A stretch of DNA of 64,000 nucleotides from an uncultured Hyphomicrobiales bacterium (GTDB lineage Bacteria > Bacteroidota > Ignavibacteria > Kapaibacteriales > UBA7675). The translations under genes were made by a program, and so were the position numbers. Shown here piece by piece: positions 1 to 64,000 of this stretch; within the stretch, counting starts at the first letter, position 1; each line of letters starts with the position of its first letter. The notes beneath the pieces are model-generated. The model searched no databases. It was given only the letters and a program-made list of their open reading frames with translations, and was not told the origin of the DNA. The stretch lies in NCBI GenBank assembly GCA_964445695.1, contig CAYULF010000023.1:20732-84731 (forward strand). Direction: 5' to 3'.

Positions 1-216
1 GCCAGAGCGAGATGCCGCAGTTTGAAAGGCCTCACAACGTTTTGGACCATACTGAGTACGTTTTTGATCCCGGATTCCGAGTGCGCTGTGGGTAGAACGA
101 ATGCGCTTCGATCCGATTGCCCGCACGGCCATCGGAGCCCGTCCGACCCGTGAAATAATGCCGCCGCTTGCACGTGTCGCAAGCCGCAATCTTCCACCGG
201 AATCGAGGCAGGCAGA

Positions 217-609
217 ATGAGCGACAAACGCGTTTCGAGCGGGGCAGTCTGGGAGGACCGCGTGGGCTACAGCCGCGCCCTGCGCCGCGGCGAACACGTC
301 TACGTGGCGGGCACGCTGGGACTCCTGCCCGGCGGCGACATTGCGGGCGGCGCCTACGACCAGACGCGCCGCGCGCTGAAGATTATCGGCCGCGCGTTGA
401 ACGATGCGGGTTCATCCCTGGAGCACGTGACGCGCACGCGCATGTACATCCTCGATTTTGCCGACAGCGACGACGTCGGGCGTGCACATCTGGAAGTTTT
501 TCGACGGATCAGGCCGGCTGCGACAATGGTCGCGGTCAGCGGTCTTGCACATCCGGCGGCGTTGATTGAAGTCGAAGTTGAGGCGCTTATTCCGGAGGAT
601 GCGCGCTGA
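217..609 (+). CDS. RidA/YjgF/YER057c/UK114 family protein
   Basis: GYSRA..VYVAGT, TRTRMY and IRPAATMVAVSGL..LIEVEVEA motifs; 130 aa. Confidence 0.9.
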   Translation: MSDKRVSSGAVWEDRVGYSRALRRGEHVYVAGTLGLLPGGDIAGGAYDQTRRALKIIGRALNDAGSSLEHVTRTRMYILDFADSDDVGRAHLEVFRRIRPAATMVAVSGLAHPAALIEVEVEALIPEDAR

Positions 610-689
610 TCGGCTGCGATTGGGGATTGTTTCTACCGCGAGTTCATCGTAACTTTCGCGATCTGAAGCAGGCAAAAAGCAGGATTTTC

Positions 690-1445
690 ATGCGGACTCT
701 CTTTCTCATTGCAAGTGCGGCGCTTCTGCTGCTGCCGGGCGTTTTGTCCGCACAGATTTCCATCGTTCTGGGGCAGGTCTCCACCGACGGCTCAACCACG
801 GTGCAAATGGACGTCACCGGCGAGATCGGTTCGCCGGGGGATCTGGAGCTGGTGTTCCGCTACGACGCCGATGTTTTTGATGTTCCGAACATTGCGACGG
901 TGGAATCCGACCTGTTTTTTCCGTCGGGCTTCACGTTCGGCACCGAACTCGATGAACTGGATATTTCCACGGGAATCCTGACGATCAACGCCTTTGACGT
1001 GGTGGTGGGCCAGGGGCGCTGGTGCGCGCTGGTCATAAATGGTCTGCGTTCGTCCGAAGTCGTCGGCCGCATCACGCTGGAATCGGCGCGCAGCGAGGGC
1101 GAGGCCTTGCAGATCAACAGCAGCGTCACCGGCGTCGTCACAGTCACGAAGCCGCCCGTCTTTTTTGAGGACGCGGAGAGCCTCGGCAGCAATTTCCCCA
1201 ATCCTTTTCTGACGCAAACAGAATTCGACTACACACTGGCGGCAAACAACGTCGAGGTGCGCTTCACGGTGTTTACGCTTGACGGCATCAAGATCTACAG
1301 CGAAACCACGGTGGGGCAGAAGGGCGCCAACCGTTGGAAATTCGACCCGGCCGCCGCCGAAGTGCAACTGGCGCAGGGCATGTATCTGTTGCTGATGGAG
1401 ACGCCCAACGGCGTCTTTACTTTGCCTTTTCAACATCTGCGCTGA
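690..1445 (+). CDS. Secreted protein with cohesin-like N-terminal domain and T9SS type A C-terminal sorting domain
   Basis: Signal peptide from ATG 690; C-terminal NFPNPF..FTVFTLDG..GMYLL pattern. Confidence 0.7.
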   Translation: MRTLFLIASAALLLLPGVLSAQISIVLGQVSTDGSTTVQMDVTGEIGSPGDLELVFRYDADVFDVPNIATVESDLFFPSGFTFGTELDELDISTGILTINAFDVVVGQGRWCALVINGLRSSEVVGRITLESARSEGEALQINSSVTGVVTVTKPPVFFEDAESLGSNFPNPFLTQTEFDYTLAANNVEVRFTVFTLDGIKIYSETTVGQKGANRWKFDPAAAEVQLAQGMYLLLMETPNGVFTLPFQHLR

Positions 1446-3865
1446 TGGCGTCCATGCTCAAGATTCGGTTCCCGCTTTTCATTCTGCTGGCGATGACGCT
1501 CTCCGTCTTTGCAGGGATCTGCTTGCCTGTGGACGGCGTAGATCTCCGTGCGCAGACGGCCGCATCCGACGCGGCGGAGACCGGGAAAAACTCCGAAGGC
1601 ACCGAATTCTGGATCTGTTTTCAGCGCAATTACCGCGACTTTGACGTCGACCGCGACAACAACCCGATCAAGCGCACCGACGAACTGGAACTGAACCTCT
1701 TCCTGACGGCCAAGCAGAATGCTTTGGTTGCCATCGAGATAGACGGCATCGCATTTAAACGCGAAGTCAATGTGCGCGCCGGTACGGTGGTCAACGTGGC
1801 GATCGACTCTGCGGCGCAGCTGCGCGGCAGTGATGAAATCGAGCGCCTGGGCGTGCACATCACCTCCGATGTTCCGATTGCCGTGTACGGATTGAATCGC
1901 CGCTTTCAGACGACCGACACCTACCTGGCGCTGCCGGTCAATGTGCTCGGCACGGAGTACATGGCGATGTGCTACGACAAACTTTCGAGCGAGCTGATTT
2001 CGCAGGTGGCGCTGATTGCGACGGAAGACAATACAGTTGTGACGATTACTCCGACCACGGCAACCGGCGGCGGTCACCCCGAAGGCGAGCCATACAAGGT
2101 GCTGCTGCAGGAGGGCGACGTCTACCAGTTTAATGCGGCTTACGACCGACGCAGCCGCGCCGACCTGACGGGCACGCTGATCCAGGCCGACAAAAAAATA
2201 GCCGTCTTCAGCGGCCACAACTGCGCACATGTGCCGGCGGGAACGCGCGCCTGCAACCTGCTGGTGGAGCAGCTGCCGCCGATGCACTCCTGGGGTCGTC
2301 ACTTTTTCCTGGGCACCCTGGCAAACCGTTCAACTTCCACCTGGCGCGTGCTGGCTTCAGAGCCGAATACCACCGTGTTTGAGGATCAGAAAAAAATTGC
2401 CGTGCTCAATGCCGGCGAGTTTTACGAGAAACGCAATTTCAGCGAAAACACGCAGATCAAGGCCGACAAACCAGTTATGGTGGCTGAGTTCGCGCAGGGT
2501 TTTCAGAACGGCGATTCCATCGGCGATCCGATGATGATTATCGTCAGCCCTTCGCAGCAGTTTCGCGACAGCTACCTCATAGCCACGCCGGTGGATGGCT
2601 CCTGGCAGCACTACCTGAACATTGTCATGCCGGGCGAAGGCACGAGCAGTCTGCGCATTAACGGGCGAAAAATTCCGCAACGCGAGTTCCAGCGCTTCGG
2701 GCGTTCCTCGTATTTTATCGGCCAGTTCCAGATTCCGCTGGGTACGCACCTCATTGAGGCGGACCTGCCCTTCGGCCTGTATTCATATGGTTTTGGTTTG
2801 CAGCGCGACGCCTGGGACGCCTACGGCAACATGGGCGGTCAGAATTTTGGCGTGGTGGAGAATTTACCCGACTCGCTGGCGCCGGCCGTGGAAGGGCTGC
2901 CCGCGGGCGACTCGCTACAGGTGCTGATACGCGACGAGCGACCATTTGACCGCGGTCTGCAGAGAGTCGACATCATAAGCGCGCAGAACATCTCTATCGA
3001 ACTGCCCAAAGTGGAATCGGGCGCGCCGCTGCTCGAAGCCGGCGTTACCGCAATCAAGGCCAATGTATTCGGGCGCGCCGTCATGCGCGCAATCGATCTG
3101 GCCGGCAACGCGGCCGACTTCAGCATCTGTTATCGCTACGACCCGGTGGAAGGGGAGTATGGATTTGTGGTGCAGGACGGCGCTACAGCCGACTGCTCAC
3201 CGGAAAAGCTGCGCTATTGGGGCGCCTACGCCAATCTGAGTTTCAACGCCTGGACGGCTGATTTCGGCAGCACGGGCGAGATTTCGACGCCGGGCCGCTT
3301 CGGCGATGCTTCAGGCATGGGCGGCGTGATCGGCGGTCTGGTCGGCATACAGTTGACGCCCGCATTCGGTGCGACCGCCCGTCTCTCCATCGACACTTAT
3401 GGCGGTGAACTGCTGGCGCCGGACAGTCTGACGACGCTGACGCCGCCGCCCGACCAACGGGTGGTACAGGAAGCCGGGGTGCTGACGCTCGACAACGCCT
3501 GGCTGAGCCTTGGGCTCAGCGGCGAGTACTACCTGACGGACCGTTTTTACTTTACTGCGGGTGTGCAGACCTCTTTTGCACTTGGTACAGGCGTGACGCT
3601 CAAACGTCGCATCCTGACGCCGAGCGGCCTGGTGTACAGCGAGAGCAATGAAAACGAATTTATTCAGTACGAGGACGGACTGGGCAGCATAGCGCCAATC
3701 CGTCTGGCTCTGACGGGCGGCGTCGGCATGACATATCCGATAGTACCGCGCATCAAGGCCTTTGTGGAATTGCGTCAGACCGCATTCCTGACCGACGTCG
3801 TCGACGATGCCGACTGGGGCCAATCGCAGACAAACATCAATTTCGGGGCGCGGGTCCAGTTTTAG
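1445..3865 (+). CDS. IgGFc-binding N-terminal domain protein with C-terminal outer-membrane beta-barrel (paralog 1)
   Basis: GTEFW, DTYLALP..LGTEY, DLTGT.I..DK.IAVFSGH.CA, LVEQLPP...WG, GDP.M motifs; C-terminal amphipathic strands ending in Phe; ATG overlaps the upstream stop. Confidence 0.75.
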   Translation: MASMLKIRFPLFILLAMTLSVFAGICLPVDGVDLRAQTAASDAAETGKNSEGTEFWICFQRNYRDFDVDRDNNPIKRTDELELNLFLTAKQNALVAIEIDGIAFKREVNVRAGTVVNVAIDSAAQLRGSDEIERLGVHITSDVPIAVYGLNRRFQTTDTYLALPVNVLGTEYMAMCYDKLSSELISQVALIATEDNTVVTITPTTATGGGHPEGEPYKVLLQEGDVYQFNAAYDRRSRADLTGTLIQADKKIAVFSGHNCAHVPAGTRACNLLVEQLPPMHSWGRHFFLGTLANRSTSTWRVLASEPNTTVFEDQKKIAVLNAGEFYEKRNFSENTQIKADKPVMVAEFAQGFQNGDSIGDPMMIIVSPSQQFRDSYLIATPVDGSWQHYLNIVMPGEGTSSLRINGRKIPQREFQRFGRSSYFIGQFQIPLGTHLIEADLPFGLYSYGFGLQRDAWDAYGNMGGQNFGVVENLPDSLAPAVEGLPAGDSLQVLIRDERPFDRGLQRVDIISAQNISIELPKVESGAPLLEAGVTAIKANVFGRAVMRAIDLAGNAADFSICYRYDPVEGEYGFVVQDGATADCSPEKLRYWGAYANLSFNAWTADFGSTGEISTPGRFGDASGMGGVIGGLVGIQLTPAFGATARLSIDTYGGELLAPDSLTTLTPPPDQRVVQEAGVLTLDNAWLSLGLSGEYYLTDRFYFTAGVQTSFALGTGVTLKRRILTPSGLVYSESNENEFIQYEDGLGSIAPIRLALTGGVGMTYPIVPRIKAFVELRQTAFLTDVVDDADWGQSQTNINFGARVQF

Positions 3866-3915
3866 CGACCCGCTGATTGCGACTTTCATCGAATCCGGCG
3901 GATCGGAACTTGAGC

Positions 3916-4584
3916 ATGATTCTGCGCCGAACTTTGGCCGTTTTCCGCAAGGACCTGCGCAGCGAGTTGCGCACGCGTTATACGTTGAACGCGATTCTGC
4001 TTTTTGTGCTGACCACGGTGATGATGATCGCCTTTGCGACGCGCGGCGAGATCGTCAATGACGGCGTCGCCTCCGGCCTGCTCTGGGTCATCATGTTTTT
4101 CAGCGCCATGACCGGCCTGGCGCGCGCCTTTGTTGCGGAAGAAGAGCGCGGGACGAGTCTGCTGCTGCGTCTTAGCAGCCCGCCGGCTGCGGTGTTCTTC
4201 GGCAAGCTCCTTTACAATGTTTTGATGACGCTGCTGCTTAATTTTGCAGGCATCACGCTCTTTTTCATCTTTGTCGGCGGTGTGGCGGTCGGTTCTCCCG
4301 GTTTGTTTTTGCTTGTCATCGCTCTGGCAAGTCTTGCAACCGCCGCGTCCACCACACTGATTTCCGCCATAATCGCCAGGTCGCGATCGCGCGGCGCTCT
4401 GTTTCCCGTGCTGTCGTTCCCGATCATGTTACCGCTTGTACTGCCGGGTGTTGAACTGACCCTGCTGGCGCTCGGCGGCGCGGATATGGCGCAGGCGCAA
4501 AACAATTTGCAACTCATGGTGAGTTACCTCGTCGTGCTCACGACGGTTTCCTGGTTGTTGTTTGATTTTGTCTGGAAAGAATGA
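3916..4584 (+). CDS. ccmB: Heme exporter protein CcmB
   Basis: KDLRSELR, F..EEERGT..LL, GKLLYN, LFPVL.FP..LP motifs; about 6 TM segments; ccm context. Confidence 0.9.
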   Translation: MILRRTLAVFRKDLRSELRTRYTLNAILLFVLTTVMMIAFATRGEIVNDGVASGLLWVIMFFSAMTGLARAFVAEEERGTSLLLRLSSPPAAVFFGKLLYNVLMTLLLNFAGITLFFIFVGGVAVGSPGLFLLVIALASLATAASTTLISAIIARSRSRGALFPVLSFPIMLPLVLPGVELTLLALGGADMAQAQNNLQLMVSYLVVLTTVSWLLFDFVWKE

Positions 4585-4687
4585 GCGCGCACCGGCGTCG
4601 CGGAACGAGCCAACTTCGTCGCCGCCCGGACAAATATCAACAGGAAACGCGGCACAAACCTATGCTACAGTTGAGGGAACAAGAGGA

Positions 4688-7093
4688 ATGGACATTCCGC
4701 GGAATGTGTTGAACCCGGCCATCCGGCCGGCCCGTTATTTGTTGGGGCTGTGTCTGGTGGCCCTGTCGCTGTTTGTTGTACCGCTGACGCTGAGCGCGCA
4801 GCCGGAAGACATGGACGCGGCGCGCGATTCGGAAGGCACCGAATTCTGGATCTGTTTTCAGAAGAATTTTCGCGACGTCCAGTACAACAACAACCTGCAG
4901 TCCAGCCAGCCCGAGCGCGCTTCGACGCTCACACTAAAACTCTTCTTCGCCTCACCGCAGAATGCAAAGGTGCGCGTGGAGATTCCCGGTCTGCGCTTCA
5001 ACAAGGACGTGCGCGTGCCGGCCGGCAGTGTGGTGTCCATGGACATCGACTCGGCGGCGCAGGTGCGCATCGACGAAGGCGTCGAACGACTGGGCGTGCA
5101 CGTCACTTCCGACGTGCCGATCGCGGTCTACGGCCTCAACCGTCGTTTCCAGACGACGGACACCTACCTGGCGCTGCCCGTTTCCGTGCTCGGCCAGGAA
5201 TACATGGTGATGGGGTATCAGCAGAAAGCCGAAGACCTGCTCTCGCAGGTCGCTGTGGTGGCGACCGAGGACGAGACCGCCCTGACAATTATTCCCAGCG
5301 TCGAGACTTCCGGCGGCAACAAAGCCGGCGATCCATATCGCATCAGGCTGAACAAAGGGGACGTGTACCAGATGCGCCCCAAATACGACCGCAAGTCGAC
5401 CTGTGACCTGACCGGAACCTTTATCCGCTCCGACAAACCGGTGGCCGTTTTCAGCGGTCACAACTGCGCGTACATTCCGAATGAAGTGTCGTTCTGCAAT
5501 CACCTTGTGGAGCAACTGCCGCCGGTCAATACCTGGGGGCGACAATTCTACGTCGGCAACCTGGCCAACCGATCGCGTTCCAGCTTCCGCGTGCTGGCTT
5601 CGCGCGACAGCACAAAGGTATTTCGCAATTTCCGTCCCATCGCCGTGCTGAATGCCGGCGAACACTACGAGACGCATGACCTGACCGGTCCCACGCAGAT
5701 TACGGCGACCAATCCCGTGCTCGTGGCCCTGTTTTCACAGGGCTCGCAGAACGGCGACGGCCTGGGCGACCCGATGATGATTCTGGTGAGTCCCACGCAG
5801 CAGTTCATGACGAGTTACCGCTTTGCAACACCGGTGGACGGGACCTGGCGGCACTACGTCAACGTGGTGGTGCCGGATGAAGCGGTGGGCTCGGTACGCC
5901 TCAACGGCGACCTGGTAAATCGCAATAAATTCGAACCGTTCGGCGAGAGCGGTTACCAGATAGCGCGACTGCAGGTACCGTTCGGCACACACGCCATCCG
6001 CGCCGACAAACCCTTTGGTCTTTATTCGTACGGCCTCGGATTCGGCGACGACAAAAGCGACGCCTACGGCAATATGGGCGGGCAATTGTTTGGCGCTCTG
6101 CCGGATACGAAAGACACGCTGGCGCCGCTGGTGGACCCGACGCTTGGGCGCGACTCCTTGTTTGCCTATGTGCGCGAAAACAGGACAATTGACCGCGGTC
6201 TGCGAAGTATCGACACGGTTTACAGTCACAACATGCTGGTCGATCTGCCCAAGGTCATTGCAGGCGTGCCGCAGATTGCCGTGAGCGCTCGTCCGCAGAA
6301 TTACGGCGAGTTCGGCAGCGCGCTTGTGCGCGCGGTGGATGTGGCCGGCAACGTGACGATGTTTTCAATTTGCTACAGTCTGAACGACAGCAACGAATAC
6401 GAGCTGACCTATTCGCTCGGCGAGGACGAAGGCTGCAGCCCGCCGTCGACGATGTTCTGGGGCGCTTACTTCAGTCCGGCCGTCGATCTGCATGCGCCCG
6501 ATTTCAACGCAACCGACGGTTTTACCGCGCAGAATCCCTTTGACGACAAAACTGGTATCGGCGGCATCGGCGGTCTGCTGATCGGCAAACCGCTGGGACT
6601 GGACTGGACACTTACCGGGCGTCTGGGGCTGGAGATGCACGGCGGGGCGATCAGCTCGATCGACACTTCCGCGCCTTCACAGCCGGACATCATCAGGGAG
6701 GGCGTTCGCATCAGTTCCAACGCGCTGTATCTGAGCAGCGAGATAACGATGGAACGCCGCCTGGGGCCGGGCGTCTACGCACTCGGCGGTCTGAGAACGG
6801 CGTTTGCGCTGTCCAAATCGGCGGATGTCGAGCGTGTGATATTCATTCCGGCGGACGCTTCCTACGAAGAAACCGGCACAAATACGATTCCGTTGCGCGA
6901 CGGAACGCTTGAAAGTCTGTCTTCCATCAGGTTCGGTCTGTTGGCCGGCGTCGGCTTCGCGGTGCCTGTGTACGGAGACTGGACGGCTTTCTCCGAAATG
7001 CGTTACGTTCACTATCTCAGCAGCGTGCTGAGCGACGCCGACTGGACGCACAGCCGCATCGATCTGGTGATTGGTTTCCGGCTGCCCTTCTGA
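4688..7093 (+). CDS. IgGFc-binding N-terminal domain protein with C-terminal outer-membrane beta-barrel (paralog 2)
   Basis: Colinear with 1445-3865 (e.g. identical SEGTEFWICFQ, VYGLNRRFQTTDTYLALP, DAYGNMGGQ); terminal Phe. Confidence 0.75.
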   Translation: MDIPRNVLNPAIRPARYLLGLCLVALSLFVVPLTLSAQPEDMDAARDSEGTEFWICFQKNFRDVQYNNNLQSSQPERASTLTLKLFFASPQNAKVRVEIPGLRFNKDVRVPAGSVVSMDIDSAAQVRIDEGVERLGVHVTSDVPIAVYGLNRRFQTTDTYLALPVSVLGQEYMVMGYQQKAEDLLSQVAVVATEDETALTIIPSVETSGGNKAGDPYRIRLNKGDVYQMRPKYDRKSTCDLTGTFIRSDKPVAVFSGHNCAYIPNEVSFCNHLVEQLPPVNTWGRQFYVGNLANRSRSSFRVLASRDSTKVFRNFRPIAVLNAGEHYETHDLTGPTQITATNPVLVALFSQGSQNGDGLGDPMMILVSPTQQFMTSYRFATPVDGTWRHYVNVVVPDEAVGSVRLNGDLVNRNKFEPFGESGYQIARLQVPFGTHAIRADKPFGLYSYGLGFGDDKSDAYGNMGGQLFGALPDTKDTLAPLVDPTLGRDSLFAYVRENRTIDRGLRSIDTVYSHNMLVDLPKVIAGVPQIAVSARPQNYGEFGSALVRAVDVAGNVTMFSICYSLNDSNEYELTYSLGEDEGCSPPSTMFWGAYFSPAVDLHAPDFNATDGFTAQNPFDDKTGIGGIGGLLIGKPLGLDWTLTGRLGLEMHGGAISSIDTSAPSQPDIIREGVRISSNALYLSSEITMERRLGPGVYALGGLRTAFALSKSADVERVIFIPADASYEETGTNTIPLRDGTLESLSSIRFGLLAGVGFAVPVYGDWTAFSEMRYVHYLSSVLSDADWTHSRIDLVIGFRLPF

Positions 7094-7103
7094 TCATTAC
7101 AGC

Positions 7104-7134
7104 GGCGGCGCGGCACAACGCTGCGCCGCCTTTG
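7104..7134 (+). terminator. Putative intrinsic terminator
   Basis: GGCGGCGCGGC-acaac-GCTGCGCCGCC followed by TTT just after the stop. Confidence 0.5.
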
Positions 7135-7203
7135 AAAAGTGGCTGCAAAAGCCGAAATTGCGGGTCATTTTTGTGCGCATTGACCGCCAAAAGGTAGTGC
7201 TTC

Positions 7204-8253
7204 ATGTCTTCTCTCCTGATGCTGCTCGGGTTCACGATTGGAATCATTCTGGGCAATTTCCCTTCGGTTTTACGTCCGCGCCCGGCATGGTGGCGTTGGA
7301 CGGTGGTGATCCTGACCAGCCTGACGATTGTTCTGGCCCTGTGGCCGCCCCTCGGCGGAACGTTTAACTCGGTGGTGCTGATGGGGCGCAGCTACGAGAA
7401 ACAAGCCGTCCCGCTCAAGGCCAGCATCGACCACTCCACAAAATCCTACAACGCCGAACGCGACGAATTTTCGGTCGTGATGCGCGATTTCAGCAGCGAA
7501 CCGCGCGAGTTTCCGGTTGTGTTTACCGGACGTGAACCGGCAGAAATCTCCAGCGCCAAAGTTGTAATCGTCAATGTGCGCCTCGGCTCCTCCGACACCG
7601 ATTTCCGCGGCGAGTCCGTTGTGGCGGTCGATCCGCCTGTAACGATCGGCTATGTGCCGGCCCTGGCCGAGCGCATCCGCAACGTTTACTTCCACGTGCC
7701 GATGGCCTGGATTGGGTTCCTGGCTTACTTTCTGACGATGATGTATTCGATGCGCTATTTGCGCAAACGCGAACCGTCCGACGACATCAAAGCCGCCGCG
7801 GCGGCGGGGCTGGGCACGGTCTTTACCGTTCTGGCGACGATTACCGGCATGGTGTGGGCCAAATTCAATTGGGGCGCGTTCTGGAGCTGGGATCCGCGCC
7901 AGACTTCGATCTTTGTCCTGCTGATGATTTACGGTGCTTATTTTGCCCTGCGCGGCGCACTGAGCGACGACGACGACAAACGCGCGCGCCTTTCGGCCGT
8001 GTACTCAATTTTTGGATTTGTGTCGGCCATTTTCCTGGTGTACATCATTCCTCGCATTATGGAAGGACTGCATCCGGGCGCCGCCAAATCGGGGGACATG
8101 GGACCGCTCGTGGACGGATCGATCGACCCGATCGTTCTTTCGCTTTACACGCTGTCGTTGATGTCCTTCACGCTGATTTACTTCTGGCTGTATTCCATTA
8201 CGGTCCGCTCACGCCTCGTCGCAATGGAACTCGACGAAGCACAGTTTTCCTGA
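7204..8253 (+). CDS. ccmC: Heme exporter CcmC with an extra N-terminal periplasmic CcmE-like domain
   Basis: YFHVP, WWD motif WGAFWSWDPRQT, LHP; about 85-aa soluble insert before the CcmC core. Confidence 0.88.
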   Translation: MSSLLMLLGFTIGIILGNFPSVLRPRPAWWRWTVVILTSLTIVLALWPPLGGTFNSVVLMGRSYEKQAVPLKASIDHSTKSYNAERDEFSVVMRDFSSEPREFPVVFTGREPAEISSAKVVIVNVRLGSSDTDFRGESVVAVDPPVTIGYVPALAERIRNVYFHVPMAWIGFLAYFLTMMYSMRYLRKREPSDDIKAAAAAGLGTVFTVLATITGMVWAKFNWGAFWSWDPRQTSIFVLLMIYGAYFALRGALSDDDDKRARLSAVYSIFGFVSAIFLVYIIPRIMEGLHPGAAKSGDMGPLVDGSIDPIVLSLYTLSLMSFTLIYFWLYSITVRSRLVAMELDEAQFS

Positions 8254-8265
8254 AAAGAAGCTCTT

Positions 8266-8457
8266 ATGGAACAGTTTCTGGCAGAAAATTCGCTGTATGT
8301 GGTTCTGATTATCGTGTTGATGATCTGGGCGGGCCTTGCGCTGTTGATGATGCGTCTTGAAAAACGCGTCACCGAACTGCAGGAGACCGCACGCGGCGTA
8401 AAACAACGCCTCGCTGCGAACACGAGCGCGGACGAACCTTCGTCTTCCGTCCGGTAA
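8266..8457 (+). CDS. ccmD: CcmD family small membrane protein
   Basis: 63 aa, single TM followed by RLEKRV..L, located between ccmC and ccmE. Confidence 0.75.
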   Translation: MEQFLAENSLYVVLIIVLMIWAGLALLMMRLEKRVTELQETARGVKQRLAANTSADEPSSSVR

Positions 8458-8520
8458 ACAACGATAACAGCGTGTGACGGGGCAGCGCCCGCATGCGCCG
8501 CATGCAGAAAGGAAGCGACA

Positions 8521-8943
8521 ATGAAAGCCAAATATCTGATTGGCGGACTGATCGTATCCGTGTTTGTCGTCATAGGACTTATATCCCTGGACGGCGGCAC
8601 TATCGCGTATTCCGATATCCAGACCGCGCGGTCCACACCCGGCTTTGTGAAAGTCAAAGGCTCATGGATCAAGGAAAACGGCGCCGACTACGACAGCGAA
8701 CGCGACATTTTTACCTTCCACATGCGCGATTCAACGGACCATATGATCAAGGTGGTTCACAGCGGCCCGCGTCCGAATAACTTCGAACTGGCCGAGAGCA
8801 TCGTTGTTGAAGGCCGTATCGAAAACGATATTCTGCAGTCGCGCCACATCCTGACCAAGTGCCCGTCCAAGTACGAAGGCAATACGATGCAGGATCCTTC
8901 GGCCTACGCACCCGCTGCGGGAGAAGGGAACAGCGAATCGTGA
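8521..8943 (+). CDS. ccmE: Heme chaperone CcmE, CxxxY type
   Basis: N-terminal TM, OB-fold pattern, ILTKCPSKY motif. Confidence 0.92.
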   Translation: MKAKYLIGGLIVSVFVVIGLISLDGGTIAYSDIQTARSTPGFVKVKGSWIKENGADYDSERDIFTFHMRDSTDHMIKVVHSGPRPNNFELAESIVVEGRIENDILQSRHILTKCPSKYEGNTMQDPSAYAPAAGEGNSES

Positions 8944-9392
8944 CCTCGCCCGCCGGATCGGAACACACATCAGAATCGAATTCGCACAACGGGGATCGCT
9001 CACAATCGCGCGGTCTGTTCCGCAAAGTCGCCATTGCATTGGTTGTGCTGGCCATCCCACTGGTCCTGGTCATGGCGTCGCGTTACGGGGAAGTGCAGTC
9101 CGTCAATTTTGCCCGCTCGGTTGAAATTGCCGCCGGACGCACGGAGATTGAACCACGCTACAAAATTGTGATAGAAGCGGTTGTGCTCGACGACCAACAG
9201 CATCCGCTCGAGATTGCGGAGACCAGCGCGTCTTTCTACGCGCGGGACCGTGACGGCCAAATATTTCTGGTGTCCTACGACGGCGGAGAGCAACTGAGTC
9301 TCCGCAGCGGCATGCAGGTTAAGCTGGCGGGTCATACGCACGAGGGCACTCCGCCCTGGTTTCATTGTTCGGAAGTAATCACTGACTACTAG
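8940..9392 (+). CDS. CcmE-like membrane-anchored OB-fold protein lacking the heme-attachment motif
   Basis: GTG overlaps ccmE stop; TM then SFYARDRDG..LVSYDG..QVKLAG..FHCSEVIT pattern aligning with CcmE. Confidence 0.6.
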   Translation: MTSPAGSEHTSESNSHNGDRSQSRGLFRKVAIALVVLAIPLVLVMASRYGEVQSVNFARSVEIAAGRTEIEPRYKIVIEAVVLDDQQHPLEIAETSASFYARDRDGQIFLVSYDGGEQLSLRSGMQVKLAGHTHEGTPPWFHCSEVITDY

Positions 9393-9441
9393 TCGCCGGC
9401 CGCGGCATTTGCGCCCGGCCACAGACTGAAGGGCGCCTTCC

Positions 9442-11832
9442 ATGTTCGGACAAATTCTCGTTAATTTTTTGTTTGCCTCGGCCATCGTTTCCTGCGGGGC
9501 CTATTTCCTTTCCTGGCGCGACAACGACGTCATGCGCAAGGTCGGGCGGTCGTTCATGCTGGTTGTATTCGGCGGTCTGTGCGTAGTGCTGGGCATGCTG
9601 GTGTACAACATCTTCCAGCACGACTTCAGCTATTACTATGTGTACAATTACTCCAATACGGAGCTGTCCGCGCCGCTGCTGTTCGCCACGTCCTATGCGG
9701 GGCAGGAGGGCAGTTTCATGTTGTGGACCTTCCTGGTGTCGCTGATCGGCGTCTGCATGCTGCCATACGTGCGGCGCGTTGGCTACGAATCGCACTTCAT
9801 GAGTTTTTACACGTTGGCGCTGATTTTCCTGCTGCTGATGATGGTGGCCAAGAGTCCCTTCCAGTTCGTGTGGGAACACTTTGCGTCGGACCCGAATGTT
9901 TACACGGGCTTTGAGCCGCAGAACGGCCGCGGGCTGAATCCACTGCTGCACAATCTCTGGATCACTATTCACCCGCCGATACTTTTTACCGGTTTTGCCG
10001 CCATGACCGTGCCGTTTGCCTTTGCGATGGCGGGATTGGCGCGTCGCGAATACACACAGTGGATTCGCGTTTCGCTGCCATGGACGCTGTTCGGCACCGC
10101 GGTGCTGGGATTCGGCATTATGCTTGGCGGCTTCTGGGCTTATGAGACTCTGGGCTGGGGCGGTTTCTGGGCCTGGGACCCGGTTGAAAACTCCTCACTG
10201 ATTCCCTGGCTGGTTTGCGTGGCGCTCGTTCACACGATGCTGACGCAGAAACAAACCGGCGGGCTCGTCAAAACGAACTTTTTCCTGGCCGTTTCGGCTT
10301 TTATTCTGGTTTTGTATTCGACCTTCCTGACGCGCAGCGGCGTTCTCGGAGACACCTCGGTGCACTCCTTTGTCGATCCCGGCATGTTCGCCTACATCTT
10401 GCTCATCGGCACGATGATTGTCTTCGGCGTGCTGGGATTCGGTATGATTTTCCGGCGCATCGGCGAGCTTGGCAAGGGCGCGGCGGATTTTAAACTCCAT
10501 TCACGTGAGTTTGTCATCGGTATCGGCGCGCTCTTGACTTTAGTCAGCGCGGGGACTGTACTGTTCGGCACGAGTTACCCGCTCTTCTCGGAACTGATCG
10601 TGCACACGAAGGTCGCCATGCAGGTCTCCTTCTACAACACAAGCCATCTTTTGCTTGCCATTTTGATTGGCGTCGTCAATGCTGTCTCAATGTTGGTCAA
10701 CTGGAAAGTGACGGGCAAAGCGCTCTTCTTCAAACGCCTGCGCCTGCCGCTGATAATGTCGGTTGTGGCGACGGCACTGGTCGTGGCCTTCGGTTGGCAG
10801 GACATTCCCTACGTGCTGCTGGCTTTTGCGTCTTTCCTTTCCCTGTTTGTCAACCTGGACCTGCTGATTCGCCTGATTGGTTCGCGGCCCGACAAGATCG
10901 GCGCGTACATCTCACACATCGGAATTGCGGCGCTTTTCCTGGGCGTGATCGCAACGTCGCGTTATTCCGTGCTGGATCACGCGCGTCTGGTGCAGGACGA
11001 GCCGACCGAAGTACTCGGCATGACGCTGACCTACCAGGGCAAACGCGAGATCGACAAACAATTCAAGGATCGTGAGAAATTCGAATATCTGGTTAAGGTC
11101 CAGAAGGACGGTGGCGAGGGCGTCGTCAAACCGATCCTTTACTGGAGCGACTACAACCAGCGCAAATCGGCTTTCCTGGAGCCGGGCATCAACCGCACCC
11201 TGGTGCAGGATGTTTACGTCTCGCCCAAAGCAGTGGAAATCCAGGGCAGCAGCCCGACGCGCGCCGTGCACAAGTTTGAAGAGACGCCGTTTCCCTTCGA
11301 CTCCAACGTGATAGTGACGCTGCAGCGCTTCGACATGACGTCGGCGATGCAGGGCGGCGGTCCGGACCTGCGCATGGGTGTGGAACTGACGTTCGACACG
11401 CCCGATTCGACCTGGAGCGAGCTGATATATTCAACGCGCACGGTCGACAATCTGTGGCGCTACGAGCCATACCAGGTGCCGGGCACGGGTTATTATGTGG
11501 CGCTGCGCGAGATCAAACCGGACCGCAGCAATCTGGCAAACTCTGAGGCGGTGCTGTCCTTTGCAGACATCGATCGCGCCGAGACGCTCGAGCGCGAAGT
11601 TTTTTCGGTAGAGGTCTCGACTAAACCCTTCATCAATCTCGTCTGGATCGGCGTCATTCTGATGGTCGCCGGTTTCGGCGTGGCAATCGTGCGGCGCGTG
11701 AAAGAGATTGAACCGCGCGGCAAAAAGCCGCCGAAGATCGATGTTGCGGCGAAGCCCATGCCGGAAGAACATGAGACCACAAGCTTCGAGTCGGAAAACG
11801 CAGGCGATGAGACCGAATCCGGCAAAGCCTGA
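9442..11832 (+). CDS. ccmF: Cytochrome c synthetase / heme lyase CcmF
   Basis: GQEGSFMLW, GRGLNPLL, IHPP, WAYETLGWGGFWAWDPVEN, FLTRSG..SVHSF, KPFINLVW motifs. Confidence 0.95.
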   Translation: MFGQILVNFLFASAIVSCGAYFLSWRDNDVMRKVGRSFMLVVFGGLCVVLGMLVYNIFQHDFSYYYVYNYSNTELSAPLLFATSYAGQEGSFMLWTFLVSLIGVCMLPYVRRVGYESHFMSFYTLALIFLLLMMVAKSPFQFVWEHFASDPNVYTGFEPQNGRGLNPLLHNLWITIHPPILFTGFAAMTVPFAFAMAGLARREYTQWIRVSLPWTLFGTAVLGFGIMLGGFWAYETLGWGGFWAWDPVENSSLIPWLVCVALVHTMLTQKQTGGLVKTNFFLAVSAFILVLYSTFLTRSGVLGDTSVHSFVDPGMFAYILLIGTMIVFGVLGFGMIFRRIGELGKGAADFKLHSREFVIGIGALLTLVSAGTVLFGTSYPLFSELIVHTKVAMQVSFYNTSHLLLAILIGVVNAVSMLVNWKVTGKALFFKRLRLPLIMSVVATALVVAFGWQDIPYVLLAFASFLSLFVNLDLLIRLIGSRPDKIGAYISHIGIAALFLGVIATSRYSVLDHARLVQDEPTEVLGMTLTYQGKREIDKQFKDREKFEYLVKVQKDGGEGVVKPILYWSDYNQRKSAFLEPGINRTLVQDVYVSPKAVEIQGSSPTRAVHKFEETPFPFDSNVIVTLQRFDMTSAMQGGGPDLRMGVELTFDTPDSTWSELIYSTRTVDNLWRYEPYQVPGTGYYVALREIKPDRSNLANSEAVLSFADIDRAETLEREVFSVEVSTKPFINLVWIGVILMVAGFGVAIVRRVKEIEPRGKKPPKIDVAAKPMPEEHETTSFESENAGDETESGKA

Positions 11833-11865
11833 AGCAAGTTCGCAACGTGAAAATTGACAGCTGAA

Positions 11866-11904
11866 AACGCCCGTCAGGTTCGACCCTGGCGGGCGTTGTT
11901 GTTT
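11866..11904 (+). terminator. Intrinsic terminator after ccmF
   Basis: AACGCCCGTCAGG-ttcgac-CCTGGCGGGCGTT followed by GTTGTTT. Confidence 0.7.
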
Positions 11905-12268
11905 AACGGCTGTCCGCACGGAGATGCGGCGACCTAAAACTGCTGCACGACCCGACACTTCAATCTGCCAGCGCACAACCGCGCGACCTTATGCCTCCGG
12001 ATGCGTTCCTGTTGGGTGTTGCGCGGGCCAAACAAGAATATTCAAGCGGATTGAGAAAAGAGAGAAAAGCTCAGGCCCCGGATCGACCTGTAACACAGGC
12101 GGGCGGTGAGGATTGTGAGAAAGTGCGCGCAACGAATCTTCCCGTCGGCAAAGAAGGGTGATGATCGGAAACGAATCGCCGTGTGCGGCTTGATCGGCGT
12201 CGAATTTACGTGCATTTTCGGTTTTGTATCCGCAGGCCGGAGCTTCCACAGAACAGCAGAGGAACGCA

Positions 12269-13885
12269 ATGAATCGCAGGGACTTTTTGCGCATGACGAC
12301 GAGCGGGAGCAGCTTCAGGGCGCGCTCGCCGCAGGATTGGGACGACACGCTGGGGGTGACCGCCGGCCTGGAAGAACACCCCGGACAGCTTACGCGCGCC
12401 GACGCCCTGCACCTTTTACGTCGGTTTACACTGGCGCCGACGCACGATCTGCTGGCGCAAATGGAAGGCAAAACGGCACAGGAAGCCGTCGAACTGCTGC
12501 TGGGACCAGTCTACGATCCCGAGTTGAATCCCGAGCCGCTGCCCGAACCTCCGGGCCCCTGGGTGGACAGCTCCGAGGAAGATCCGCTGGAAGCCGACCT
12601 GATAACGCGCAATCAGATAGAAGACCGCTGGGAAAACCAGCACGATATGCTGCGCCAGTGGTGGGTGGAGCAGATGCACGGCGAAACCCTGCCCGCACGT
12701 GAAAAATTGACGCTGTTCTGGAGCGGCCACTTCACCACGGAGTTCACTTTTGACGATGTTTATTCGGTTCCGCAGTTGCTGTACCGTCAGAATCAGATGC
12801 TGCGCAGCTATCGCCAGGGCGACCTGAAGCAGTTCGTGGAGCAGGTGACGCTGGACGGGGCGATGCTGGCTTATCTGGGCGGCGAACTGAACGTGGCGGG
12901 CAATCCGAATGAAAACTATGCGCGCGAGCTGTTTGAGTTGTTCACCACCGGTCTGGGCTGGTACTCGGAGGCGGAAGTGCAGGCTTCGGCGCGCGTGTTG
13001 ACAGGCTGGAAAGCGTCAAAGTACAACAGCGCGCCGGCGCCACGGGGCATGTACAACTCCTATTTTATTCCCGAAGATCACGACATCGGCGCGAAGGAGC
13101 TGCTGGGCGGAATTATCGCGGCGCGCGACGAGGACTTCAACACGGAAGTGCTGGTGCGGCGCGACGAAATCCGCGGCATGATCGAGTTGATTTTTGCGCT
13201 GGAGCGCAACGAAGGCGAACAACACGCCGTGGCGCGTTTTATCGGCGAAAAACTCTATCACTATTTCATTTACAGCAAACCGGTTGCGCCGCCAGAAGAC
13301 TTCATGCTGCAGCTGCAGCAGCGGTTTATCGACAGCAACTACAACTTGCGCGCAGTGCTGGCGGCCATTTTGCGCAGCGCGCATTTCTTCGAGCCGGCGG
13401 TGCGCGGCGTGCAGATCAAAACGCCGGCCGAATTCATGGTCGGTTTTGCGCGTCAGATGGGTGCTTCGCCCGCAAATGTGGCGACGGCGATGGCGGCTGT
13501 GGAGCAGGACCTGTTCGATCCGCGCGACGTGTCCGGCTGGGACGGCTACCGCGCCTGGATCAGCACCAAGACCTATCCGCTGCGCGCGGCATTTACGCGC
13601 GAACTGATCCGGGCCATTCCCGATGCGGAGCTGGCCGACTGGGCGCGCCGTTTTCCGGGCTACGACGACGCTTACCTGCTGACGACGGCGGTGGAGGAAT
13701 TCCTGCTGCCGCGCCCGGTCTCCGCTGAGCGCCACGACGCTTATGTAGACGCCCTGCTGACGGGCGACACGCGCGACTACGAATGGCCGGAGATTATCGG
13801 CGGGACCGACCCCGGCAGCGCGGCTCTGCGCCTGCGCTCGCTGCTGACGGCGATTTCACGCGCGCCCGACTTCCACTTGTGCTGA
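12269..13885 (+). CDS. DUF1800 family protein
   Basis: HLLRRF, REKLTLFWSGHF, AMLAYL, NENYARELFELFT.G, ARVLTGW, IKTP.E motifs; upstream of DUF1501. Confidence 0.9.
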   Translation: MNRRDFLRMTTSGSSFRARSPQDWDDTLGVTAGLEEHPGQLTRADALHLLRRFTLAPTHDLLAQMEGKTAQEAVELLLGPVYDPELNPEPLPEPPGPWVDSSEEDPLEADLITRNQIEDRWENQHDMLRQWWVEQMHGETLPAREKLTLFWSGHFTTEFTFDDVYSVPQLLYRQNQMLRSYRQGDLKQFVEQVTLDGAMLAYLGGELNVAGNPNENYARELFELFTTGLGWYSEAEVQASARVLTGWKASKYNSAPAPRGMYNSYFIPEDHDIGAKELLGGIIAARDEDFNTEVLVRRDEIRGMIELIFALERNEGEQHAVARFIGEKLYHYFIYSKPVAPPEDFMLQLQQRFIDSNYNLRAVLAAILRSAHFFEPAVRGVQIKTPAEFMVGFARQMGASPANVATAMAAVEQDLFDPRDVSGWDGYRAWISTKTYPLRAAFTRELIRAIPDAELADWARRFPGYDDAYLLTTAVEEFLLPRPVSAERHDAYVDALLTGDTRDYEWPEIIGGTDPGSAALRLRSLLTAISRAPDFHLC

Positions 13886-13922
13886 CAAATTCCCAAGGCC
13901 AATTCCAATCCAGGATACACTC

Positions 13923-15539
13923 ATGAAACGACGCGATTTTCTCAAATACACCGCAGCGGCGTCGGCCGTGGCGGCCGGAGCGGCACAGGGAATCACACTG
14001 GGCGGACTGCCGGTTTATGCACAATCGCCGCCGATGCTGGGCGGCAACGTGCTGGAGAGCGACAAAATCCTGATTATCGTGCAGCTCTTCGGCGGCAACG
14101 ACGGGCTTAACACGATCGTGCCGCTCAACGACGACAACTACCACAACCTGCGTCCAACCATTCGCGTGCGGCCGGAAGACAACCCGGCGCAGATAGCCGG
14201 CAGCGAGGCGTATTTCCATCCGGCGCTGGTGGACAGTTTCGACGGCGGTTTCCTGAAGCTGCACGACGAGGGGCGTCTGGCGGTGATCCAGGGCATCGGC
14301 TATGAACACCCGAATCTTTCGCACTTCCGCTCCACCGACATCTGGCTGAGCGGCTACAACCCGCGCGACGAGGACATTTTCAGCGACCCGCAGGTGCGCC
14401 TGCTGGACGGCTGGGTGGGACGCTTTTTTGCGCACTCGATTCCGACGTTCCCCAGCGATCTGCCGAGTTATCCGCTGGCGATCCAGATCGGCGGTCAGCT
14501 CTCGCTCATGCTGCAGAGCGATGCGGGCGACGCGGGCATTGCAATCACGGATCCCGAGCGCTTTTTCAGCCAGGACGGCGGACTTTCGGCCGACGAGGTA
14601 GCATTGCCGGGCGTCGACGCCTACGAGAAAGAATACAACTACATCCTGCAGGTAGCGCAGGCTTCGGACCGCTACAAGGATGAGGTCAAGGCGGCCTACG
14701 AGGGCGGAAAAACGACCATCCAGTACGGCGAGGGGCTGCCGCAGCAGTTCGGCACCGTGGCGCGCATGATCAGCGGCGGACTCGGCACCAAGGTTTATCT
14801 GCTGCGCATGGGCGGTTTCGACAACCACGTCAACCAGGCTTTTGAGGGCCAGACCGGTTTTCACCCGGCGCTGCTGCAGCAGCTCAGCATGGGCATCAGT
14901 CAGTTTATGGCGGATGCCGTCAATCAGGGATTTGCCGATCGCGTCGTCGGCATGACGGTGACGGAATTCGGGCGTCGCCCGCGCGAGAACGGCAGCCGCG
15001 GTACGGACCACGGCACGACTTCGGTGCAGTTTGTCTTCGGCGAGCGCGTCCGCGCGGGTCTCTACGGCGACAATCCCGACCTGGAGCGTTTTCTGAAGGA
15101 CAGCGACCGCAATTCCAATCTGGACTACCAGAACGATTATCGTCGTGTTTACGCCGAAATTCTGGAGGTGCTGTTCGGTGCGGACAAAGCGGACGTGGAG
15201 GCGATTCTCGGCAAGCAGTTTGTGCATATGGGCATTCTGGACCCGACGATTTCTTCGGTCGACAATCCATTTGTTAAGCAAATGTCAGGCGCGGCGCTGC
15301 GTTTAAGTCCCAACCCGAGCGGCGGCAGCGTGAGCGCGACGTTCGAACTTAAACGTCCGGCGATGGTGGACATCAGTTTGTACACGATCAAGGGCGTGCA
15401 CGAGATGCGCGTCAGGCGAGGCATGTTTAACCGCGGCGTGCATTCGGTTCACTTCAACGCGCCGAATGGCGGCGTCTGGCTCTGCGTGATGGAGGCGGAG
15501 GGACGCCAGATAGCCGAGAAGCTGGTGGTCCTGCGTTAA
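13923..15539 (+). CDS. DUF1501 family protein with Tat signal and T9SS C-terminal domain
   Basis: MKRRDFLK; QLFGGNDGLNT, SHFRSTDIW, GGFDNH, TEFGRR..EN.SRGTDHG, DYRRVY; C-terminal SPNPS..ISLYTIKG..EKLVV. Confidence 0.9.
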   Translation: MKRRDFLKYTAAASAVAAGAAQGITLGGLPVYAQSPPMLGGNVLESDKILIIVQLFGGNDGLNTIVPLNDDNYHNLRPTIRVRPEDNPAQIAGSEAYFHPALVDSFDGGFLKLHDEGRLAVIQGIGYEHPNLSHFRSTDIWLSGYNPRDEDIFSDPQVRLLDGWVGRFFAHSIPTFPSDLPSYPLAIQIGGQLSLMLQSDAGDAGIAITDPERFFSQDGGLSADEVALPGVDAYEKEYNYILQVAQASDRYKDEVKAAYEGGKTTIQYGEGLPQQFGTVARMISGGLGTKVYLLRMGGFDNHVNQAFEGQTGFHPALLQQLSMGISQFMADAVNQGFADRVVGMTVTEFGRRPRENGSRGTDHGTTSVQFVFGERVRAGLYGDNPDLERFLKDSDRNSNLDYQNDYRRVYAEILEVLFGADKADVEAILGKQFVHMGILDPTISSVDNPFVKQMSGAALRLSPNPSGGSVSATFELKRPAMVDISLYTIKGVHEMRVRRGMFNRGVHSVHFNAPNGGVWLCVMEAEGRQIAEKLVVLR

Positions 15540-15565
15540 ACGCGTTGTAGTAAAATGTTAAATCC

Positions 15566-15602
15566 AAGCCGGAGGAATGTAGTTCTTCCGGCTTTGTTGT
15601 TT
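15566..15602 (+). terminator. Intrinsic terminator after DUF1501 gene
   Basis: AAGCCGGAGGA..TCTTCCGGCTT followed by TGTTGTTT. Confidence 0.65.
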
Positions 15603-15655
15603 AAGAACGCAGGCTTTGGTTTCTACCTGGCTTTATTTACGATGATTTCTCACTT

Positions 15656-16170
15656 GATTACAGCGCCCTGCGGGCTTGCTTTCCGACGCTCTTGTTGGCC
15701 GGCGAGCGAGCAGTCACCGCATTTCAGGTCTGTCGGCAAGGCGGAAGTTGTACGCCACGGTCTTTTCATCTGCGGACAAAGTTCATCCGGGGGAGAAGTA
15801 TTCGGGGAATGCCGTTTCGGATCAGGACGGCACTCCCGCTTACCGGTTGATTCGGCGCGTTTAAGCACGTTTTGTTCTACGCTTGGTTTTTTACACGAGG
15901 ATAATTTGCGGCTTCGACGTAGACTGGCATATGTCACGGAGCGCCGCATGCAACGCGCCGTGGCAAGTCTGATTAGCGCTTGCCTCAAAAAATCTGCACT
16001 GATAGCAGGGTGGGAGGAGTGCGTCTGAACTTTATGGAAACTCGCGGTGGCGGCGGGGCGGGCGATGGGGCAGGCGGGCCCCTTGATCACCAAAAGCTGC
16101 GCCCAAAATGTCCAACCCGCCCGTTTAACACCCAAAACCAGCCGATCAACCTGTTAAACGGCCCGATCTA
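15656..16170. repeat. Dispersed non-coding element, copy 1
   Basis: Left hairpin, left box array, core TTCGACGTAGAC(15913)..GATCAC(16085), right 21-bp array; homologous to copies at 19.5, 31.1 and 33.2 kb. Confidence 0.9.
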
Positions 16171-16297
16171 AAGCATGTCCGCAACTTTTGGTCTTGACCT
16201 CCTGCCCAAAATCTGCCGCTTTCTCCAACCGTCGTCAATTTCACATCGAACGGCTCTCAATTCGGCTCAGGCGTTCACTCTCTACAATGCAATGGCC

Positions 16298-16792
16298 TCA
16301 CGCTTCAATCTGCGCGCGCAGGTCGCGCTCGTACGCTTTGATCAGTTCTTCCAGACCTTCCGGGCTTTGATTCGCTTGTAGCACGATCTCAACCTTGCCT
16401 GTTGTTGCCGAAGTCTCACCTGGTTCGTCGCCGGAGTTTTTCTGTCCGGTCGAGTTACCGTCTTCAGAAAAATCAACGTGCAGCTCCTCGTCGATCATTT
16501 GCAGCTTGAGTTTAGCCTGGAGCTTGACCTGTTCCACGCGAGGCATGTTCAATGGAACAAGCGTCAAAAGCGGCACGGCGATGTCAATCATTTCAACGCC
16601 GTTCTCCGTGCGTCGCGGATACTGAACAACTACAACTCGCGGTTTACGTGTTGAGCTTGTGTCCGTGAGATCATTGCCTTCTTCATCGGTGAAGAACTGA
16701 TTGAGATGCTGAAGCTGAGAGTCCTTGAGTGCGTCATTAGCCGCAAGTACCGCGTCGTGGACGCTGCGAATAAAACTCTTGAAACTGGTCAT
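16298..16792 (-). CDS. DUF2589-like protein
   Basis: F..FI.S.H.AV..AN, IAVPLLTLVP, C-terminal PEGLEELI..Y; paralogous to 17183-17827. Confidence 0.65.
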   Translation of the reverse strand: MTSFKSFIRSVHDAVLAANDALKDSQLQHLNQFFTDEEGNDLTDTSSTRKPRVVVVQYPRRTENGVEMIDIAVPLLTLVPLNMPRVEQVKLQAKLKLQMIDEELHVDFSEDGNSTGQKNSGDEPGETSATTGKVEIVLQANQSPEGLEELIKAYERDLRAQIEA

Positions 16793-16886
16793 TGTGTGTG
16801 GAATCCCCGCAAATAAGTGTTAAGCCGCCGGACCAATGCCCGCAGACCATGAGCGAAAGATGTGCTTCGAGAAAATGCTGCCGTAT

Positions 16887-17099
16887 TCAGCCTTTGTGCC
16901 CACCATCGGATAAAACCTTGTCCTTTAACTCTCTGAGTTTGTCGATCGCCTGTTGAGTCTGTTTAATGCCGTCGCTTGAGAGTCCAAGCCGCGTGCCGCA
17001 ACCGGGACACGTGAACTCTCCGCCCTGTACCAACAGTTCAACACTGAAGTGAATGGCGGTGCCGCAATCGGGGCAAGGGATGGATTGTGCCTGAGTCAT
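16887..17099 (-). CDS. Small zinc-ribbon protein
   Basis: CPDC..CPGC followed by an amphipathic helix; GGAG-like RBS upstream. Confidence 0.7.
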   Translation of the reverse strand: MTQAQSIPCPDCGTAIHFSVELLVQGGEFTCPGCGTRLGLSSDGIKQTQQAIDKLRELKDKVLSDGGHKG

Positions 17100-17182
17100 A
17101 TTTTTGCACTCCTCGCAAATGAAGCGTTTTAAGAGATTTAAGCCTGTTGTTTAATCTGCCGGGGAAACACCATGTGTTGTTA

Positions 17183-17827
17183 CTATTCGGCTGTCGGCGA
17201 AGAGGAAATTGAATCTGCTAACGTCCGTTGCAGGATGCCCAGCCCGGCGGGCAGCGGCAGCGTACCCGCCTGAATGTTAACCCGCAGATTGAAGTCGTCC
17301 GGCGCACCGGATTGCTGTTCGTTCTGTTTTTCGTCGGACGAGGCAGCGATACTCGCGCTCACTTTGCCGAACAGCCCGGTTACGGCCGTGCTTGCAGCTT
17401 TAATCGACGGCCCGGTTGAGTTTGTATCAGCGCGGCCACTTCCGTCGGAAACAGCGCTTCCGTTCGCGCTTTGTTCAGGATCAATGTTTAATTTGAAGTT
17501 GGCGTCAATCTTCTCCACTCCAAGCGCAGTCATCGGCAAGAGTGTAAGCAGCGGTACTTTGATACTCATCGGGGCATCGACCGTGGATGGTCTGTCGCTG
17601 CTACCTTCTTCGGGAACAAGGATTTGCCGCGTGAACACAAGGTCGATCATGACCGGTCTGTAAACATCCTGATCCTTGTAGAAAGCCGCGTCCAGAATGA
17701 GCGTGACTTGCTCACGCGCCATGCGGTTGTTTGCGCGAACTGCCGCCAATAGCGGCGCTGCCAGAATATTCTGCAGAGATTCCCCCTGCAGGGCCTCATG
17801 CGGTTGGGATGATGAGTCGTTTTCCAT
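17183..17827 (-). CDS. DUF2589-like protein
   Basis: LQNILAAPL.AA..AN, IKVPLLTLLP...LGVE....F, LPLPAGL motifs. Confidence 0.7.
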   Translation of the reverse strand: MENDSSSQPHEALQGESLQNILAAPLLAAVRANNRMAREQVTLILDAAFYKDQDVYRPVMIDLVFTRQILVPEEGSSDRPSTVDAPMSIKVPLLTLLPMTALGVEKIDANFKLNIDPEQSANGSAVSDGSGRADTNSTGPSIKAASTAVTGLFGKVSASIAASSDEKQNEQQSGAPDDFNLRVNIQAGTLPLPAGLGILQRTLADSISSSPTAE

Positions 17828-18167
17828 GATTCTTGCTCTTGGAGTTGCTGATTCAGTAGAACGGTGATTGTGCCGGAGGGAAACTACTCTGAGTTGCGGG
17901 GAACACGTGCTCCCGGAACGTTTCATGAGCTGAACGAACTCCGACGCCTTACAATCGGTCAGCTCACCCGAATATTGTCTGCGGCGTGGACATTGTTTTT
18001 GGCGCAGCCGGAGAGAGCCGGTTAAGTGGCTGTTTGGTATTGTATCCAGGTTGTTGGAGCCCCGGATGAATTCAATGGGAAAGTAGTTAAGTCGGAATTA
18101 AAATGACCGTGTTCTTGAATGCCTGCAACTTGGACTGTTTAACAGAAAGGCATGTGTCTCGGTGATT

Positions 18168-18210
18168 AACAAAAGCGGATTTAAAGGGCGCATGCGAAGC
18201 ACAGCCCGCA
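18168..18210 (-). terminator. Terminator-like hairpin downstream of lipoprotein 1 (shared with 31662-31705)
   Basis: Minus strand GGGCTGTGC..GCATGCGCCC-TTT; near-identical copy after the paralog. Confidence 0.55.
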
Positions 18211-18245
18211 CACGCCCTGAGTGCTCCGTCAAGTTTTTAACTGCG

Positions 18246-19268
18246 TCAGGGGCGCGCCAGCTGAATTGTAATCCTGGCGTCCGGATGAACCACAAGGCCG
18301 CCCGGAATGCTGTGTGACGTGACAGTATTGTTGGGCCCGGTGAAATGAACCGTTTTCCGTTCCTCCATTGTTTCGCAGTTTAAGGCTGCCAGGACTTCAT
18401 CGCCCTGCAACGTGGTCGAATTTCCAGCCATTGCCGGCAAGTCGATCGTCAAATGCTGCGAGAACTTGTGGATCCGGACACCCGAGTTGTTGCGAATCGA
18501 AAAGAAAAACGAGTGAAGAAATTCAACGCGAAAAGGCGCACCGCCATCCGCAGTAAAATGCACCCGCATTTCGTAAGTGCTGTCGGGGCCCGAGGTTCTG
18601 TCGTTCCAGTCGTCGCGTCGGTAGCTTAGTCTGTACGTCCGTGTTCCACCTTCCTCAACGATTTGGCTCGTGTATTCGGGATTGGATGGGTAGGCCGGCA
18701 AAGGTTTAAAGTTAACATTCAGCGGCATTAGAGTGCTGTCTGTACGCGAGGGCGCAAAGTCCTCCGGATCGAATGTAATGGTGTTCTCCATTAAACACTC
18801 GACCCCGCTGATGCTGACGGATACATCCCCAAGGCAATCAGAATTGCGCTGCAATTCCTTCTCAGAGCGGTACAGCTCAGAGCCGTCGCCGTCCAGAATG
18901 CGCACGAAACCGGACTCAATCGTCGCGGGCGAATGCAGGATAACCCGGTCGTCCAAAACATCAATTTTGTTAACATTGTTGTCAAACAGTACTTCGCCGA
19001 GGTAGTAGTTGTATTCGTCCGCGCCGAGGAAATGTTCGCCTTCAATTACGATCGGATCGCCCGGACAGAACGACTGCGGCGCAGTCGATTTAACCAGCAG
19101 GTCAGTCGTTTGTTCTTCTTTTGTGTCGTCGTGTTGTCCGGGCGGATTGTTGCTCGGTTCAATAATGCCGTCCTCATCGCTGCACGCGGTTAACAGGATC
19201 ACGTAAAAAATTGCCAGAATGTTAAACAGGTTCAGGACCTGATTGTCGCAGTTCGACCGTGCCATCAT
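18246..19268 (-). CDS. Lipoprotein with IPT/TIG-like domain (paralog 1)
   Basis: Lipobox LTAC-SDED; SFCPGDPIVIEGEHF; similar to 31723-33081; start codon uncertain (19268 or 19265). Confidence 0.7.
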   Translation of the reverse strand: MMARSNCDNQVLNLFNILAIFYVILLTACSDEDGIIEPSNNPPGQHDDTKEEQTTDLLVKSTAPQSFCPGDPIVIEGEHFLGADEYNYYLGEVLFDNNVNKIDVLDDRVILHSPATIESGFVRILDGDGSELYRSEKELQRNSDCLGDVSVSISGVECLMENTITFDPEDFAPSRTDSTLMPLNVNFKPLPAYPSNPEYTSQIVEEGGTRTYRLSYRRDDWNDRTSGPDSTYEMRVHFTADGGAPFRVEFLHSFFFSIRNNSGVRIHKFSQHLTIDLPAMAGNSTTLQGDEVLAALNCETMEERKTVHFTGPNNTVTSHSIPGGLVVHPDARITIQLARP

Positions 19269-19508
19269 ATCATCCTCCAGTGGGCTGCCGAGCATTTGCC
19301 GTGCAGCGTTCATTCAACAGATGCATACGCCCGTTGTGTTTATCGTGCGCAGGGAAATTGGCCATGGACGTCCTGCGCAGGGAACAGCCGGTGCAATTCG
19401 CAGAGTTTACGCCGCAGCCATGGGACTTGACAAGGCATTTTGCAGGTGCACCGTGGATTGCTTTCGCTTCCGTACAATGCAATATGGTGCGCGCGGGACG
19501 CATGTGCG

Positions 19509-19529
19509 CTACTGCATTAATACTGCATT
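19509..19529. promoter_or_regulatory. Tandem TACTGCATT direct repeat, 11-bp period, upstream of lipoprotein 1
   Basis: CTACTGCATTAATACTGCATT; same motif at 33158-33178. Confidence 0.55.
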
Positions 19530-20032
19530 GCAGCGCCCTTGCGGGCTTGCTTTATGACTTTTTTGTTTGGCTGTGGGTTTGAGGTTCGACGATCTGCGGC
19601 GTGGCTGAAGCGGCATGTCCAGCGCCGGTGTCAAGTCGGAGAGCAATAAACGGAGTTGACACATCCAGGCTGTAGGATCGAGATCGCGTCGGCAAGTCCG
19701 TTCATCGGCGTTACCGGCGCGTTTAACTACGTTGTGACCACCGCTTGGATTTTTTCGCAAGGATAATTTTTGGTTTCGACGTAGACTGGCACATGCCACG
19801 GAGCGCCGCATGCAACGCGCCGTGGCATGTTGGACTCACGTTTGCCTCAGAAAAATCTGCACTGGTTGCAGGGTGGGAGGAGTGCGTCTGAATTTAATGG
19901 AAACTCGCGGTGGCGGCGGGGCGGGCGATGGGGCAGGCGGGCCCCTTGATCACCCAAAGCTGCGTCCAAAATTTTCAACCTGCCCGTTTAACACCCAAAA
20001 CCGCCCATTCAGCCCAAATACCCGCCCTTTTG
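19528..20032. repeat. Dispersed non-coding element, copy 2
   Basis: Core TTCGACGTAGAC(19775)..GATCAC(19948) with the same flanking arrays. Confidence 0.9.
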
Positions 20033-20041
20033 TCCTCGTCC

Positions 20042-21610
20042 TCATGCTTCGTTAAGCAGTTCTTCACGCTGCCTGTTTTGCCAGACTTCCTGACGTTCCT
20101 CGCGCCAGACATCGATAAATCTGCGCCCCTCTATTTTGCTGGTCAGCCAGGCGTCGAACGCAAAGTACTCCAGTGCTCCCGATTCAAGAGGATCGCTACT
20201 TAAACAGCGCAGTGTCTTGCGCAAATCGATGAACAGCTCACGCAAAACTTCAGGATTGTAAACGAGCGGCAGTTGGCGAATGAAATGCAAGAGTGCCGAC
20301 TCGATCCGATACATCCGTTGGCGGCGATGCAAAAATCGAAAAGTCGAACGCAGATGGTGTTCCAGTACGTCGGTGTCACCCAATTCATAGTGTATCAGGA
20401 GGTTAATAATACGAGCATAAACAGCAACGTCACCGACTTGATCCAACTGAGGGTGATGTACCATTTTACCGGACCAGTCCAACGCTGTTCGATAATCTTC
20501 GAGAAAAATTGCTCCATACACTAGGCCGTATAACATGCCAATTGTTGACGAGAGTTCAAGGGTGTCGCCGTTTTCCTCGAGCCACCTGGCGGCGGAAGTT
20601 ATTGCCTGCGACAGCTCATGTGAATTCGCCCGATGAATTGCGCCCCACAAGGTCGTATAAGTCTCGATTTCGTCAATGGTAGTCCGTTTGTCGGGATAGC
20701 GGCTTTTAAACGACAACAATTGATTGCGATAACGTTCGAATTCCTGCCAACGCCCGGACTTGACACACTCCATCAGGTAGTGTCCGTACGAGAATATACT
20801 GCGGTGTTTGTTGTTGTCGGCAAATGTGGGGTGTTGCTCCAGCACTTCAACTTTGGCTCGCGAATGATAATAAGTCCTGGCGGCGTTGGAGCGCAGACGG
20901 TAATAGCGCAGATGCAGATCGTGCCATTCCAGTTGCGAATGAGGTGACTTGTTGTACTGCGAGCGCTGCAGGACTTGACTGTTCATCAGGGCATCCGCTT
21001 CCTGCGCAATGTTTGCATCACGAATGCGCCCGGCTTTCATTTCCAGCACGTACATCTTGCCGGCCAGGCGCTCCAGCTCGGCGCCTTCTCTTAAACGATC
21101 AATCGCGCCGAACAGCGCTTTGTAACTCTCGTCGACTGTTTCCGGCGTCAGAGTCGGCGTGCCGGTATGCATTTGAAGGTTTATTTCAATGGCTTCGATC
21201 TGAATCAAAGCCTCGAAACTTTCGGCTCGCCGCGCCAGCCCGCGCGCCTTATCCAGAATGGTGCGCGCCTGTGTATACAGACCGCGGGAAAAGAGCGTAA
21301 CGGCGTGGGCGATCATCGTCCGCAGTTTGCCGGCCGTTGTCTCGCTCCAATATTTTTTTGACATCTGGTCCAGAATCAGGTTGTACAGATAGCGCTTGGA
21401 CCCAGGCAAATCGTGGATGTCATTTTCGTGTGCACAACGCTGCAAAGCCTCCTCGTCATGATCGCTCTGTGCGGCGATTTCATCGAATAGAATACCGTAT
21501 TTACTTGGTCGGGCTCCTCCCGAAGCTGCCGCGGCACGTGAAATCGCCCGTTTTTCGGAGGGGGACAGCTTTGAAATCAATTCAAAAAGATCGCGCGAAT
21601 TTCTTCTCAT
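20042..21610 (-). CDS. Conserved hypothetical TPR-like helical protein, probable regulator
   Basis: DLFELISKLSPSEKR..Y..LFD..K.YLYNLIL N-terminus and RIINLLIHYELG..YF.F.AWL.SK C-terminus, recalled as a Bacteroidota family found beside secreted-protein genes; divergent from the S8 gene. Confidence 0.7.
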   Translation of the reverse strand: MRRNSRDLFELISKLSPSEKRAISRAAAASGGARPSKYGILFDEIAAQSDHDEEALQRCAHENDIHDLPGSKRYLYNLILDQMSKKYWSETTAGKLRTMIAHAVTLFSRGLYTQARTILDKARGLARRAESFEALIQIEAIEINLQMHTGTPTLTPETVDESYKALFGAIDRLREGAELERLAGKMYVLEMKAGRIRDANIAQEADALMNSQVLQRSQYNKSPHSQLEWHDLHLRYYRLRSNAARTYYHSRAKVEVLEQHPTFADNNKHRSIFSYGHYLMECVKSGRWQEFERYRNQLLSFKSRYPDKRTTIDEIETYTTLWGAIHRANSHELSQAITSAARWLEENGDTLELSSTIGMLYGLVYGAIFLEDYRTALDWSGKMVHHPQLDQVGDVAVYARIINLLIHYELGDTDVLEHHLRSTFRFLHRRQRMYRIESALLHFIRQLPLVYNPEVLRELFIDLRKTLRCLSSDPLESGALEYFAFDAWLTSKIEGRRFIDVWREERQEVWQNRQREELLNEA

Positions 21611-21910
21611 CGTTTCAAGTCACGTCGTAACGAAAACTTCGAATTTGGCGGAAAATAGCCTAATATCCCAGTATCAAGCCAGTATTCAATTTCCATTCGA
21701 GCAAAATATTGGTTTCACATTACTTCTGCGGGTTGACAATATTGGGTCAGCAAACGGCCGCGTTAACGTACCGGATATCACTTTACTCAAGCTCATGACT
21801 GTCCCGGGTCTAAACTGCCTGGACTAAGGACAGTACTACGGCGCCTGCATTCCATCCTTACAGATCACGCCCGTCCATTCCCGGATGCGACCGGCGCAAG
21901 GGAGGGGTAT

Positions 21911-21987
21911 GTTCCAATGTTCCAATCAGTCAATTGGAGAACACTGACGTTTGGTTGGAGAACACATTAACAAACACTGATTGGAAC
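21911..21987. promoter_or_regulatory. Nested inverted and direct repeat cluster upstream of the S8 protease
   Basis: GTTCCAATCAGT (21919) / ACTGATTGGAAC (21976) inverted pair enclosing TTGGAGAACAC at 21934 and 21955. Confidence 0.55.
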
Positions 21988-22042
21988 TTAACTCGGACTA
22001 TTCGGCGCCATTAATCACGTACAATCCACAGGACAATTTCGT

Positions 22043-25000
22043 ATGAAGTTTTCACGAATTCTATTGGTGATCGCATGGCTGATGCTGGCGGGTGCGACAG
22101 GTCCAGCTCTGTTTTCTCAACAACAGCAACAACGACAACCGGAAATCATACCTGGGATTCAACGCCCGATAGACACGGCCCAGGTCGGGTTGTGGATACG
22201 GTCGAACACCGATATGGACGCCCTGCGGCAATTTGCCGAGGAATCCGATGCCAATTTCCAATCATGGCACCCGGATGCCGTGGCACAGGCGGAAGCCAAC
22301 AATATTCCCCTGGTCATCCGTGGCGAAAACGGTAAAAGCGGCACATTCTACGGATTTTCAGCCTCGGGGCTGCCGCGTTATCGCGGTACCCACAATACCA
22401 ATGCAGCAACAACCACCTCTACGGATGCGGTTCAGGTTGGCGGCATTTCTGGTTACGACCTGATTGCGCCGGGACTCCTGGCGGGCGTCTGGGACGACGG
22501 CGCCGTGTACTGGAATCATCCGCAATTCGGCTGGTACAACGGGCGCAATCGCGTGATACAACGCGATTCGCCGGCGGGCACAATGGATCACGCTACCCAT
22601 GTTGCCGGAACAATTGGCCAGGTTGGTTTGCAGGGCCAGCGCGGAATGGCCACGGTGTGTTATATCGACGCCTATGACTGGATCAACGACATCAGTGAAA
22701 TGGCCTCGGCTTTCTTTAATCCGATGCTGGTAGCCAACCATTCCTGGGACAACATGGGCGGTTGGGATTTTAACTTTCTTAACGACGGCCGCTGGGTCTG
22801 GTTCGGCGACTGGACTATCAGCACGACGACGGATTTTAACTTCGGTTTCTACGACTCTTATAGCCAGCAATTGGATCAGACCGCTCGCCTGGCGCCGTTT
22901 TCACTCATCGTGCGTTCGGCCGGCAATGATCGCGACGACACCGGCCCCACGCCCGGAACGCAGCACTGGATTGTTTCCGGCGGAGGTTTTATTCTTTCTA
23001 CGGCTACGCGCAACGCTGACGGAGCGCCCAACGGATATGACTGCCTGATGAACGGCGCGGTGGCAAAAAATGTCCTGACTGTCGGTGCCGTGCTCGACAT
23101 GCCGCTTAAACCATCCTGCAGCGATCCGACGGATCCGAGCTGTGTGATTGCGCCTTCGTCGATTGTCATTACACAATTCAGTTCGTGGGGACCAACCGAC
23201 GACGGCCGTATTAAACCCGACATCGTCGGCAACGGGCAGGAAGTCTACTCGGCAATCTACTTTCAACCGGGCACAAGCAACCCCTGTTTTGAATGTTACG
23301 GCAATTACAACGGCACCTCGCAGGCGGCTCCGAATGTTTCCGGCTCGCTGCTCTTGCTGCAGGAAATGTATCAGAACCAGAATGGCGGCCAGACCATGCG
23401 CGCACAGACGCTCAAGGCGCTGGCGATTCATTCCGCCGATGACGCCGGCACGGCTGCGGGTCCGGACTACCAATACGGCTATGGCCTGATGAATACTCAT
23501 CGCGCCGCCCGTATTATCGCCGACGATGGGCAGCGTCACAACATCGTTGAATCGAGCTTGAACAATGGGACTGTTAACACCTTCCAGGTGCAGGTGGACG
23601 GCACGCGACCGTTAAAAGCGACGATTGCCTGGGCCGACCCAGCCGGCACACCCGTCTCGAACCAGTTGAATCCGACCACGCTGATGCTTGTTAACGACCT
23701 GGACCTGCGTTTAACAAACAACGGGACGGGAGTTGTTTATCAACCCTGGATACTGAATCCAGCTTCGCCCGCCGCTGCCGCGACGACAGGCGATAACAAT
23801 CGGGACAACGTCGAGCAGGTGCTCGTAGCCAATCCGCCTGCCGGAACATACACTGTCAGCGTAAGCCACAAGGGCGGCTTGCAGGGCTCGACGCAGGCTT
23901 ATTCGCTGATCGTGAGCGGCATCTCCAACTACGCCAACCTGCCGTATTCAACGGGTTTTGAAAGCGGCATAGATCAATATTGGCAAACGCAGAGTTCATC
24001 CGCTTTTGGCCGCATTGTGGCCGAGGCCGCCAATGGACCGCGCAGCGGCCTGCAACACTTAACAATGTCTTCCACGCTGAACGGGCAGGCCGTGCAGAAC
24101 GATGCGGACCTGTGTCTGAATCTCAATGGTCAGACTGATGTAGATCTCACGTTTTGGTGGAAGTCTCTGGGTGATGAAGTGCATGCGGCGGATGGTGTCT
24201 GGTTCTCAAACAACGGCGGTGCCACGTTTACACAAGTGTTCACGCTCTCGGGCAATCCCGGTATCTGGCAGCCGATAACACTTGACGTCGATCAATTGGC
24301 ATCACAGTTTGCCATGGCTCTGACGAACACCTTTGTCATTCGCTTTAGTCAATTCGACGACGAAGTGATCGGCATGGATGGATTTGCCTTCGACGACATT
24401 TCCGTTACTGCCGGTAAGAGTTATGCACCGGTGCCATACAGCACGGGCTTTGAAACCGGCGTGCTCGATGCGTTTTGGCGTACCTATTGTGTTAACTCCC
24501 ATGGTATTGCACAGGTCGAACCAATAAACGGCCCCAGCAGTGGAGCGTTTCACTTGACGATGCAGAACAACCCGAGTGGAACGCCAAGTGTATGTGCAGC
24601 GCAACTGTATCTTAACCTCGCGGGGCTGACCGATGTTGATCTGACTTTTGACTGGAAGTCGATTAACAATATTCCATTTCCGACCGACGCCGTTTATCTT
24701 TCAGCCGACGGCGGAAATACATTTGTTAACGTTTATTCGCTTTCGGGCAATAATGGCGCTTGGCAAACGATTACCCTCGATCTGGACCAGCTTGCAACGA
24801 CTTACGCCGTACCGTTTTCGCCTTTGTACGTTGTCCGGTTTGAACAAAGCACGACAATGCCGCTCCCGGTCTCCGGCGCTGCTTTTGACAACATATCGGT
24901 TACCACGGGTAAGTCCTACGCCTCCATCCCGTACAACACCGGATTTGAGACCGGGCTGGATCAGTATTGGCGTATCTATTCGACCGACGGCTATGCCAGG

Positions 25001-26224
25001 TGGGACGTTGACGCCACCTATGGACCGCACGGAGGCTCTCAGCAGCTACTGGTGCACGCCAGCCCGACTACACCGGGCACGAGCAACATCGACGCGGACT
25101 TGTTCCTGAATCTCGCCGGTCAAACGAATGTCGACTTAACATTCTGGTGGAAGGAGTTTCCCGACACCGACGACCCGAACGATGTCATTCTTTTTTCGTC
25201 CGACGGCGGTCTGACGTTTACGCCTGTCTGGGCGTTACACTCGAACACGACCTATTGGCAGCGATTCACGCTTGATGTCGATCAACTTGCGGCGGCGAAT
25301 TCCGTCGCTTTGACCGGAACCTTTGTGGTGCGGTTTCGCCACGGCGGTAGTGGGCCCGCGCCGATCGACGGTTTTCTGTTTGATGACATCTCCGTCAGCC
25401 CCGGCGTAAGTGTTGCTACTCCGCCGTACTCGACGAGTTTTGAGTACGGGATCGAACCGGAGTGGCAATGGTACACCGGTGTTTCACAGAGTTATCTGCA
25501 GACCACCAGCGCCTACGTACCTTCCACCGGAGCGTCACATTTGGTGCTCGGCGGAACGGACAATGTGCAGGTTAACAACGATGCTTTTCTGTATGTCGAT
25601 TTTAGCGGCGTTACCATTTCCTCGCTGTCCTTCGACTGGAAGAGTTTGCAGGACGATGCCGATCCAAATGACGGCGTCTTTTTCTCCGACGACGGCGGCG
25701 TCAACTTTGTCAAGGTCTACAGTTTAACGACCGCTACGACGAGTTGGCTGAGCGTTACGCTCGACGTGATTCAACTGGCTTCAAACAACGGATTGGCATT
25801 GTCGCCGACTTTTGTCATCGACTTCCGTCAGACCGATGACGAAGCCCTGCCCAACGATGGCATTGCCATCGACAATCTGAATTTAACGGGGCCGGGATCT
25901 CAACCATTGGTTGTCGGCGTACCTTCCCGTTCGTCAGACCCGGCTGTGCTCTCGGCGCGTGTCTATCCAAATCCAAGTTCTGAACGCAGCAGGATAGATA
26001 TCACGTTAAAACAGGCCCGGAATCTCGCTGTGGACGTCCTTGATGTAACGGGCCGCATTGTCCGTGGACTGTACAGCGGTCCGGCTGAAGGGAACACCTT
26101 CAACCTGGAATGGAAACGGCTCAACGCCAATGGACAATCCGTTGCCGCCGGCGTGTACTACATTCGCATCGTGACGGATAGCGGAACAACAACGCTTCCT
26201 TTGGTTGTGACCGACAATAAGTAA
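22043..26224 (+). CDS. Subtilisin-like S8 serine peptidase with four tandem beta-sandwich repeats and T9SS C-terminal domain
   Basis: Triad VWDDG / HATHVAGT / NGTSQAAP; SAGND; FSSWGPTDDGRIKPD; NDLDL..DNVEQV domain; PY.T.FE repeats; VYPNP..GVYYIR. Confidence 0.92.
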   Translation: MKFSRILLVIAWLMLAGATGPALFSQQQQQRQPEIIPGIQRPIDTAQVGLWIRSNTDMDALRQFAEESDANFQSWHPDAVAQAEANNIPLVIRGENGKSGTFYGFSASGLPRYRGTHNTNAATTTSTDAVQVGGISGYDLIAPGLLAGVWDDGAVYWNHPQFGWYNGRNRVIQRDSPAGTMDHATHVAGTIGQVGLQGQRGMATVCYIDAYDWINDISEMASAFFNPMLVANHSWDNMGGWDFNFLNDGRWVWFGDWTISTTTDFNFGFYDSYSQQLDQTARLAPFSLIVRSAGNDRDDTGPTPGTQHWIVSGGGFILSTATRNADGAPNGYDCLMNGAVAKNVLTVGAVLDMPLKPSCSDPTDPSCVIAPSSIVITQFSSWGPTDDGRIKPDIVGNGQEVYSAIYFQPGTSNPCFECYGNYNGTSQAAPNVSGSLLLLQEMYQNQNGGQTMRAQTLKALAIHSADDAGTAAGPDYQYGYGLMNTHRAARIIADDGQRHNIVESSLNNGTVNTFQVQVDGTRPLKATIAWADPAGTPVSNQLNPTTLMLVNDLDLRLTNNGTGVVYQPWILNPASPAAAATTGDNNRDNVEQVLVANPPAGTYTVSVSHKGGLQGSTQAYSLIVSGISNYANLPYSTGFESGIDQYWQTQSSSAFGRIVAEAANGPRSGLQHLTMSSTLNGQAVQNDADLCLNLNGQTDVDLTFWWKSLGDEVHAADGVWFSNNGGATFTQVFTLSGNPGIWQPITLDVDQLASQFAMALTNTFVIRFSQFDDEVIGMDGFAFDDISVTAGKSYAPVPYSTGFETGVLDAFWRTYCVNSHGIAQVEPINGPSSGAFHLTMQNNPSGTPSVCAAQLYLNLAGLTDVDLTFDWKSINNIPFPTDAVYLSADGGNTFVNVYSLSGNNGAWQTITLDLDQLATTYAVPFSPLYVVRFEQSTTMPLPVSGAAFDNISVTTGKSYASIPYNTGFETGLDQYWRIYSTDGYARWDVDATYGPHGGSQQLLVHASPTTPGTSNIDADLFLNLAGQTNVDLTFWWKEFPDTDDPNDVILFSSDGGLTFTPVWALHSNTTYWQRFTLDVDQLAAANSVALTGTFVVRFRHGGSGPAPIDGFLFDDISVSPGVSVATPPYSTSFEYGIEPEWQWYTGVSQSYLQTTSAYVPSTGASHLVLGGTDNVQVNNDAFLYVDFSGVTISSLSFDWKSLQDDADPNDGVFFSDDGGVNFVKVYSLTTATTSWLSVTLDVIQLASNNGLALSPTFVIDFRQTDDEALPNDGIAIDNLNLTGPGSQPLVVGVPSRSSDPAVLSARVYPNPSSERSRIDITLKQARNLAVDVLDVTGRIVRGLYSGPAEGNTFNLEWKRLNANGQSVAAGVYYIRIVTDSGTTTLPLVVTDNK

Positions 26225-26251
26225 ACTCTGTTCAAACCTCGGTTTACCATC

Positions 26252-26290
26252 CAACAGCAGCCTGTTTGCCAGACGGGCTGCTGTTGTGTT
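26252..26290 (+). terminator. Intrinsic terminator after S8 gene
   Basis: CAACAGCAGCCTGT..ACGGGCTGCTGTTG followed by TGTTT. Confidence 0.7.
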
Positions 26291-26496
26291 TCAGAGAAGA
26301 ATTAGTTGCTCGTTAAACCGGATGCACTGTTTAACAAAACGGTGTACAATCAAAGCTGCCCGCCGAACATTAAATCCACATTTTCGAGTGTGGTCGTCTG
26401 CATCAAACATCGCCGCAGGCCTGATTATCGATTTGAGTCGGTTCCATCAAAACATCGAAGCGAATACTCTTTTCCGCCTGTGTTCATCTAAAGCAG

Positions 26497-26526
26497 AAAA
26501 AAGGCTGCCTCAAATTGAGGCAGCCT
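26497..26526 (-). terminator. Intrinsic terminator after 26582-28651
   Basis: AGGCTGCCTCAA-a-TTGAGGCAGCCT preceded by an A-run on the + strand. Confidence 0.8.
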
Positions 26527-26581
26527 CGTTTGTCCATCTGTTTTACAGTTATCGTTGCTTTGTCAGTTGTGGTCTAAGCAG

Positions 26582-28651
26582 TTATTGCTTCACCAGCGTG
26601 AGAATGAGATGATCAAGCAATTCGCCACGACGTACCGCCACTGAATAGACTCCGGGAGCCAATCCGCTGAGGTCAAAAGTCTGGTTGGAATCGACATTTC
26701 CGTAAGTACGGACCGTATGTCCGGTCAGATCGGTAATTGCGATTTCATCAAACGATTGAGTTGTCCGGCCAATTGTTTCGAGCACAAATTGATTGTTGGT
26801 CGGATTTGGGATTATCTTAAGGCTTGCGGCCTGTTCCCGGGTACCGGCGGCAACATTGGAACGTTGCAGAGAGTTCGAATTTGTGAAAACTGCTCCCTCA
26901 AAGACATCGATGTACGGTTGTTCCTGCCAGTTCATCGGGGGAGGAGGGACCATGCCTTCATCACAGATTACCCGGATGCGAACTTCACAGCACGATGCGG
27001 GATCCGTGGGTCTGACGGTATAGACAAATCCGGAAGGCAGTACAATTCCAAACCCGCTCAACAAATTGAAGGTCTGACCCGTTGGCACCAGATTCATGTC
27101 TGTCTGAACAATCTGGAATTCTGTGTATGCTCCATTGCACCAGACAGGATTGTTGTTTTGCAGCAATGTATTCAGCGAGTTGAAATCGATCGACCAGTCG
27201 CAGTCGGGCTGAGTGAGGATTATGTCCATTTCCACGTATTCGCGAACGACGTTAACGTGCACCGTAATGATGCACTTTTTGCAGTTCAGCGGGTCTTCGT
27301 GAATTCGGCGGTAAGTGGCAGACTGAGTGATATTGCTTAACAACGTATTTGCCACAACTTCATCCGGACCTGTAACAACTTTTTTCCACTGTCCCCAGGG
27401 GAATTCCGGATCAACATTGCATGCTGGACATGATTCATACTGTGTTAAGTCAAGACTCGAACCACAATCCACCGTTACCGTTTGTTCACACTCAGTTTCC
27501 AATGCCTGCTGGATGACCACAGTAATTCCGAGTGTGCGTATCAGACAGCCATCTTCGTCAAAGAACTTGAAAACGTGGTAACCCGGTCCCAGTACAACCT
27601 GGCATCCCGAATCGCGCGAGTCATGCTGCGTCAGGATCGGGTTGCCGCTTCCATCGTCAATTTCGATATCCGCCAGGAAAAAATCGAAGTCAAAGTAGAC
27701 CAGGCAGGGGTCGTAGAGCAAGGTTGATGGATCGCCATTGTTGAAGTCGCAAATAGTTTGAAGTTCTTCAATCCATTCCGGTTCCGGTATGTCGATGTCA
27801 ACACAGCTCTCGCCGCAGCAAATATCAGTTCCACATGGGTAAGTTGTGCCGAAGTACTTTGCGCAAATCGTATGATGACCGGGAGTAAGAGTAAGCTGAA
27901 TGGTCTCGAGATCGGTTGAATCCTCAATGATCTCTCCGTCCAACGTCCAAATAATGGAGTTTTTGTTTACCTGGTTGTCACGCAGAGTAAAACTGAAGTT
28001 TTCACAATCGTGCCGAAGAATATCAATGCTGTCGAGACAACAGTCCGTGTCCGGCGTTTGATTGAGTTGGCCGATGAAGTAATGCGGTGTCCAAAGGCCG
28101 GTTCTCTCCACGGCTTCAACAGAAATCATGTTTTGACCGCAAACAAGCAGACGTTTTGGAATCTCAAGATTCAGGAAACCATTGTGGGTGTCCAGGGTGT
28201 CCAGTTTTACTCCGTTGAGCCATACTTTGTGCTCGTTGTCCGCAGCCGTAAGCAGACGATATGCAATGCAGTCATCGCCGTCATCTACCGAAAAAATCAA
28301 GCGATAAAACGTTGTCTGCTGATTGGGAATACCCCAAACGTAGTGTGTGATTGGGGTGAAAGGGGCAACCCATATGTTGTCGTTGACATTAAACACGTTG
28401 TTTAAGCCCGGGTTATTCCCTGTCGCCTGACCTTGGTTGGGCGTTCCGACATTCGGCACGCCCCAGCCCGCCGTTGTCGTTAAATCACTGCGCCAGTCGT
28501 TTGGATCCAGAGAGTTGCCGGTAATATTCGGTGTATTGCCGGGGCCAATCCACGCTTCCCAGGGACCTCCATTAATATCAGTGGTTTGAGCCTGGAGAGA
28601 GTAGGACACTATGCCTGCCAGGAAAACAAGCAAGGTAATGTTCTTGATCAT
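26582..28651 (-). CDS. Cys-rich secreted protein with jelly-roll/lectin-like N-terminal domain and T9SS C-terminal domain
   Basis: Signal peptide; FYRLIF..AADNEHKVWLNG..GQNMISVEA; many Cys pairs; IIPNPT..ITDLTG..DLSGLAPGVY. Confidence 0.8.
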   Translation of the reverse strand: MIKNITLLVFLAGIVSYSLQAQTTDINGGPWEAWIGPGNTPNITGNSLDPNDWRSDLTTTAGWGVPNVGTPNQGQATGNNPGLNNVFNVNDNIWVAPFTPITHYVWGIPNQQTTFYRLIFSVDDGDDCIAYRLLTAADNEHKVWLNGVKLDTLDTHNGFLNLEIPKRLLVCGQNMISVEAVERTGLWTPHYFIGQLNQTPDTDCCLDSIDILRHDCENFSFTLRDNQVNKNSIIWTLDGEIIEDSTDLETIQLTLTPGHHTICAKYFGTTYPCGTDICCGESCVDIDIPEPEWIEELQTICDFNNGDPSTLLYDPCLVYFDFDFFLADIEIDDGSGNPILTQHDSRDSGCQVVLGPGYHVFKFFDEDGCLIRTLGITVVIQQALETECEQTVTVDCGSSLDLTQYESCPACNVDPEFPWGQWKKVVTGPDEVVANTLLSNITQSATYRRIHEDPLNCKKCIITVHVNVVREYVEMDIILTQPDCDWSIDFNSLNTLLQNNNPVWCNGAYTEFQIVQTDMNLVPTGQTFNLLSGFGIVLPSGFVYTVRPTDPASCCEVRIRVICDEGMVPPPPMNWQEQPYIDVFEGAVFTNSNSLQRSNVAAGTREQAASLKIIPNPTNNQFVLETIGRTTQSFDEIAITDLTGHTVRTYGNVDSNQTFDLSGLAPGVYSVAVRRGELLDHLILTLVKQ

Positions 28652-28940
28652 TGTAATGAACCTCTTGGTAAGTATTGATCGTTTGCGTCTGCAAAAGGGA
28701 AGGAAATTTGATCCTTGTCTATTTGAGATGCCAAATAGACGGTGTTGGAAAGTGTGACTACACAGTGATCCCTCTGATTGCCGCAGTAATTGGTTGACCT
28801 CTCAGGCAATCAGTTCGGTCTTGTTGTTAATTTCTGCGCAGCCATCTTACAGTGTTAACTGCAAGAGTTTTGGACTTGCATGCGGCCGACATGGTACGTG
28901 AATAAAAATACCGCTTCGGCAACGCAGGGGCAAGCATTAT

Positions 28941-28961
28941 AAGTGAGTATAAAGTGAGTAG
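28941..28961. promoter_or_regulatory. Tandem AAGTGAGTA direct repeat, 11-bp period
   Basis: AAGTGAGTATAAAGTGAGTAG between the LuxR gene and the T9SS cargo gene. Confidence 0.5.
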
Positions 28962-29134
28962 GAGTAAACACGATCAATCGCTGGCCGCAGGTTCAACGCC
29001 ATTCAACAGTCGCAAGTTCACATGGATTTCAGTTTTGATTCTTACCACGCGGAGTGAAGTACGGAGCCATTGTTCCTCCTCTGTAACGGTCGCGTGAATC
29101 CAAACGTGCATTCGGAGCAACGTTCTGCAACCGG

Positions 29135-30778
29135 TCAAAGAGAGGCAAAATAGGTCGCCAGGTTGGTCCCCGGTGTCAGGAGGAGTTTCTTGCGAATGTG
29201 CCTGCGGTGTGTGTTGATTGTTGTGACGGAATTAACCAGAAGTTCGGCGACTTCCTTCGATTGCAGTCCACTGGCAATCAGCAGGCAGATCCGGATTTCA
29301 GTTGCCGTGAGATCGGATGCTATGTTCAACAATTTATGTTTAAGACCTGCGAGGAATGCGTAGCTTTCTTCCGTCAGGTTGTCAGTATCCACCTTGCCGT
29401 TTCTGCGGCCGTTTTGGCCGTTTTGATTGACGGAGCCGTTGGCGACGCTGCCCGACGAGCTGACTTTGTTCAGAATCTGGAGTATCGTTGGGTCCCCCAT
29501 TTGCACCGGCAGTTTAGCGCTGTCCTGCTTGTTCTGCTGCATGGAGGACAAAGCTGTTATTCGTTGTTGCAGCTCTGGAATGCCGGGAGTGTGCCATACC
29601 TGCGATGCGATTTTATGATACTGCAGCGCGCGGTCGTAATTCCCGCATTGTTCTTCGAGCTCGCACAGGCGCTGACATGCTGCGGCCTGTTTACAGCGCA
29701 ATCCCGCGGCTACGGCAACATCCATCATATGTGAAAAATATTCCCGTGCAGCAGCGCTGTTTCCATTCTGTTGTTGGATTACTCCGAGTTGCTCCAGGCA
29801 TTCTGCCTTGACATTGTTGCGGAAGAGGTCGTCTCTGGAAGAATCAAGGAGATGGTCGAGCATGTGTTTTGCCGTGTCCTGCTCATTGAGTTCAATATGG
29901 ATGCGCGCCTTTAACATAGTGTTAAGTCCCGCAAGGTCCTGCAGATCGCAGGCGTTCGCCAGTGCAATTGACTTGTTAACGCATTGCAGCGCTTTCCCCA
30001 TTTGTCCGATCTCATAGTGCAAATTCCCGATCGCATTGAGCGTAATTGCCAGCGGAATCTGCAAGTTTCCCTTCCGGGCCAGGGTCATGCTCTTCTGAAA
30101 ACTTTGCATGGCTTCTCTGGTGCGATGCAAACTCTGATATACGAGGCCGAGACTGTGGTACAACTTGCAATCCCTGTCATTTAGCGGATGCCGGTCCGCG
30201 CAGCGTTTCTGCCGCAGACTGTACATTAAACAGATGTCATAGTTGCCCTGTTGATAATGTATCAGGGAAAGTATATGGAGCGCTTGATATATCACCTTGT
30301 CATCCAGGTCGTTTTCGTGGGCAAGACTTATTGCTTGTTCAGCATATGCAATTGCCTCGTCAACCCGTCCGTGCATATCCGAGTTCACCGCTATATGCCC
30401 CAGGTACCAACAGCGGTCTTCGACCCGGTCAAGTTGACTGTAGAGTGCGCGACAACATTCGACGTAGTATTCCATCCGGGGAATATCGTTAAGGTAGTGG
30501 CAGGCAATCGAACACATGAACAGAACGCGTATTCGCTGGATCGCATCCAGGGTGATTATGTGAGCCTCGGCCTGTTTCAGCAATGATTCACCGTCGCGAA
30601 CAACGCGCTTGGGATCCGTATACAGGTGTTTGCCCAACGTCTTGACTGTCACAGTGTTTTCCACGCTTTGCAACTGTATGTATCCGGCTTCTTTCGTTGG
30701 TGTTTGCATCTGGATTTGTTGAATGATGGCTCTGCACTCTGCAGAAAGTGTGCTAAAAAAATCAGGTGATGCTGACAT
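29135..30778 (-). CDS. TPR-repeat protein with C-terminal LuxR-type HTH
   Basis: TPR-like helices; LTATEIRICLLIASGLQSKEVAELL..S..TINTHRRHIRKKL. Confidence 0.88.
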   Translation of the reverse strand: MSASPDFFSTLSAECRAIIQQIQMQTPTKEAGYIQLQSVENTVTVKTLGKHLYTDPKRVVRDGESLLKQAEAHIITLDAIQRIRVLFMCSIACHYLNDIPRMEYYVECCRALYSQLDRVEDRCWYLGHIAVNSDMHGRVDEAIAYAEQAISLAHENDLDDKVIYQALHILSLIHYQQGNYDICLMYSLRQKRCADRHPLNDRDCKLYHSLGLVYQSLHRTREAMQSFQKSMTLARKGNLQIPLAITLNAIGNLHYEIGQMGKALQCVNKSIALANACDLQDLAGLNTMLKARIHIELNEQDTAKHMLDHLLDSSRDDLFRNNVKAECLEQLGVIQQQNGNSAAAREYFSHMMDVAVAAGLRCKQAAACQRLCELEEQCGNYDRALQYHKIASQVWHTPGIPELQQRITALSSMQQNKQDSAKLPVQMGDPTILQILNKVSSSGSVANGSVNQNGQNGRRNGKVDTDNLTEESYAFLAGLKHKLLNIASDLTATEIRICLLIASGLQSKEVAELLVNSVTTINTHRRHIRKKLLLTPGTNLATYFASL

Positions 30779-31106
30779 GTCACATCACCGGAAGCTCTGA
30801 CTTTCAGCAGCTAGACTTTGTGGATCTTTATTGCACCGACTCAGGCGTCTCCACCGCTGCGTATGGTTCAGACTTCGCGGTAAAATATAGGTAGTTGCTG
30901 CCAAATAGACCATGACTTCTCAGTGTGATGTTTCTTCAGCGTGCTTGCAGACTGCGGCGTGAAGCGAGCGCAACGCTGAATTCGCTGTATGCGCGGATGC
31001 CCTTGATATCACTGATGGAGCAACGCTGAACTGAATGCGCTCGGCACCGGGAATCCTCCGGCGCCACATTTTCAGATTGATGCACTCCCAACCCGACTTA
31101 ACCATT

Positions 31107-31535
31107 CGCATGATTGCAGCGCCTGTTCCAGGCTTGCTTTATGATAATTGTGTTTGTCGGCGGGAGTTCAGTTGGAAAGGCGGAAGCCGGTGTTGCGTCC
31201 GTTCACCGTTGAATAGAGCACGTTCAACTACAATCTGGCTGTCGTTCAGTTTTTTGTGCCTGGAAAGTTTGCGGTTTCGACGTAGACTGGCACATGTCAC
31301 GGAGCGCCGCATGCAACGCGCCGCGGCATATCGGACTGACGTTTGCCTCGAAAAAAATCTGCACTGGTTGCAGGGTGGGAGGAGTGCGTCTGGACGTGGT
31401 GGAAACTCGCGGTGGCGGCGGGGCGGGCGATGGGGCAGGCGGGCCCCTTGATCACCCAAAACTGCATCCCAACCTTTCGGCATGCCCGTTCAACATCCAA
31501 AACCGCCCGCTAACTCGACGAACCAGCCCGTTCAC
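31107..31535. repeat. Dispersed non-coding element, copy 3
   Basis: Core 31276..31455; 31107-31460 nearly identical to 33196-33549. Confidence 0.92.
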
Positions 31536-31661
31536 GCGCCGACTCACAAAGCACCGAGCAGATCACCGCAAAATTGTTGCGCGTCCTCCAAACGCCTCGT
31601 TGAATCGTTGAACGCAATACAATGTCGCACTCGAAACCTGGTCGTGCGACACTGCGTGACA

Positions 31662-31705
31662 AACAAAAACGGATTAAAAAGGGCGCATGCGCAGCACAGC
31701 CCGCA
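31662..31705 (-). terminator. Terminator-like hairpin downstream of lipoprotein 2
   Basis: Homologous to 18168-18210; T-run follows on the minus strand. Confidence 0.55.
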
Positions 31706-31722
31706 ATCATCGTCGGGGAGCA

Positions 31723-33081
31723 TCATTGCGGCCGTTCCAATCGAAGTGTCAATTTTGAGCTGTCCGTTGCAATCACCCTCTCCTGCACTGTATTGACAAA
31801 TTTGTCGATGGTGTTGCCGCTCCAGGTTTCCTCTCGCCGGCTGTATCTGCTGTAGCGAATCCGGACAATATCCTCCAGCTGTGATCCGCGAAGTTCAAAA
31901 TGCGCATTGTAGAATCCGGTGACGGAGCTCAGGTCGATGGAAATGTCCAACTCGCTGCGGCTCTTTGATCTTGTGTGGTTACCGCAATATGGAGAATCAG
32001 AAATTTCCCGGTAGACAGCCAGCTTTGGTGTATCTGTCCCGGGATAAAACACAATTATAAGGCGGGATTCAAAACTGTATTCGGTTGAAGGAACAAATCG
32101 CGTTGTTAACCTGATCAGAGTATCTCCGTTTTGCACGACGCGTTTTTTGTCGAAGAGCCAGTAAACATCGCAATTTTCTCGTTGTTCCGGTTTGATGGTT
32201 CGGCTTAAGGGGATGAGACCTTCGGCAGTGCCAACAATCGTGGTATCGGCGGTCACCCCTGCAACAGCGCTGTAAAACGCGCTGTCGACCGCGCGCGCAA
32301 ACATTTCGACATCTGTCAAACTGAATTCCATATCCCCCCAGCAACGCTTGCTGCGTGTGTAAACACTGTCGGAAATAAACAGCTCTTCGCCGTCAGCTGA
32401 AGTAATGCGAAACCGACCTGATTTGAAATCAACAGGTACTTTGAATCCCCTTGCCGGGATCGAGTAGTCATCCTCCAGTCCAATGCTGTACTCGCCGAGA
32501 AAGTACCTCAGTATCCCGTAATTGGGGTATTTTCCATCCGCGGAAGTGATAAGGTCGCAGGGACAAATGTTAAACGGCCCATCAAGCAAAATCTGGCTTG
32601 CTCGTTTAAGATCGACCTCGCAGTCGTCCGGTATCTCGAGCTGCCACGAAGTGATTGCTTCGTTGCTTTTGCCAAAAAGCTGGATAGTGCCGTGTTTAAT
32701 CTGCCATGGCACGGTTGCCGTAAACTGCGTCTCCGAAATACGGTAGGCCTTCGTCGGGATGCCGCCGATTTTCAGTCCCAGTTCCGCTGAGAGCAGCGGG
32801 AATCCCGTTCCGTGCACTATTATTTGTTGCCGCGGGCAAATCGAGCTTGCATCGACGCTTTCGATTGTCATCGTGGGTTTAACTACGACGGTGTCTCGCT
32901 GCGCGCCTGTATCCACCGGCGTTGTGTCGAGGAGTGTTGTGTCGGCGCCGGTTGTATCCGCCGGAAGTGTGTCAATGTTAACTTTTTCTGCCGGGTTATG
33001 TTTAACCGGATTGTCGTCGTCGCTGCACGCTCCAACAATTACTACCACGCATATTGTCAAGAGGATAGTCAGGCTTTGCAT
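31723..33081 (-). CDS. Lipoprotein with IPT/TIG-like domains (paralog 2)
   Basis: Lipobox VGAC-SDDD; DT-rich linker; SICPRQQIIVHGTGF; C-terminal half aligns with 18246-19268. Confidence 0.75.
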   Translation of the reverse strand: MQSLTILLTICVVVIVGACSDDDNPVKHNPAEKVNIDTLPADTTGADTTLLDTTPVDTGAQRDTVVVKPTMTIESVDASSICPRQQIIVHGTGFPLLSAELGLKIGGIPTKAYRISETQFTATVPWQIKHGTIQLFGKSNEAITSWQLEIPDDCEVDLKRASQILLDGPFNICPCDLITSADGKYPNYGILRYFLGEYSIGLEDDYSIPARGFKVPVDFKSGRFRITSADGEELFISDSVYTRSKRCWGDMEFSLTDVEMFARAVDSAFYSAVAGVTADTTIVGTAEGLIPLSRTIKPEQRENCDVYWLFDKKRVVQNGDTLIRLTTRFVPSTEYSFESRLIIVFYPGTDTPKLAVYREISDSPYCGNHTRSKSRSELDISIDLSSVTGFYNAHFELRGSQLEDIVRIRYSRYSRREETWSGNTIDKFVNTVQERVIATDSSKLTLRLERPQ

Positions 33082-33157
33082 CGTGTACTCTCAGTTTTGG
33101 TCAGGTGATTCATGCTATTTGTACTATTACAATGTAGCGTCGCCCGGCGCAAACGCA

Positions 33158-33178
33158 CTACTGCATTTCTACTGCATT
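33158..33178. promoter_or_regulatory. Tandem TACTGCATT direct repeat upstream of lipoprotein 2
   Basis: CTACTGCATTTCTACTGCATT. Confidence 0.55.
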
Positions 33179-33195
33179 GTGGTTTTTGCGGCATG

Positions 33196-33623
33196 CGCAT
33201 GATTGCAGCGCCTGTTCCAGGCTCGCTTTATGATGATTGTGTTTGTCGGCGGGAGTTCAGTTGGAAAGGCGGAAGCCGGTGTTGCGTCCGTTCACCGTTG
33301 AATAGAGCACGTTCAACTACAATCTGGCTGTCGTTCAGTTTTTTGTGCCTGGAAAGTTTGCGGTTTCGACGTAGACTGGCACATGTCACGGAGCGCCGCA
33401 TGCAACGCGCCGCGGCATATCGGACTGACGTTTGCCTCGAAAAAAATCTGCACTGGTTGCAGGGTGGGAGGAGTGCGTCTGGACGTGGTGGAAACTCGCG
33501 GTGGCGGCGGGGCGGGCGATGGGGCAGGCGGGCCCCTAGATCACCCAAAGCTGCGCCCAAAAATTCTGAACACCCCGTTCATCGCATGAAACAGCTCGTT
33601 AACTCATCAAGTCATCCCGGTTC
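33196..33623. repeat. Dispersed non-coding element, copy 4
   Basis: Core 33365..33544; lies just downstream of the rnr stop. Confidence 0.92.
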
Positions 33624-33705
33624 TGCGGTGTCTGGCCGAGAGCACAAAACATCAGTCAGAAATTTTCCTGCAAGTTGTTTAATGCCGGCAAAACAACACC
33701 GCGCC

Positions 33706-36030
33706 TCAGCGCTTCTTCCGTCCCTTGGACTTGCTCCTGCCGCGCGAGCCAGAACTTCGCTTGCCGCCGCCCGCATGTGAGCGCCCGCCGCGCCGCCGTC
33801 CGCTGCGCCCGCCGGGCGTGCGTCCCTCGCGTTTTTCCACTTGCGCCAGCAGCTTGCGCGCTTCGTCCATGTCGACTTCGCTCTCCGCGTCGTCGGGAAC
33901 GCCTTTGTAGGTGAAGTCGATCTCGCGCTTTTCGACGTTGACGCGTGCCACCTGGATACGCATGCGCGTGCCGATGCGGTAGATGCGCCCGCGGCGCTTG
34001 CCGATGAGTGAGAAGCGCTTCTCGTCAAAGAAATAGAAGTCGTCGTCAAGATCGCGAACGCGCAGCAGTCCCTCGGCGTAGATGTCGTCGATCATCACGA
34101 ACAGGCCGAAGTTCGTCACGCCCGTGACCGTCCCGTCAAAGATTTCACCCAGTTTGCTCTGCGCGATCGCCACCTGCGTCAGTTTAATCGAAGCGCGCTC
34201 GGCTTCCACAGCCACCTGCTCGCGCGCGCTGCACTGATCCGATATCAGATCCATCGCCTCGTAGAGTTTGCCCAGGCGCTCCGTGGCGGGAATGCCGTGA
34301 CTGTACTCTTTTAACAGTCGGTGAACGATCAGGTCGGGGTAGCGGCGAATCGGCGAGGTGAAGTGTGAGTAGTCCGCAAAGCCCAGACCGTAGTGACCGA
34401 TATTGTAGTCGGAATACACCGCCTTCGCCATCGAGCGCAGCATGATCTGATTGATCGCGCTGTATTCGCGGCGGTCCTTGCACGAGCGAATAATTTTGTT
34501 GACGTCGCGCGATGTTAACTTTTTATCCGGCACGTCCACGCCCAGCGTACGCACCAGCTCCATCGCGTCGGCCATCTTGGCCTTGTCCGGTTCGTCGTGG
34601 ATGCGATAGATAAACGGCAGCAGGCGTTTTTTCTTAACCGGCCCCGGCGAGATCTGTTTAACATGCGTCGCCACCGTCTGGTTGGCCATCAGCATGCATT
34701 CTTCCACAAGGGACGTGGCGTCTGTGCGGCTCTTGAGTTTGGCGGAAACCGGTTGTTTGTTCTCGTCCAGGCTGAACTTGATCTCGCGTGTGTCGAAATC
34801 GATGCCGCCGCGTGCGTAGCGCTTTTTGCGCAGTGTTTCCGCCAGGCCGTGCAGGCGCATGATCAGTTCGTTGTACTTGTGCGTCGCCTTGCCTTCGATG
34901 ATGTCCTGCACTTCTTCGTACGTGAAGCGCTTCTTGCTGCGGATCACCGTCTCGCGGATCTCGTAGTTGCGCACCGCGCCGCGCGCCGAAATATCCATGA
35001 AAACCGAATAAGCCAGGCGATTGCGGTTGGGCATCAGCGAACAGATGTTGTTCGACAATGTCTCCGGCAGCATCGGAATCACGCCGTCCACCAGGTAAAC
35101 GCTGTTGCCGCGTTTGAGCGCTTCTTTGTCCAGCTGCGAATTTTTACTGACGTAGTGACTCACGTCCGCGATGTGTACGCCCAGGCGGACGACGCCGTCT
35201 TCCAGCGTCTCCAGCGAGAGCGCGTCGTCAAAGTCGCGCGCGTCCACCGGGTCGATCGTGATGATGTCCGCGTCGCGCATGTCCAGACGACGCTGGATCT
35301 CCGCCGGAGCGACGCGTTTGGCGACTTCTTCGGCTTCCGCCTCAATCTCCGGCTTGAAGTTCGGATCCAGGTGGAATTCGCGCGCAATCGACGCAAACTC
35401 CACGCCCGCCTGTCCGGCGCGGCCCAGCACTTCAACAATTTCTGCTTCGGGGCTTTTATAGGGATCGTCCCAACGCAACAGGCGGCCGACGATTTTATCG
35501 CCGTCCTTGGCGCCTTTTAAATGTTTCGGGTGTATCAGGAAGTCGACGTGAACGTGTTCGTCGTCGGGAATCAAAAAGTTAAAATCGCCGTTGCAGTCCA
35601 GTTTGCCGACGTAGTTGGTGTGGCTGCGTTTGTTGACGCGTATAATCTCGCCGTTCGGTTTTTCATCGCGGTCGAAGGCCTGCAGTTTAACGCGCACGTC
35701 GTCGCCGTGCATCGCCGTCCACAGATAGGGGCGTTTAACATGAACCTTGGGAAAGTTAACAGAATTGGTGTAGACGACGCCGTTGAAGCCGTGAATCTCA
35801 AGTCGTCCGTCAAAAGTTGTTTCCGTCTGACCGGAGAGGCCGTAGCGCCGTCGCGTCGAACGGTAGATCACGCCTTCTTCCACCATCGCGTTCAGCGTCT
35901 CGCGCAGTTGTTGGTATTCTTCGCTGTCGGAAGGCAGTTGCAGAAATTGCGACAGTTCGTTCAGTCGCATTGTTTCGGGAAAACGTTGTTTTAGTTGGGA
36001 CAGAATGTCCTCGCGCATCTTTGCGCTCAT
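33706..36030 (-). CDS. rnr: Ribonuclease R
   Basis: TIDPVDARDFDDA, VHIADVSHYV, RGNSVY, HFTSPIRRYPDL, S1 domain, basic tail. Confidence 0.96.
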   Translation of the reverse strand: MSAKMREDILSQLKQRFPETMRLNELSQFLQLPSDSEEYQQLRETLNAMVEEGVIYRSTRRRYGLSGQTETTFDGRLEIHGFNGVVYTNSVNFPKVHVKRPYLWTAMHGDDVRVKLQAFDRDEKPNGEIIRVNKRSHTNYVGKLDCNGDFNFLIPDDEHVHVDFLIHPKHLKGAKDGDKIVGRLLRWDDPYKSPEAEIVEVLGRAGQAGVEFASIAREFHLDPNFKPEIEAEAEEVAKRVAPAEIQRRLDMRDADIITIDPVDARDFDDALSLETLEDGVVRLGVHIADVSHYVSKNSQLDKEALKRGNSVYLVDGVIPMLPETLSNNICSLMPNRNRLAYSVFMDISARGAVRNYEIRETVIRSKKRFTYEEVQDIIEGKATHKYNELIMRLHGLAETLRKKRYARGGIDFDTREIKFSLDENKQPVSAKLKSRTDATSLVEECMLMANQTVATHVKQISPGPVKKKRLLPFIYRIHDEPDKAKMADAMELVRTLGVDVPDKKLTSRDVNKIIRSCKDRREYSAINQIMLRSMAKAVYSDYNIGHYGLGFADYSHFTSPIRRYPDLIVHRLLKEYSHGIPATERLGKLYEAMDLISDQCSAREQVAVEAERASIKLTQVAIAQSKLGEIFDGTVTGVTNFGLFVMIDDIYAEGLLRVRDLDDDFYFFDEKRFSLIGKRRGRIYRIGTRMRIQVARVNVEKREIDFTYKGVPDDAESEVDMDEARKLLAQVEKREGRTPGGRSGRRRGGRSHAGGGKRSSGSRGRSKSKGRKKR

Positions 36031-36145
36031 AAGCAAATCCTTGTAATAGGCGGGAAGGTAAACGAGCGGAATGCAGGTGCACCCGCTTTTGTCGTGGTGT
36101 GGGGAGGCTGCCGGTCCGTCGCGCACCTGCTGTTTGTACTGCACA

Positions 36146-38602
36146 TCAGGAGTACACCACAACACTGTTGCTGCGTTCGGCTGCCAGATTCAGGACGCTT
36201 TCAGCTTCTTCCAGGAAGGCATCGAGATGTTCGTGGCCCGCGTATTCCACCAGGCCCACACTAACTGTAACAGAGAATTGTTGATCGCCGTCTTCGAGAA
36301 TTGTACTGGCAATCTTGTTGCGGATGCGCTCGGCCCACAGTTCCGTGCTGCGCGAGTCCGCGTCGATGCGGCCGATGCCGATCGTTGTGTCGTTGACGCG
36401 CCCGACCACGTCGTAGGGGCGAATCTCCCGACTTAACATTTCCAGTACGTGATTCATGCATGTCTCTGCAAAAGCAGTGTTCATGCGCGTGGCAAAGGTT
36501 CTGTACTGGTCCATCGAAAGCAGGCAGAGCGTCAGGTTCAGTTTTTGATCCCGCGTGCGCACAAACTCGGAGTACATGCGGTTGCGGAAAGCCGTGAAGT
36601 TCGGAATGCCCGTCGATTCGTCTATCAGCGCGTTGCTCTGCAGCTGGTTGCTCACATTCAGTTGCTCCAGCACCGAACCGGCGTATTCCGCCAGCAGTTC
36701 GACAATCTGGACGTCGCCCATCGTCAGCTCGTTGCTGCGCGGCGTCTCGATGAAAATCGCGCCGAAGCAGTTCGACAGCGATTTGATCGGCACAAAAGTA
36801 TAGGTCGCATTGTCCAGCGGCGCCTCGCGCTCGCTCACGCGCACGATGTTCGGCGCGATGTCCGCATGCATGTGCGTTTCGCCCGCCAGAATCGCCTCGC
36901 CGATCAGCGAGTGCTGCAGGTCCACCGGCTCGCCCTGCAGGTTCAGGTGCGCGCCGTTGCGGCCGCGCAGCTCGGCGATCACCCAGGAACGCCGCTCCTG
37001 TTCATAGATGCAGACGCCCAGAATCGAATGCGGAATCAGCGGCGCCAGTTTGTCCACCAGAGCAAAACAGATGTCGTGTCGTGTGTTGCGCGCGTCGTTG
37101 ATCAGCTTGCGGAAACCGTCGATCGACTCCATCGTGCGCGCCGACTGCAGCAGGTCGTACTTTTCGCCATAACCCTGGATCAGCCCGCCGATCAGTTTGG
37201 TAAAGTGTCCCAGGAATCCCACCGTCTGCGTGTCGTAAGCATCTTCTTCGGTCGTATCCGCCGTCAGCACGCCCCAGACCATGCCGTTGTAGTAGACCGG
37301 CACGCCCACGAAAGAGCGAGTTCCGGCGGCGCTGCTGTAGTAGGGCAGCAGGTCCAGCTCGGCATTTGGATTGATTTCCGTCAGGATTTCCGGTGCGCCG
37401 TTGGCAGCTATCTGGCTGACCACGTCGCTGCCGAAGGCCAGCTTGCGTTTGTCGATCAGTGCGTCCGCCGCGTCGGAAATCTTCGTTTCTATCACAAATT
37501 CGGCTTTGTCGACGTTGACCCACAGGAACATCGTCGTGCGTGCGCTGATCACCGAGCGTATCACCATCAGCACGCGTTTGATCAGGTAGTCAAATTCTTT
37601 GCGCGGTTCGTTGCGCAGGCTGTCCAGCTGTTCCTCAAAAATCTCTTCCAGCTGGATGTTGAGTTTTTTGCGTTTGTGGCCGATCCCGAACTGTTCGTGC
37701 AGCTCCGTTTCTTCCGTCGTCTGTGCGTCGATTGACGTCTGGCGCGCGGCGGCTTCGCGATGTGCCGGGGGCGTGCTTTTGGCAACGCTCCGGGCTTCGT
37801 TTTTACCGCTGGTCTGCTCCTGCTGCACGTCGCTTGTCGGGTCTGCGGCAGCGCTTTTTTCGGCTTTGGCTGGCTCCGGCGCTACCTGGGCGGCGGGCGC
37901 TGTAGTTTTCTCGGGCGCGGCTTGTGGTTCCGTTGCGGCCTGGACGGTGGAATCGCTTGCTCCGCGGCGCGCGGGTTCGGATTTGGGCGGCGCAGCCTGG
38001 GGAGCTTTTTTCGTTGGCTTGTTTGTTTTCTTGTTTTCCTTTGTGTCGGCAGCGGCGGGTTTTGGCTCGGTTCCGATAATCCGGAAGCCTTCAACGCTGT
38101 CGTCCAGTTCGGCGTCGTCCGCGCGATAGGTCGCACCGACAATAGACGCGGGACGGTCCACCGGCGGGGGAGCGGGTGCTTTGGGGCGCTGGATTTCGGC
38201 GCTGCGCTCGACTGAAGGTGCTGCGGCCGACTCGATTTCAGCTGCGGAAGTTTGCTCGTCTTCTTCGCCCGCCACCTGTTTCGGCAGTTCGTCGCTGCCG
38301 AAGGACGCAGCAAAGTCGTCGAAGATCAGGCGCTTGGTCGTTGGATCCTGTTTGACCGTCGTTTTAAACGAGGTTGTATCGGACACCGGTTTGGTGGCGC
38401 TCATGGAGATGTCCTTGGTCCGCTGCGAAAAGAGCAGGAACAGGGCCACGACGCCGAGAATGGACACGCAGGCGCCGATCAACTTGATGGCGGCCTGATC
38501 GAGGAACAGGGCAATGCCCAGGCCAAGAAGAATGGCCAGAACTGCCGGAAAATCCGTCACCGGATTAATGAGTCGCCAAAACTCGTGACTGCGGTTTGTC
38601 AT
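36146..38602 (-). CDS. Membrane-anchored GAF-GAF-GGDEF protein with degenerate active site
   Basis: Two N-terminal TMs, Ala/Pro-rich linker, two GAF patterns, D..TG..N..AF, RPYDVVGRVNDTTI, VTVSVG. Confidence 0.82.
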   Translation of the reverse strand: MTNRSHEFWRLINPVTDFPAVLAILLGLGIALFLDQAAIKLIGACVSILGVVALFLLFSQRTKDISMSATKPVSDTTSFKTTVKQDPTTKRLIFDDFAASFGSDELPKQVAGEEDEQTSAAEIESAAAPSVERSAEIQRPKAPAPPPVDRPASIVGATYRADDAELDDSVEGFRIIGTEPKPAAADTKENKKTNKPTKKAPQAAPPKSEPARRGASDSTVQAATEPQAAPEKTTAPAAQVAPEPAKAEKSAAADPTSDVQQEQTSGKNEARSVAKSTPPAHREAAARQTSIDAQTTEETELHEQFGIGHKRKKLNIQLEEIFEEQLDSLRNEPRKEFDYLIKRVLMVIRSVISARTTMFLWVNVDKAEFVIETKISDAADALIDKRKLAFGSDVVSQIAANGAPEILTEINPNAELDLLPYYSSAAGTRSFVGVPVYYNGMVWGVLTADTTEEDAYDTQTVGFLGHFTKLIGGLIQGYGEKYDLLQSARTMESIDGFRKLINDARNTRHDICFALVDKLAPLIPHSILGVCIYEQERRSWVIAELRGRNGAHLNLQGEPVDLQHSLIGEAILAGETHMHADIAPNIVRVSEREAPLDNATYTFVPIKSLSNCFGAIFIETPRSNELTMGDVQIVELLAEYAGSVLEQLNVSNQLQSNALIDESTGIPNFTAFRNRMYSEFVRTRDQKLNLTLCLLSMDQYRTFATRMNTAFAETCMNHVLEMLSREIRPYDVVGRVNDTTIGIGRIDADSRSTELWAERIRNKIASTILEDGDQQFSVTVSVGLVEYAGHEHLDAFLEEAESVLNLAAERSNSVVVYS

Positions 38603-39174
38603 GCGGGAGACTTTGAGAAAACACGCTGATTGTTAGCCGTGTGTTCGCGGGAGAAATCCATGCTGATGACCATGATCCCGTTGCGCGGCCGGCTGGTGAA
38701 CCGGAGCAAGGCAACATCACCAAAGAGCGGGTCCCGGCTCTGCACCGCGAATCCACCTAACTCTTTTCCGATTGATGTTAATGCCGCTGCCAGGTAAACG
38801 TTGCCGCCGTCGGACCATCCCCGTCACAGGGGTTTTCCGCGAATATGGCACAAAAATTACAAATTTCCGCCAACATGCTCAAATTGGCGAAGCGGCGCTT
38901 CCCAGATGATTACGAAGCGGTGATTCCCTGACGGACCGGCTGCTGATCGGTTCCGCGTAGACACTGGACGACTGCGGGGTGAAATTCGTGTGTTAAACTG
39001 TCGGTTTCGCCGCCGCGCAACCTGGGACCGGCTCTGATGCGAGCTGCTCCGCGCACGGCGACGAGCAAAAAATCATGCTTTATCGGGCTGCCGTGGAATC
39101 CGCTCCGGCCGATTGGAAATCGATCGATTTCCTCCCGGGCGGCAAAGCCCGGCGTCGGAACGGCTCCGGCGGTT

Positions 39175-40242
39175 TTACCACTGCCAGCGGCCCATGAGTT
39201 CGACCTTGTTGTCAGTGGTCAGATGTTCGGTGAAACTCCAGGGTTTGGAGTCGACCTCGATCGTGGCCTTCAGTTTTGTGTCGACCGATCCCAGCACGCC
39301 AAGGCGGTTGAAGCGAACGACGTACTCGGCCTCGGCCTCGCCTGAATCGACAAAACAGAAGTCCGGGTGGCCGTACATGTACACTTTCTGGCTGGGCGAA
39401 AGCTGCAGCGCCGGCGATTTGCCGACGATTTCGTAAATGCCCTTGTCGAATTTGTCGATGTGCATCGTCGCCGCGCCGCTGAAATTGATGCCGTCGTAGC
39501 GCATCGCCACGTCGCGCTGCCAGGAAGAATCGGGATAGATGTATGTCTCCGGCAACAGATTGCGCTGGATGTCCAGCAGCTGCGTAATGTTTTTCTGGTC
39601 CATCCTGTCCCACCACAGGAAGTAGTCGAGGGCCGGCAGCACCGTGTCGCCGCCGTCATTGAGGTAGTTGCGCAGGAAGTCCAGCTCCTCCGATTCGTAG
39701 CCGACGACCTCGCCGTAGGGCGAATAAGTCATGTAAACCGGGCGATTCATGAGCACCGTGGCAGCCAGCAGCTCGGGGTGATTGAGGTTGGCCTCGTCCT
39801 TCTGCGAGTCGTATTCGATGTATTCGTTTTGAAAGTTGTCGAACTCAAAGTACATCGAGTCGATGTTGAGGTAGAAGGTTTTGCGGCCGTCTTCGGGATC
39901 GTCCGGCATGAACATCGTCAGGTAGTATGTCATGCGGCGCGAGTACTTCAATTTGGTGGAGTCCGGGTCGTTGTACTGGCGCTGCACGTTGGTCACCTCC
40001 GTGTATTTGTACACGTGGCGCACGCCGGGGTCGTGGCGCGACATCAGCGAGTACTTGACTTCGGGCGTTCCACCGGAAGCGCCGGTGATGCGATCGGACT
40101 CCTCCTGCCCGGTCTGGGGCGTGCTCTGCGACATCAGTTGATGCGGCGTCAGGGAAATCATCGTGAGGGCCAGGGCCGTCAACAGGGGGCGCAGCAGGGC
40201 GCGGAGATTTTTGGGGTCGATCATACCGGATCCAGTTGTCAT
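39175..40242 (-). CDS. Hypothetical exported protein
   Basis: Long ORF with host-like codon use and signal peptide; start uncertain (40242 or 40224). Confidence 0.7.
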   Translation of the reverse strand: MTTGSGMIDPKNLRALLRPLLTALALTMISLTPHQLMSQSTPQTGQEESDRITGASGGTPEVKYSLMSRHDPGVRHVYKYTEVTNVQRQYNDPDSTKLKYSRRMTYYLTMFMPDDPEDGRKTFYLNIDSMYFEFDNFQNEYIEYDSQKDEANLNHPELLAATVLMNRPVYMTYSPYGEVVGYESEELDFLRNYLNDGGDTVLPALDYFLWWDRMDQKNITQLLDIQRNLLPETYIYPDSSWQRDVAMRYDGINFSGAATMHIDKFDKGIYEIVGKSPALQLSPSQKVYMYGHPDFCFVDSGEAEAEYVVRFNRLGVLGSVDTKLKATIEVDSKPWSFTEHLTTDNKVELMGRWQW

Positions 40243-40297
40243 ATGTTGTACTTTCACGTTCGCTCTGTTTCGACTTAAGGTGCGGCTGTTGACCGCT

Positions 40298-40831
40298 TCA
40301 GGGCGCACAGGTTTTGAAGAGGCTCCAGGCGGCGAGGGTCATTCCGTCCCACAGTTCGCCGGAGCGAATCGCTTCATCGATGCGCGCTCCGCTCCACCGC
40401 ACGATGTCGAATTCCTCCGACTCGTCGTGTTCGCGTTCCTCGACGTGCAATTCGCGCGCCAGGAACACCGTGCATATTTCATTTGTGACGCCGTTGTAGG
40501 GATTGAACTCTCCCAGCGTCCGCAGGTCTCCGGCGCGCAGTCCGGCTTCTTCGGCCAGTTCTCTGGCGGCATTGAGCGGGCGCGAGAGTTGCGGCTCGAC
40601 TCCGCCGCCGGGGAACTCGACGCTTACGCGCTGATTCAGGTAGCGGACCTGGCGCACGAGCACGAAGAGATCATCCGCCAGCTGCGGCACGACAAAGACG
40701 GAGCCTTTTGAGTGCACGTAGTGGTATTCGCCGATGTTGCCGTTGGGCATTCTGTACTTGTCACAGTAGTATTCCCAGTACGGATTGGTCGAACGGACCT
40801 CGCGCGATAGAGTCTCCAGACGTTGAAGCAT
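40298..40831 (-). CDS. NUDIX hydrolase (ADP-ribose pyrophosphatase-like)
   Basis: Nudix box EFPGGGVE..AARELAEEAGL; LVRQ.RY. Confidence 0.9.
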   Translation of the reverse strand: MLQRLETLSREVRSTNPYWEYYCDKYRMPNGNIGEYHYVHSKGSVFVVPQLADDLFVLVRQVRYLNQRVSVEFPGGGVEPQLSRPLNAARELAEEAGLRAGDLRTLGEFNPYNGVTNEICTVFLARELHVEEREHDESEEFDIVRWSGARIDEAIRSGELWDGMTLAAWSLFKTCAP

Positions 40832-40982
40832 GTCTTGCACCTGCCCGCAATTTGCGCCGGAATCGGCGCTGTGAACACCTCATAAAGTCAAAAGTTACGC
40901 GCGCGATCATGGCTGTCATTGGGCCGCGGTACGCACGCGCACAGGACAGCCAGACGTTGCAGCGCAAAAAAATGTGTCCGTG

Positions 40983-41021
40983 CAAACAGAACGGGCTGCC
41001 TCCTTGCGGAAACAGCCCGTC
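40983..41021 (-). terminator. Terminator after ndk
   Basis: ACGGGCTG..CAGCCCGT hairpin with T-rich tail on the minus strand. Confidence 0.55.
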
Positions 41022-41058
41022 AGTTATTCAGGCGTCAGGCGCGCACCGGGCGCGGCTC

Positions 41059-41481
41059 TCAGCGCTCGTTGGCGACCAGTTCAGCTTCGCTGAAGTAGAA
41101 GCCGACTTCAATCTTGCCGTTTTCCTCGGAGTCCGATCCATGAACGGCATTTTCGCCGATGCTGGAAGCGTAGAGCTTGCGGATCGTGCCTTCAGCCGCT
41201 TCGGCCGGATTGGTCGAACCGATCAGCGTGCGGAAATCTTCCACTGCATTGTCTTTTTCGAGAGCGATCGGCACGATCGGGCCGCTGCTCATGAATTCCG
41301 TCAGCTCGCCGAAGAAGGGGCGCTCGCTGTGCACGGCATAGAAAGCTTCAGCCTGCTGCTTGGAGATGCGGATGAGTTTCATGCCGAGGATGCGGAAACC
41401 GGCGGCCGTGATTTTAGCCGTGATTTCACCGATCACGTTCTTGCGAACGGCGTCGGGTTTGATAATCGCCAAAGTACGCAT
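41059..41481 (-). CDS. ndk: Nucleoside diphosphate kinase
   Basis: [31 protein letters not shown]. Confidence 0.97.
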
Positions 41482-41567
41482 GGTACAACCGTAAGAATGA
41501 ATTGAATGATTTGTGATTGTCGTTTTGAAGTGCGCCCGCGCGGAGGCGGGCGCTGATCAGCCGCGAA

Positions 41568-42602
41568 TCAGTTCGACGAACTGCCGTTGGAACGCGGCGT
41601 GCGTTTTGTCGTGCGTTTGGCCGGCGCTTTTTTGGCGGCGGCTTTTTTCGCGGGAGCTTTTCGGGCCGGTGCTTTTTTGGCAGGAGCCGTTTTGGCTGCC
41701 GGACGACTGTCCAGCAATTGTTTTACCGTGATGCCGATCGAAGCGGGGGAGTCCACCACTGCGATGCCCGCGTCGCGCATCGTCGCCATTTTTTCCGTCG
41801 CGGTGCCTTTGCCGCCGGAAATGATGGCGCCGGCGTGACCCATGCGACGTCCCGGAGGTGCGGTCTGGCCGGCAATAAAACCGACGACCGGTTTTTTGAC
41901 GTGCTCCTTGACGTAGGCGGCGGCTTCTTCTTCGGCCGAACCGCCGATCTCGCCGATCATCACGATGGCGTGGGTGTCGTCGTCCTCGTTAAACAACTTG
42001 ATGGCGTCGATAAAACGCGTGCCGATAATCGGGTCGCCGCCGATGCCGATGCATGTGGACTGGCCCAGACCCGCATCGCTGAGTTGTTTAACTGCTTCGT
42101 AGGTAAGCGTGCCGCTGCGGGACACGAGGCCGACATTGCCTGCATTGTGAATAAAGCCGGGCATGATGCCGATTTTGCATTCGCCGGGCGTTATGACGCC
42201 GGGGCAGTTGGGGCCCACCAGGCGTGCGCCGCTGATGCGCAGCGCTTCGTACACGGGGATCATGTCGCGCACCGGAATGCCTTCCGTGATGCAGATGATC
42301 AGTTCGATGCCGGCATCGATGGCTTCCAGGATTGCATCCGCAGCAAAGGGCGGCGGTACAAAAATGACCGAGGCGTTCGCCTGTGTGGCTGCGACGGCGT
42401 CGCGCGCCGTGTTGAACACGGGAACGGGGCGCGTGAACAGCGCTTCGCCTTTGCCGCCGTATTCCGTGCCACCTTTTCCGGGCGTTACGCCGCCTACGAC
42501 GTTCGTGCCGTATTCCAGCATTTGCGACGTGTGAAATGTTCCCTCGCTGCCTGTGATGCCCTGCACCAGAAGGCGCGTATCTTTATTGACAAGCACACTC
42601 AT
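41568..42602 (-). CDS. sucD: Succinate-CoA ligase alpha subunit with Lys/Ala/Pro-rich tail
   Basis: [33 protein letters not shown]. Confidence 0.96.
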
Positions 42603-42856
42603 AGGTCAACCACCATCCGAGTTTTTTTTGCGGCTAAAATGCCTGGTATATCTGTTGAGAATTACGGTCGAAAAGCTTGGAAAGCGACCCGTCGGAACTC
42701 GTCCGTCGGAGTCGCGTGGAAGGGCTTGTTCAGCGCCTCCCAACCATGGAAGATTCGCAAGTTACGAATTATTCTGCTGTTGCCGAAACGTGGCGCCGAT
42801 TCCGTCGCACGAGGCCGGATGCACCCGTGGTTGATGTTGTTTCTGTCTTGTGTTTT

Positions 42857-43180
42857 GTCCGTTCAGCGGCGCAACATGACCGTTCAACGCGATTTTTCAC
42901 AACGCTTGATTTTTCAGTCATGGAATTGATCAGCGGCGGGGGTAAGATGCATGAGACGCGCGCAGACCGGTTGCGTGCGCTTTTGGAGTTCACTGGGTTC
43001 ATGGCATGCTGAACGAGTCCGCAGAGCGCGGGTAAGGGAAGCTATATTGGTGGGTATCGTTTTTGGAGGTGGTGTGTGCCGGGGTGGGTCCTGATCACGC
43101 ATAGTTGCGCCCAAAATTTTCAGCCCTCCCGCTCATCACCTGAAACCTCCCGTTCAGCGCTTAAACCAGCCCGTTTAACC
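42857..43180. repeat. Diverged copy 5 of the dispersed element (arrays kept, core different)
   Basis: Left boxes at 42860/42881/42903; GATCAC at 43093 then GCGCCCAAAA; right boxes at 43129/43150/43171. Confidence 0.7.
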
Positions 43181-43220
43181 TGATTGCTCGGCGGCCCGTC
43201 TTCCGCTTTGACGGAAATTA

Positions 43221-44075
43221 TTACTCCGCGCTTAAAAGCGCCGCCTCCGCCGTGTCGATCGTCTGCGTGATCAGCGTCGAGATCGTCATCGGTCCCACGC
43301 CGCCCGGAACCGGCGTATATGCGCTCGATTTCGGCGCCGCATTTTCAAGATCTATGTCGCCGACCGGCCCCGGATTGTAGCCTGCGTCCACCAGAACCAC
43401 GCCCGGCTTGACCCAGTCCGCCTGGACAAAACGCGGACGTCCAACAGCGCCCACCACCAGATCCGCCGTCCGGACGATGTCCGCCAGGTTGCGTGTGCGC
43501 GAATGGCAGGTCGTCACCGTCGCGTTGGCGTTGAGCAGCATGAGCGACATCGGTTTACCCAGAATCGGGCTGCGGCCGATCACCACCGCGTGTTTGCCTT
43601 CCAACTCTATGTCGTAGTGCCGCAGCAGGGTCATAATGCCCGCGGGCGTGGCGCTGCCGTGCGCCGGCTCTTTCATCGCCATGCGCCCGAAACCGTGTGT
43701 CGTCACGCCGTCGACGTCCTTGTCCAGTCGTATCCGATCAAAACACGCGCGCTCGTCGATCTGCGGCGGTACCGGATGCTGCAGCAGAATGCCGTGTACG
43801 TCCGCATCCGCATTCAGACCATCAATCACGGCAAGCAGTTGGTCGGTCGTGGTTTCGCTCGGCAGTTCAATTTTCCGCGATTCCATTCCAACGCGCCGGC
43901 AGGCATTGCCCTTCATGCGGACGTAGGTCGCCGAAGCGGGATCGTCGCCCACCAGAATCGTTGCCAGGACCGGAACGCGGCCCGTGCTTTCTATCAGGCG
44001 CGTCACGCGCTCGCGATTCTTCAGTTGTCGTTCTTTTGCCAGAGTTTTGCCGTCGAGGAGAATCGGTTCGGGCAT
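43221..44075 (-). CDS. folD: Bifunctional methylenetetrahydrofolate dehydrogenase/cyclohydrolase
   Basis: [41 protein letters not shown]. Confidence 0.96.
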
Positions 44076-44907
44076 GCCGGAATATCCGCCTGTTTGTGGT
44101 TTGTTGCTTGCGCCGTTGCATCGAAAAATACGGCCGCAAAACATGCAATATACGCAGGGCCTCCGAGGCCGTAAAAAATCTCTGCTCCATGCCGCATTTC
44201 AGCTTGCTGCCGTTGGACGCCGACGGCACTTCCACCTCGTCGGTTTGCACCGCTTTGATACAGCATCTCTCTTGTACCTGCTGCCGCTGTCCGTCGCGGC
44301 CCGTCGATTTTTCAATCACGCCATAGTGCTGCGACAACGTTCGGACCAATCCCGGCCGATGCTGCCCCGCAACCTCGCAGCCTTGTTAAGTGATAAAGTT
44401 GTAAACGGTTGCGAAGATTCCGAGGCCGACAACCCGGAGGCGAATGCGGTCGGAGTTTCTCAACCACATCCGCAGTTTGCCGACTTTCCCGTGGATGTGT
44501 CTGTCAATCGCGACGGCGTAGTTCGGCCGGTGGTGGTTTGATCTCGCGAAGTGCAGGCATGTCCAGATTGGCCAACGGCTCCAGGCTCAGGTAAACAATT
44601 ATCGTTTTGCTGAGCGTTCAAACAAAAGCGACCTCGATTCTGGACTTGCTCTATCGTCCAAGGTTGCGTTTGAGCTGTTTTTGAATGCGCAAGACAGGAT
44701 GACCAGGCGCGTATGTTTAACATCCAACGGCGGTTCGGAAGTGAAACAGGTCTTTGCACCGGCATGTGGTTGATCATGCGGGGACAAACAAAAATGGCTG
44801 TTTAAGTTGGCATTGAGGGAAGGTTGGGAAGTGGGGTGCAATGCCTGGCGGGGACTGTCATCTTCTGAGGATTTTTCGCTTGCCGCTTTGAATGCGGAAC
44901 AGGGAGT

Positions 44908-45462
44908 TTAACTCTGTGCCGTATCCGGTTTGCGGCGCTCACTGATCTCCTTGTTAACCTCCGTGTCGGAAGCATCGGGCGCCGGTGTGTTTAAGTCTTT
45001 TTCGTCGGAATGCGCCGTGCGGCGATCCACCATCCCGTCGGCGGGTCTGGGAGTCTGAATGCCGTTCTGTGAGTTGCCGGAGGTGTTTAAGTCGTTGGCC
45101 GGACTGTCGTCTGTTGCCGTGGTGGTGGTTTCAGACTGCTCTGTTGAATCCGGCGCATCGGAGTCGGGAGCGTCGACGGTTTTATCGCTTGTGCTGCCGA
45201 CATTCGCTGCGGCGCCGGCCTGTTCAACTGCGGCCGGCGCGTCATCTTTCCCGGCGCGGGCGCGTGACTTCTTGGGGTCCACGACTGCGTCGACTTCGGC
45301 GGAAATACTGTGCACGTTGCGTTCGAATTCGGACTGGGCATTGCGCAGATAGGAAACCGCCTTGCCGATGCTTCGCGCCATTTCGGGTATCTTTTTAGGC
45401 CCGAACAACACTACAATCGCCAGGATGATCAGCAAGAATTCGCCGCCGCCGACATCGAACAC
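44908..45462 (-). CDS. tatB: Twin-arginine translocase TatB/TatA-family subunit with long acidic tail
   Basis: MFDVGGGE..LFGPKKIPEMARSIG; follows tatA; GGAGG RBS before GTG. Confidence 0.75.
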   Translation of the reverse strand: MFDVGGGEFLLIILAIVVLFGPKKIPEMARSIGKAVSYLRNAQSEFERNVHSISAEVDAVVDPKKSRARAGKDDAPAAVEQAGAAANVGSTSDKTVDAPDSDAPDSTEQSETTTTATDDSPANDLNTSGNSQNGIQTPRPADGMVDRRTAHSDEKDLNTPAPDASDTEVNKEISERRKPDTAQS

Positions 45463-45512
45463 GACACTACCTCCGTCAGGATGGAATTACTCGCAGGCTT
45501 GCGCCGCGTTCG

Positions 45513-45710
45513 TCAACTGGAAAGTTCGTTCTTGCCGTCTTTTTTGCTGTCGTTTTCGTCGATGTCCGCCGCCGCCTTTTTGAATTCTTTGATGCCGGAG
45601 CCGATGCCTTTCATGAGGTCGGGGATTTTCTTGGCGCCGAACAACACCATGATGATCAGAAGTACGATCAGCAATTCAGACATCCCGACACCGGGGATAA
45701 ATGCCAACAT
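45513..45710 (-). CDS. tatA: Twin-arginine translocase TatA
   Basis: [22 protein letters not shown]. Confidence 0.92.
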
Positions 45711-45828
45711 GTTACTGTTCCTCTTGATTGAACAATTGCAGCGCTTTAATCGCGCTCGTCAGAAATGATCGGCACAGGGCGCAGGTTACAGACCGCGTCA
45801 TTACCGCATCGCAATCCGTTTACCGGGC

Positions 45829-46608
45829 TCACATGTCAAAGGGGCCGGGACCCGATCCTTCCTCCATGTCGTCCAGATCGTCATCGACGTCCGTGCGCTT
45901 TAAACGTTGCACGAGGGCGCGCAACAATCCAAAAGTAATGTACACCAGCATCAGAGGGAAGAGATACAGTCCCTTGCTGTATATCACGGCTATGAAGCCG
46001 AGAACAAATCCGGCGACGACAAAAGGACGTTCGCGCACTGCGCGCCGCGAGAGCCGCGGCAGATTGTCAAATTTTATTTTACTGACCATCAGCATCGCCG
46101 TGCCGATCGATACAATGACGATGGATGGCGTCTGCCAGCCCGCCGGGTAGAAGTCTGCCGTGTGGAAAAAGATCACATAGGAAAAGATTGTGATCGCACC
46201 CGATGGAATCGGCATGCCCACGAAGTAGCGTTTGTCCTGAAAACCCGAAACGAGCACGTTGAAGCGCGCCAGCCGATATGTGCCGGCCAGCGCCGGCAGC
46301 GCGGCGAGGATGAGCCCCAGGGAACCCATCCCGAAAAAGTGCGCCTTGTAGAGCAGGAAAGCCGGCGCCAGACCAAATGACACAGCGTCGCAAAGCGAGT
46401 CCAGCTCGACGCCCAGCTCACTCGTGGCATTCGTCAGGCGGGCCACGGCGCCGTCCAGCGCGTCGAAGATGCTCGCCAGAATCATGAACCACATGGCGCC
46501 GTAGAAGTCGTCCTGGGCAATACGCGTAATAGCAATGAACCCGCCGAAGAGGTTCATCAGTGTAAACAGGTTCGGAATAATCGAACGGGTTACGCGCAGC
46601 TTGGCCAT
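45829..46608 (-). CDS. pssA: CDP-diacylglycerol--serine O-phosphatidyltransferase
   Basis: IPNLFT, DALDG..AR..G.ELDSL.D.VSFG, RLARFN, F.GMPIP. Confidence 0.93.
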   Translation of the reverse strand: MAKLRVTRSIIPNLFTLMNLFGGFIAITRIAQDDFYGAMWFMILASIFDALDGAVARLTNATSELGVELDSLCDAVSFGLAPAFLLYKAHFFGMGSLGLILAALPALAGTYRLARFNVLVSGFQDKRYFVGMPIPSGAITIFSYVIFFHTADFYPAGWQTPSIVIVSIGTAMLMVSKIKFDNLPRLSRRAVRERPFVVAGFVLGFIAVIYSKGLYLFPLMLVYITFGLLRALVQRLKRTDVDDDLDDMEEGSGPGPFDM

Positions 46609-46683
46609 AGAGTGGGAGGCGTCAAAGCCTGAAACAGAGTTCCGCCGCGCGGAAATCCCGGTCCGTGGCGGCAAAGCATCAAG

Positions 46684-47364
46684 TTACGAATTTTGGACGT
46701 TCTTACCCGGCAGGCGTCCCAGAATGGTTTGCCCCGCCTTGACGCGTCCGCCCTCGCTGACAAAAATCTCACTGCCCTCGGGCACGATCACGTCCATGCG
46801 GGAACCGAATTTCATCATGCCGAAACGCGCTCCGATCTGAACCTCGTCGCCTTCCTTCAGGTCGCTGACGATGCGCCGCGCCAGGAAGCCGGTGATTTGT
46901 TTGAACAGAATGCGGCCGTAGCGGTTCTCCAGCCCGATAATTGTCTGCTCATTCTGCTCGGAGGCGTGGTCCTTGTAAGCCGCCATAAAACGGCCGGGAC
47001 GGTAGTCCGCAAATATGATGCGCCCGGCGGCGGGCGCGCGGTTGACGTGTACGTCGATCGGACTTAAAAAAATGCTGATTCTGACGGCGGGTCCGCCGAC
47101 GGCGCGTTCCTCTCGCTCGGGTACAATCTGTACCACTTCGCCGTCGGCCGGGGCCAGCAGAGTGCGCTCGTCTGATTGCGCCTCCGCGGGAATAGCACGC
47201 TCCGGATCGCGAAAGAACCAGATCGTGAATACGCTGAGCGGAAAACCCGTCAACAAACAAAAAAAAGTCAGTATTGCGGAGTCGAGCCAGAAACCAAGAA
47301 CAATCAGTGCGATGCCTGCTCCGAGCATCGGGAAGAAGTTGTCGTAACCGTAGCTGCTGATCAT
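46684..47364 (-). CDS. psd: Phosphatidylserine decarboxylase proenzyme
   Basis: FFRDPER, APADG, IFLSP.DVHVNR, ARRI, KFGSRMD. Confidence 0.93.
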   Translation of the reverse strand: MISSYGYDNFFPMLGAGIALIVLGFWLDSAILTFFCLLTGFPLSVFTIWFFRDPERAIPAEAQSDERTLLAPADGEVVQIVPEREERAVGGPAVRISIFLSPIDVHVNRAPAAGRIIFADYRPGRFMAAYKDHASEQNEQTIIGLENRYGRILFKQITGFLARRIVSDLKEGDEVQIGARFGMMKFGSRMDVIVPEGSEIFVSEGGRVKAGQTILGRLPGKNVQNS

Positions 47365-47500
47365 TTGCCTGCGGAATTCCCCTGAAAGTGCCGTGTTTGC
47401 GCCTTGGCGTATGTGCCGGAGATTTGTTATTTTCACCGGTTTGCAAAGCTAATCTACGCAAAATACGACTCTGAACCATTTAACCGTACACGGCAGGTCC

Positions 47501-48658
47501 ATGAAGTTTACCGTCGCGCTACCGGATTTTCAGAAGTTGGTGCAACAAGTGTTCCAGGCGGTTCCGCCGCGCTCCACGTTGCCCGTACTCGAGAACATCC
47601 ACTTTGAACTGAATGATAACAGCCTGGAGGCGGTTGCGACCGACCAGGAACTGACCATCATCTCCAGCATCAACGTCGAAGGCGACGGCAATGGACGCGT
47701 GCTGGCGCCTGCGCGCAAACTGAACGACATCGTCAAAGCGCTCGGCAATTCCGGTTCGTTAACGGTGGACGTCGACCCCTCGCTGTTTAAGCTGACGCTT
47801 AAAACCGACCGCGGCGAATACGTCATGTTCGGCCTCGATCCGAACGAATTTCCGCCGCGTCCCGACGTCAGCGGCGGGGTGGAGGCGAGCTTTGCGCGTT
47901 CCACGATCCAGCGCATCGCCCAGAAAACGACCTTTGCGGTGTCCAAAGACGAGTACCGCCCGGCGCTGACCGGCATTCTGTTCAAATTCAACGTGGACTC
48001 CTTTAATGCCGTCGGCACCGATTCCATTCGTCTGGCCTGCCTGACGCTGGAAGGAACCGAGGACTATCCTCTGCCCGGCACCGAGTTCGAGGCCATCATT
48101 CCGGCGCGTACCGTCGAGCTGATGAAACGCGCGGAGAGCGACACGACGCTGCGTCTTACGCCGACGCACGCCTGTTTTGAAATGAACAACATGACGGTGA
48201 TCACCAGAATCATCGATGAAAAGTTTCCTCCCTACGAAGCGATTATTCCTTCCGACAACGACAAGCTGATCAAATTCCTGCCGTCCGAGGCGCTGGGATC
48301 GATCAAACGCGTCTCTCTGTTCAGCAGCGCGATTTCGCGCCAGGTGCAGTTCAAGATCAGCGGAGACACCTGGACGATTATCGGCAGCGACCACGAGTCG
48401 GGCAACCAGGCGACCGAGACAATTCCCTGCGAATACGACGGCGACGACCTGGACATCTCCTTCAACTTCCGCTTCCTGCAGGAAGTGCTCGACCACGTTG
48501 CCAACGGCAGCGATGAACGCGCCGTTCTGGCCGTCTCGACGCCGAGTAAAGCGGTGCTCATCAAACCGCTGGTCAAGGATGGCGGCGATGGTGAAGAGGA
48601 AGTCGAGAGCAAGGAATTGCTGATGCTCGTGATGCCCTCGCGTCCGGTCAACACCTGA
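47501..48658 (+). CDS. dnaN: DNA polymerase III beta clamp
   Basis: TLPVL, ATDQE, FAVS.DE.RP.LTG, TD..RLA, FP.YE, LVMP; upstream of recF. Confidence 0.95.
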   Translation: MKFTVALPDFQKLVQQVFQAVPPRSTLPVLENIHFELNDNSLEAVATDQELTIISSINVEGDGNGRVLAPARKLNDIVKALGNSGSLTVDVDPSLFKLTLKTDRGEYVMFGLDPNEFPPRPDVSGGVEASFARSTIQRIAQKTTFAVSKDEYRPALTGILFKFNVDSFNAVGTDSIRLACLTLEGTEDYPLPGTEFEAIIPARTVELMKRAESDTTLRLTPTHACFEMNNMTVITRIIDEKFPPYEAIIPSDNDKLIKFLPSEALGSIKRVSLFSSAISRQVQFKISGDTWTIIGSDHESGNQATETIPCEYDGDDLDISFNFRFLQEVLDHVANGSDERAVLAVSTPSKAVLIKPLVKDGGDGEEEVESKELLMLVMPSRPVNT

Positions 48659-48685
48659 GACCGGCCGCCGCCGACGGAATAGCGA

Positions 48686-49834
48686 ATGCACGTCGAAACT
48701 CTGTCGCTGATTAATCTGCGCAACCACGTCGATTCGCGTCTGCGATTCGCCGCGGGAGTCAACGTCCTGTACGGAGCCAACGGTCAGGGCAAAACCAGCG
48801 TGCTGGAAGCCTTGGCGCTCTGCGCCCTCAGCCGCAGTTTTGTGCAGTGTCCCGACGCCGCTCTGTTGCGCCGCGGCGCCGATGAAATGTCGGTCGCAGC
48901 TGAAGCTGTCAGCGATCTGAACGCTCCCTGGCGCGTTCAGATCCACTATCAGCCCGGGCGACGCAAGAAGATATCCTCCAGTACCGGAAAAAATCAGTCC
49001 CCGCGCGACATCATCGGGGAGATGCCTCTCGTGGTGCTCTCGCCGGATTTCCGCGGCGTGACCAACGGCCCGCCCGCCGAGCGCCGTGCTCTGCTGGACA
49101 CGGTGCTGGCGCAGAGTTCAAAGCGCTATGCGGCCGAAGCCATCAGCCTGAAGCACATACTGAAGCAGCGCAACGCTCTGCTGCATCAGGGCAAGGCGCA
49201 GGGAAGGCTGGATCGCATGCTGCTGGAGCCCTGGACCGATGCCTTGATCGCCACCGGGGCCGAAATTGTCGTTCGCCGCGCCAAATTTGTCGCCCGCTTC
49301 GGCGACTATGCCAGCCGGGCCTATGCCAGGATTGCCGACGGCGCGGAGGACGTGGAGGTGCGTTACAGGCCGCATTCCGTGCCGCCCGAGACCTTCGACG
49401 GCGACGGACGCCTGGAGCTGACAGATGTGATGGCGGCCTATCGCGAAGCACTTCAGCGCCGGGCGGAGGAAGAAGCGCGCCGCGGCGTGACTCTGGTCGG
49501 GCCGCAGAAAGACGAAGTGGATTTGTTTGTGGCCGGCGGATCAGCGCGCGAGGGCGCTTCACAGGGGCAGCACAAATCATTGCTGATCGGCATCAAACTG
49601 GCCGAATTCGACTTTTTGCGCGACGTGCGCGGCGAGACGCCGCTGTTGCTGCTGGACGACGTGTTCAGCGAGCTGGACCGGCATCGCGCGGCGCGCGTGC
49701 TGGACGCCGTGCGCTCCGACGCACAGACATTTATTACGACCACGGAGGCGGGCCTGTTTGACGCCCATTTTGCCGGCGCCGGCGCGCATGCGCTCTTTGG
49801 CGTGCGCGGCGGACAGGTGGAGCAGGAAAAATGA
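48686..49834 (+). CDS. recF: DNA replication/repair protein RecF
   Basis: G.NGQGKTSVLEA, P..RR..LD, LKQRN.LL, SQGQ.K, LLLDDVFSELD. Confidence 0.95.
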   Translation: MHVETLSLINLRNHVDSRLRFAAGVNVLYGANGQGKTSVLEALALCALSRSFVQCPDAALLRRGADEMSVAAEAVSDLNAPWRVQIHYQPGRRKKISSSTGKNQSPRDIIGEMPLVVLSPDFRGVTNGPPAERRALLDTVLAQSSKRYAAEAISLKHILKQRNALLHQGKAQGRLDRMLLEPWTDALIATGAEIVVRRAKFVARFGDYASRAYARIADGAEDVEVRYRPHSVPPETFDGDGRLELTDVMAAYREALQRRAEEEARRGVTLVGPQKDEVDLFVAGGSAREGASQGQHKSLLIGIKLAEFDFLRDVRGETPLLLLDDVFSELDRHRAARVLDAVRSDAQTFITTTEAGLFDAHFAGAGAHALFGVRGGQVEQEK

Positions 49835-49841
49835 GGAATCC

Positions 49842-50135
49842 ATGAACAACGACGGCGAAGCACAATCACTCGGAGAGTTGCTGCGCGCACTGATGCGCGA
49901 GCGCGGTCTTGAAGGCCGTCTGACTGCCGCCGCCATGCCCGAAATCTGGGCCGAACTGGTCGGTCCGGCCGCCGCGCGCGTCTGCCGTGTGCTGTCCTGC
50001 ACGCATGGAACGCTGCGCGTAGAGGTGCGAGCAGCCGTCTGGCGCGCCGAGTTGCAGCTGAGACGCGAAGAACTGCGCCAAAAGCTCAACGAGCGCCTCG
50101 GCCGTGAATTTATCCGTGAAATAGTCTTTAAATAG
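49842..50135 (+). CDS. dciA: DUF721/DciA family protein
   Basis: W.ELVG...A..GTL.V....WRAEL motif; between recF and gyrB. Confidence 0.8.
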   Translation: MNNDGEAQSLGELLRALMRERGLEGRLTAAAMPEIWAELVGPAAARVCRVLSCTHGTLRVEVRAAVWRAELQLRREELRQKLNERLGREFIREIVFK

Positions 50136-50189
50136 AAAAAGTGGTATTTTTCGGGTTTGCATTTAACAGCAGCGCTTTTCCCAGCCTGA

Positions 50190-52238
<2,049 letters not shown>

Positions 52239-52254
52239 GAGCCGCATCGCAGCT

Positions 52255-52704
52255 TTGCTGCGACGGCGCTGGGCGCAGATTGGACTGCCGCTTCTGTTTG
52301 TCTTCGTGTGCCTGATGGTCTGGTTCCTGGTTCATCGATTTGTCGTCTCGCCGCCCGTGAACGCACATATCGAACAAACGGACGACCTGGTGCGCGAAGG
52401 AGATCAGATCCAGCTCAGCGTGCTCAACGGCTGCGGGGCGGCGGGCGGTGCATCCATCGTGATGGATTACCTTCGCGCCCGCGGATTCGACGTAGTGGAA
52501 ATTGCCAATTATCAAAGCTTTGATGTAGAGCGTTCCTTTGTCATAGATCGCGTCGGCGACACCCTTTCCGCTCGCAAGGTGGCTTACGCGATCGGCATTG
52601 CCGACAGTCTGCACCGCACCGACATCGATTCTTCCCTGTACCTGCGATGCAGCGTCGTCCTTGGACGTGATTACCAACAACTAAAGGCATTTCGGGACCG
52701 ATAG
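52255..52704 (+). CDS. LytR C-terminal domain membrane protein
   Basis: N-terminal TM; VLNGCG..G.A..L...GF.V...N, VVLG.DY; start uncertain. Confidence 0.8.
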   Translation: MLRRRWAQIGLPLLFVFVCLMVWFLVHRFVVSPPVNAHIEQTDDLVREGDQIQLSVLNGCGAAGGASIVMDYLRARGFDVVEIANYQSFDVERSFVIDRVGDTLSARKVAYAIGIADSLHRTDIDSSLYLRCSVVLGRDYQQLKAFRDR

Positions 52705-52735
52705 GCGCCCGCTCTGTACAACGATCGGATAGTGA

Positions 52736-53113
52736 ATGCAAGAAGAACTGCAAGGATTGGATTTGGCGCTCGAATGCGCCCGTATCGCCCAGGACCAACT
52801 CGCCGACGACATCCTGATTCTGGATCTGACCGACATTGATTCCGCTTCCTTCGACTATTTTGTTCTGTGCTCCGGCAACTCGGGCGTGCACGTGCGCGCC
52901 ATTGTCGATGCGCTCCGCCGCCGCATCAAGGTGAACGTCGATCGTCTGCCTGTGGCCGAAGGCGCCGAAGCCGGCGTCTGGGTCATCCTCGACTTCTTTG
53001 ATGTGGTCGTACACGTGATGCAGGAAGAAACGCGGAAGTTTTACGGTCTGGAGCGCCTGTGGGGAGATGCTCGGGCCCTGCGCATTGACGACGAAGGCCA
53101 ATTGGTAGCTTGA
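52736..53113 (+). CDS. rsfS: Ribosome silencing factor RsfS
   Basis: DI.ILD, DYFVLCSG, EG....WVILD..DVVVH, R.FY.LE.LW.D. Confidence 0.93.
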   Translation: MQEELQGLDLALECARIAQDQLADDILILDLTDIDSASFDYFVLCSGNSGVHVRAIVDALRRRIKVNVDRLPVAEGAEAGVWVILDFFDVVVHVMQEETRKFYGLERLWGDARALRIDDEGQLVA

Positions 53114-53247
53114 CAGGCCGCAAGGGCTTGTCGGCACGCAACTTTTGCCATAAATTGATCGGCATGCCGGCAATCCGCATGCTCGAGAACAACGGCTTAA
53201 TCACAAACCAGAAATCAAACAATCTCTGATAACTTTCAGGAGGATCG

Positions 53248-55206
53248 ATGTTAACACTTACACGCAGTCAGGGCCTGGCATTTTTTGCCGCGATGCTGCT
53301 CGCCTTTGGCGGAATTACCGCTTGCGGCGGCGGCGGCAATGAAGAAGTCGTGACGGACGCCGGTAACCACGATGATGGAATGGTGGACGAAAGCACTATT
53401 CCGGCTGAACTGGGCGGCAACGGATTTGAAGAAGTTGCCGAATCGCTCGGTTTTGCCACCGGCGGCTACACTGACGACCAGTTGGCTCTGTTGACCGGCG
53501 CCGACGCGAAAAAAGGCGGCAATCTCCACAAAACCATCACGCGCTTTGTCCTGACTTTCCGGCCCTTTTTTGTTGGCCCCAATGCCAACTACAGCGAAAA
53601 CAAAATGTTTTCGGACTTCTGCTACGAGGGCCTTGTTAACATCAATGCCATTGACCTGAACCTGACTCCGTGGCTGGCGACGCACTGGAAAATCCATGAA
53701 GACTCGCTCACCTATGACTTCCGCATTAACCCCAATGCAAAATTCTCCAACGGCACGCCCGTACGCGCACGCGACGTTGTAGCGACCTGGCAGCTGCTGG
53801 TCGAGGACGACCTGCAGTCGCCCAGCATGAAAGTTTCCTACAGCAAATTTGAAGAGCCCGAGATCCTCAGCCCGCTGATGGTCCGGGTCAAAAGCAAAGA
53901 AAACAACTGGCGCGCCATCCTTTCGATCGGCGCCATGGCCATTTTGTCGGCCGACGAGATCGGCGACCTGACGGCGACCGAGTTCGTCGATGGATTCAAC
54001 AACGCGCCGCCGATAGGTTCCGGTCCCTACATCGTAAAGCCGGAAAACATCGTAAACCAGCGTTCCTATGCGCTGACGCGCCGTGAGGACTACTGGAACT
54101 GGAGCGACCCCTACTACAGCAAAACGCACAACTTTGACCGCGTTGAGCTCGAGGTCGTGCGCGACAACCCGACGCTGGAATTTCAGAAGTTCATCAAAGG
54201 TGAGCAGGATTATTTCTACTACACCAGCGGCACGATCGAAGACTGGGTGAACAACACTGAAGATGCCTACCAAAAAGGCTGGTTCAAGAAAATGCGCGTG
54301 GAAACGAGCGGTCCTTCCGGAATGTGGGGCTACGCGCTCAATCTGCGCAAACCGCCCTTCGACGATATCAACATGCGCAAGGCGTTTTCTTATCTCAACC
54401 CGCGTGAACGCTACATCAAAGCCGCACTCTACAACGAGTACGAAGCGCAGGATTCCTACTACGATCAATCGCCCTACGCCAATCCGAACAATCCCAAGGT
54501 GCGTTATAACCCCGGCAAAGCGTCCGAGTTCCTGAAAGCAGCCGGCTGGTCGGAACGCAACAGCGACGGTTACCTGACGCGCAACGGGCAGATTCTGGAG
54601 TTGAATCTGGATATCGTCAAGTCGGTAGAAAAATTTGTGACGCCCTACCAGGAAGCGCTGCGCGCCGCCGGCATTAAACTGAACGTGAACTACATCGACG
54701 GGAACACCAACTCCAAAAACGCGCAGGAACGCCTGTTCACGATGTTCTGGGCCCTTCAAGGATCGCTGGTGTTCCCGAATCCGGAGTCGTCGTTCAAAGG
54801 CGAACTGGCCGACAAGAACAACAATAACAACTGGTGGGGTTATTCTAATCCTGTTGTCGACAGCCTGATCGAAGTCTACGATAAAATGTACGAATCGCAC
54901 ACGCGCATCAAGCTGGTTCAGCAAATTGACAAGATTTTGATGGAAGACTACCTGACGGTGATGCTTTACAACACCAAAGGTATCAAGATCGGTTACTGGG
55001 ACAAGTTCGGATTCCCGCCGCATCGCTATTCGCGTTTCTGTCAGGCGGGCGACAACCTGGACGAGGCGATCCGCTTCTGGTGGTACGACGCCGACCGCGC
55101 GAAGAAACTCGAAGAAGCTATGGCTGCCGGCACGCCGCTCGATCCGCCGACACAGCCTTACACCGTGTATGATTTCTGGCGCAACCAATACAAAGATCCT
55201 ACGTGA
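53248..55206 (+). CDS. Peptide ABC transporter substrate-binding lipoprotein (family 5), copy 1
   Basis: Lipobox ITAC; A.KGG, PWLA..W, A.FS.G.PV.A.DV, GSGPY, N.RKPPFDD...RKA. Confidence 0.9.
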   Translation: MLTLTRSQGLAFFAAMLLAFGGITACGGGGNEEVVTDAGNHDDGMVDESTIPAELGGNGFEEVAESLGFATGGYTDDQLALLTGADAKKGGNLHKTITRFVLTFRPFFVGPNANYSENKMFSDFCYEGLVNINAIDLNLTPWLATHWKIHEDSLTYDFRINPNAKFSNGTPVRARDVVATWQLLVEDDLQSPSMKVSYSKFEEPEILSPLMVRVKSKENNWRAILSIGAMAILSADEIGDLTATEFVDGFNNAPPIGSGPYIVKPENIVNQRSYALTRREDYWNWSDPYYSKTHNFDRVELEVVRDNPTLEFQKFIKGEQDYFYYTSGTIEDWVNNTEDAYQKGWFKKMRVETSGPSGMWGYALNLRKPPFDDINMRKAFSYLNPRERYIKAALYNEYEAQDSYYDQSPYANPNNPKVRYNPGKASEFLKAAGWSERNSDGYLTRNGQILELNLDIVKSVEKFVTPYQEALRAAGIKLNVNYIDGNTNSKNAQERLFTMFWALQGSLVFPNPESSFKGELADKNNNNNWWGYSNPVVDSLIEVYDKMYESHTRIKLVQQIDKILMEDYLTVMLYNTKGIKIGYWDKFGFPPHRYSRFCQAGDNLDEAIRFWWYDADRAKKLEEAMAAGTPLDPPTQPYTVYDFWRNQYKDPT

Positions 55207-55292
55207 CATATCCAATCCGCCGCGCCGGCATCAACCGTCGGCGCGGTGCTGATTGTCAAACATTTTCAACCTATCACAACGGTACCAGAGAA

Positions 55293-57257
55293 ATGACATT
55301 TCGTTCCTCCACTTTGCAGATTCTGCTTCTGGCATTGGTTTTCAGTCTGGCGGCCTGCGGCGAAAAAACAGATAGTGACAGTCCCGACAATGATGGCGCA
55401 ATGCTGGACGACTCCGGACTGACCGGCGAAATAGACGGTCTGACCGCTGAGCAGGGCGGTAAGGGGTTTGAAGCCGTTGCCGCGGATATGGGATTTGAAA
55501 CAGTCGAACCCACCCCCGAAGTCCTCAAGTATCTCGGTAGTCCCCAGGCGGAAACAGGCGGCCAGTTCCGCTACATTATTACGCGTTTTCCGCTGACCTT
55601 CAGACCGCTCGGCTACGGTGAAAACGCGCAGTACACGGAAAACAAATTTGTGTCCGAACTGTGCTACGAACCGCTCCTGCGCATCAATCACGTGACGCTG
55701 GAATTTCTGCCGGCTCTGGCTACGCACTGGAAAATTTCCGAAGACAAAAAGACGTATACCTTCCGCCTGGACCCGAAAGCGCGCTTCTGGGATGGTCGCC
55801 CGGTGACCGCCGAGGATGTGATCGCAACCTGGGAATTGCTGGTGGATGAAGATATTAAACAGCCTTCGATTCGCATGGTGATGAGCGAGTTTGAGCGTCC
55901 CGTTGCAGAAAGTCCGCTCCTGGTGACCGTCAAAGCCAAAGAGCCCAAATGGGCGAACTTCATCAACTTTGCGAACAGCATGCCGATTGTATCCGCTGCG
56001 GCGGTTGAATCGCTGACCGGCGGTGAATTCCTCGAAAAGTTTAACTACGAACTCGTCCCCGGTACAGGTGAATACATCATCAATCCCGAGGATATCAACA
56101 AGGGAACGAGCTACATCTTTACCCGGCGCGACGACTACTGGGCCAAAGACGATCCCTTCCGCCGTTACCAGGGCAACTTTGACCGCATCCGTCTGGACGT
56201 GGTTGTCGACAACGAGGGGCTGGAATACGAGCGCTTCAAGAAGGATGAGCAGGATCTGTTCTACTATACGAGCAGTTCCATGGAAAACTGGATGAACGAC
56301 AATGACTACGATGCAATGGCCAATGCCTGGATCGTTAAAAAGCGCGTTCACACGGACGGACCCGGCGGTTCCTGGGGTATTTCCTTTAACATGCGGAAAC
56401 CGCCTTTTGACGACATCCGCATGCGCAAGGTCTTTACCTACATGTTGAACCGTCAGGAGTTTATTAACAAACGACTCTACGACGAGTACGTACCGCTCGA
56501 CTCTTACTACGAAGGGTCGATCTACAAAAATCCCGACAACCCGGTCATTCGATTTGATCCCGATAAAGTAACCGCCCTGCTGCGCGACATGGGTTATACC
56601 AAGCGCAATCAGGAAGGATATGTTGTTAACAGCCAGGGGCATACGATTGAGGTCACGCTTAACATTGTCAAAGCGGTTGAAATGTTCGTCGTGCCCTTCC
56701 AGGAAGACCTGCGCACGGTCGGCATCAAGTTAAACATTGAGTACGGCGATCAGAATGCCCAGTTCAAGAACGCCATGGAGCGCAACTTCAGCCTGTTCTG
56801 GAATAATCTTTCGGGCCTGGTATTTCCCGAACCGCGCACGAGCCTGTTGTCCGAACTGGCCGCCGCCAACAACAACTGGAATGTTGAAGGCGTCGACGTA
56901 GCGCAGATTGATGAACTGATTGCCGAGTACGACACGACCTTTGCCATCCAGCGCCGCATCGAGATCATTCGCGAGCTGGACAAGATGCAAATGGACATGT
57001 ACAAGAAAATCCTCCTGTACAAACCCAAGGGCATCAAGGTCGCACACTGGGATCGCTTTGGAATGCCTCCTTACGTCTATGAGCGCGTTACACAGCCCGG
57101 CGATCACTATGTTGCGATTTTCCTCTACTGGTGGCTCGACAAGGATAAGGATCGCCGTTTGTCCGCCGCCAGAGCCGAAGGCAAGGCGCTCGGCTCGTAT
57201 CAGGGCGTTGAAGACATCAATTACTGGGCCGACTTCGGAGACGTCAGTACGCAATAA
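55293..57257 (+). CDS. Peptide ABC transporter substrate-binding lipoprotein (family 5), copy 2
   Basis: Lipobox LAAC; colinear paralog of 53248-55206. Confidence 0.9.
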   Translation: MTFRSSTLQILLLALVFSLAACGEKTDSDSPDNDGAMLDDSGLTGEIDGLTAEQGGKGFEAVAADMGFETVEPTPEVLKYLGSPQAETGGQFRYIITRFPLTFRPLGYGENAQYTENKFVSELCYEPLLRINHVTLEFLPALATHWKISEDKKTYTFRLDPKARFWDGRPVTAEDVIATWELLVDEDIKQPSIRMVMSEFERPVAESPLLVTVKAKEPKWANFINFANSMPIVSAAAVESLTGGEFLEKFNYELVPGTGEYIINPEDINKGTSYIFTRRDDYWAKDDPFRRYQGNFDRIRLDVVVDNEGLEYERFKKDEQDLFYYTSSSMENWMNDNDYDAMANAWIVKKRVHTDGPGGSWGISFNMRKPPFDDIRMRKVFTYMLNRQEFINKRLYDEYVPLDSYYEGSIYKNPDNPVIRFDPDKVTALLRDMGYTKRNQEGYVVNSQGHTIEVTLNIVKAVEMFVVPFQEDLRTVGIKLNIEYGDQNAQFKNAMERNFSLFWNNLSGLVFPEPRTSLLSELAAANNNWNVEGVDVAQIDELIAEYDTTFAIQRRIEIIRELDKMQMDMYKKILLYKPKGIKVAHWDRFGMPPYVYERVTQPGDHYVAIFLYWWLDKDKDRRLSAARAEGKALGSYQGVEDINYWADFGDVSTQ

Positions 57258-57270
57258 GTCGCCCAACGTG

Positions 57271-57319
57271 AGCGGTTCCCGCTGAAAAATGGCCTTTGTT
57301 GTGCGGCACGGGAACCGCT
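57271..57319 (+). other. Intergenic hairpin after the binding-protein genes
   Basis: AGCGGTTCCCG..CGGGAACCGCT inverted repeat. Confidence 0.5.
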
Positions 57320-57411
57320 GCTGTATTATTTTTGCATTTTGCAGCCTAATCTCTAACTTGCGCCCGCCGCAACGAGCGTGCGGGGCTTGTTTTGAACTTA
57401 CGTAACCGATT

Positions 57412-58650
57412 ATGACCGAATATTTTATTCGACGGCTTCTTCTGGCCGTTCCCACATTCTTTATCAGCACGTTAATCGTGTTCGGCATTGTGCAGGGAGC
57501 GCCGGGCGGGCCGCTGGAGCAGCAGCTCCAACAGTTGAAAAATCAATCGGCTGAACAGGGCGGCGGCACCGCTTTAGGTCAGGCCGAGATCCCGCCCAGT
57601 GAAGTCGCCAAACTCGAGCGATACTACCACTTCCACGAACCCTTTTTCGTTCGCTACCTCATCTGGCTCGGCCTGTGGCAGCGCAATGAACTCGATTTCA
57701 GCGTCACGATCGGCGAAGCCCGCAAAATCGGCGGCGGCCAACGCGCCGTTGTCGAAGAGCCGTCGCCCGGTCAGTACCGCGTCCTGGACGCCAACGACCG
57801 CACAAAAGAACTCGACGGCTGGGAAGTGGAGATGATGGTCGTTGAAGGTGAAGAGCCTCAGCCGCGCCTCGTCAAAAAGGCCCATGCCGGCATTCTGACC
57901 TTTTACTTCGGCGAGTCCTTTCAGTACAACGAACCCGTCGGCGACCTGATCGCGGATCGTTTCCCGGTTTCGTTCCAGTTTGGTCTGATCGGTTTCATCC
58001 TGGCATACACCGTCTGTATTTACATGGGTATCCTGAAAGCGCTCAATCACGGCGGCGCTTTTGACTTTGGTACCAGCGTTATTGTGTTTGTCGGTTATTC
58101 GATTCCGGGCTGGGCGCTGGGCGCAGTTATGCTCGTGCTCTTCGGCGGCGGTTCATTCCTCGATATCTTTCCGCTCGGCAACTTCCAGTCGGAGAACTAT
58201 CTGGAACTGTCGTTCTTCGACAAGTTTCTGGATCGGGCTTATCACTTTGTCCTGCCGACAATTGCGTACACGATTGCCCAGTTTGCAACGCTCACGATGC
58301 TCACAAAAAACTCCCTTCTCGAAAATTTGAGCAAGGACTACGTGCGCACGGCCTTTGCCAAAGGCCTGCGTGAAAAACGCGTCGTCTGGGTGCACGCGCT
58401 GCGGAACAGCCTCATTCCCATTGCTTCGCGCATCGGCGGCGTTATTGGATTATTTGTCGCCAGCTCGTACCTGATTGAGCTGGTGTTTAACATTGAAGGA
58501 CTCGGCAAGTTGTCCTTCCAGGCCATCCTGGCTCGCGACTACAACATTGTATTCGCCTTTGCGGTCATCAGCGTCATTCTCTTGATTCTGGGGCAGATGT
58601 TGTCCGACCTGGCGCTGTCGTTTGTCAATCCGCGAATTCGGTTCAAGTAG
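57412..58650 (+). CDS. Peptide ABC transporter permease (OppB/YejB-like)
   Basis: YFIRRLLL, APGGP, DYVRTAFAKGL, HALRN, NPRI. Confidence 0.92.
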   Translation: MTEYFIRRLLLAVPTFFISTLIVFGIVQGAPGGPLEQQLQQLKNQSAEQGGGTALGQAEIPPSEVAKLERYYHFHEPFFVRYLIWLGLWQRNELDFSVTIGEARKIGGGQRAVVEEPSPGQYRVLDANDRTKELDGWEVEMMVVEGEEPQPRLVKKAHAGILTFYFGESFQYNEPVGDLIADRFPVSFQFGLIGFILAYTVCIYMGILKALNHGGAFDFGTSVIVFVGYSIPGWALGAVMLVLFGGGSFLDIFPLGNFQSENYLELSFFDKFLDRAYHFVLPTIAYTIAQFATLTMLTKNSLLENLSKDYVRTAFAKGLREKRVVWVHALRNSLIPIASRIGGVIGLFVASSYLIELVFNIEGLGKLSFQAILARDYNIVFAFAVISVILLILGQMLSDLALSFVNPRIRFK

Positions 58651-58665
58651 GAATTGCAGTCGAGC

Positions 58666-59820
58666 ATGAAAGAAAGCGAACCCCAAAAGCCCGATACATC
58701 AGCCGCTAATTCGAACTCAAAGAACGCCGGTGAAAAACCGGTCAGCGTTATGCAGCGCCGCTGGCGCAAGTTCAAAAGCATCAAACGCGGCTACTACTCG
58801 TTCTGGATCCTGATCGTAATGTACGTTCTGTCCTTTCTGTTGCCCGTGCTGGTCAACAACAAGGCGCTCATGGTGCATTACGACGGTGAAACCTATTTCC
58901 CCGCATTGCGCGATCTCATCGGCCTCTCGTCCTATTACAGCGGCGAACAGTTTGGACAGACCAGCGCCGTGCAGGGCAACGAAGCCAACTACCGCGACCT
59001 GCAGGATCAGTTTGAAGCGGAGGACGCCGGCAACTGGGTTGTCATGCCTCTCTATCCCTTCGGACCGATCGAAAACCTCAGCATTGAGGAAAACCAGGTC
59101 TTTGCCGCGCCGTTTGAATCCAAAAACGATTCCCGTCCGCGACTGCTAGGCACGGACGACGTCGGCCGCGATGTGTTCTCGCGCATGGCCTACGGATTCA
59201 ACGTTTCTATCTCCTTTGCGCTGATCGTCGCCATTTTTGCCTATCTGATCGGCGTGCCTTTCGGCGCGCTGTCCGGCTACTTTGGCGGCTGGATCGACAT
59301 CCTGCTGCAGCGGGTGGTTGAGATCTGGCTGGCTTTGCCATTTCTTTTCCTCATCATTATTGTCGTCGCGCTGTTGGGGCCAAGTTTTGCACTCCTCGTG
59401 TCCTTGCTGGCCGCTTTTGGTTGGCTTTCGGTTTCGATTCTGATGCGCGCCGAATTCTACCGCGAAAAATCGATGGACTACGTGGCCGCCGCCGTTTCAA
59501 TCGGCGTGCCGACCCACAAAATCCTGCTGAAACATATCCTGCCGAATGCGCTGGTGCCGATCATCACGTATTTCCCATTTGCTATCGTGGCGGGAATCAC
59601 CCAACTCGTCAGCCTCGACTTCCTTGGTTTTGGACTGCCGCCTCCGGCGCCGAGCTGGGGACAGATGGTTGGTGTTGGATTGAAGTATATCACAACCGGG
59701 TACTGGTGGCTGGTGCTTGCACCGCTGACGGCCATGTTTATGACCCTGTTGCTGACGGTATTTATCGGAGAAGGCGTCCGCGAAGCCTACGATCCGAAAA
59801 CATTCTCGCGTCTGCGGTAA
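58666..59820 (+). CDS. Peptide ABC transporter permease (OppC/YejE-like)
   Basis: RRW.KF...KRGY.S, LGTDDVGRD, MRAEF, DYV.AA..IG, HILPN, IGEG.R.A.DP. Confidence 0.92.
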   Translation: MKESEPQKPDTSAANSNSKNAGEKPVSVMQRRWRKFKSIKRGYYSFWILIVMYVLSFLLPVLVNNKALMVHYDGETYFPALRDLIGLSSYYSGEQFGQTSAVQGNEANYRDLQDQFEAEDAGNWVVMPLYPFGPIENLSIEENQVFAAPFESKNDSRPRLLGTDDVGRDVFSRMAYGFNVSISFALIVAIFAYLIGVPFGALSGYFGGWIDILLQRVVEIWLALPFLFLIIIVVALLGPSFALLVSLLAAFGWLSVSILMRAEFYREKSMDYVAAAVSIGVPTHKILLKHILPNALVPIITYFPFAIVAGITQLVSLDFLGFGLPPPAPSWGQMVGVGLKYITTGYWWLVLAPLTAMFMTLLLTVFIGEGVREAYDPKTFSRLR

Positions 59821-59878
59821 TCAATCGGACATCCGAAGACGAGTCCCGCGGAGCAACGCACATCGGCATCAACAACGA

Positions 59879-60946
59879 ATGAATACGCCAGAAACACGCG
59901 ATAAACTGGTTGAAGTACGGGATCTGAAAACCTACTTCACGATCGAAGGCCGCACGGCGAAAGCCGTCGACGGCGTCAGCTTCGATATATACAAAGGCGA
60001 GGTCCTCGGACTCGTGGGCGAATCCGGCTCCGGTAAGTCCGTGACCTCCCTGAGCATCATGAAGCTGATCCCCAATCCGCCCGGCGAAATTGTCAGCGGA
60101 GAAGTGCTCTACCGCGGTCAGGACCTGATCAAACTGTCCTACGAGGACATGTATAAGGTCCGCGGTCGCGAGATCGCCATGATCTTCCAGGAGCCCATGA
60201 CCTCGCTCAATCCCGTCTTCCGGATTGGAATGCAGATCATGGAAGTGATCCTGACACACGAGAACATCAAAGAAGACGAGGCCTTCGGTCGCGCCGTCGA
60301 GATGTTGCGCGCCGTCGGAATTCCCGATCCCGAAAAACGGATGAGGGACTACCCGCACCAGTTCTCCGGCGGTATGCGCCAGCGCGTGATGATCGCCATC
60401 GCCCTGGCCTGCAACCCCGGCCTGTTGATTGCCGACGAACCGACGACGGCGCTCGACGTGACCATCCAGGCGCAAATCCTCGAGCTGATGCTCGAACTCA
60501 AGGAACGGCGTCAGGAAGCTGCCATCCTGCTGATTACGCACGACCTCGCCGTCGTGGCAGAAACCTGCCAGCGCGTGATCGTCATGTACGGCGGCAAGAT
60601 TCAGGAAGTCGCCGAAGTAAAAGAGCTCTTCAACGATCCCAAACACCCCTACACGCGCGGATTGATCGACTCGATTCCGCGTCCGGCGGTGCTCGGTCCC
60701 AAAGAAAGCCACAAACGTCTGCGCGCCATTCCCGGCAATGTGCCGAGCATTATGAACCTGCCGATCGGCTGTAAGTTCTGCACGCGCTGCGAAGTGAAAA
60801 TTGATATCTGCGATACCGTCGAGCCCGATCTCGTCGAAATATCGCCCGGTCACCAGGTGCGCTGTCACCTCGTGTCGCCCGCTTCTGCGGCGGCGCAGAA
60901 CAGCGGCGGCGGCGATGCCGCGGCAGAGGGAGGACAGACGTCATGA
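59879..60946 (+). CDS. oppD: Peptide ABC transporter ATPase (OppD-like)
   Basis: [31 protein letters not shown]-terminal Cys motif. Confidence 0.9.
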
Positions 60947-61959
60947 GCGACAAAAAACGACAGCCTCTGCTCGAAGTCCGCAACCTGAAAGTGCATTTCC
61001 CGATTTTCGGCGGCATCATGCAGCGCCGCGTCGGCGACGTCAAAGCCGTCGACGGCGTCAGTTTTACGCTGTACAAAGGCGAAACGCTGGGATTGGTGGG
61101 CGAGTCCGGCTGCGGTAAAACCACCGTGGGTCGAGCCATCATCAATATTCTGCGTCACGTCTCGCCCGACGTGACGGTCGAAGGTGAAATCCTCTATCAC
61201 TATAAGGGGAAAACCGTCGACCTGGCGCATATGAGCAAGTCGGAAATGTTGCCTTACCGCAGCCAGGTGCAGATGATCTTCCAGGATCCCTATTCCTCGC
61301 TCAACTCGCGTCTGACCGTGCGTCAGATCGTCGCCGAGCCGATGGAATTGCACATGCCGAACCTCAAGCGCAACGAGGTGGACGAGCGCGTCGAGGACCT
61401 GCTCGACAAGGTCGGTCTGCAGCCCGAGTACGCCATGCGTTTTCCGCACGAGTTTTCGGGTGGTCAGCGTCAGCGCATCGGCATTGCGCGCGCATTGTCG
61501 ACGAATCCCGACATCATCATCTGCGATGAGCCCGTCTCCGCGCTCGACGTGTCGGTGCAGGCCCAGGTCATCAACCTGATGGAAGACCTGCAAAAAGAAT
61601 TTGACCTGTCTTACCTGTTCATTGCGCACGACCTTTCCGTCGTGGAGCATATCAGCGACCGGATTGCGGTCATGTACCTCGGCAATATCGCTGAGATCGG
61701 TGAAGCCGACGACGTGTACTTCAAGCCGAAGCACCCCTACAGCAGGGCGCTGCTCTCAGCCGTGCCCGTCGCCGATCCGAATCGCCGCGACCGCAAACGC
61801 CAGGTTCTGGAAGGCGATATTCCCACGCCGCTGGCAAAACCCTCGGGTTGCGGCTTCCGGACGCGCTGTCCGATTGCGCGGCCGGAGTGCGCCGAGAACG
61901 TACCCGAACTGGTCGACAAAGGCGGTGAGCAGATGGTGGCCTGTCCCTACGTGGAATGA
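60943..61959 (+). CDS. oppF: Peptide ABC transporter ATPase (OppF-like)
   Basis: [39 protein letters not shown]. Confidence 0.9.
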
Positions 61960-61997
61960 TGATGCGCCCGATCTGCGGCGCGTAGTCTTTAAAACTG

Positions 61998-62033
61998 AAA
62001 GAGCTTCCGGATTAGTCCGGAAGCTCTTTTTTT
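61998..62033 (+). terminator. Intrinsic terminator, possibly bidirectional
   Basis: AAAGAGCTTCCGGA-ttag-TCCGGAAGCTCTTT followed by TTTT. Confidence 0.88.
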
Positions 62034-62179
62034 ATAAGCGCGTTTCTCTGGTCATCGGGCAAGGGGACCTGTGATGCGCAGCGCCGGGTCGTCGTTCCGT
62101 TGTCGGTTTGGCCGGCCGTGGTTCATCTGATTCCGCCACGTGTTAACTCACGCATCTTATTGCGGCTGCGCATTCAGGT

Positions 62180-62647
62180 TCAATTCTCTCCGCTGTCGCC
62201 GCTGTTGCCATTGCCGCGGTCTCCGCGTCCGCCGCGCCGTCCTTTGCGTTCACCGCGTTTTTCACGGCGATGTTCAGCCATCTCTTCAAATTTGCTCAGC
62301 TGTTCGGCGTTGAGCACGGCTTTAATCTGTTCGCGGCTGTTTTCGTGGATGGCCATCAGGGCGTCGCGTTTGGCAGCGCGATCGCCGTCCTGATCGCGCA
62401 GGGTTTCAGCCTGTACTTTGGCGCTTTCCAGGATTGCGCGTATCTGGCTGGCCTGGTCGCTGGAGAGATCCAGGTGTTCGGTCATTTTTTCGATGCGTTG
62501 GTCGATGTTGCCGCCCCGTTCGCCACCGCGTTCGTGGCCGGCGCCGCGTTCGCCGCCGCCGCGGGCCTGAACGGCTGGTGCAAAGACGAGGGCAAACAAC
62601 AAACTGCCGAAGATCAGGGCTGCGTTGCGCAATTTCAGCGTTTTCAT
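62180..62647 (-). CDS. Spy/CpxP-like exported helical protein
   Basis: Signal peptide; MTEHLDLSSDQ and VLNAEQ (LTXXQ-like) motifs; RG-rich ends. Confidence 0.75.
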   Translation of the reverse strand: MKTLKLRNAALIFGSLLFALVFAPAVQARGGGERGAGHERGGERGGNIDQRIEKMTEHLDLSSDQASQIRAILESAKVQAETLRDQDGDRAAKRDALMAIHENSREQIKAVLNAEQLSKFEEMAEHRREKRGERKGRRGGRGDRGNGNSGDSGEN

Positions 62648-62728
62648 GACATTCTCTCCCGAGTGATTTGTTCAATGCGCGAACTGTCGTCCGTTTAGCC
62701 GCTTAGAGACAAACCCGCCGCAAATGGT

Positions 62729-63154
62729 TTAAATCAGGGAGCCGAAAGGAAATTTATTGTGAAATTTCTCGCTGATCACCAGGTACTGGACGTATTGCTG
62801 CGGCTGCAGCGCGCCGCGCAATTCGGTGTCGAACTTCGTGCGGCGCGTCCCCGCAAACTTTTTCTCCCACGCCTCTTGTGATCCCAGCGCATTGTATTCC
62901 TCGTACGACTCGTAGCAATTGGCCGCCACGATGTCTTCAATCGCCGGCAGCTGGGCGTCCGTTAACTTGAGTTTGCGCTGCAGGAAGTCGACGCGTTCGC
63001 CGATCAGCTGTTTGAAGTTGATGCTGTCTTTGGCCGGAGTCAATTGCGGAAGTTTTTGCTCCTGTTTCTGCGAGCCGGCGAAGGCGGCGGGACAAACAAG
63101 AAAATTCATCCAAGCCGGGATCAGAAGAAAGAGGAAATAGTGGAAACGTCGCAT
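62729..63154 (-). CDS. Spy/CpxP-like exported helical protein
   Basis: Signal peptide; LKLTDAQ and ALQPQQ motifs. Confidence 0.65.
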   Translation of the reverse strand: MRRFHYFLFLLIPAWMNFLVCPAAFAGSQKQEQKLPQLTPAKDSINFKQLIGERVDFLQRKLKLTDAQLPAIEDIVAANCYESYEEYNALGSQEAWEKKFAGTRRTKFDTELRGALQPQQYVQYLVISEKFHNKFPFGSLI

Positions 63155-63227
63155 TAAACAAACCTGCACGTTGAGGCCCCTGTGTTAAAGGAGCTGGTTA
63201 AACAAAGAGTTAAACGGAAACCGATAC

Positions 63228-63258
63228 AAAAAAGGCGCACCACAAATTGCGATGCGCC
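63228..63258 (-). terminator. Intrinsic terminator after 63296-63811
   Basis: GGCGCA..TGCGCC stem with A6 run on the + strand. Confidence 0.6.
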
Positions 63259-63295
63259 GATGTTACTGTCCTTGTACCACGTCTGAACGAGTGGT

Positions 63296-63811
63296 TTATT
63301 TGCCGCTGCCGCGCGGGCTGCGCTTTTGCTGGTCTTTTGCGTCTTTGCCGCGACCGGCGTTTTTACCCTGACCTTTTTTGTTCATCTCGGCAAACGTGGC
63401 GGCCTGCTCTTCCGTCAGGACGGCCGTCACGGCTGCGTCGAACTGCGTGTCTGCGGCGAGTTTAATCTCGCGATATTCGTCGCGCTTGGTGCGTTTGTCG
63501 CGTGCGTCCAGCATGGTTTGTTCGCGGACTTCAATCAGCGTGCGGACGGTGTCCTGTTGCTGCTCGGTCAGCGTCAGTTTGTCCGTCAGCGCCTTCAGGA
63601 TTTTATCGACTTTTTTGTCCTGCTGGGCTTCGGTAACTTTCTCAGGTTTAACTTTCTTGACGTTTTTGGGGTTTTTGGCCTGCACGTCGATCTTCTCGCC
63701 CTGCACGGGGATTTTCTCGCCTTGCGCCTGGGCCATGAGCGGTGAGTGGGACAGGCTGCACACAAATCCAAGGGCGACGCAGAAGGTCGCGACTTTAGCA
63801 ATAAACCTCAT
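63296..63811 (-). CDS. Spy/CpxP-like exported helical protein
   Basis: Signal peptide; LTLTEQQ and VLTEEQ motifs; QGEKI duplication. Confidence 0.75.
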   Translation of the reverse strand: MRFIAKVATFCVALGFVCSLSHSPLMAQAQGEKIPVQGEKIDVQAKNPKNVKKVKPEKVTEAQQDKKVDKILKALTDKLTLTEQQQDTVRTLIEVREQTMLDARDKRTKRDEYREIKLAADTQFDAAVTAVLTEEQAATFAEMNKKGQGKNAGRGKDAKDQQKRSPRGSGK

Positions 63812-64000
63812 AGCAGTACTCCATGGAGCATTATGATGCTGAGCCGCAGCGCGCGATATTGCTGACGCGCCCGGCAAAACACAAATTTGCGAAAAATTGG
63901 AGTGCGAACGCAAAAATTTTTGCAGTGTACGGACGTGTAGATCGGTCAAATCTCGACGTGCCGTCGGGACCAACACGAAAACGAAAGGACAGGGCAATGG

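Follow-up and report, generated by a model that had tools for sequence, protein, structure and literature searches.

Four same-orientation repeats in a variable genome segment as probable members of a large, genus-specific family of small RNA genes with a shared promoter

The four repeats located between the DUF1501 gene and rnr in the window (the whole stretch of 64,000 nucleotides that was analysed) belong, in our judgement, probably to a very large family of multicopy small RNA (sRNA) genes that is confined to one genus and whose members share a promoter activated by a LytTR-type regulator. Each copy would be a self-contained small non-coding RNA gene on the + strand, in which an activator-dependent promoter, composed of three phased boxes and a T-run with a TAnnCTTG box exactly 27 nt further on, would direct the synthesis of an RNA of about 160-180 nt that is structured and rich in G. 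A LytTR-type regulator would bind the boxes, and one signal would switch on the whole family at once. The invariant, exposed G-rich tracts of the RNA may then act in trans, either through titration of ribosomes or of an RNA-binding protein, or through base pairing with C-rich targets.

A repeat search of the window identified a direct repeat of 180 nt in four copies (15988-16167, 19851-20030, 31353-31532 and 33442-33621) that are, in this order, 87, 100, 86 and 80% identical to the reference copy, and an adjoining second repeat family of 173 nt with 70-100% identity. All four copies lie on the + strand, and the search detected no inverted pairs of at least 40 nt. The preliminary description had reported four same-orientation copies of a modular element with a left hairpin, box arrays and a core of about 180 nt, and without terminal inverted repeats; all of this was borne out by the repeat search, the alignment, the motif positions and ViennaRNA folds. 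Of the second triple box array, reported for every copy, copies 2 and 3 have a clear version and copies 1 and 4 a degenerate one. Each copy is indeed succeeded by a minus-strand ORF, whose 3' end lies at 16298, 20042, 31723 and 33706, respectively.

At the left of each copy, ViennaRNA predicts a short hairpin that is GC-rich, with a T-rich stretch after it (15663-15700, 19533-19560, 31115-31145 and 33204-33235). In copy 1, where it was found by folding 15650-15720, it is terminator-like and lies outside the family-wide unit defined by the alignment. The alignment and motif positions then show upstream CGTT-type boxes, a T-run and a TAGACTGG box (the promoter module), after which come the conserved core and, downstream of it, boxes of the CCCGTT type. 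The promoter module was placed from motif positions, together with the family consensus in copies 1 and 2 and the repeat search in copy 4. It spans 15835-15927 in copy 1 (boxes at 15835, 15856 and 15867; T-run 15887-15892; TA box TAGACTGG at 15920-15927), 19698-19789 in copy 2 (boxes at 19698, 19718, 19729 and 19741; T-run 19750-19755; TA box 19782-19789), 31199-31290 in copy 3 (boxes within 31199-31225; T-run 31250-31255; TA box 31283-31290) and 33288-33379 in copy 4 (TA box 33372-33379). The module of copy 3 faces the divergent TPR+LuxR/GerE gene (29135-30778, minus strand). The predicted RNA bodies, with inferred ends, extend over 15934-16115 (model match G000:C23:36664-36843), 19796-19978 (with a long 5' hairpin; G000:C23:40526-40706), 31297-31480 (G000:C23:52027-52208) and 33386-33569 (G000:C23:54116-54297), and contain the invariant G-rich motif at 16006-16021, 19869-19884, 31371-31386 and 33460-33475, respectively. 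The downstream boxes occupy 16120-16170, 19983-20032 (21-nt spacing), 31485-31535 (boxes at 31485, 31506 and 31527, again with 21-nt spacing) and 33573-33623, with 83 nt between the end of the last of these regions and the rnr stop codon.

The family is multiple and restricted to one genus. This genome (G000) has 56 occurrences of the 16-nt core motif, and the covariance model R1 yielded 71 matches with E<=0.01, including 57 with E<=4e-13. At least 56 members can thus be counted, 20 of which, including all four window copies, form subfamily A. In the one congener searched (G001), at least 44 copies in 39 stretches were found by sequence search and at least 48 by covariance model. When 59 further genomes of the family and order were searched, the model had no match, blastn had none in 39 genomes, and there was no other match among the 185,579 species representatives searched or in JGI metagenome contigs. 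No Rfam family matches the repeat either, in line with the earlier remark that it was not recognised as a described family. Most copies are single and scattered across many contigs of G000; the preliminary description was made without a view of this genome-wide dispersal. Its second reading, a dispersed ncRNA or non-autonomous element family, is supported by the copy number, by the compensatory changes and orthologous sites described below, and by the lack of an Rfam match.

The positions of the copies are largely conserved between the two species. For 22 of the 26 G001 copies with both flanks mappable, G000 has a copy at the same site, even though the flanks of these shared sites are only 80-92% identical. 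Among 21 orthologous pairs, the median identity reached 0.89-0.91 in the body and 1.00 in the core motif, as compared to 0.66-0.71 in the adjacent DNA, and for about half of the copies the most closely related copy belongs to the other genome. These findings bear on the view that the repeats are non-autonomous mobile or selfish elements (MITE-, REP/BIME- or BOX-like) that are tolerated mainly behind gene ends, their promoter-like and hairpin features being incidental or serving the element, which we regard as rather unlikely. This view would account for the high copy number and intergenic location, the preference for sites behind gene ends (only 3 of 56 matches have a divergent-promoter context, and 19 of 36 subfamily B copies lie between convergent genes), the contigs of both assemblies and of public runs that end in copies, the 99% identity of copies 3 and 4 across 300 nt (33192-33491 in copy 4), the tandem arrays in G001 with a period of about 338 nt, the enrichment in a segment that differs between the congeners, and the 4 of 26 mappable sites without a copy in the other genome. 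The gene-end preference, the assembly breaks and the near-identity of copies 3 and 4 count against sRNA genes in so far as they are also expected of selfish repeats. However, besides the shared sites and the stronger conservation of the body than of the flanks, terminal inverted repeats are absent, the two presence/absence sites that were examined are replacements and not clean insertions, and the genome encodes only five tyrosine recombinases. Moreover, the median identity across all copy pairs is only 61%, and yet motifs, spacing and base pairs have been kept.

Modular intergenic repeats are well known from other bacteria, such as pneumococcal BOX, enterobacterial REP/BIME and ERIC, and the Correia elements of Neisseria. 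Like the present units, they are dispersed, modular, intergenic and often located behind gene ends; they cause breaks in assemblies, and they can contain promoters or undergo transcription. They are shorter or bounded by inverted repeats, many are mobilised by RAYT/transposases and, to our knowledge, none has a fixed promoter geometry with phased activator boxes. In contrast, the positions of the present family are largely conserved between species, and its copies have no inverted ends.

The units follow a common plan, in which three phased CCGTTyA boxes, a T-run and a TAnnCTTG box precede a G-rich body of about 160-180 nt. Judged from their sequences, the copies appear to be non-coding: the best reading frame is open in no more than 48 of 91 copies, and in 23 of 91 the distance between the invariant blocks is not divisible by 3. 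In the modelled RNA, the 5' hairpin has the loop GCAUGC, and a long bent stem would enclose an A-run that lies opposite GGGUGGGAG; further elements are SD-like GGAGG motifs, the tract GGCGGCGGGG and a GGGG-loop-CCCC hairpin. No U-tract terminator was found after the 3' hairpin. In the model-fitted alignment of 92 distinct rows, 91.6% of the cells were paired (41-65% with slid partners), 13 of 26 pairs showed changes on both sides and 106 cells were compensatory (20-36 with slid partners), values that are inflated because the structure was derived from, and the alignment fitted to, the same sequences; none of 500 shuffles attained the observed pairing values. RNAalifold, applied to a plain MAFFT alignment of 98 copies, returned only 11 pairs and no compensatory changes. 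Wobble cells comprised 216 G·U/U·G against 50 A·C/C·A, which points to pairing in a + strand RNA, and the + strand has the lower mean folding energy. Single-sequence folding did not favour the + strand (z = -0.12 for copy 2 and +0.45 for a subfamily B copy).

The same data are relevant to the proposal that the units act as DNA, be it as regulator sinks, transcription barriers or nucleoid/replication sites, or that a minus-strand transcript is the functional one. The units would then be arrays of binding sites with a structured or G-rich tract, which could serve as barriers between convergent genes. We deem this improbable. It would fit the box arrays on both sides of the subfamily A core, the copies between convergent genes, the absence of a clear terminator, the invariant G-rich tracts without covariation (no variation occurs in helix 6 or in the unpaired blocks), the better folding of the copy 2 minus strand than of its shuffles (z = -2.85), and a TAnnTTTG-like word that, in some copies, can be read from the alignment on the minus strand, immediately to the right of the core. 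Against it stand the compensatory changes, which are located in two helices, the predominance of G·U over A·C cells, the constant distance of 27 nt to a -7-like box, and the sharing of the promoter module by many different bodies.

If the repeats are sRNA genes, as we favour, this module would be their promoter. Of 94 copies, 93 have the TA box, and the distance to it from the end of the T-run is 27 nt in 62 of 91 copies and 27-29 nt in 77 of 91, a spacing that is fixed though the intervening sequence varies. Relative to the TA box, the CCGTTyA boxes, three in direct orientation with 21-22-nt spacing, are positioned at -83, -62, (-52) and -40. No -33 element is conserved in the module. TAnnCTTG differs by one base from the housekeeping -7 box TAnnTTTG, which was found upstream of 22 of the 39 tRNA genes as compared to 1.5% of random windows; the TAnnCTTG form was found upstream of none of the 39. 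The geometry suggests that TAnnCTTG is a promoter element. Furthermore, the module occurs at at least 91 sites (>=30 bits), 43 of which precede other bodies, and had no match in a shuffled control; the presence of one module before many different bodies fits a promoter. An example is a fifth unit in the window, outside the interval considered here (42853-43180, + strand; C23:63815-63914), that was located by motif positions and a promoter scan. It has the identical type of module (TA box 42943-42950; PWM score 43.5 bits) and a downstream triple box at 43110-43180. Its body, from a 10-member cluster, differs from those of the other window copies and has a similarly G-rich 3' end with GATCA.

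The boxes look like the sites of LytTR-type response regulators. Published AlgR sites include CCGTTCGTC, CCGTTTGTC and CCGTTCATC (PMC4064291), and AgrA is described as binding direct repeats upstream of the suboptimal promoters P2 and P3 (PMC4227749). The genome has 10 LytTR genes. On contig C4, a His_kinase/Reg_prop kinase gene and a Response_reg+LytTR regulator gene are followed by two tandem units on the same strand, an arrangement that is conserved in G001. Units adjoin only this 1 of the 10 LytTR genes, and the probability of such an adjacency by chance is roughly 0.1 (about 70 units in 5.6 Mb). The putative LytTR binding is thus predicted from the resemblance to AlgR sites and one adjacency, and the kinase/regulator pair on C4 is the best candidate for the regulator.

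As regards the interval itself, the Pfam names given earlier to its genes and borders (DUF1501, two DUF2589, an S8 peptidase with T9SS tail, a T9SS tail, TPR+LuxR/GerE and RNase R) hold. The outer copies do lie close to the borders of a variable segment: blastn similarity to G001 ends at 15696 and restarts at 33704, leaving an 18-kb interval without blastn counterpart in this congener. The segment contains four copies, as compared to about 1 per 80-100 kb genome-wide. Under the sRNA reading, this clustering would be a side effect, with the copies as passengers, and not a cassette mechanism; since the interval differs between congeners and is rich in copies, the repeats may have a passive role in homologous recombination. 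The main reading of the preliminary description, which takes the copies for the recombination sites of an integron-like platform, where surface and secreted-protein modules are gained, lost or shuffled, appears highly improbable, although the four copies bracket and subdivide the segment, its GC content (0.48-0.55) is below that of the flanks (0.57-0.62), a gene 3' end adjoins each copy as in attC arrays, the G001 homologue (32% identity) of ORF 31723-33081 is again followed by a unit, and T9SS-tail proteins are frequent neighbours of subfamily A copies, which is weak evidence because the genome has at least 150 T9SS-tail genes. The window had been noted to lack integrase and transposase genes; of the five tyrosine recombinases in the whole genome, none is encoded on the window's contig. 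Unlike attC arrays, the units, of about 350 nt, are not bounded by an attC-type imperfect palindrome, lack intI and attI/Pc, and occur mostly as single units at over 50 loci. Neither the examined sites nor the contigs of two public DNA runs showed a clean insertion or excision junction; in these contigs, the sole candidate joint has an untrustworthy 25 letters on its shorter side. The copies, being dispersed genome-wide and syntenic in the congener at 22 of 26 sites, are most likely not the borders of gene cassettes.

Among known sRNAs, the closest parallel is FopS/GibS of Bacteroides thetaiotaomicron, FopS being described as a 14-member paralogous family in Bacteroides (PMC11697453). Both are multicopy small RNA genes of a Bacteroidota-type lineage and of narrow taxonomic range, each with its own locus and promoter, and with a link to surface-protein control. 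FopS has 12-15 copies, a single-stranded 5' seed, a Rho-independent terminator and an Rfam entry, whereas the present family numbers 56-71 copies with a structured body that is larger and G-rich, no U-tract terminator or Rfam match, and an activator-type promoter with phased boxes, its expression being predicted. Regulation by a shared factor is known for the sibling sRNAs Qrr1-5 (LuxO/sigma-54), csRNA1-5 (CiaR) and LhrC1-7 (LisR) (PMC11697453), and for RNAIII, which is driven by the LytTR regulator AgrA at P3 (PMC4227749). With these, the units would have in common a promoter dependent on a shared transcription factor, direct-repeat sites and a weak core promoter, and in agr, as on contig C4, the LytTR regulator gene adjoins its RNA target. 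These sibling families have 1-7 members, whereas here at least 91 module sites stand before several unrelated bodies.

The four-copy feature of the window proved to be real. A repeat search of positions 14000-35000 recovered a directly repeated 180-nt family at 15988-16167, 19851-20030, 31353-31532 and 33442-33621 (87%, 100%, 86% and 80% identity to the reference copy, respectively), together with a second, adjoining repeat family of 173 nt with identities of 70-100%. Copies 3 and 4 have a common stretch of 300 nt that is 99% identical. The modular layout that the preliminary description had assigned to the plus-strand units at 15656-16170, 19528-20032, 31107-31535 and 33196-33623 (copies 1 to 4) was borne out by a four-way alignment and by the motif positions. 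On its left, each copy has a hairpin with a short GC-rich stem, after which the sequence is T-rich, and the 3' end of a minus-strand ORF lies after every copy. A Pfam scan found the domains that had been named for the flanking ORFs. Each unit consists of a promoter module (boxes, T-run and TA box) and a G-rich body of ~160-180 nt with an invariant 16-nt core motif. A fifth unit, which was not part of the original finding, is located at 42853-43180, with its TA box at 42943-42950. It combines the same box array with another body, belonging to a 10-member cluster, and it ends in a G-rich/GATCA segment like that of the main family, followed by a downstream triple CCCGTT box.

Genome searches with BLASTN and nhmmer revealed that the family is dispersed over the entire genome carrying the window (G000; an assembly of 5.6 Mb in 43 contigs, with the window at C23:20732-84731) and that it is also present in the single genome of the same genus that we compared (G001, the congener). 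An nhmmer profile of the four copies gave 20 matches of more than 130 bits on 13 contigs of G000, plus a long tail of partial matches, and several of the matches sit at contig ends. The 16-nt core motif, with up to 2 substitutions allowed, occurs at 56 sites, 20 of which belong to subfamily A and 36 to subfamily B. The four window copies fall in subfamily A, whose members are recognized by a long 5' hairpin, by an insertion on the 3' side and by downstream boxes. When 44 subfamily B copies were used to build a covariance model, 71 matches were obtained in G000 at E≤0.01, of which 57 were found at E≤4e-13. In the congener, subfamily B units also occur in tandem arrays of 2-3 with a period of 336-339 nt (loci L048, L057 and L063), and subfamily A may have retained its downstream boxes as a relic of the promoter of a next unit. 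Three truncated copies at contig ends (G000:C8:1-240, C21:1-200 and C29:1-200) share the same unrelated sequence of ~27 nt after the GATC word, which suggests another repeat or an assembly artefact.

Outside these two genomes the family was not encountered. Among 41 genomes searched with blastn, matches were obtained in G000 and G001 alone, and the covariance model was positive in only these two of 61 genomes, with at least 48 matches in the congener and none in the 59 others, which were drawn from 2 further genera in the family and from 10 further families in the order. An exact scan for a two-block pattern in one genome per species (185,579 species) yielded 39 stretches with 44 matches, all of them in one MAG that corresponds to the congener, and the same pattern had no matches in JGI metagenome contigs. 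Likewise, Rfam gave no matches at the gathering score in the window or at E≤10 in positions 15400-20300, and six loci with subfamily B copies had none at E≤1 either; the models thus left unmatched include FopS/GibS, OMEGA/HEARO and ribozymes. Since a family of like kind was also not found in the literature searched on multicopy or paralogous sRNAs and on LytTR direct repeats, we regard the family as undescribed. The genome-wide distribution and the lack of Rfam matches agree with the second option of the preliminary description, namely a dispersed family of non-coding RNAs or non-autonomous elements unlike those described.

The upstream part of the unit is a putative promoter. When the copies were aligned on the TA box, the consensus was CCGTTcA at -84, CCGTTnAaCCACGtt at -63 and CGTTCAgTTTTTT at -40, followed by a weak GGA at about -20 and TAnnCTTG at 0. 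CGTT cores at -83, -62 and -40 from the TA box were present in 51-55 of 62 aligned copies, and the boxes are direct repeats of CCGTTyA with a phasing of 21-22 nt. The TA box was found in 93 of 94 distinct copies, most commonly as TAGACTGG, TAAGCTTG, TATGCTTG or TAGACTTG. Of 91 copies, 62 have exactly 27 nt between the end of the T-run and the TA box and 77 have 27-29 nt, and the sequence in between is not conserved. TAnnTTTG is the -7 box of the Bacteroidota. It was present within 120 nt upstream of 22 of the 39 tRNA genes, as compared to 1.5% of random windows, and the housekeeping promoters of G000 are, to judge from these sequences, of the Bacteroidota type. TAnnCTTG, which was found upstream of none of the 39 tRNA genes, is a one-base variant of this -7 element, and a conserved -33 element is absent from the units. 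Such a combination is typical of promoters that depend on an activator.

Furthermore, the module is not restricted to one type of body. Scanning G000 with a position weight matrix for the 98-nt module yielded 91 sites of at least 30 bits, compared to no positions of at least 18 bits in 1.9 Mb of Markov-shuffled control sequence. The G-rich motif follows in 48 of these sites and other sequences follow in 43, the latter falling into clusters of 10, 4, 4, 4, 2, 2 and 2 plus 13 singletons. Most of these 43 sites have no co-oriented ORF nearby and may therefore represent further RNA families under the same control. Among six ORFs that do lie behind such modules, Pfam identified an AraC-type regulator, an ECF-sigma-like protein and a DUF2569 protein, and three had no match. 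A regular expression for the shared 3' module was too strict, matching only 5 of 48 known positives, and its count is void. The conserved geometry and the re-use of the module before other bodies fit a predicted promoter.

The body is probably an RNA that is read from the plus strand, as judged from a structural model of six helices. These helices were set by eye, checked on an alignment of 44 sequences and then turned into a covariance model, and pair statistics were obtained from an alignment in which 98 matches (92 of them distinct) had been fitted to the model. Standard pairs occupied 91.6% of the cells, compared to 41-65% when the partners were slid by 1-3 columns, and there were 106 compensatory cells, compared to 20-36 with slid partners; none of 500 shuffles reached the observed values, although it should be noted that these statistics are not independent, as structure and alignment were derived from the same sequences that were scored. 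Double-sided changes were present in 13 of the 26 pairs, and the covariation is seated in the 5' hairpin (5 of 6 pairs) and in a long-range stem (5 of 5 pairs), while the G-rich blocks do not vary. G·U and U·G cells numbered 216 as opposed to 50 A·C and C·A cells, and single-sided departures from the commonest Watson-Crick pair produced 209 wobbles as opposed to 46 A·C or C·A combinations. Such an excess of wobble pairs is expected only if the plus strand pairs as RNA. In the same direction, the mean folding energy was -64.6 kcal/mol for the plus strand and -54.3 kcal/mol for the minus strand, and the alifold energies were -92.8 versus -81.2 and -58.5 versus -49.7.

Other folding results showed little or spoke against the plus strand. 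Given a plain MAFFT alignment of 98 copies, RNAalifold found just 11 pairs with no compensatory changes, and separate alifold alignments of subfamilies A and B gave long-range pairings that we judged untrustworthy. Against the plus strand, its single-sequence z-scores were nil (-0.12 and +0.45), and copy 2 reached a z-score of -2.85 on the minus strand. A U-tract terminator was not seen after the 3' hairpin in the alignment. Many subfamily B bodies (e.g. L100, L102 and L107) have a UGAUGA-like word at the 5' end and CUGAUC near the 3' end; these words resemble box C, box D or kink-turn words, but the similarity could be due to chance. The possibility that the core encodes a glycine-rich peptide behind the GGAGG motif was ruled out, because the reading frame is not conserved.

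To what extent the copies persist over time was assessed from 46 distinct G001 copies, of which 26 were mappable, i.e. had both 1.2-kb flanks within 6 kb on one G000 contig. The remaining 20 had one flank mapped (12 copies), no flank mapped (4) or flanks on different contigs (4). The flanks are ~80-92% identical between G000 and G001, and the two species are therefore well separated. A copy was present between the flanks in G000 at 22 of the 26 mappable sites, and the core motif was absent at 4. Two of these four 'empty' sites were aligned, and both turned out to be replacements of 0.45-1.4 kb with no clean insertion. Across 21 orthologous pairs, the motif had a median identity of 1.00, the halves of the body had medians of 0.89 and 0.91, and the core promoter, from -110 to -66 relative to the motif, had 0.84; the DNA directly outside the unit reached 0.71, 0.66 and 0.68. 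The nearest relative was located in the other genome for 22 of 50 G000 copies and for 24 of 42 G001 copies (17 of the 42 had it in their own genome), and the median pairwise identity of all distinct copies was 61%. The family is thus older than the split of the two species, and some later duplication or conversion has also taken place, as exemplified by copies 3 and 4. The copies have the appearance of stable, selected loci rather than recent insertions.

Taken together, we tend to favour the view that the units belong to a very large family of small-RNA genes that depend on a regulator and are restricted to this genus, embedded in a larger set of like promoters. The sibling sRNA families known so far comprise 2 to ~15 members, and 56-71 members within at least 91 promoters of identical type would represent a new scale of RNA-based regulation. 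By analogy, the closest published kin in kind would be the FopS family, as far as it is presented in the excerpted text of PMC11697453, and regulator-dependent sibling sRNAs.

The preliminary description had preferred to see the ~18-kb interval between DUF1501 and rnr, which is bracketed by copies 1 and 4, as an integron-like platform for gene cassettes. The interval is indeed variable. Positions 12000-15696 match contig C77 of the congener with 90% identity and positions 33704-42000 match contig C73 with 92%, while between 15696 and 33704 the only G001 matches are the repeats; the G+C content inside the interval is lower. In the congener, other DNA follows DUF1501, including a 32%-identical homologue of ORF 31723-33081 with a unit behind it where the contig ends, and two unrelated ORFs lie upstream of rnr. 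The different content in G001 implies that the interval varies within the genus, and recombination between cores that are 80-100% identical may contribute to this variability. The density of units is also high, with 4 in 18 kb; clusters of subfamily A occur elsewhere too, on contigs C16, C11, C12 and C35.

Nevertheless, the cassette reading lacks support. As noted before, no recombinase is found near the window copies: PF00589 has no matches on contig C23, which carries the window (5 in the genome), and no recombinase domain was detected in 10 ORFs between 13.9 and 36.2 kb. One of the five tyrosine recombinase genes (G000:C1:298437-299835) lies ~0.8 kb from a degenerate unit with its module at C1:299643, and the flanks of the G001 copy L078 map both to this recombinase region and to contig C16, a possible sign of rearrangement. 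Integrons are recognized by IntI beside the array and by attC sites, imperfect inverted repeats (R''-L''...L'-R') of ~60-140 nt. In contrast, the unit is asymmetric and ~350 nt long, has no IntI next to it in the window and lacks inverted repeats, at least in a coarse test for inverted pairs of 40 nt or more. Contigs from two public DNA runs of one study (X1 and X2) that are ~98% identical to positions 15000-34500 cover each block. With all five blocks present at ~98%, a close strain with the same gene blocks must exist; the order of the blocks is unreadable because every contig ends in a copy. These contigs offer no usable junction, as the single joint, from 18184 to 33441, has a shorter side of just 25 letters and was disregarded. 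The 'bracketed accessory region' therefore lacks support as evidence for a new gene-cassette system, and the repeats would rather be conserved functional units that fragment assemblies and whose density in a variable segment is coincidental.

The hallmarks of known mobile elements were compared as well. The terminal inverted repeats reported as missing are absent: the repeat search of 14000-35000 gave no inverted pairs of at least 40 nt, and alignments of 18 and 30 copies had no common inverted termini, so that termini of the MITE type were not found. REP/BIME elements are palindromic units of 20-40 nt that go along with a RAYT gene, and neither the size nor the asymmetry of the unit fits this description.

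The genomic surroundings were described with crude gene calls (greedy longest ORFs). In subfamily B, the upstream gene is co-oriented with the copy in 30 of 36 cases and the downstream gene is convergent in 23 of 33; in subfamily A, a convergent downstream gene was seen for 14 of 20 copies. A position between divergent genes is rare, with 3 of 56 nhmmer matches. This placement fits both 'neutral parking places' and small-RNA genes that avoid other promoters. As the predicted transcription runs toward the 3' end of the next gene, cis-antisense effects are possible. Pfam matches for 19 subfamily A neighbours included several large T9SS-tail or adhesin-like proteins and two TPR+GerE regulators. 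The T9SS-tail neighbours were dropped as evidence, because G000 has at least 150 such genes, counted by their C-terminal sorting domains. TPR+LuxR/GerE genes adjoin 3 of 20 subfamily A copies (29135-30778 in the window, G000:C16:8683-10797 and G000:C32:48528-50732), and two of the three are divergent from the box array of the unit. Since 41 GerE-domain genes are present in G000 (~34 of them of 550-820 aa), most of them away from copies, this association was kept as a lead alone.

A candidate for the regulator is a protein of the LytTR family. LytTR-regulated promoters have direct repeats of a ~9-bp site (consensus [TA][AC][CA]GTTN[AG][TG]) with spacers of ~12 nt, i.e. a 21-nt phasing, before a weak core promoter, and agr P3, which drives RNAIII, belongs to this context. 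The units have the same layout of phased direct repeats before a predicted weak core promoter in their sequence. The excerpted text of PMC4227749 describes AgrA as binding two direct repeats that precede P2 and P3, both of them promoters with a suboptimal core. The sites of AlgR, a member of the LytTR family, are given in the excerpted text of PMC4064291 as CCGTTCGTC, CCGTTTGTC, CCGTTCATC and CCGTTTGGC, and the unit core CCGTTyA resembles CCGTTCGTC and CCGTTCATC. G000 has 10 LytTR genes. One of these encodes a Response_reg + LytTR regulator (G000:C4:277775-278551) and lies behind the gene for a kinase of 1067 aa in which Reg_prop, Y_Y_Y and His_kinase domains were found. Behind the pair, and on its strand, two tandem units lie at a distance of 477 nt from each other. 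Boxes and spacing are the same in these two units, which have an TAAACTTC box and resemble the main family at the 3' end but differ in the body. The entire arrangement (G000:C4:276800-281812, locus L141:3300-8313) is kept in the congener (contig C70) with 76-86% identity. As the adjacency concerns 1 of 10 LytTR genes, we consider this regulator a lead, not proof. With the candidate kinase/regulator pair beside two of its presumed targets, the family would offer a compact test case.

A more far-reaching and rather speculative scenario, which we deem improbable at present, is a single LytTR-type two-component system in charge of ~100 promoters, nearly all of them belonging to non-coding RNA genes. 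The promoter and, in part, the G-rich 3' module would then be common to several structural RNA families, the family of 56-71 members being the largest. A signal would elicit a burst of SD-like G-rich RNAs that titrate a global RNA-binding protein or the 30S subunit, thereby reprogramming the very large secreted and surface proteome. If so, the system would surpass in size, by a wide margin, every paralogous sRNA system described in bacteria. In G000, an SD-like 4-mer was found upstream of 23.6% of the crude starts, compared to 10% in controls, a result that speaks neither for nor against an SD-mimic role. The host of this system would be an uncultured, flagellated and T9SS-rich bacterium with promoters of the Bacteroidota type; its gene for the flagellar protein FlhA (FHIPEP) is located at C18:19449-21587.
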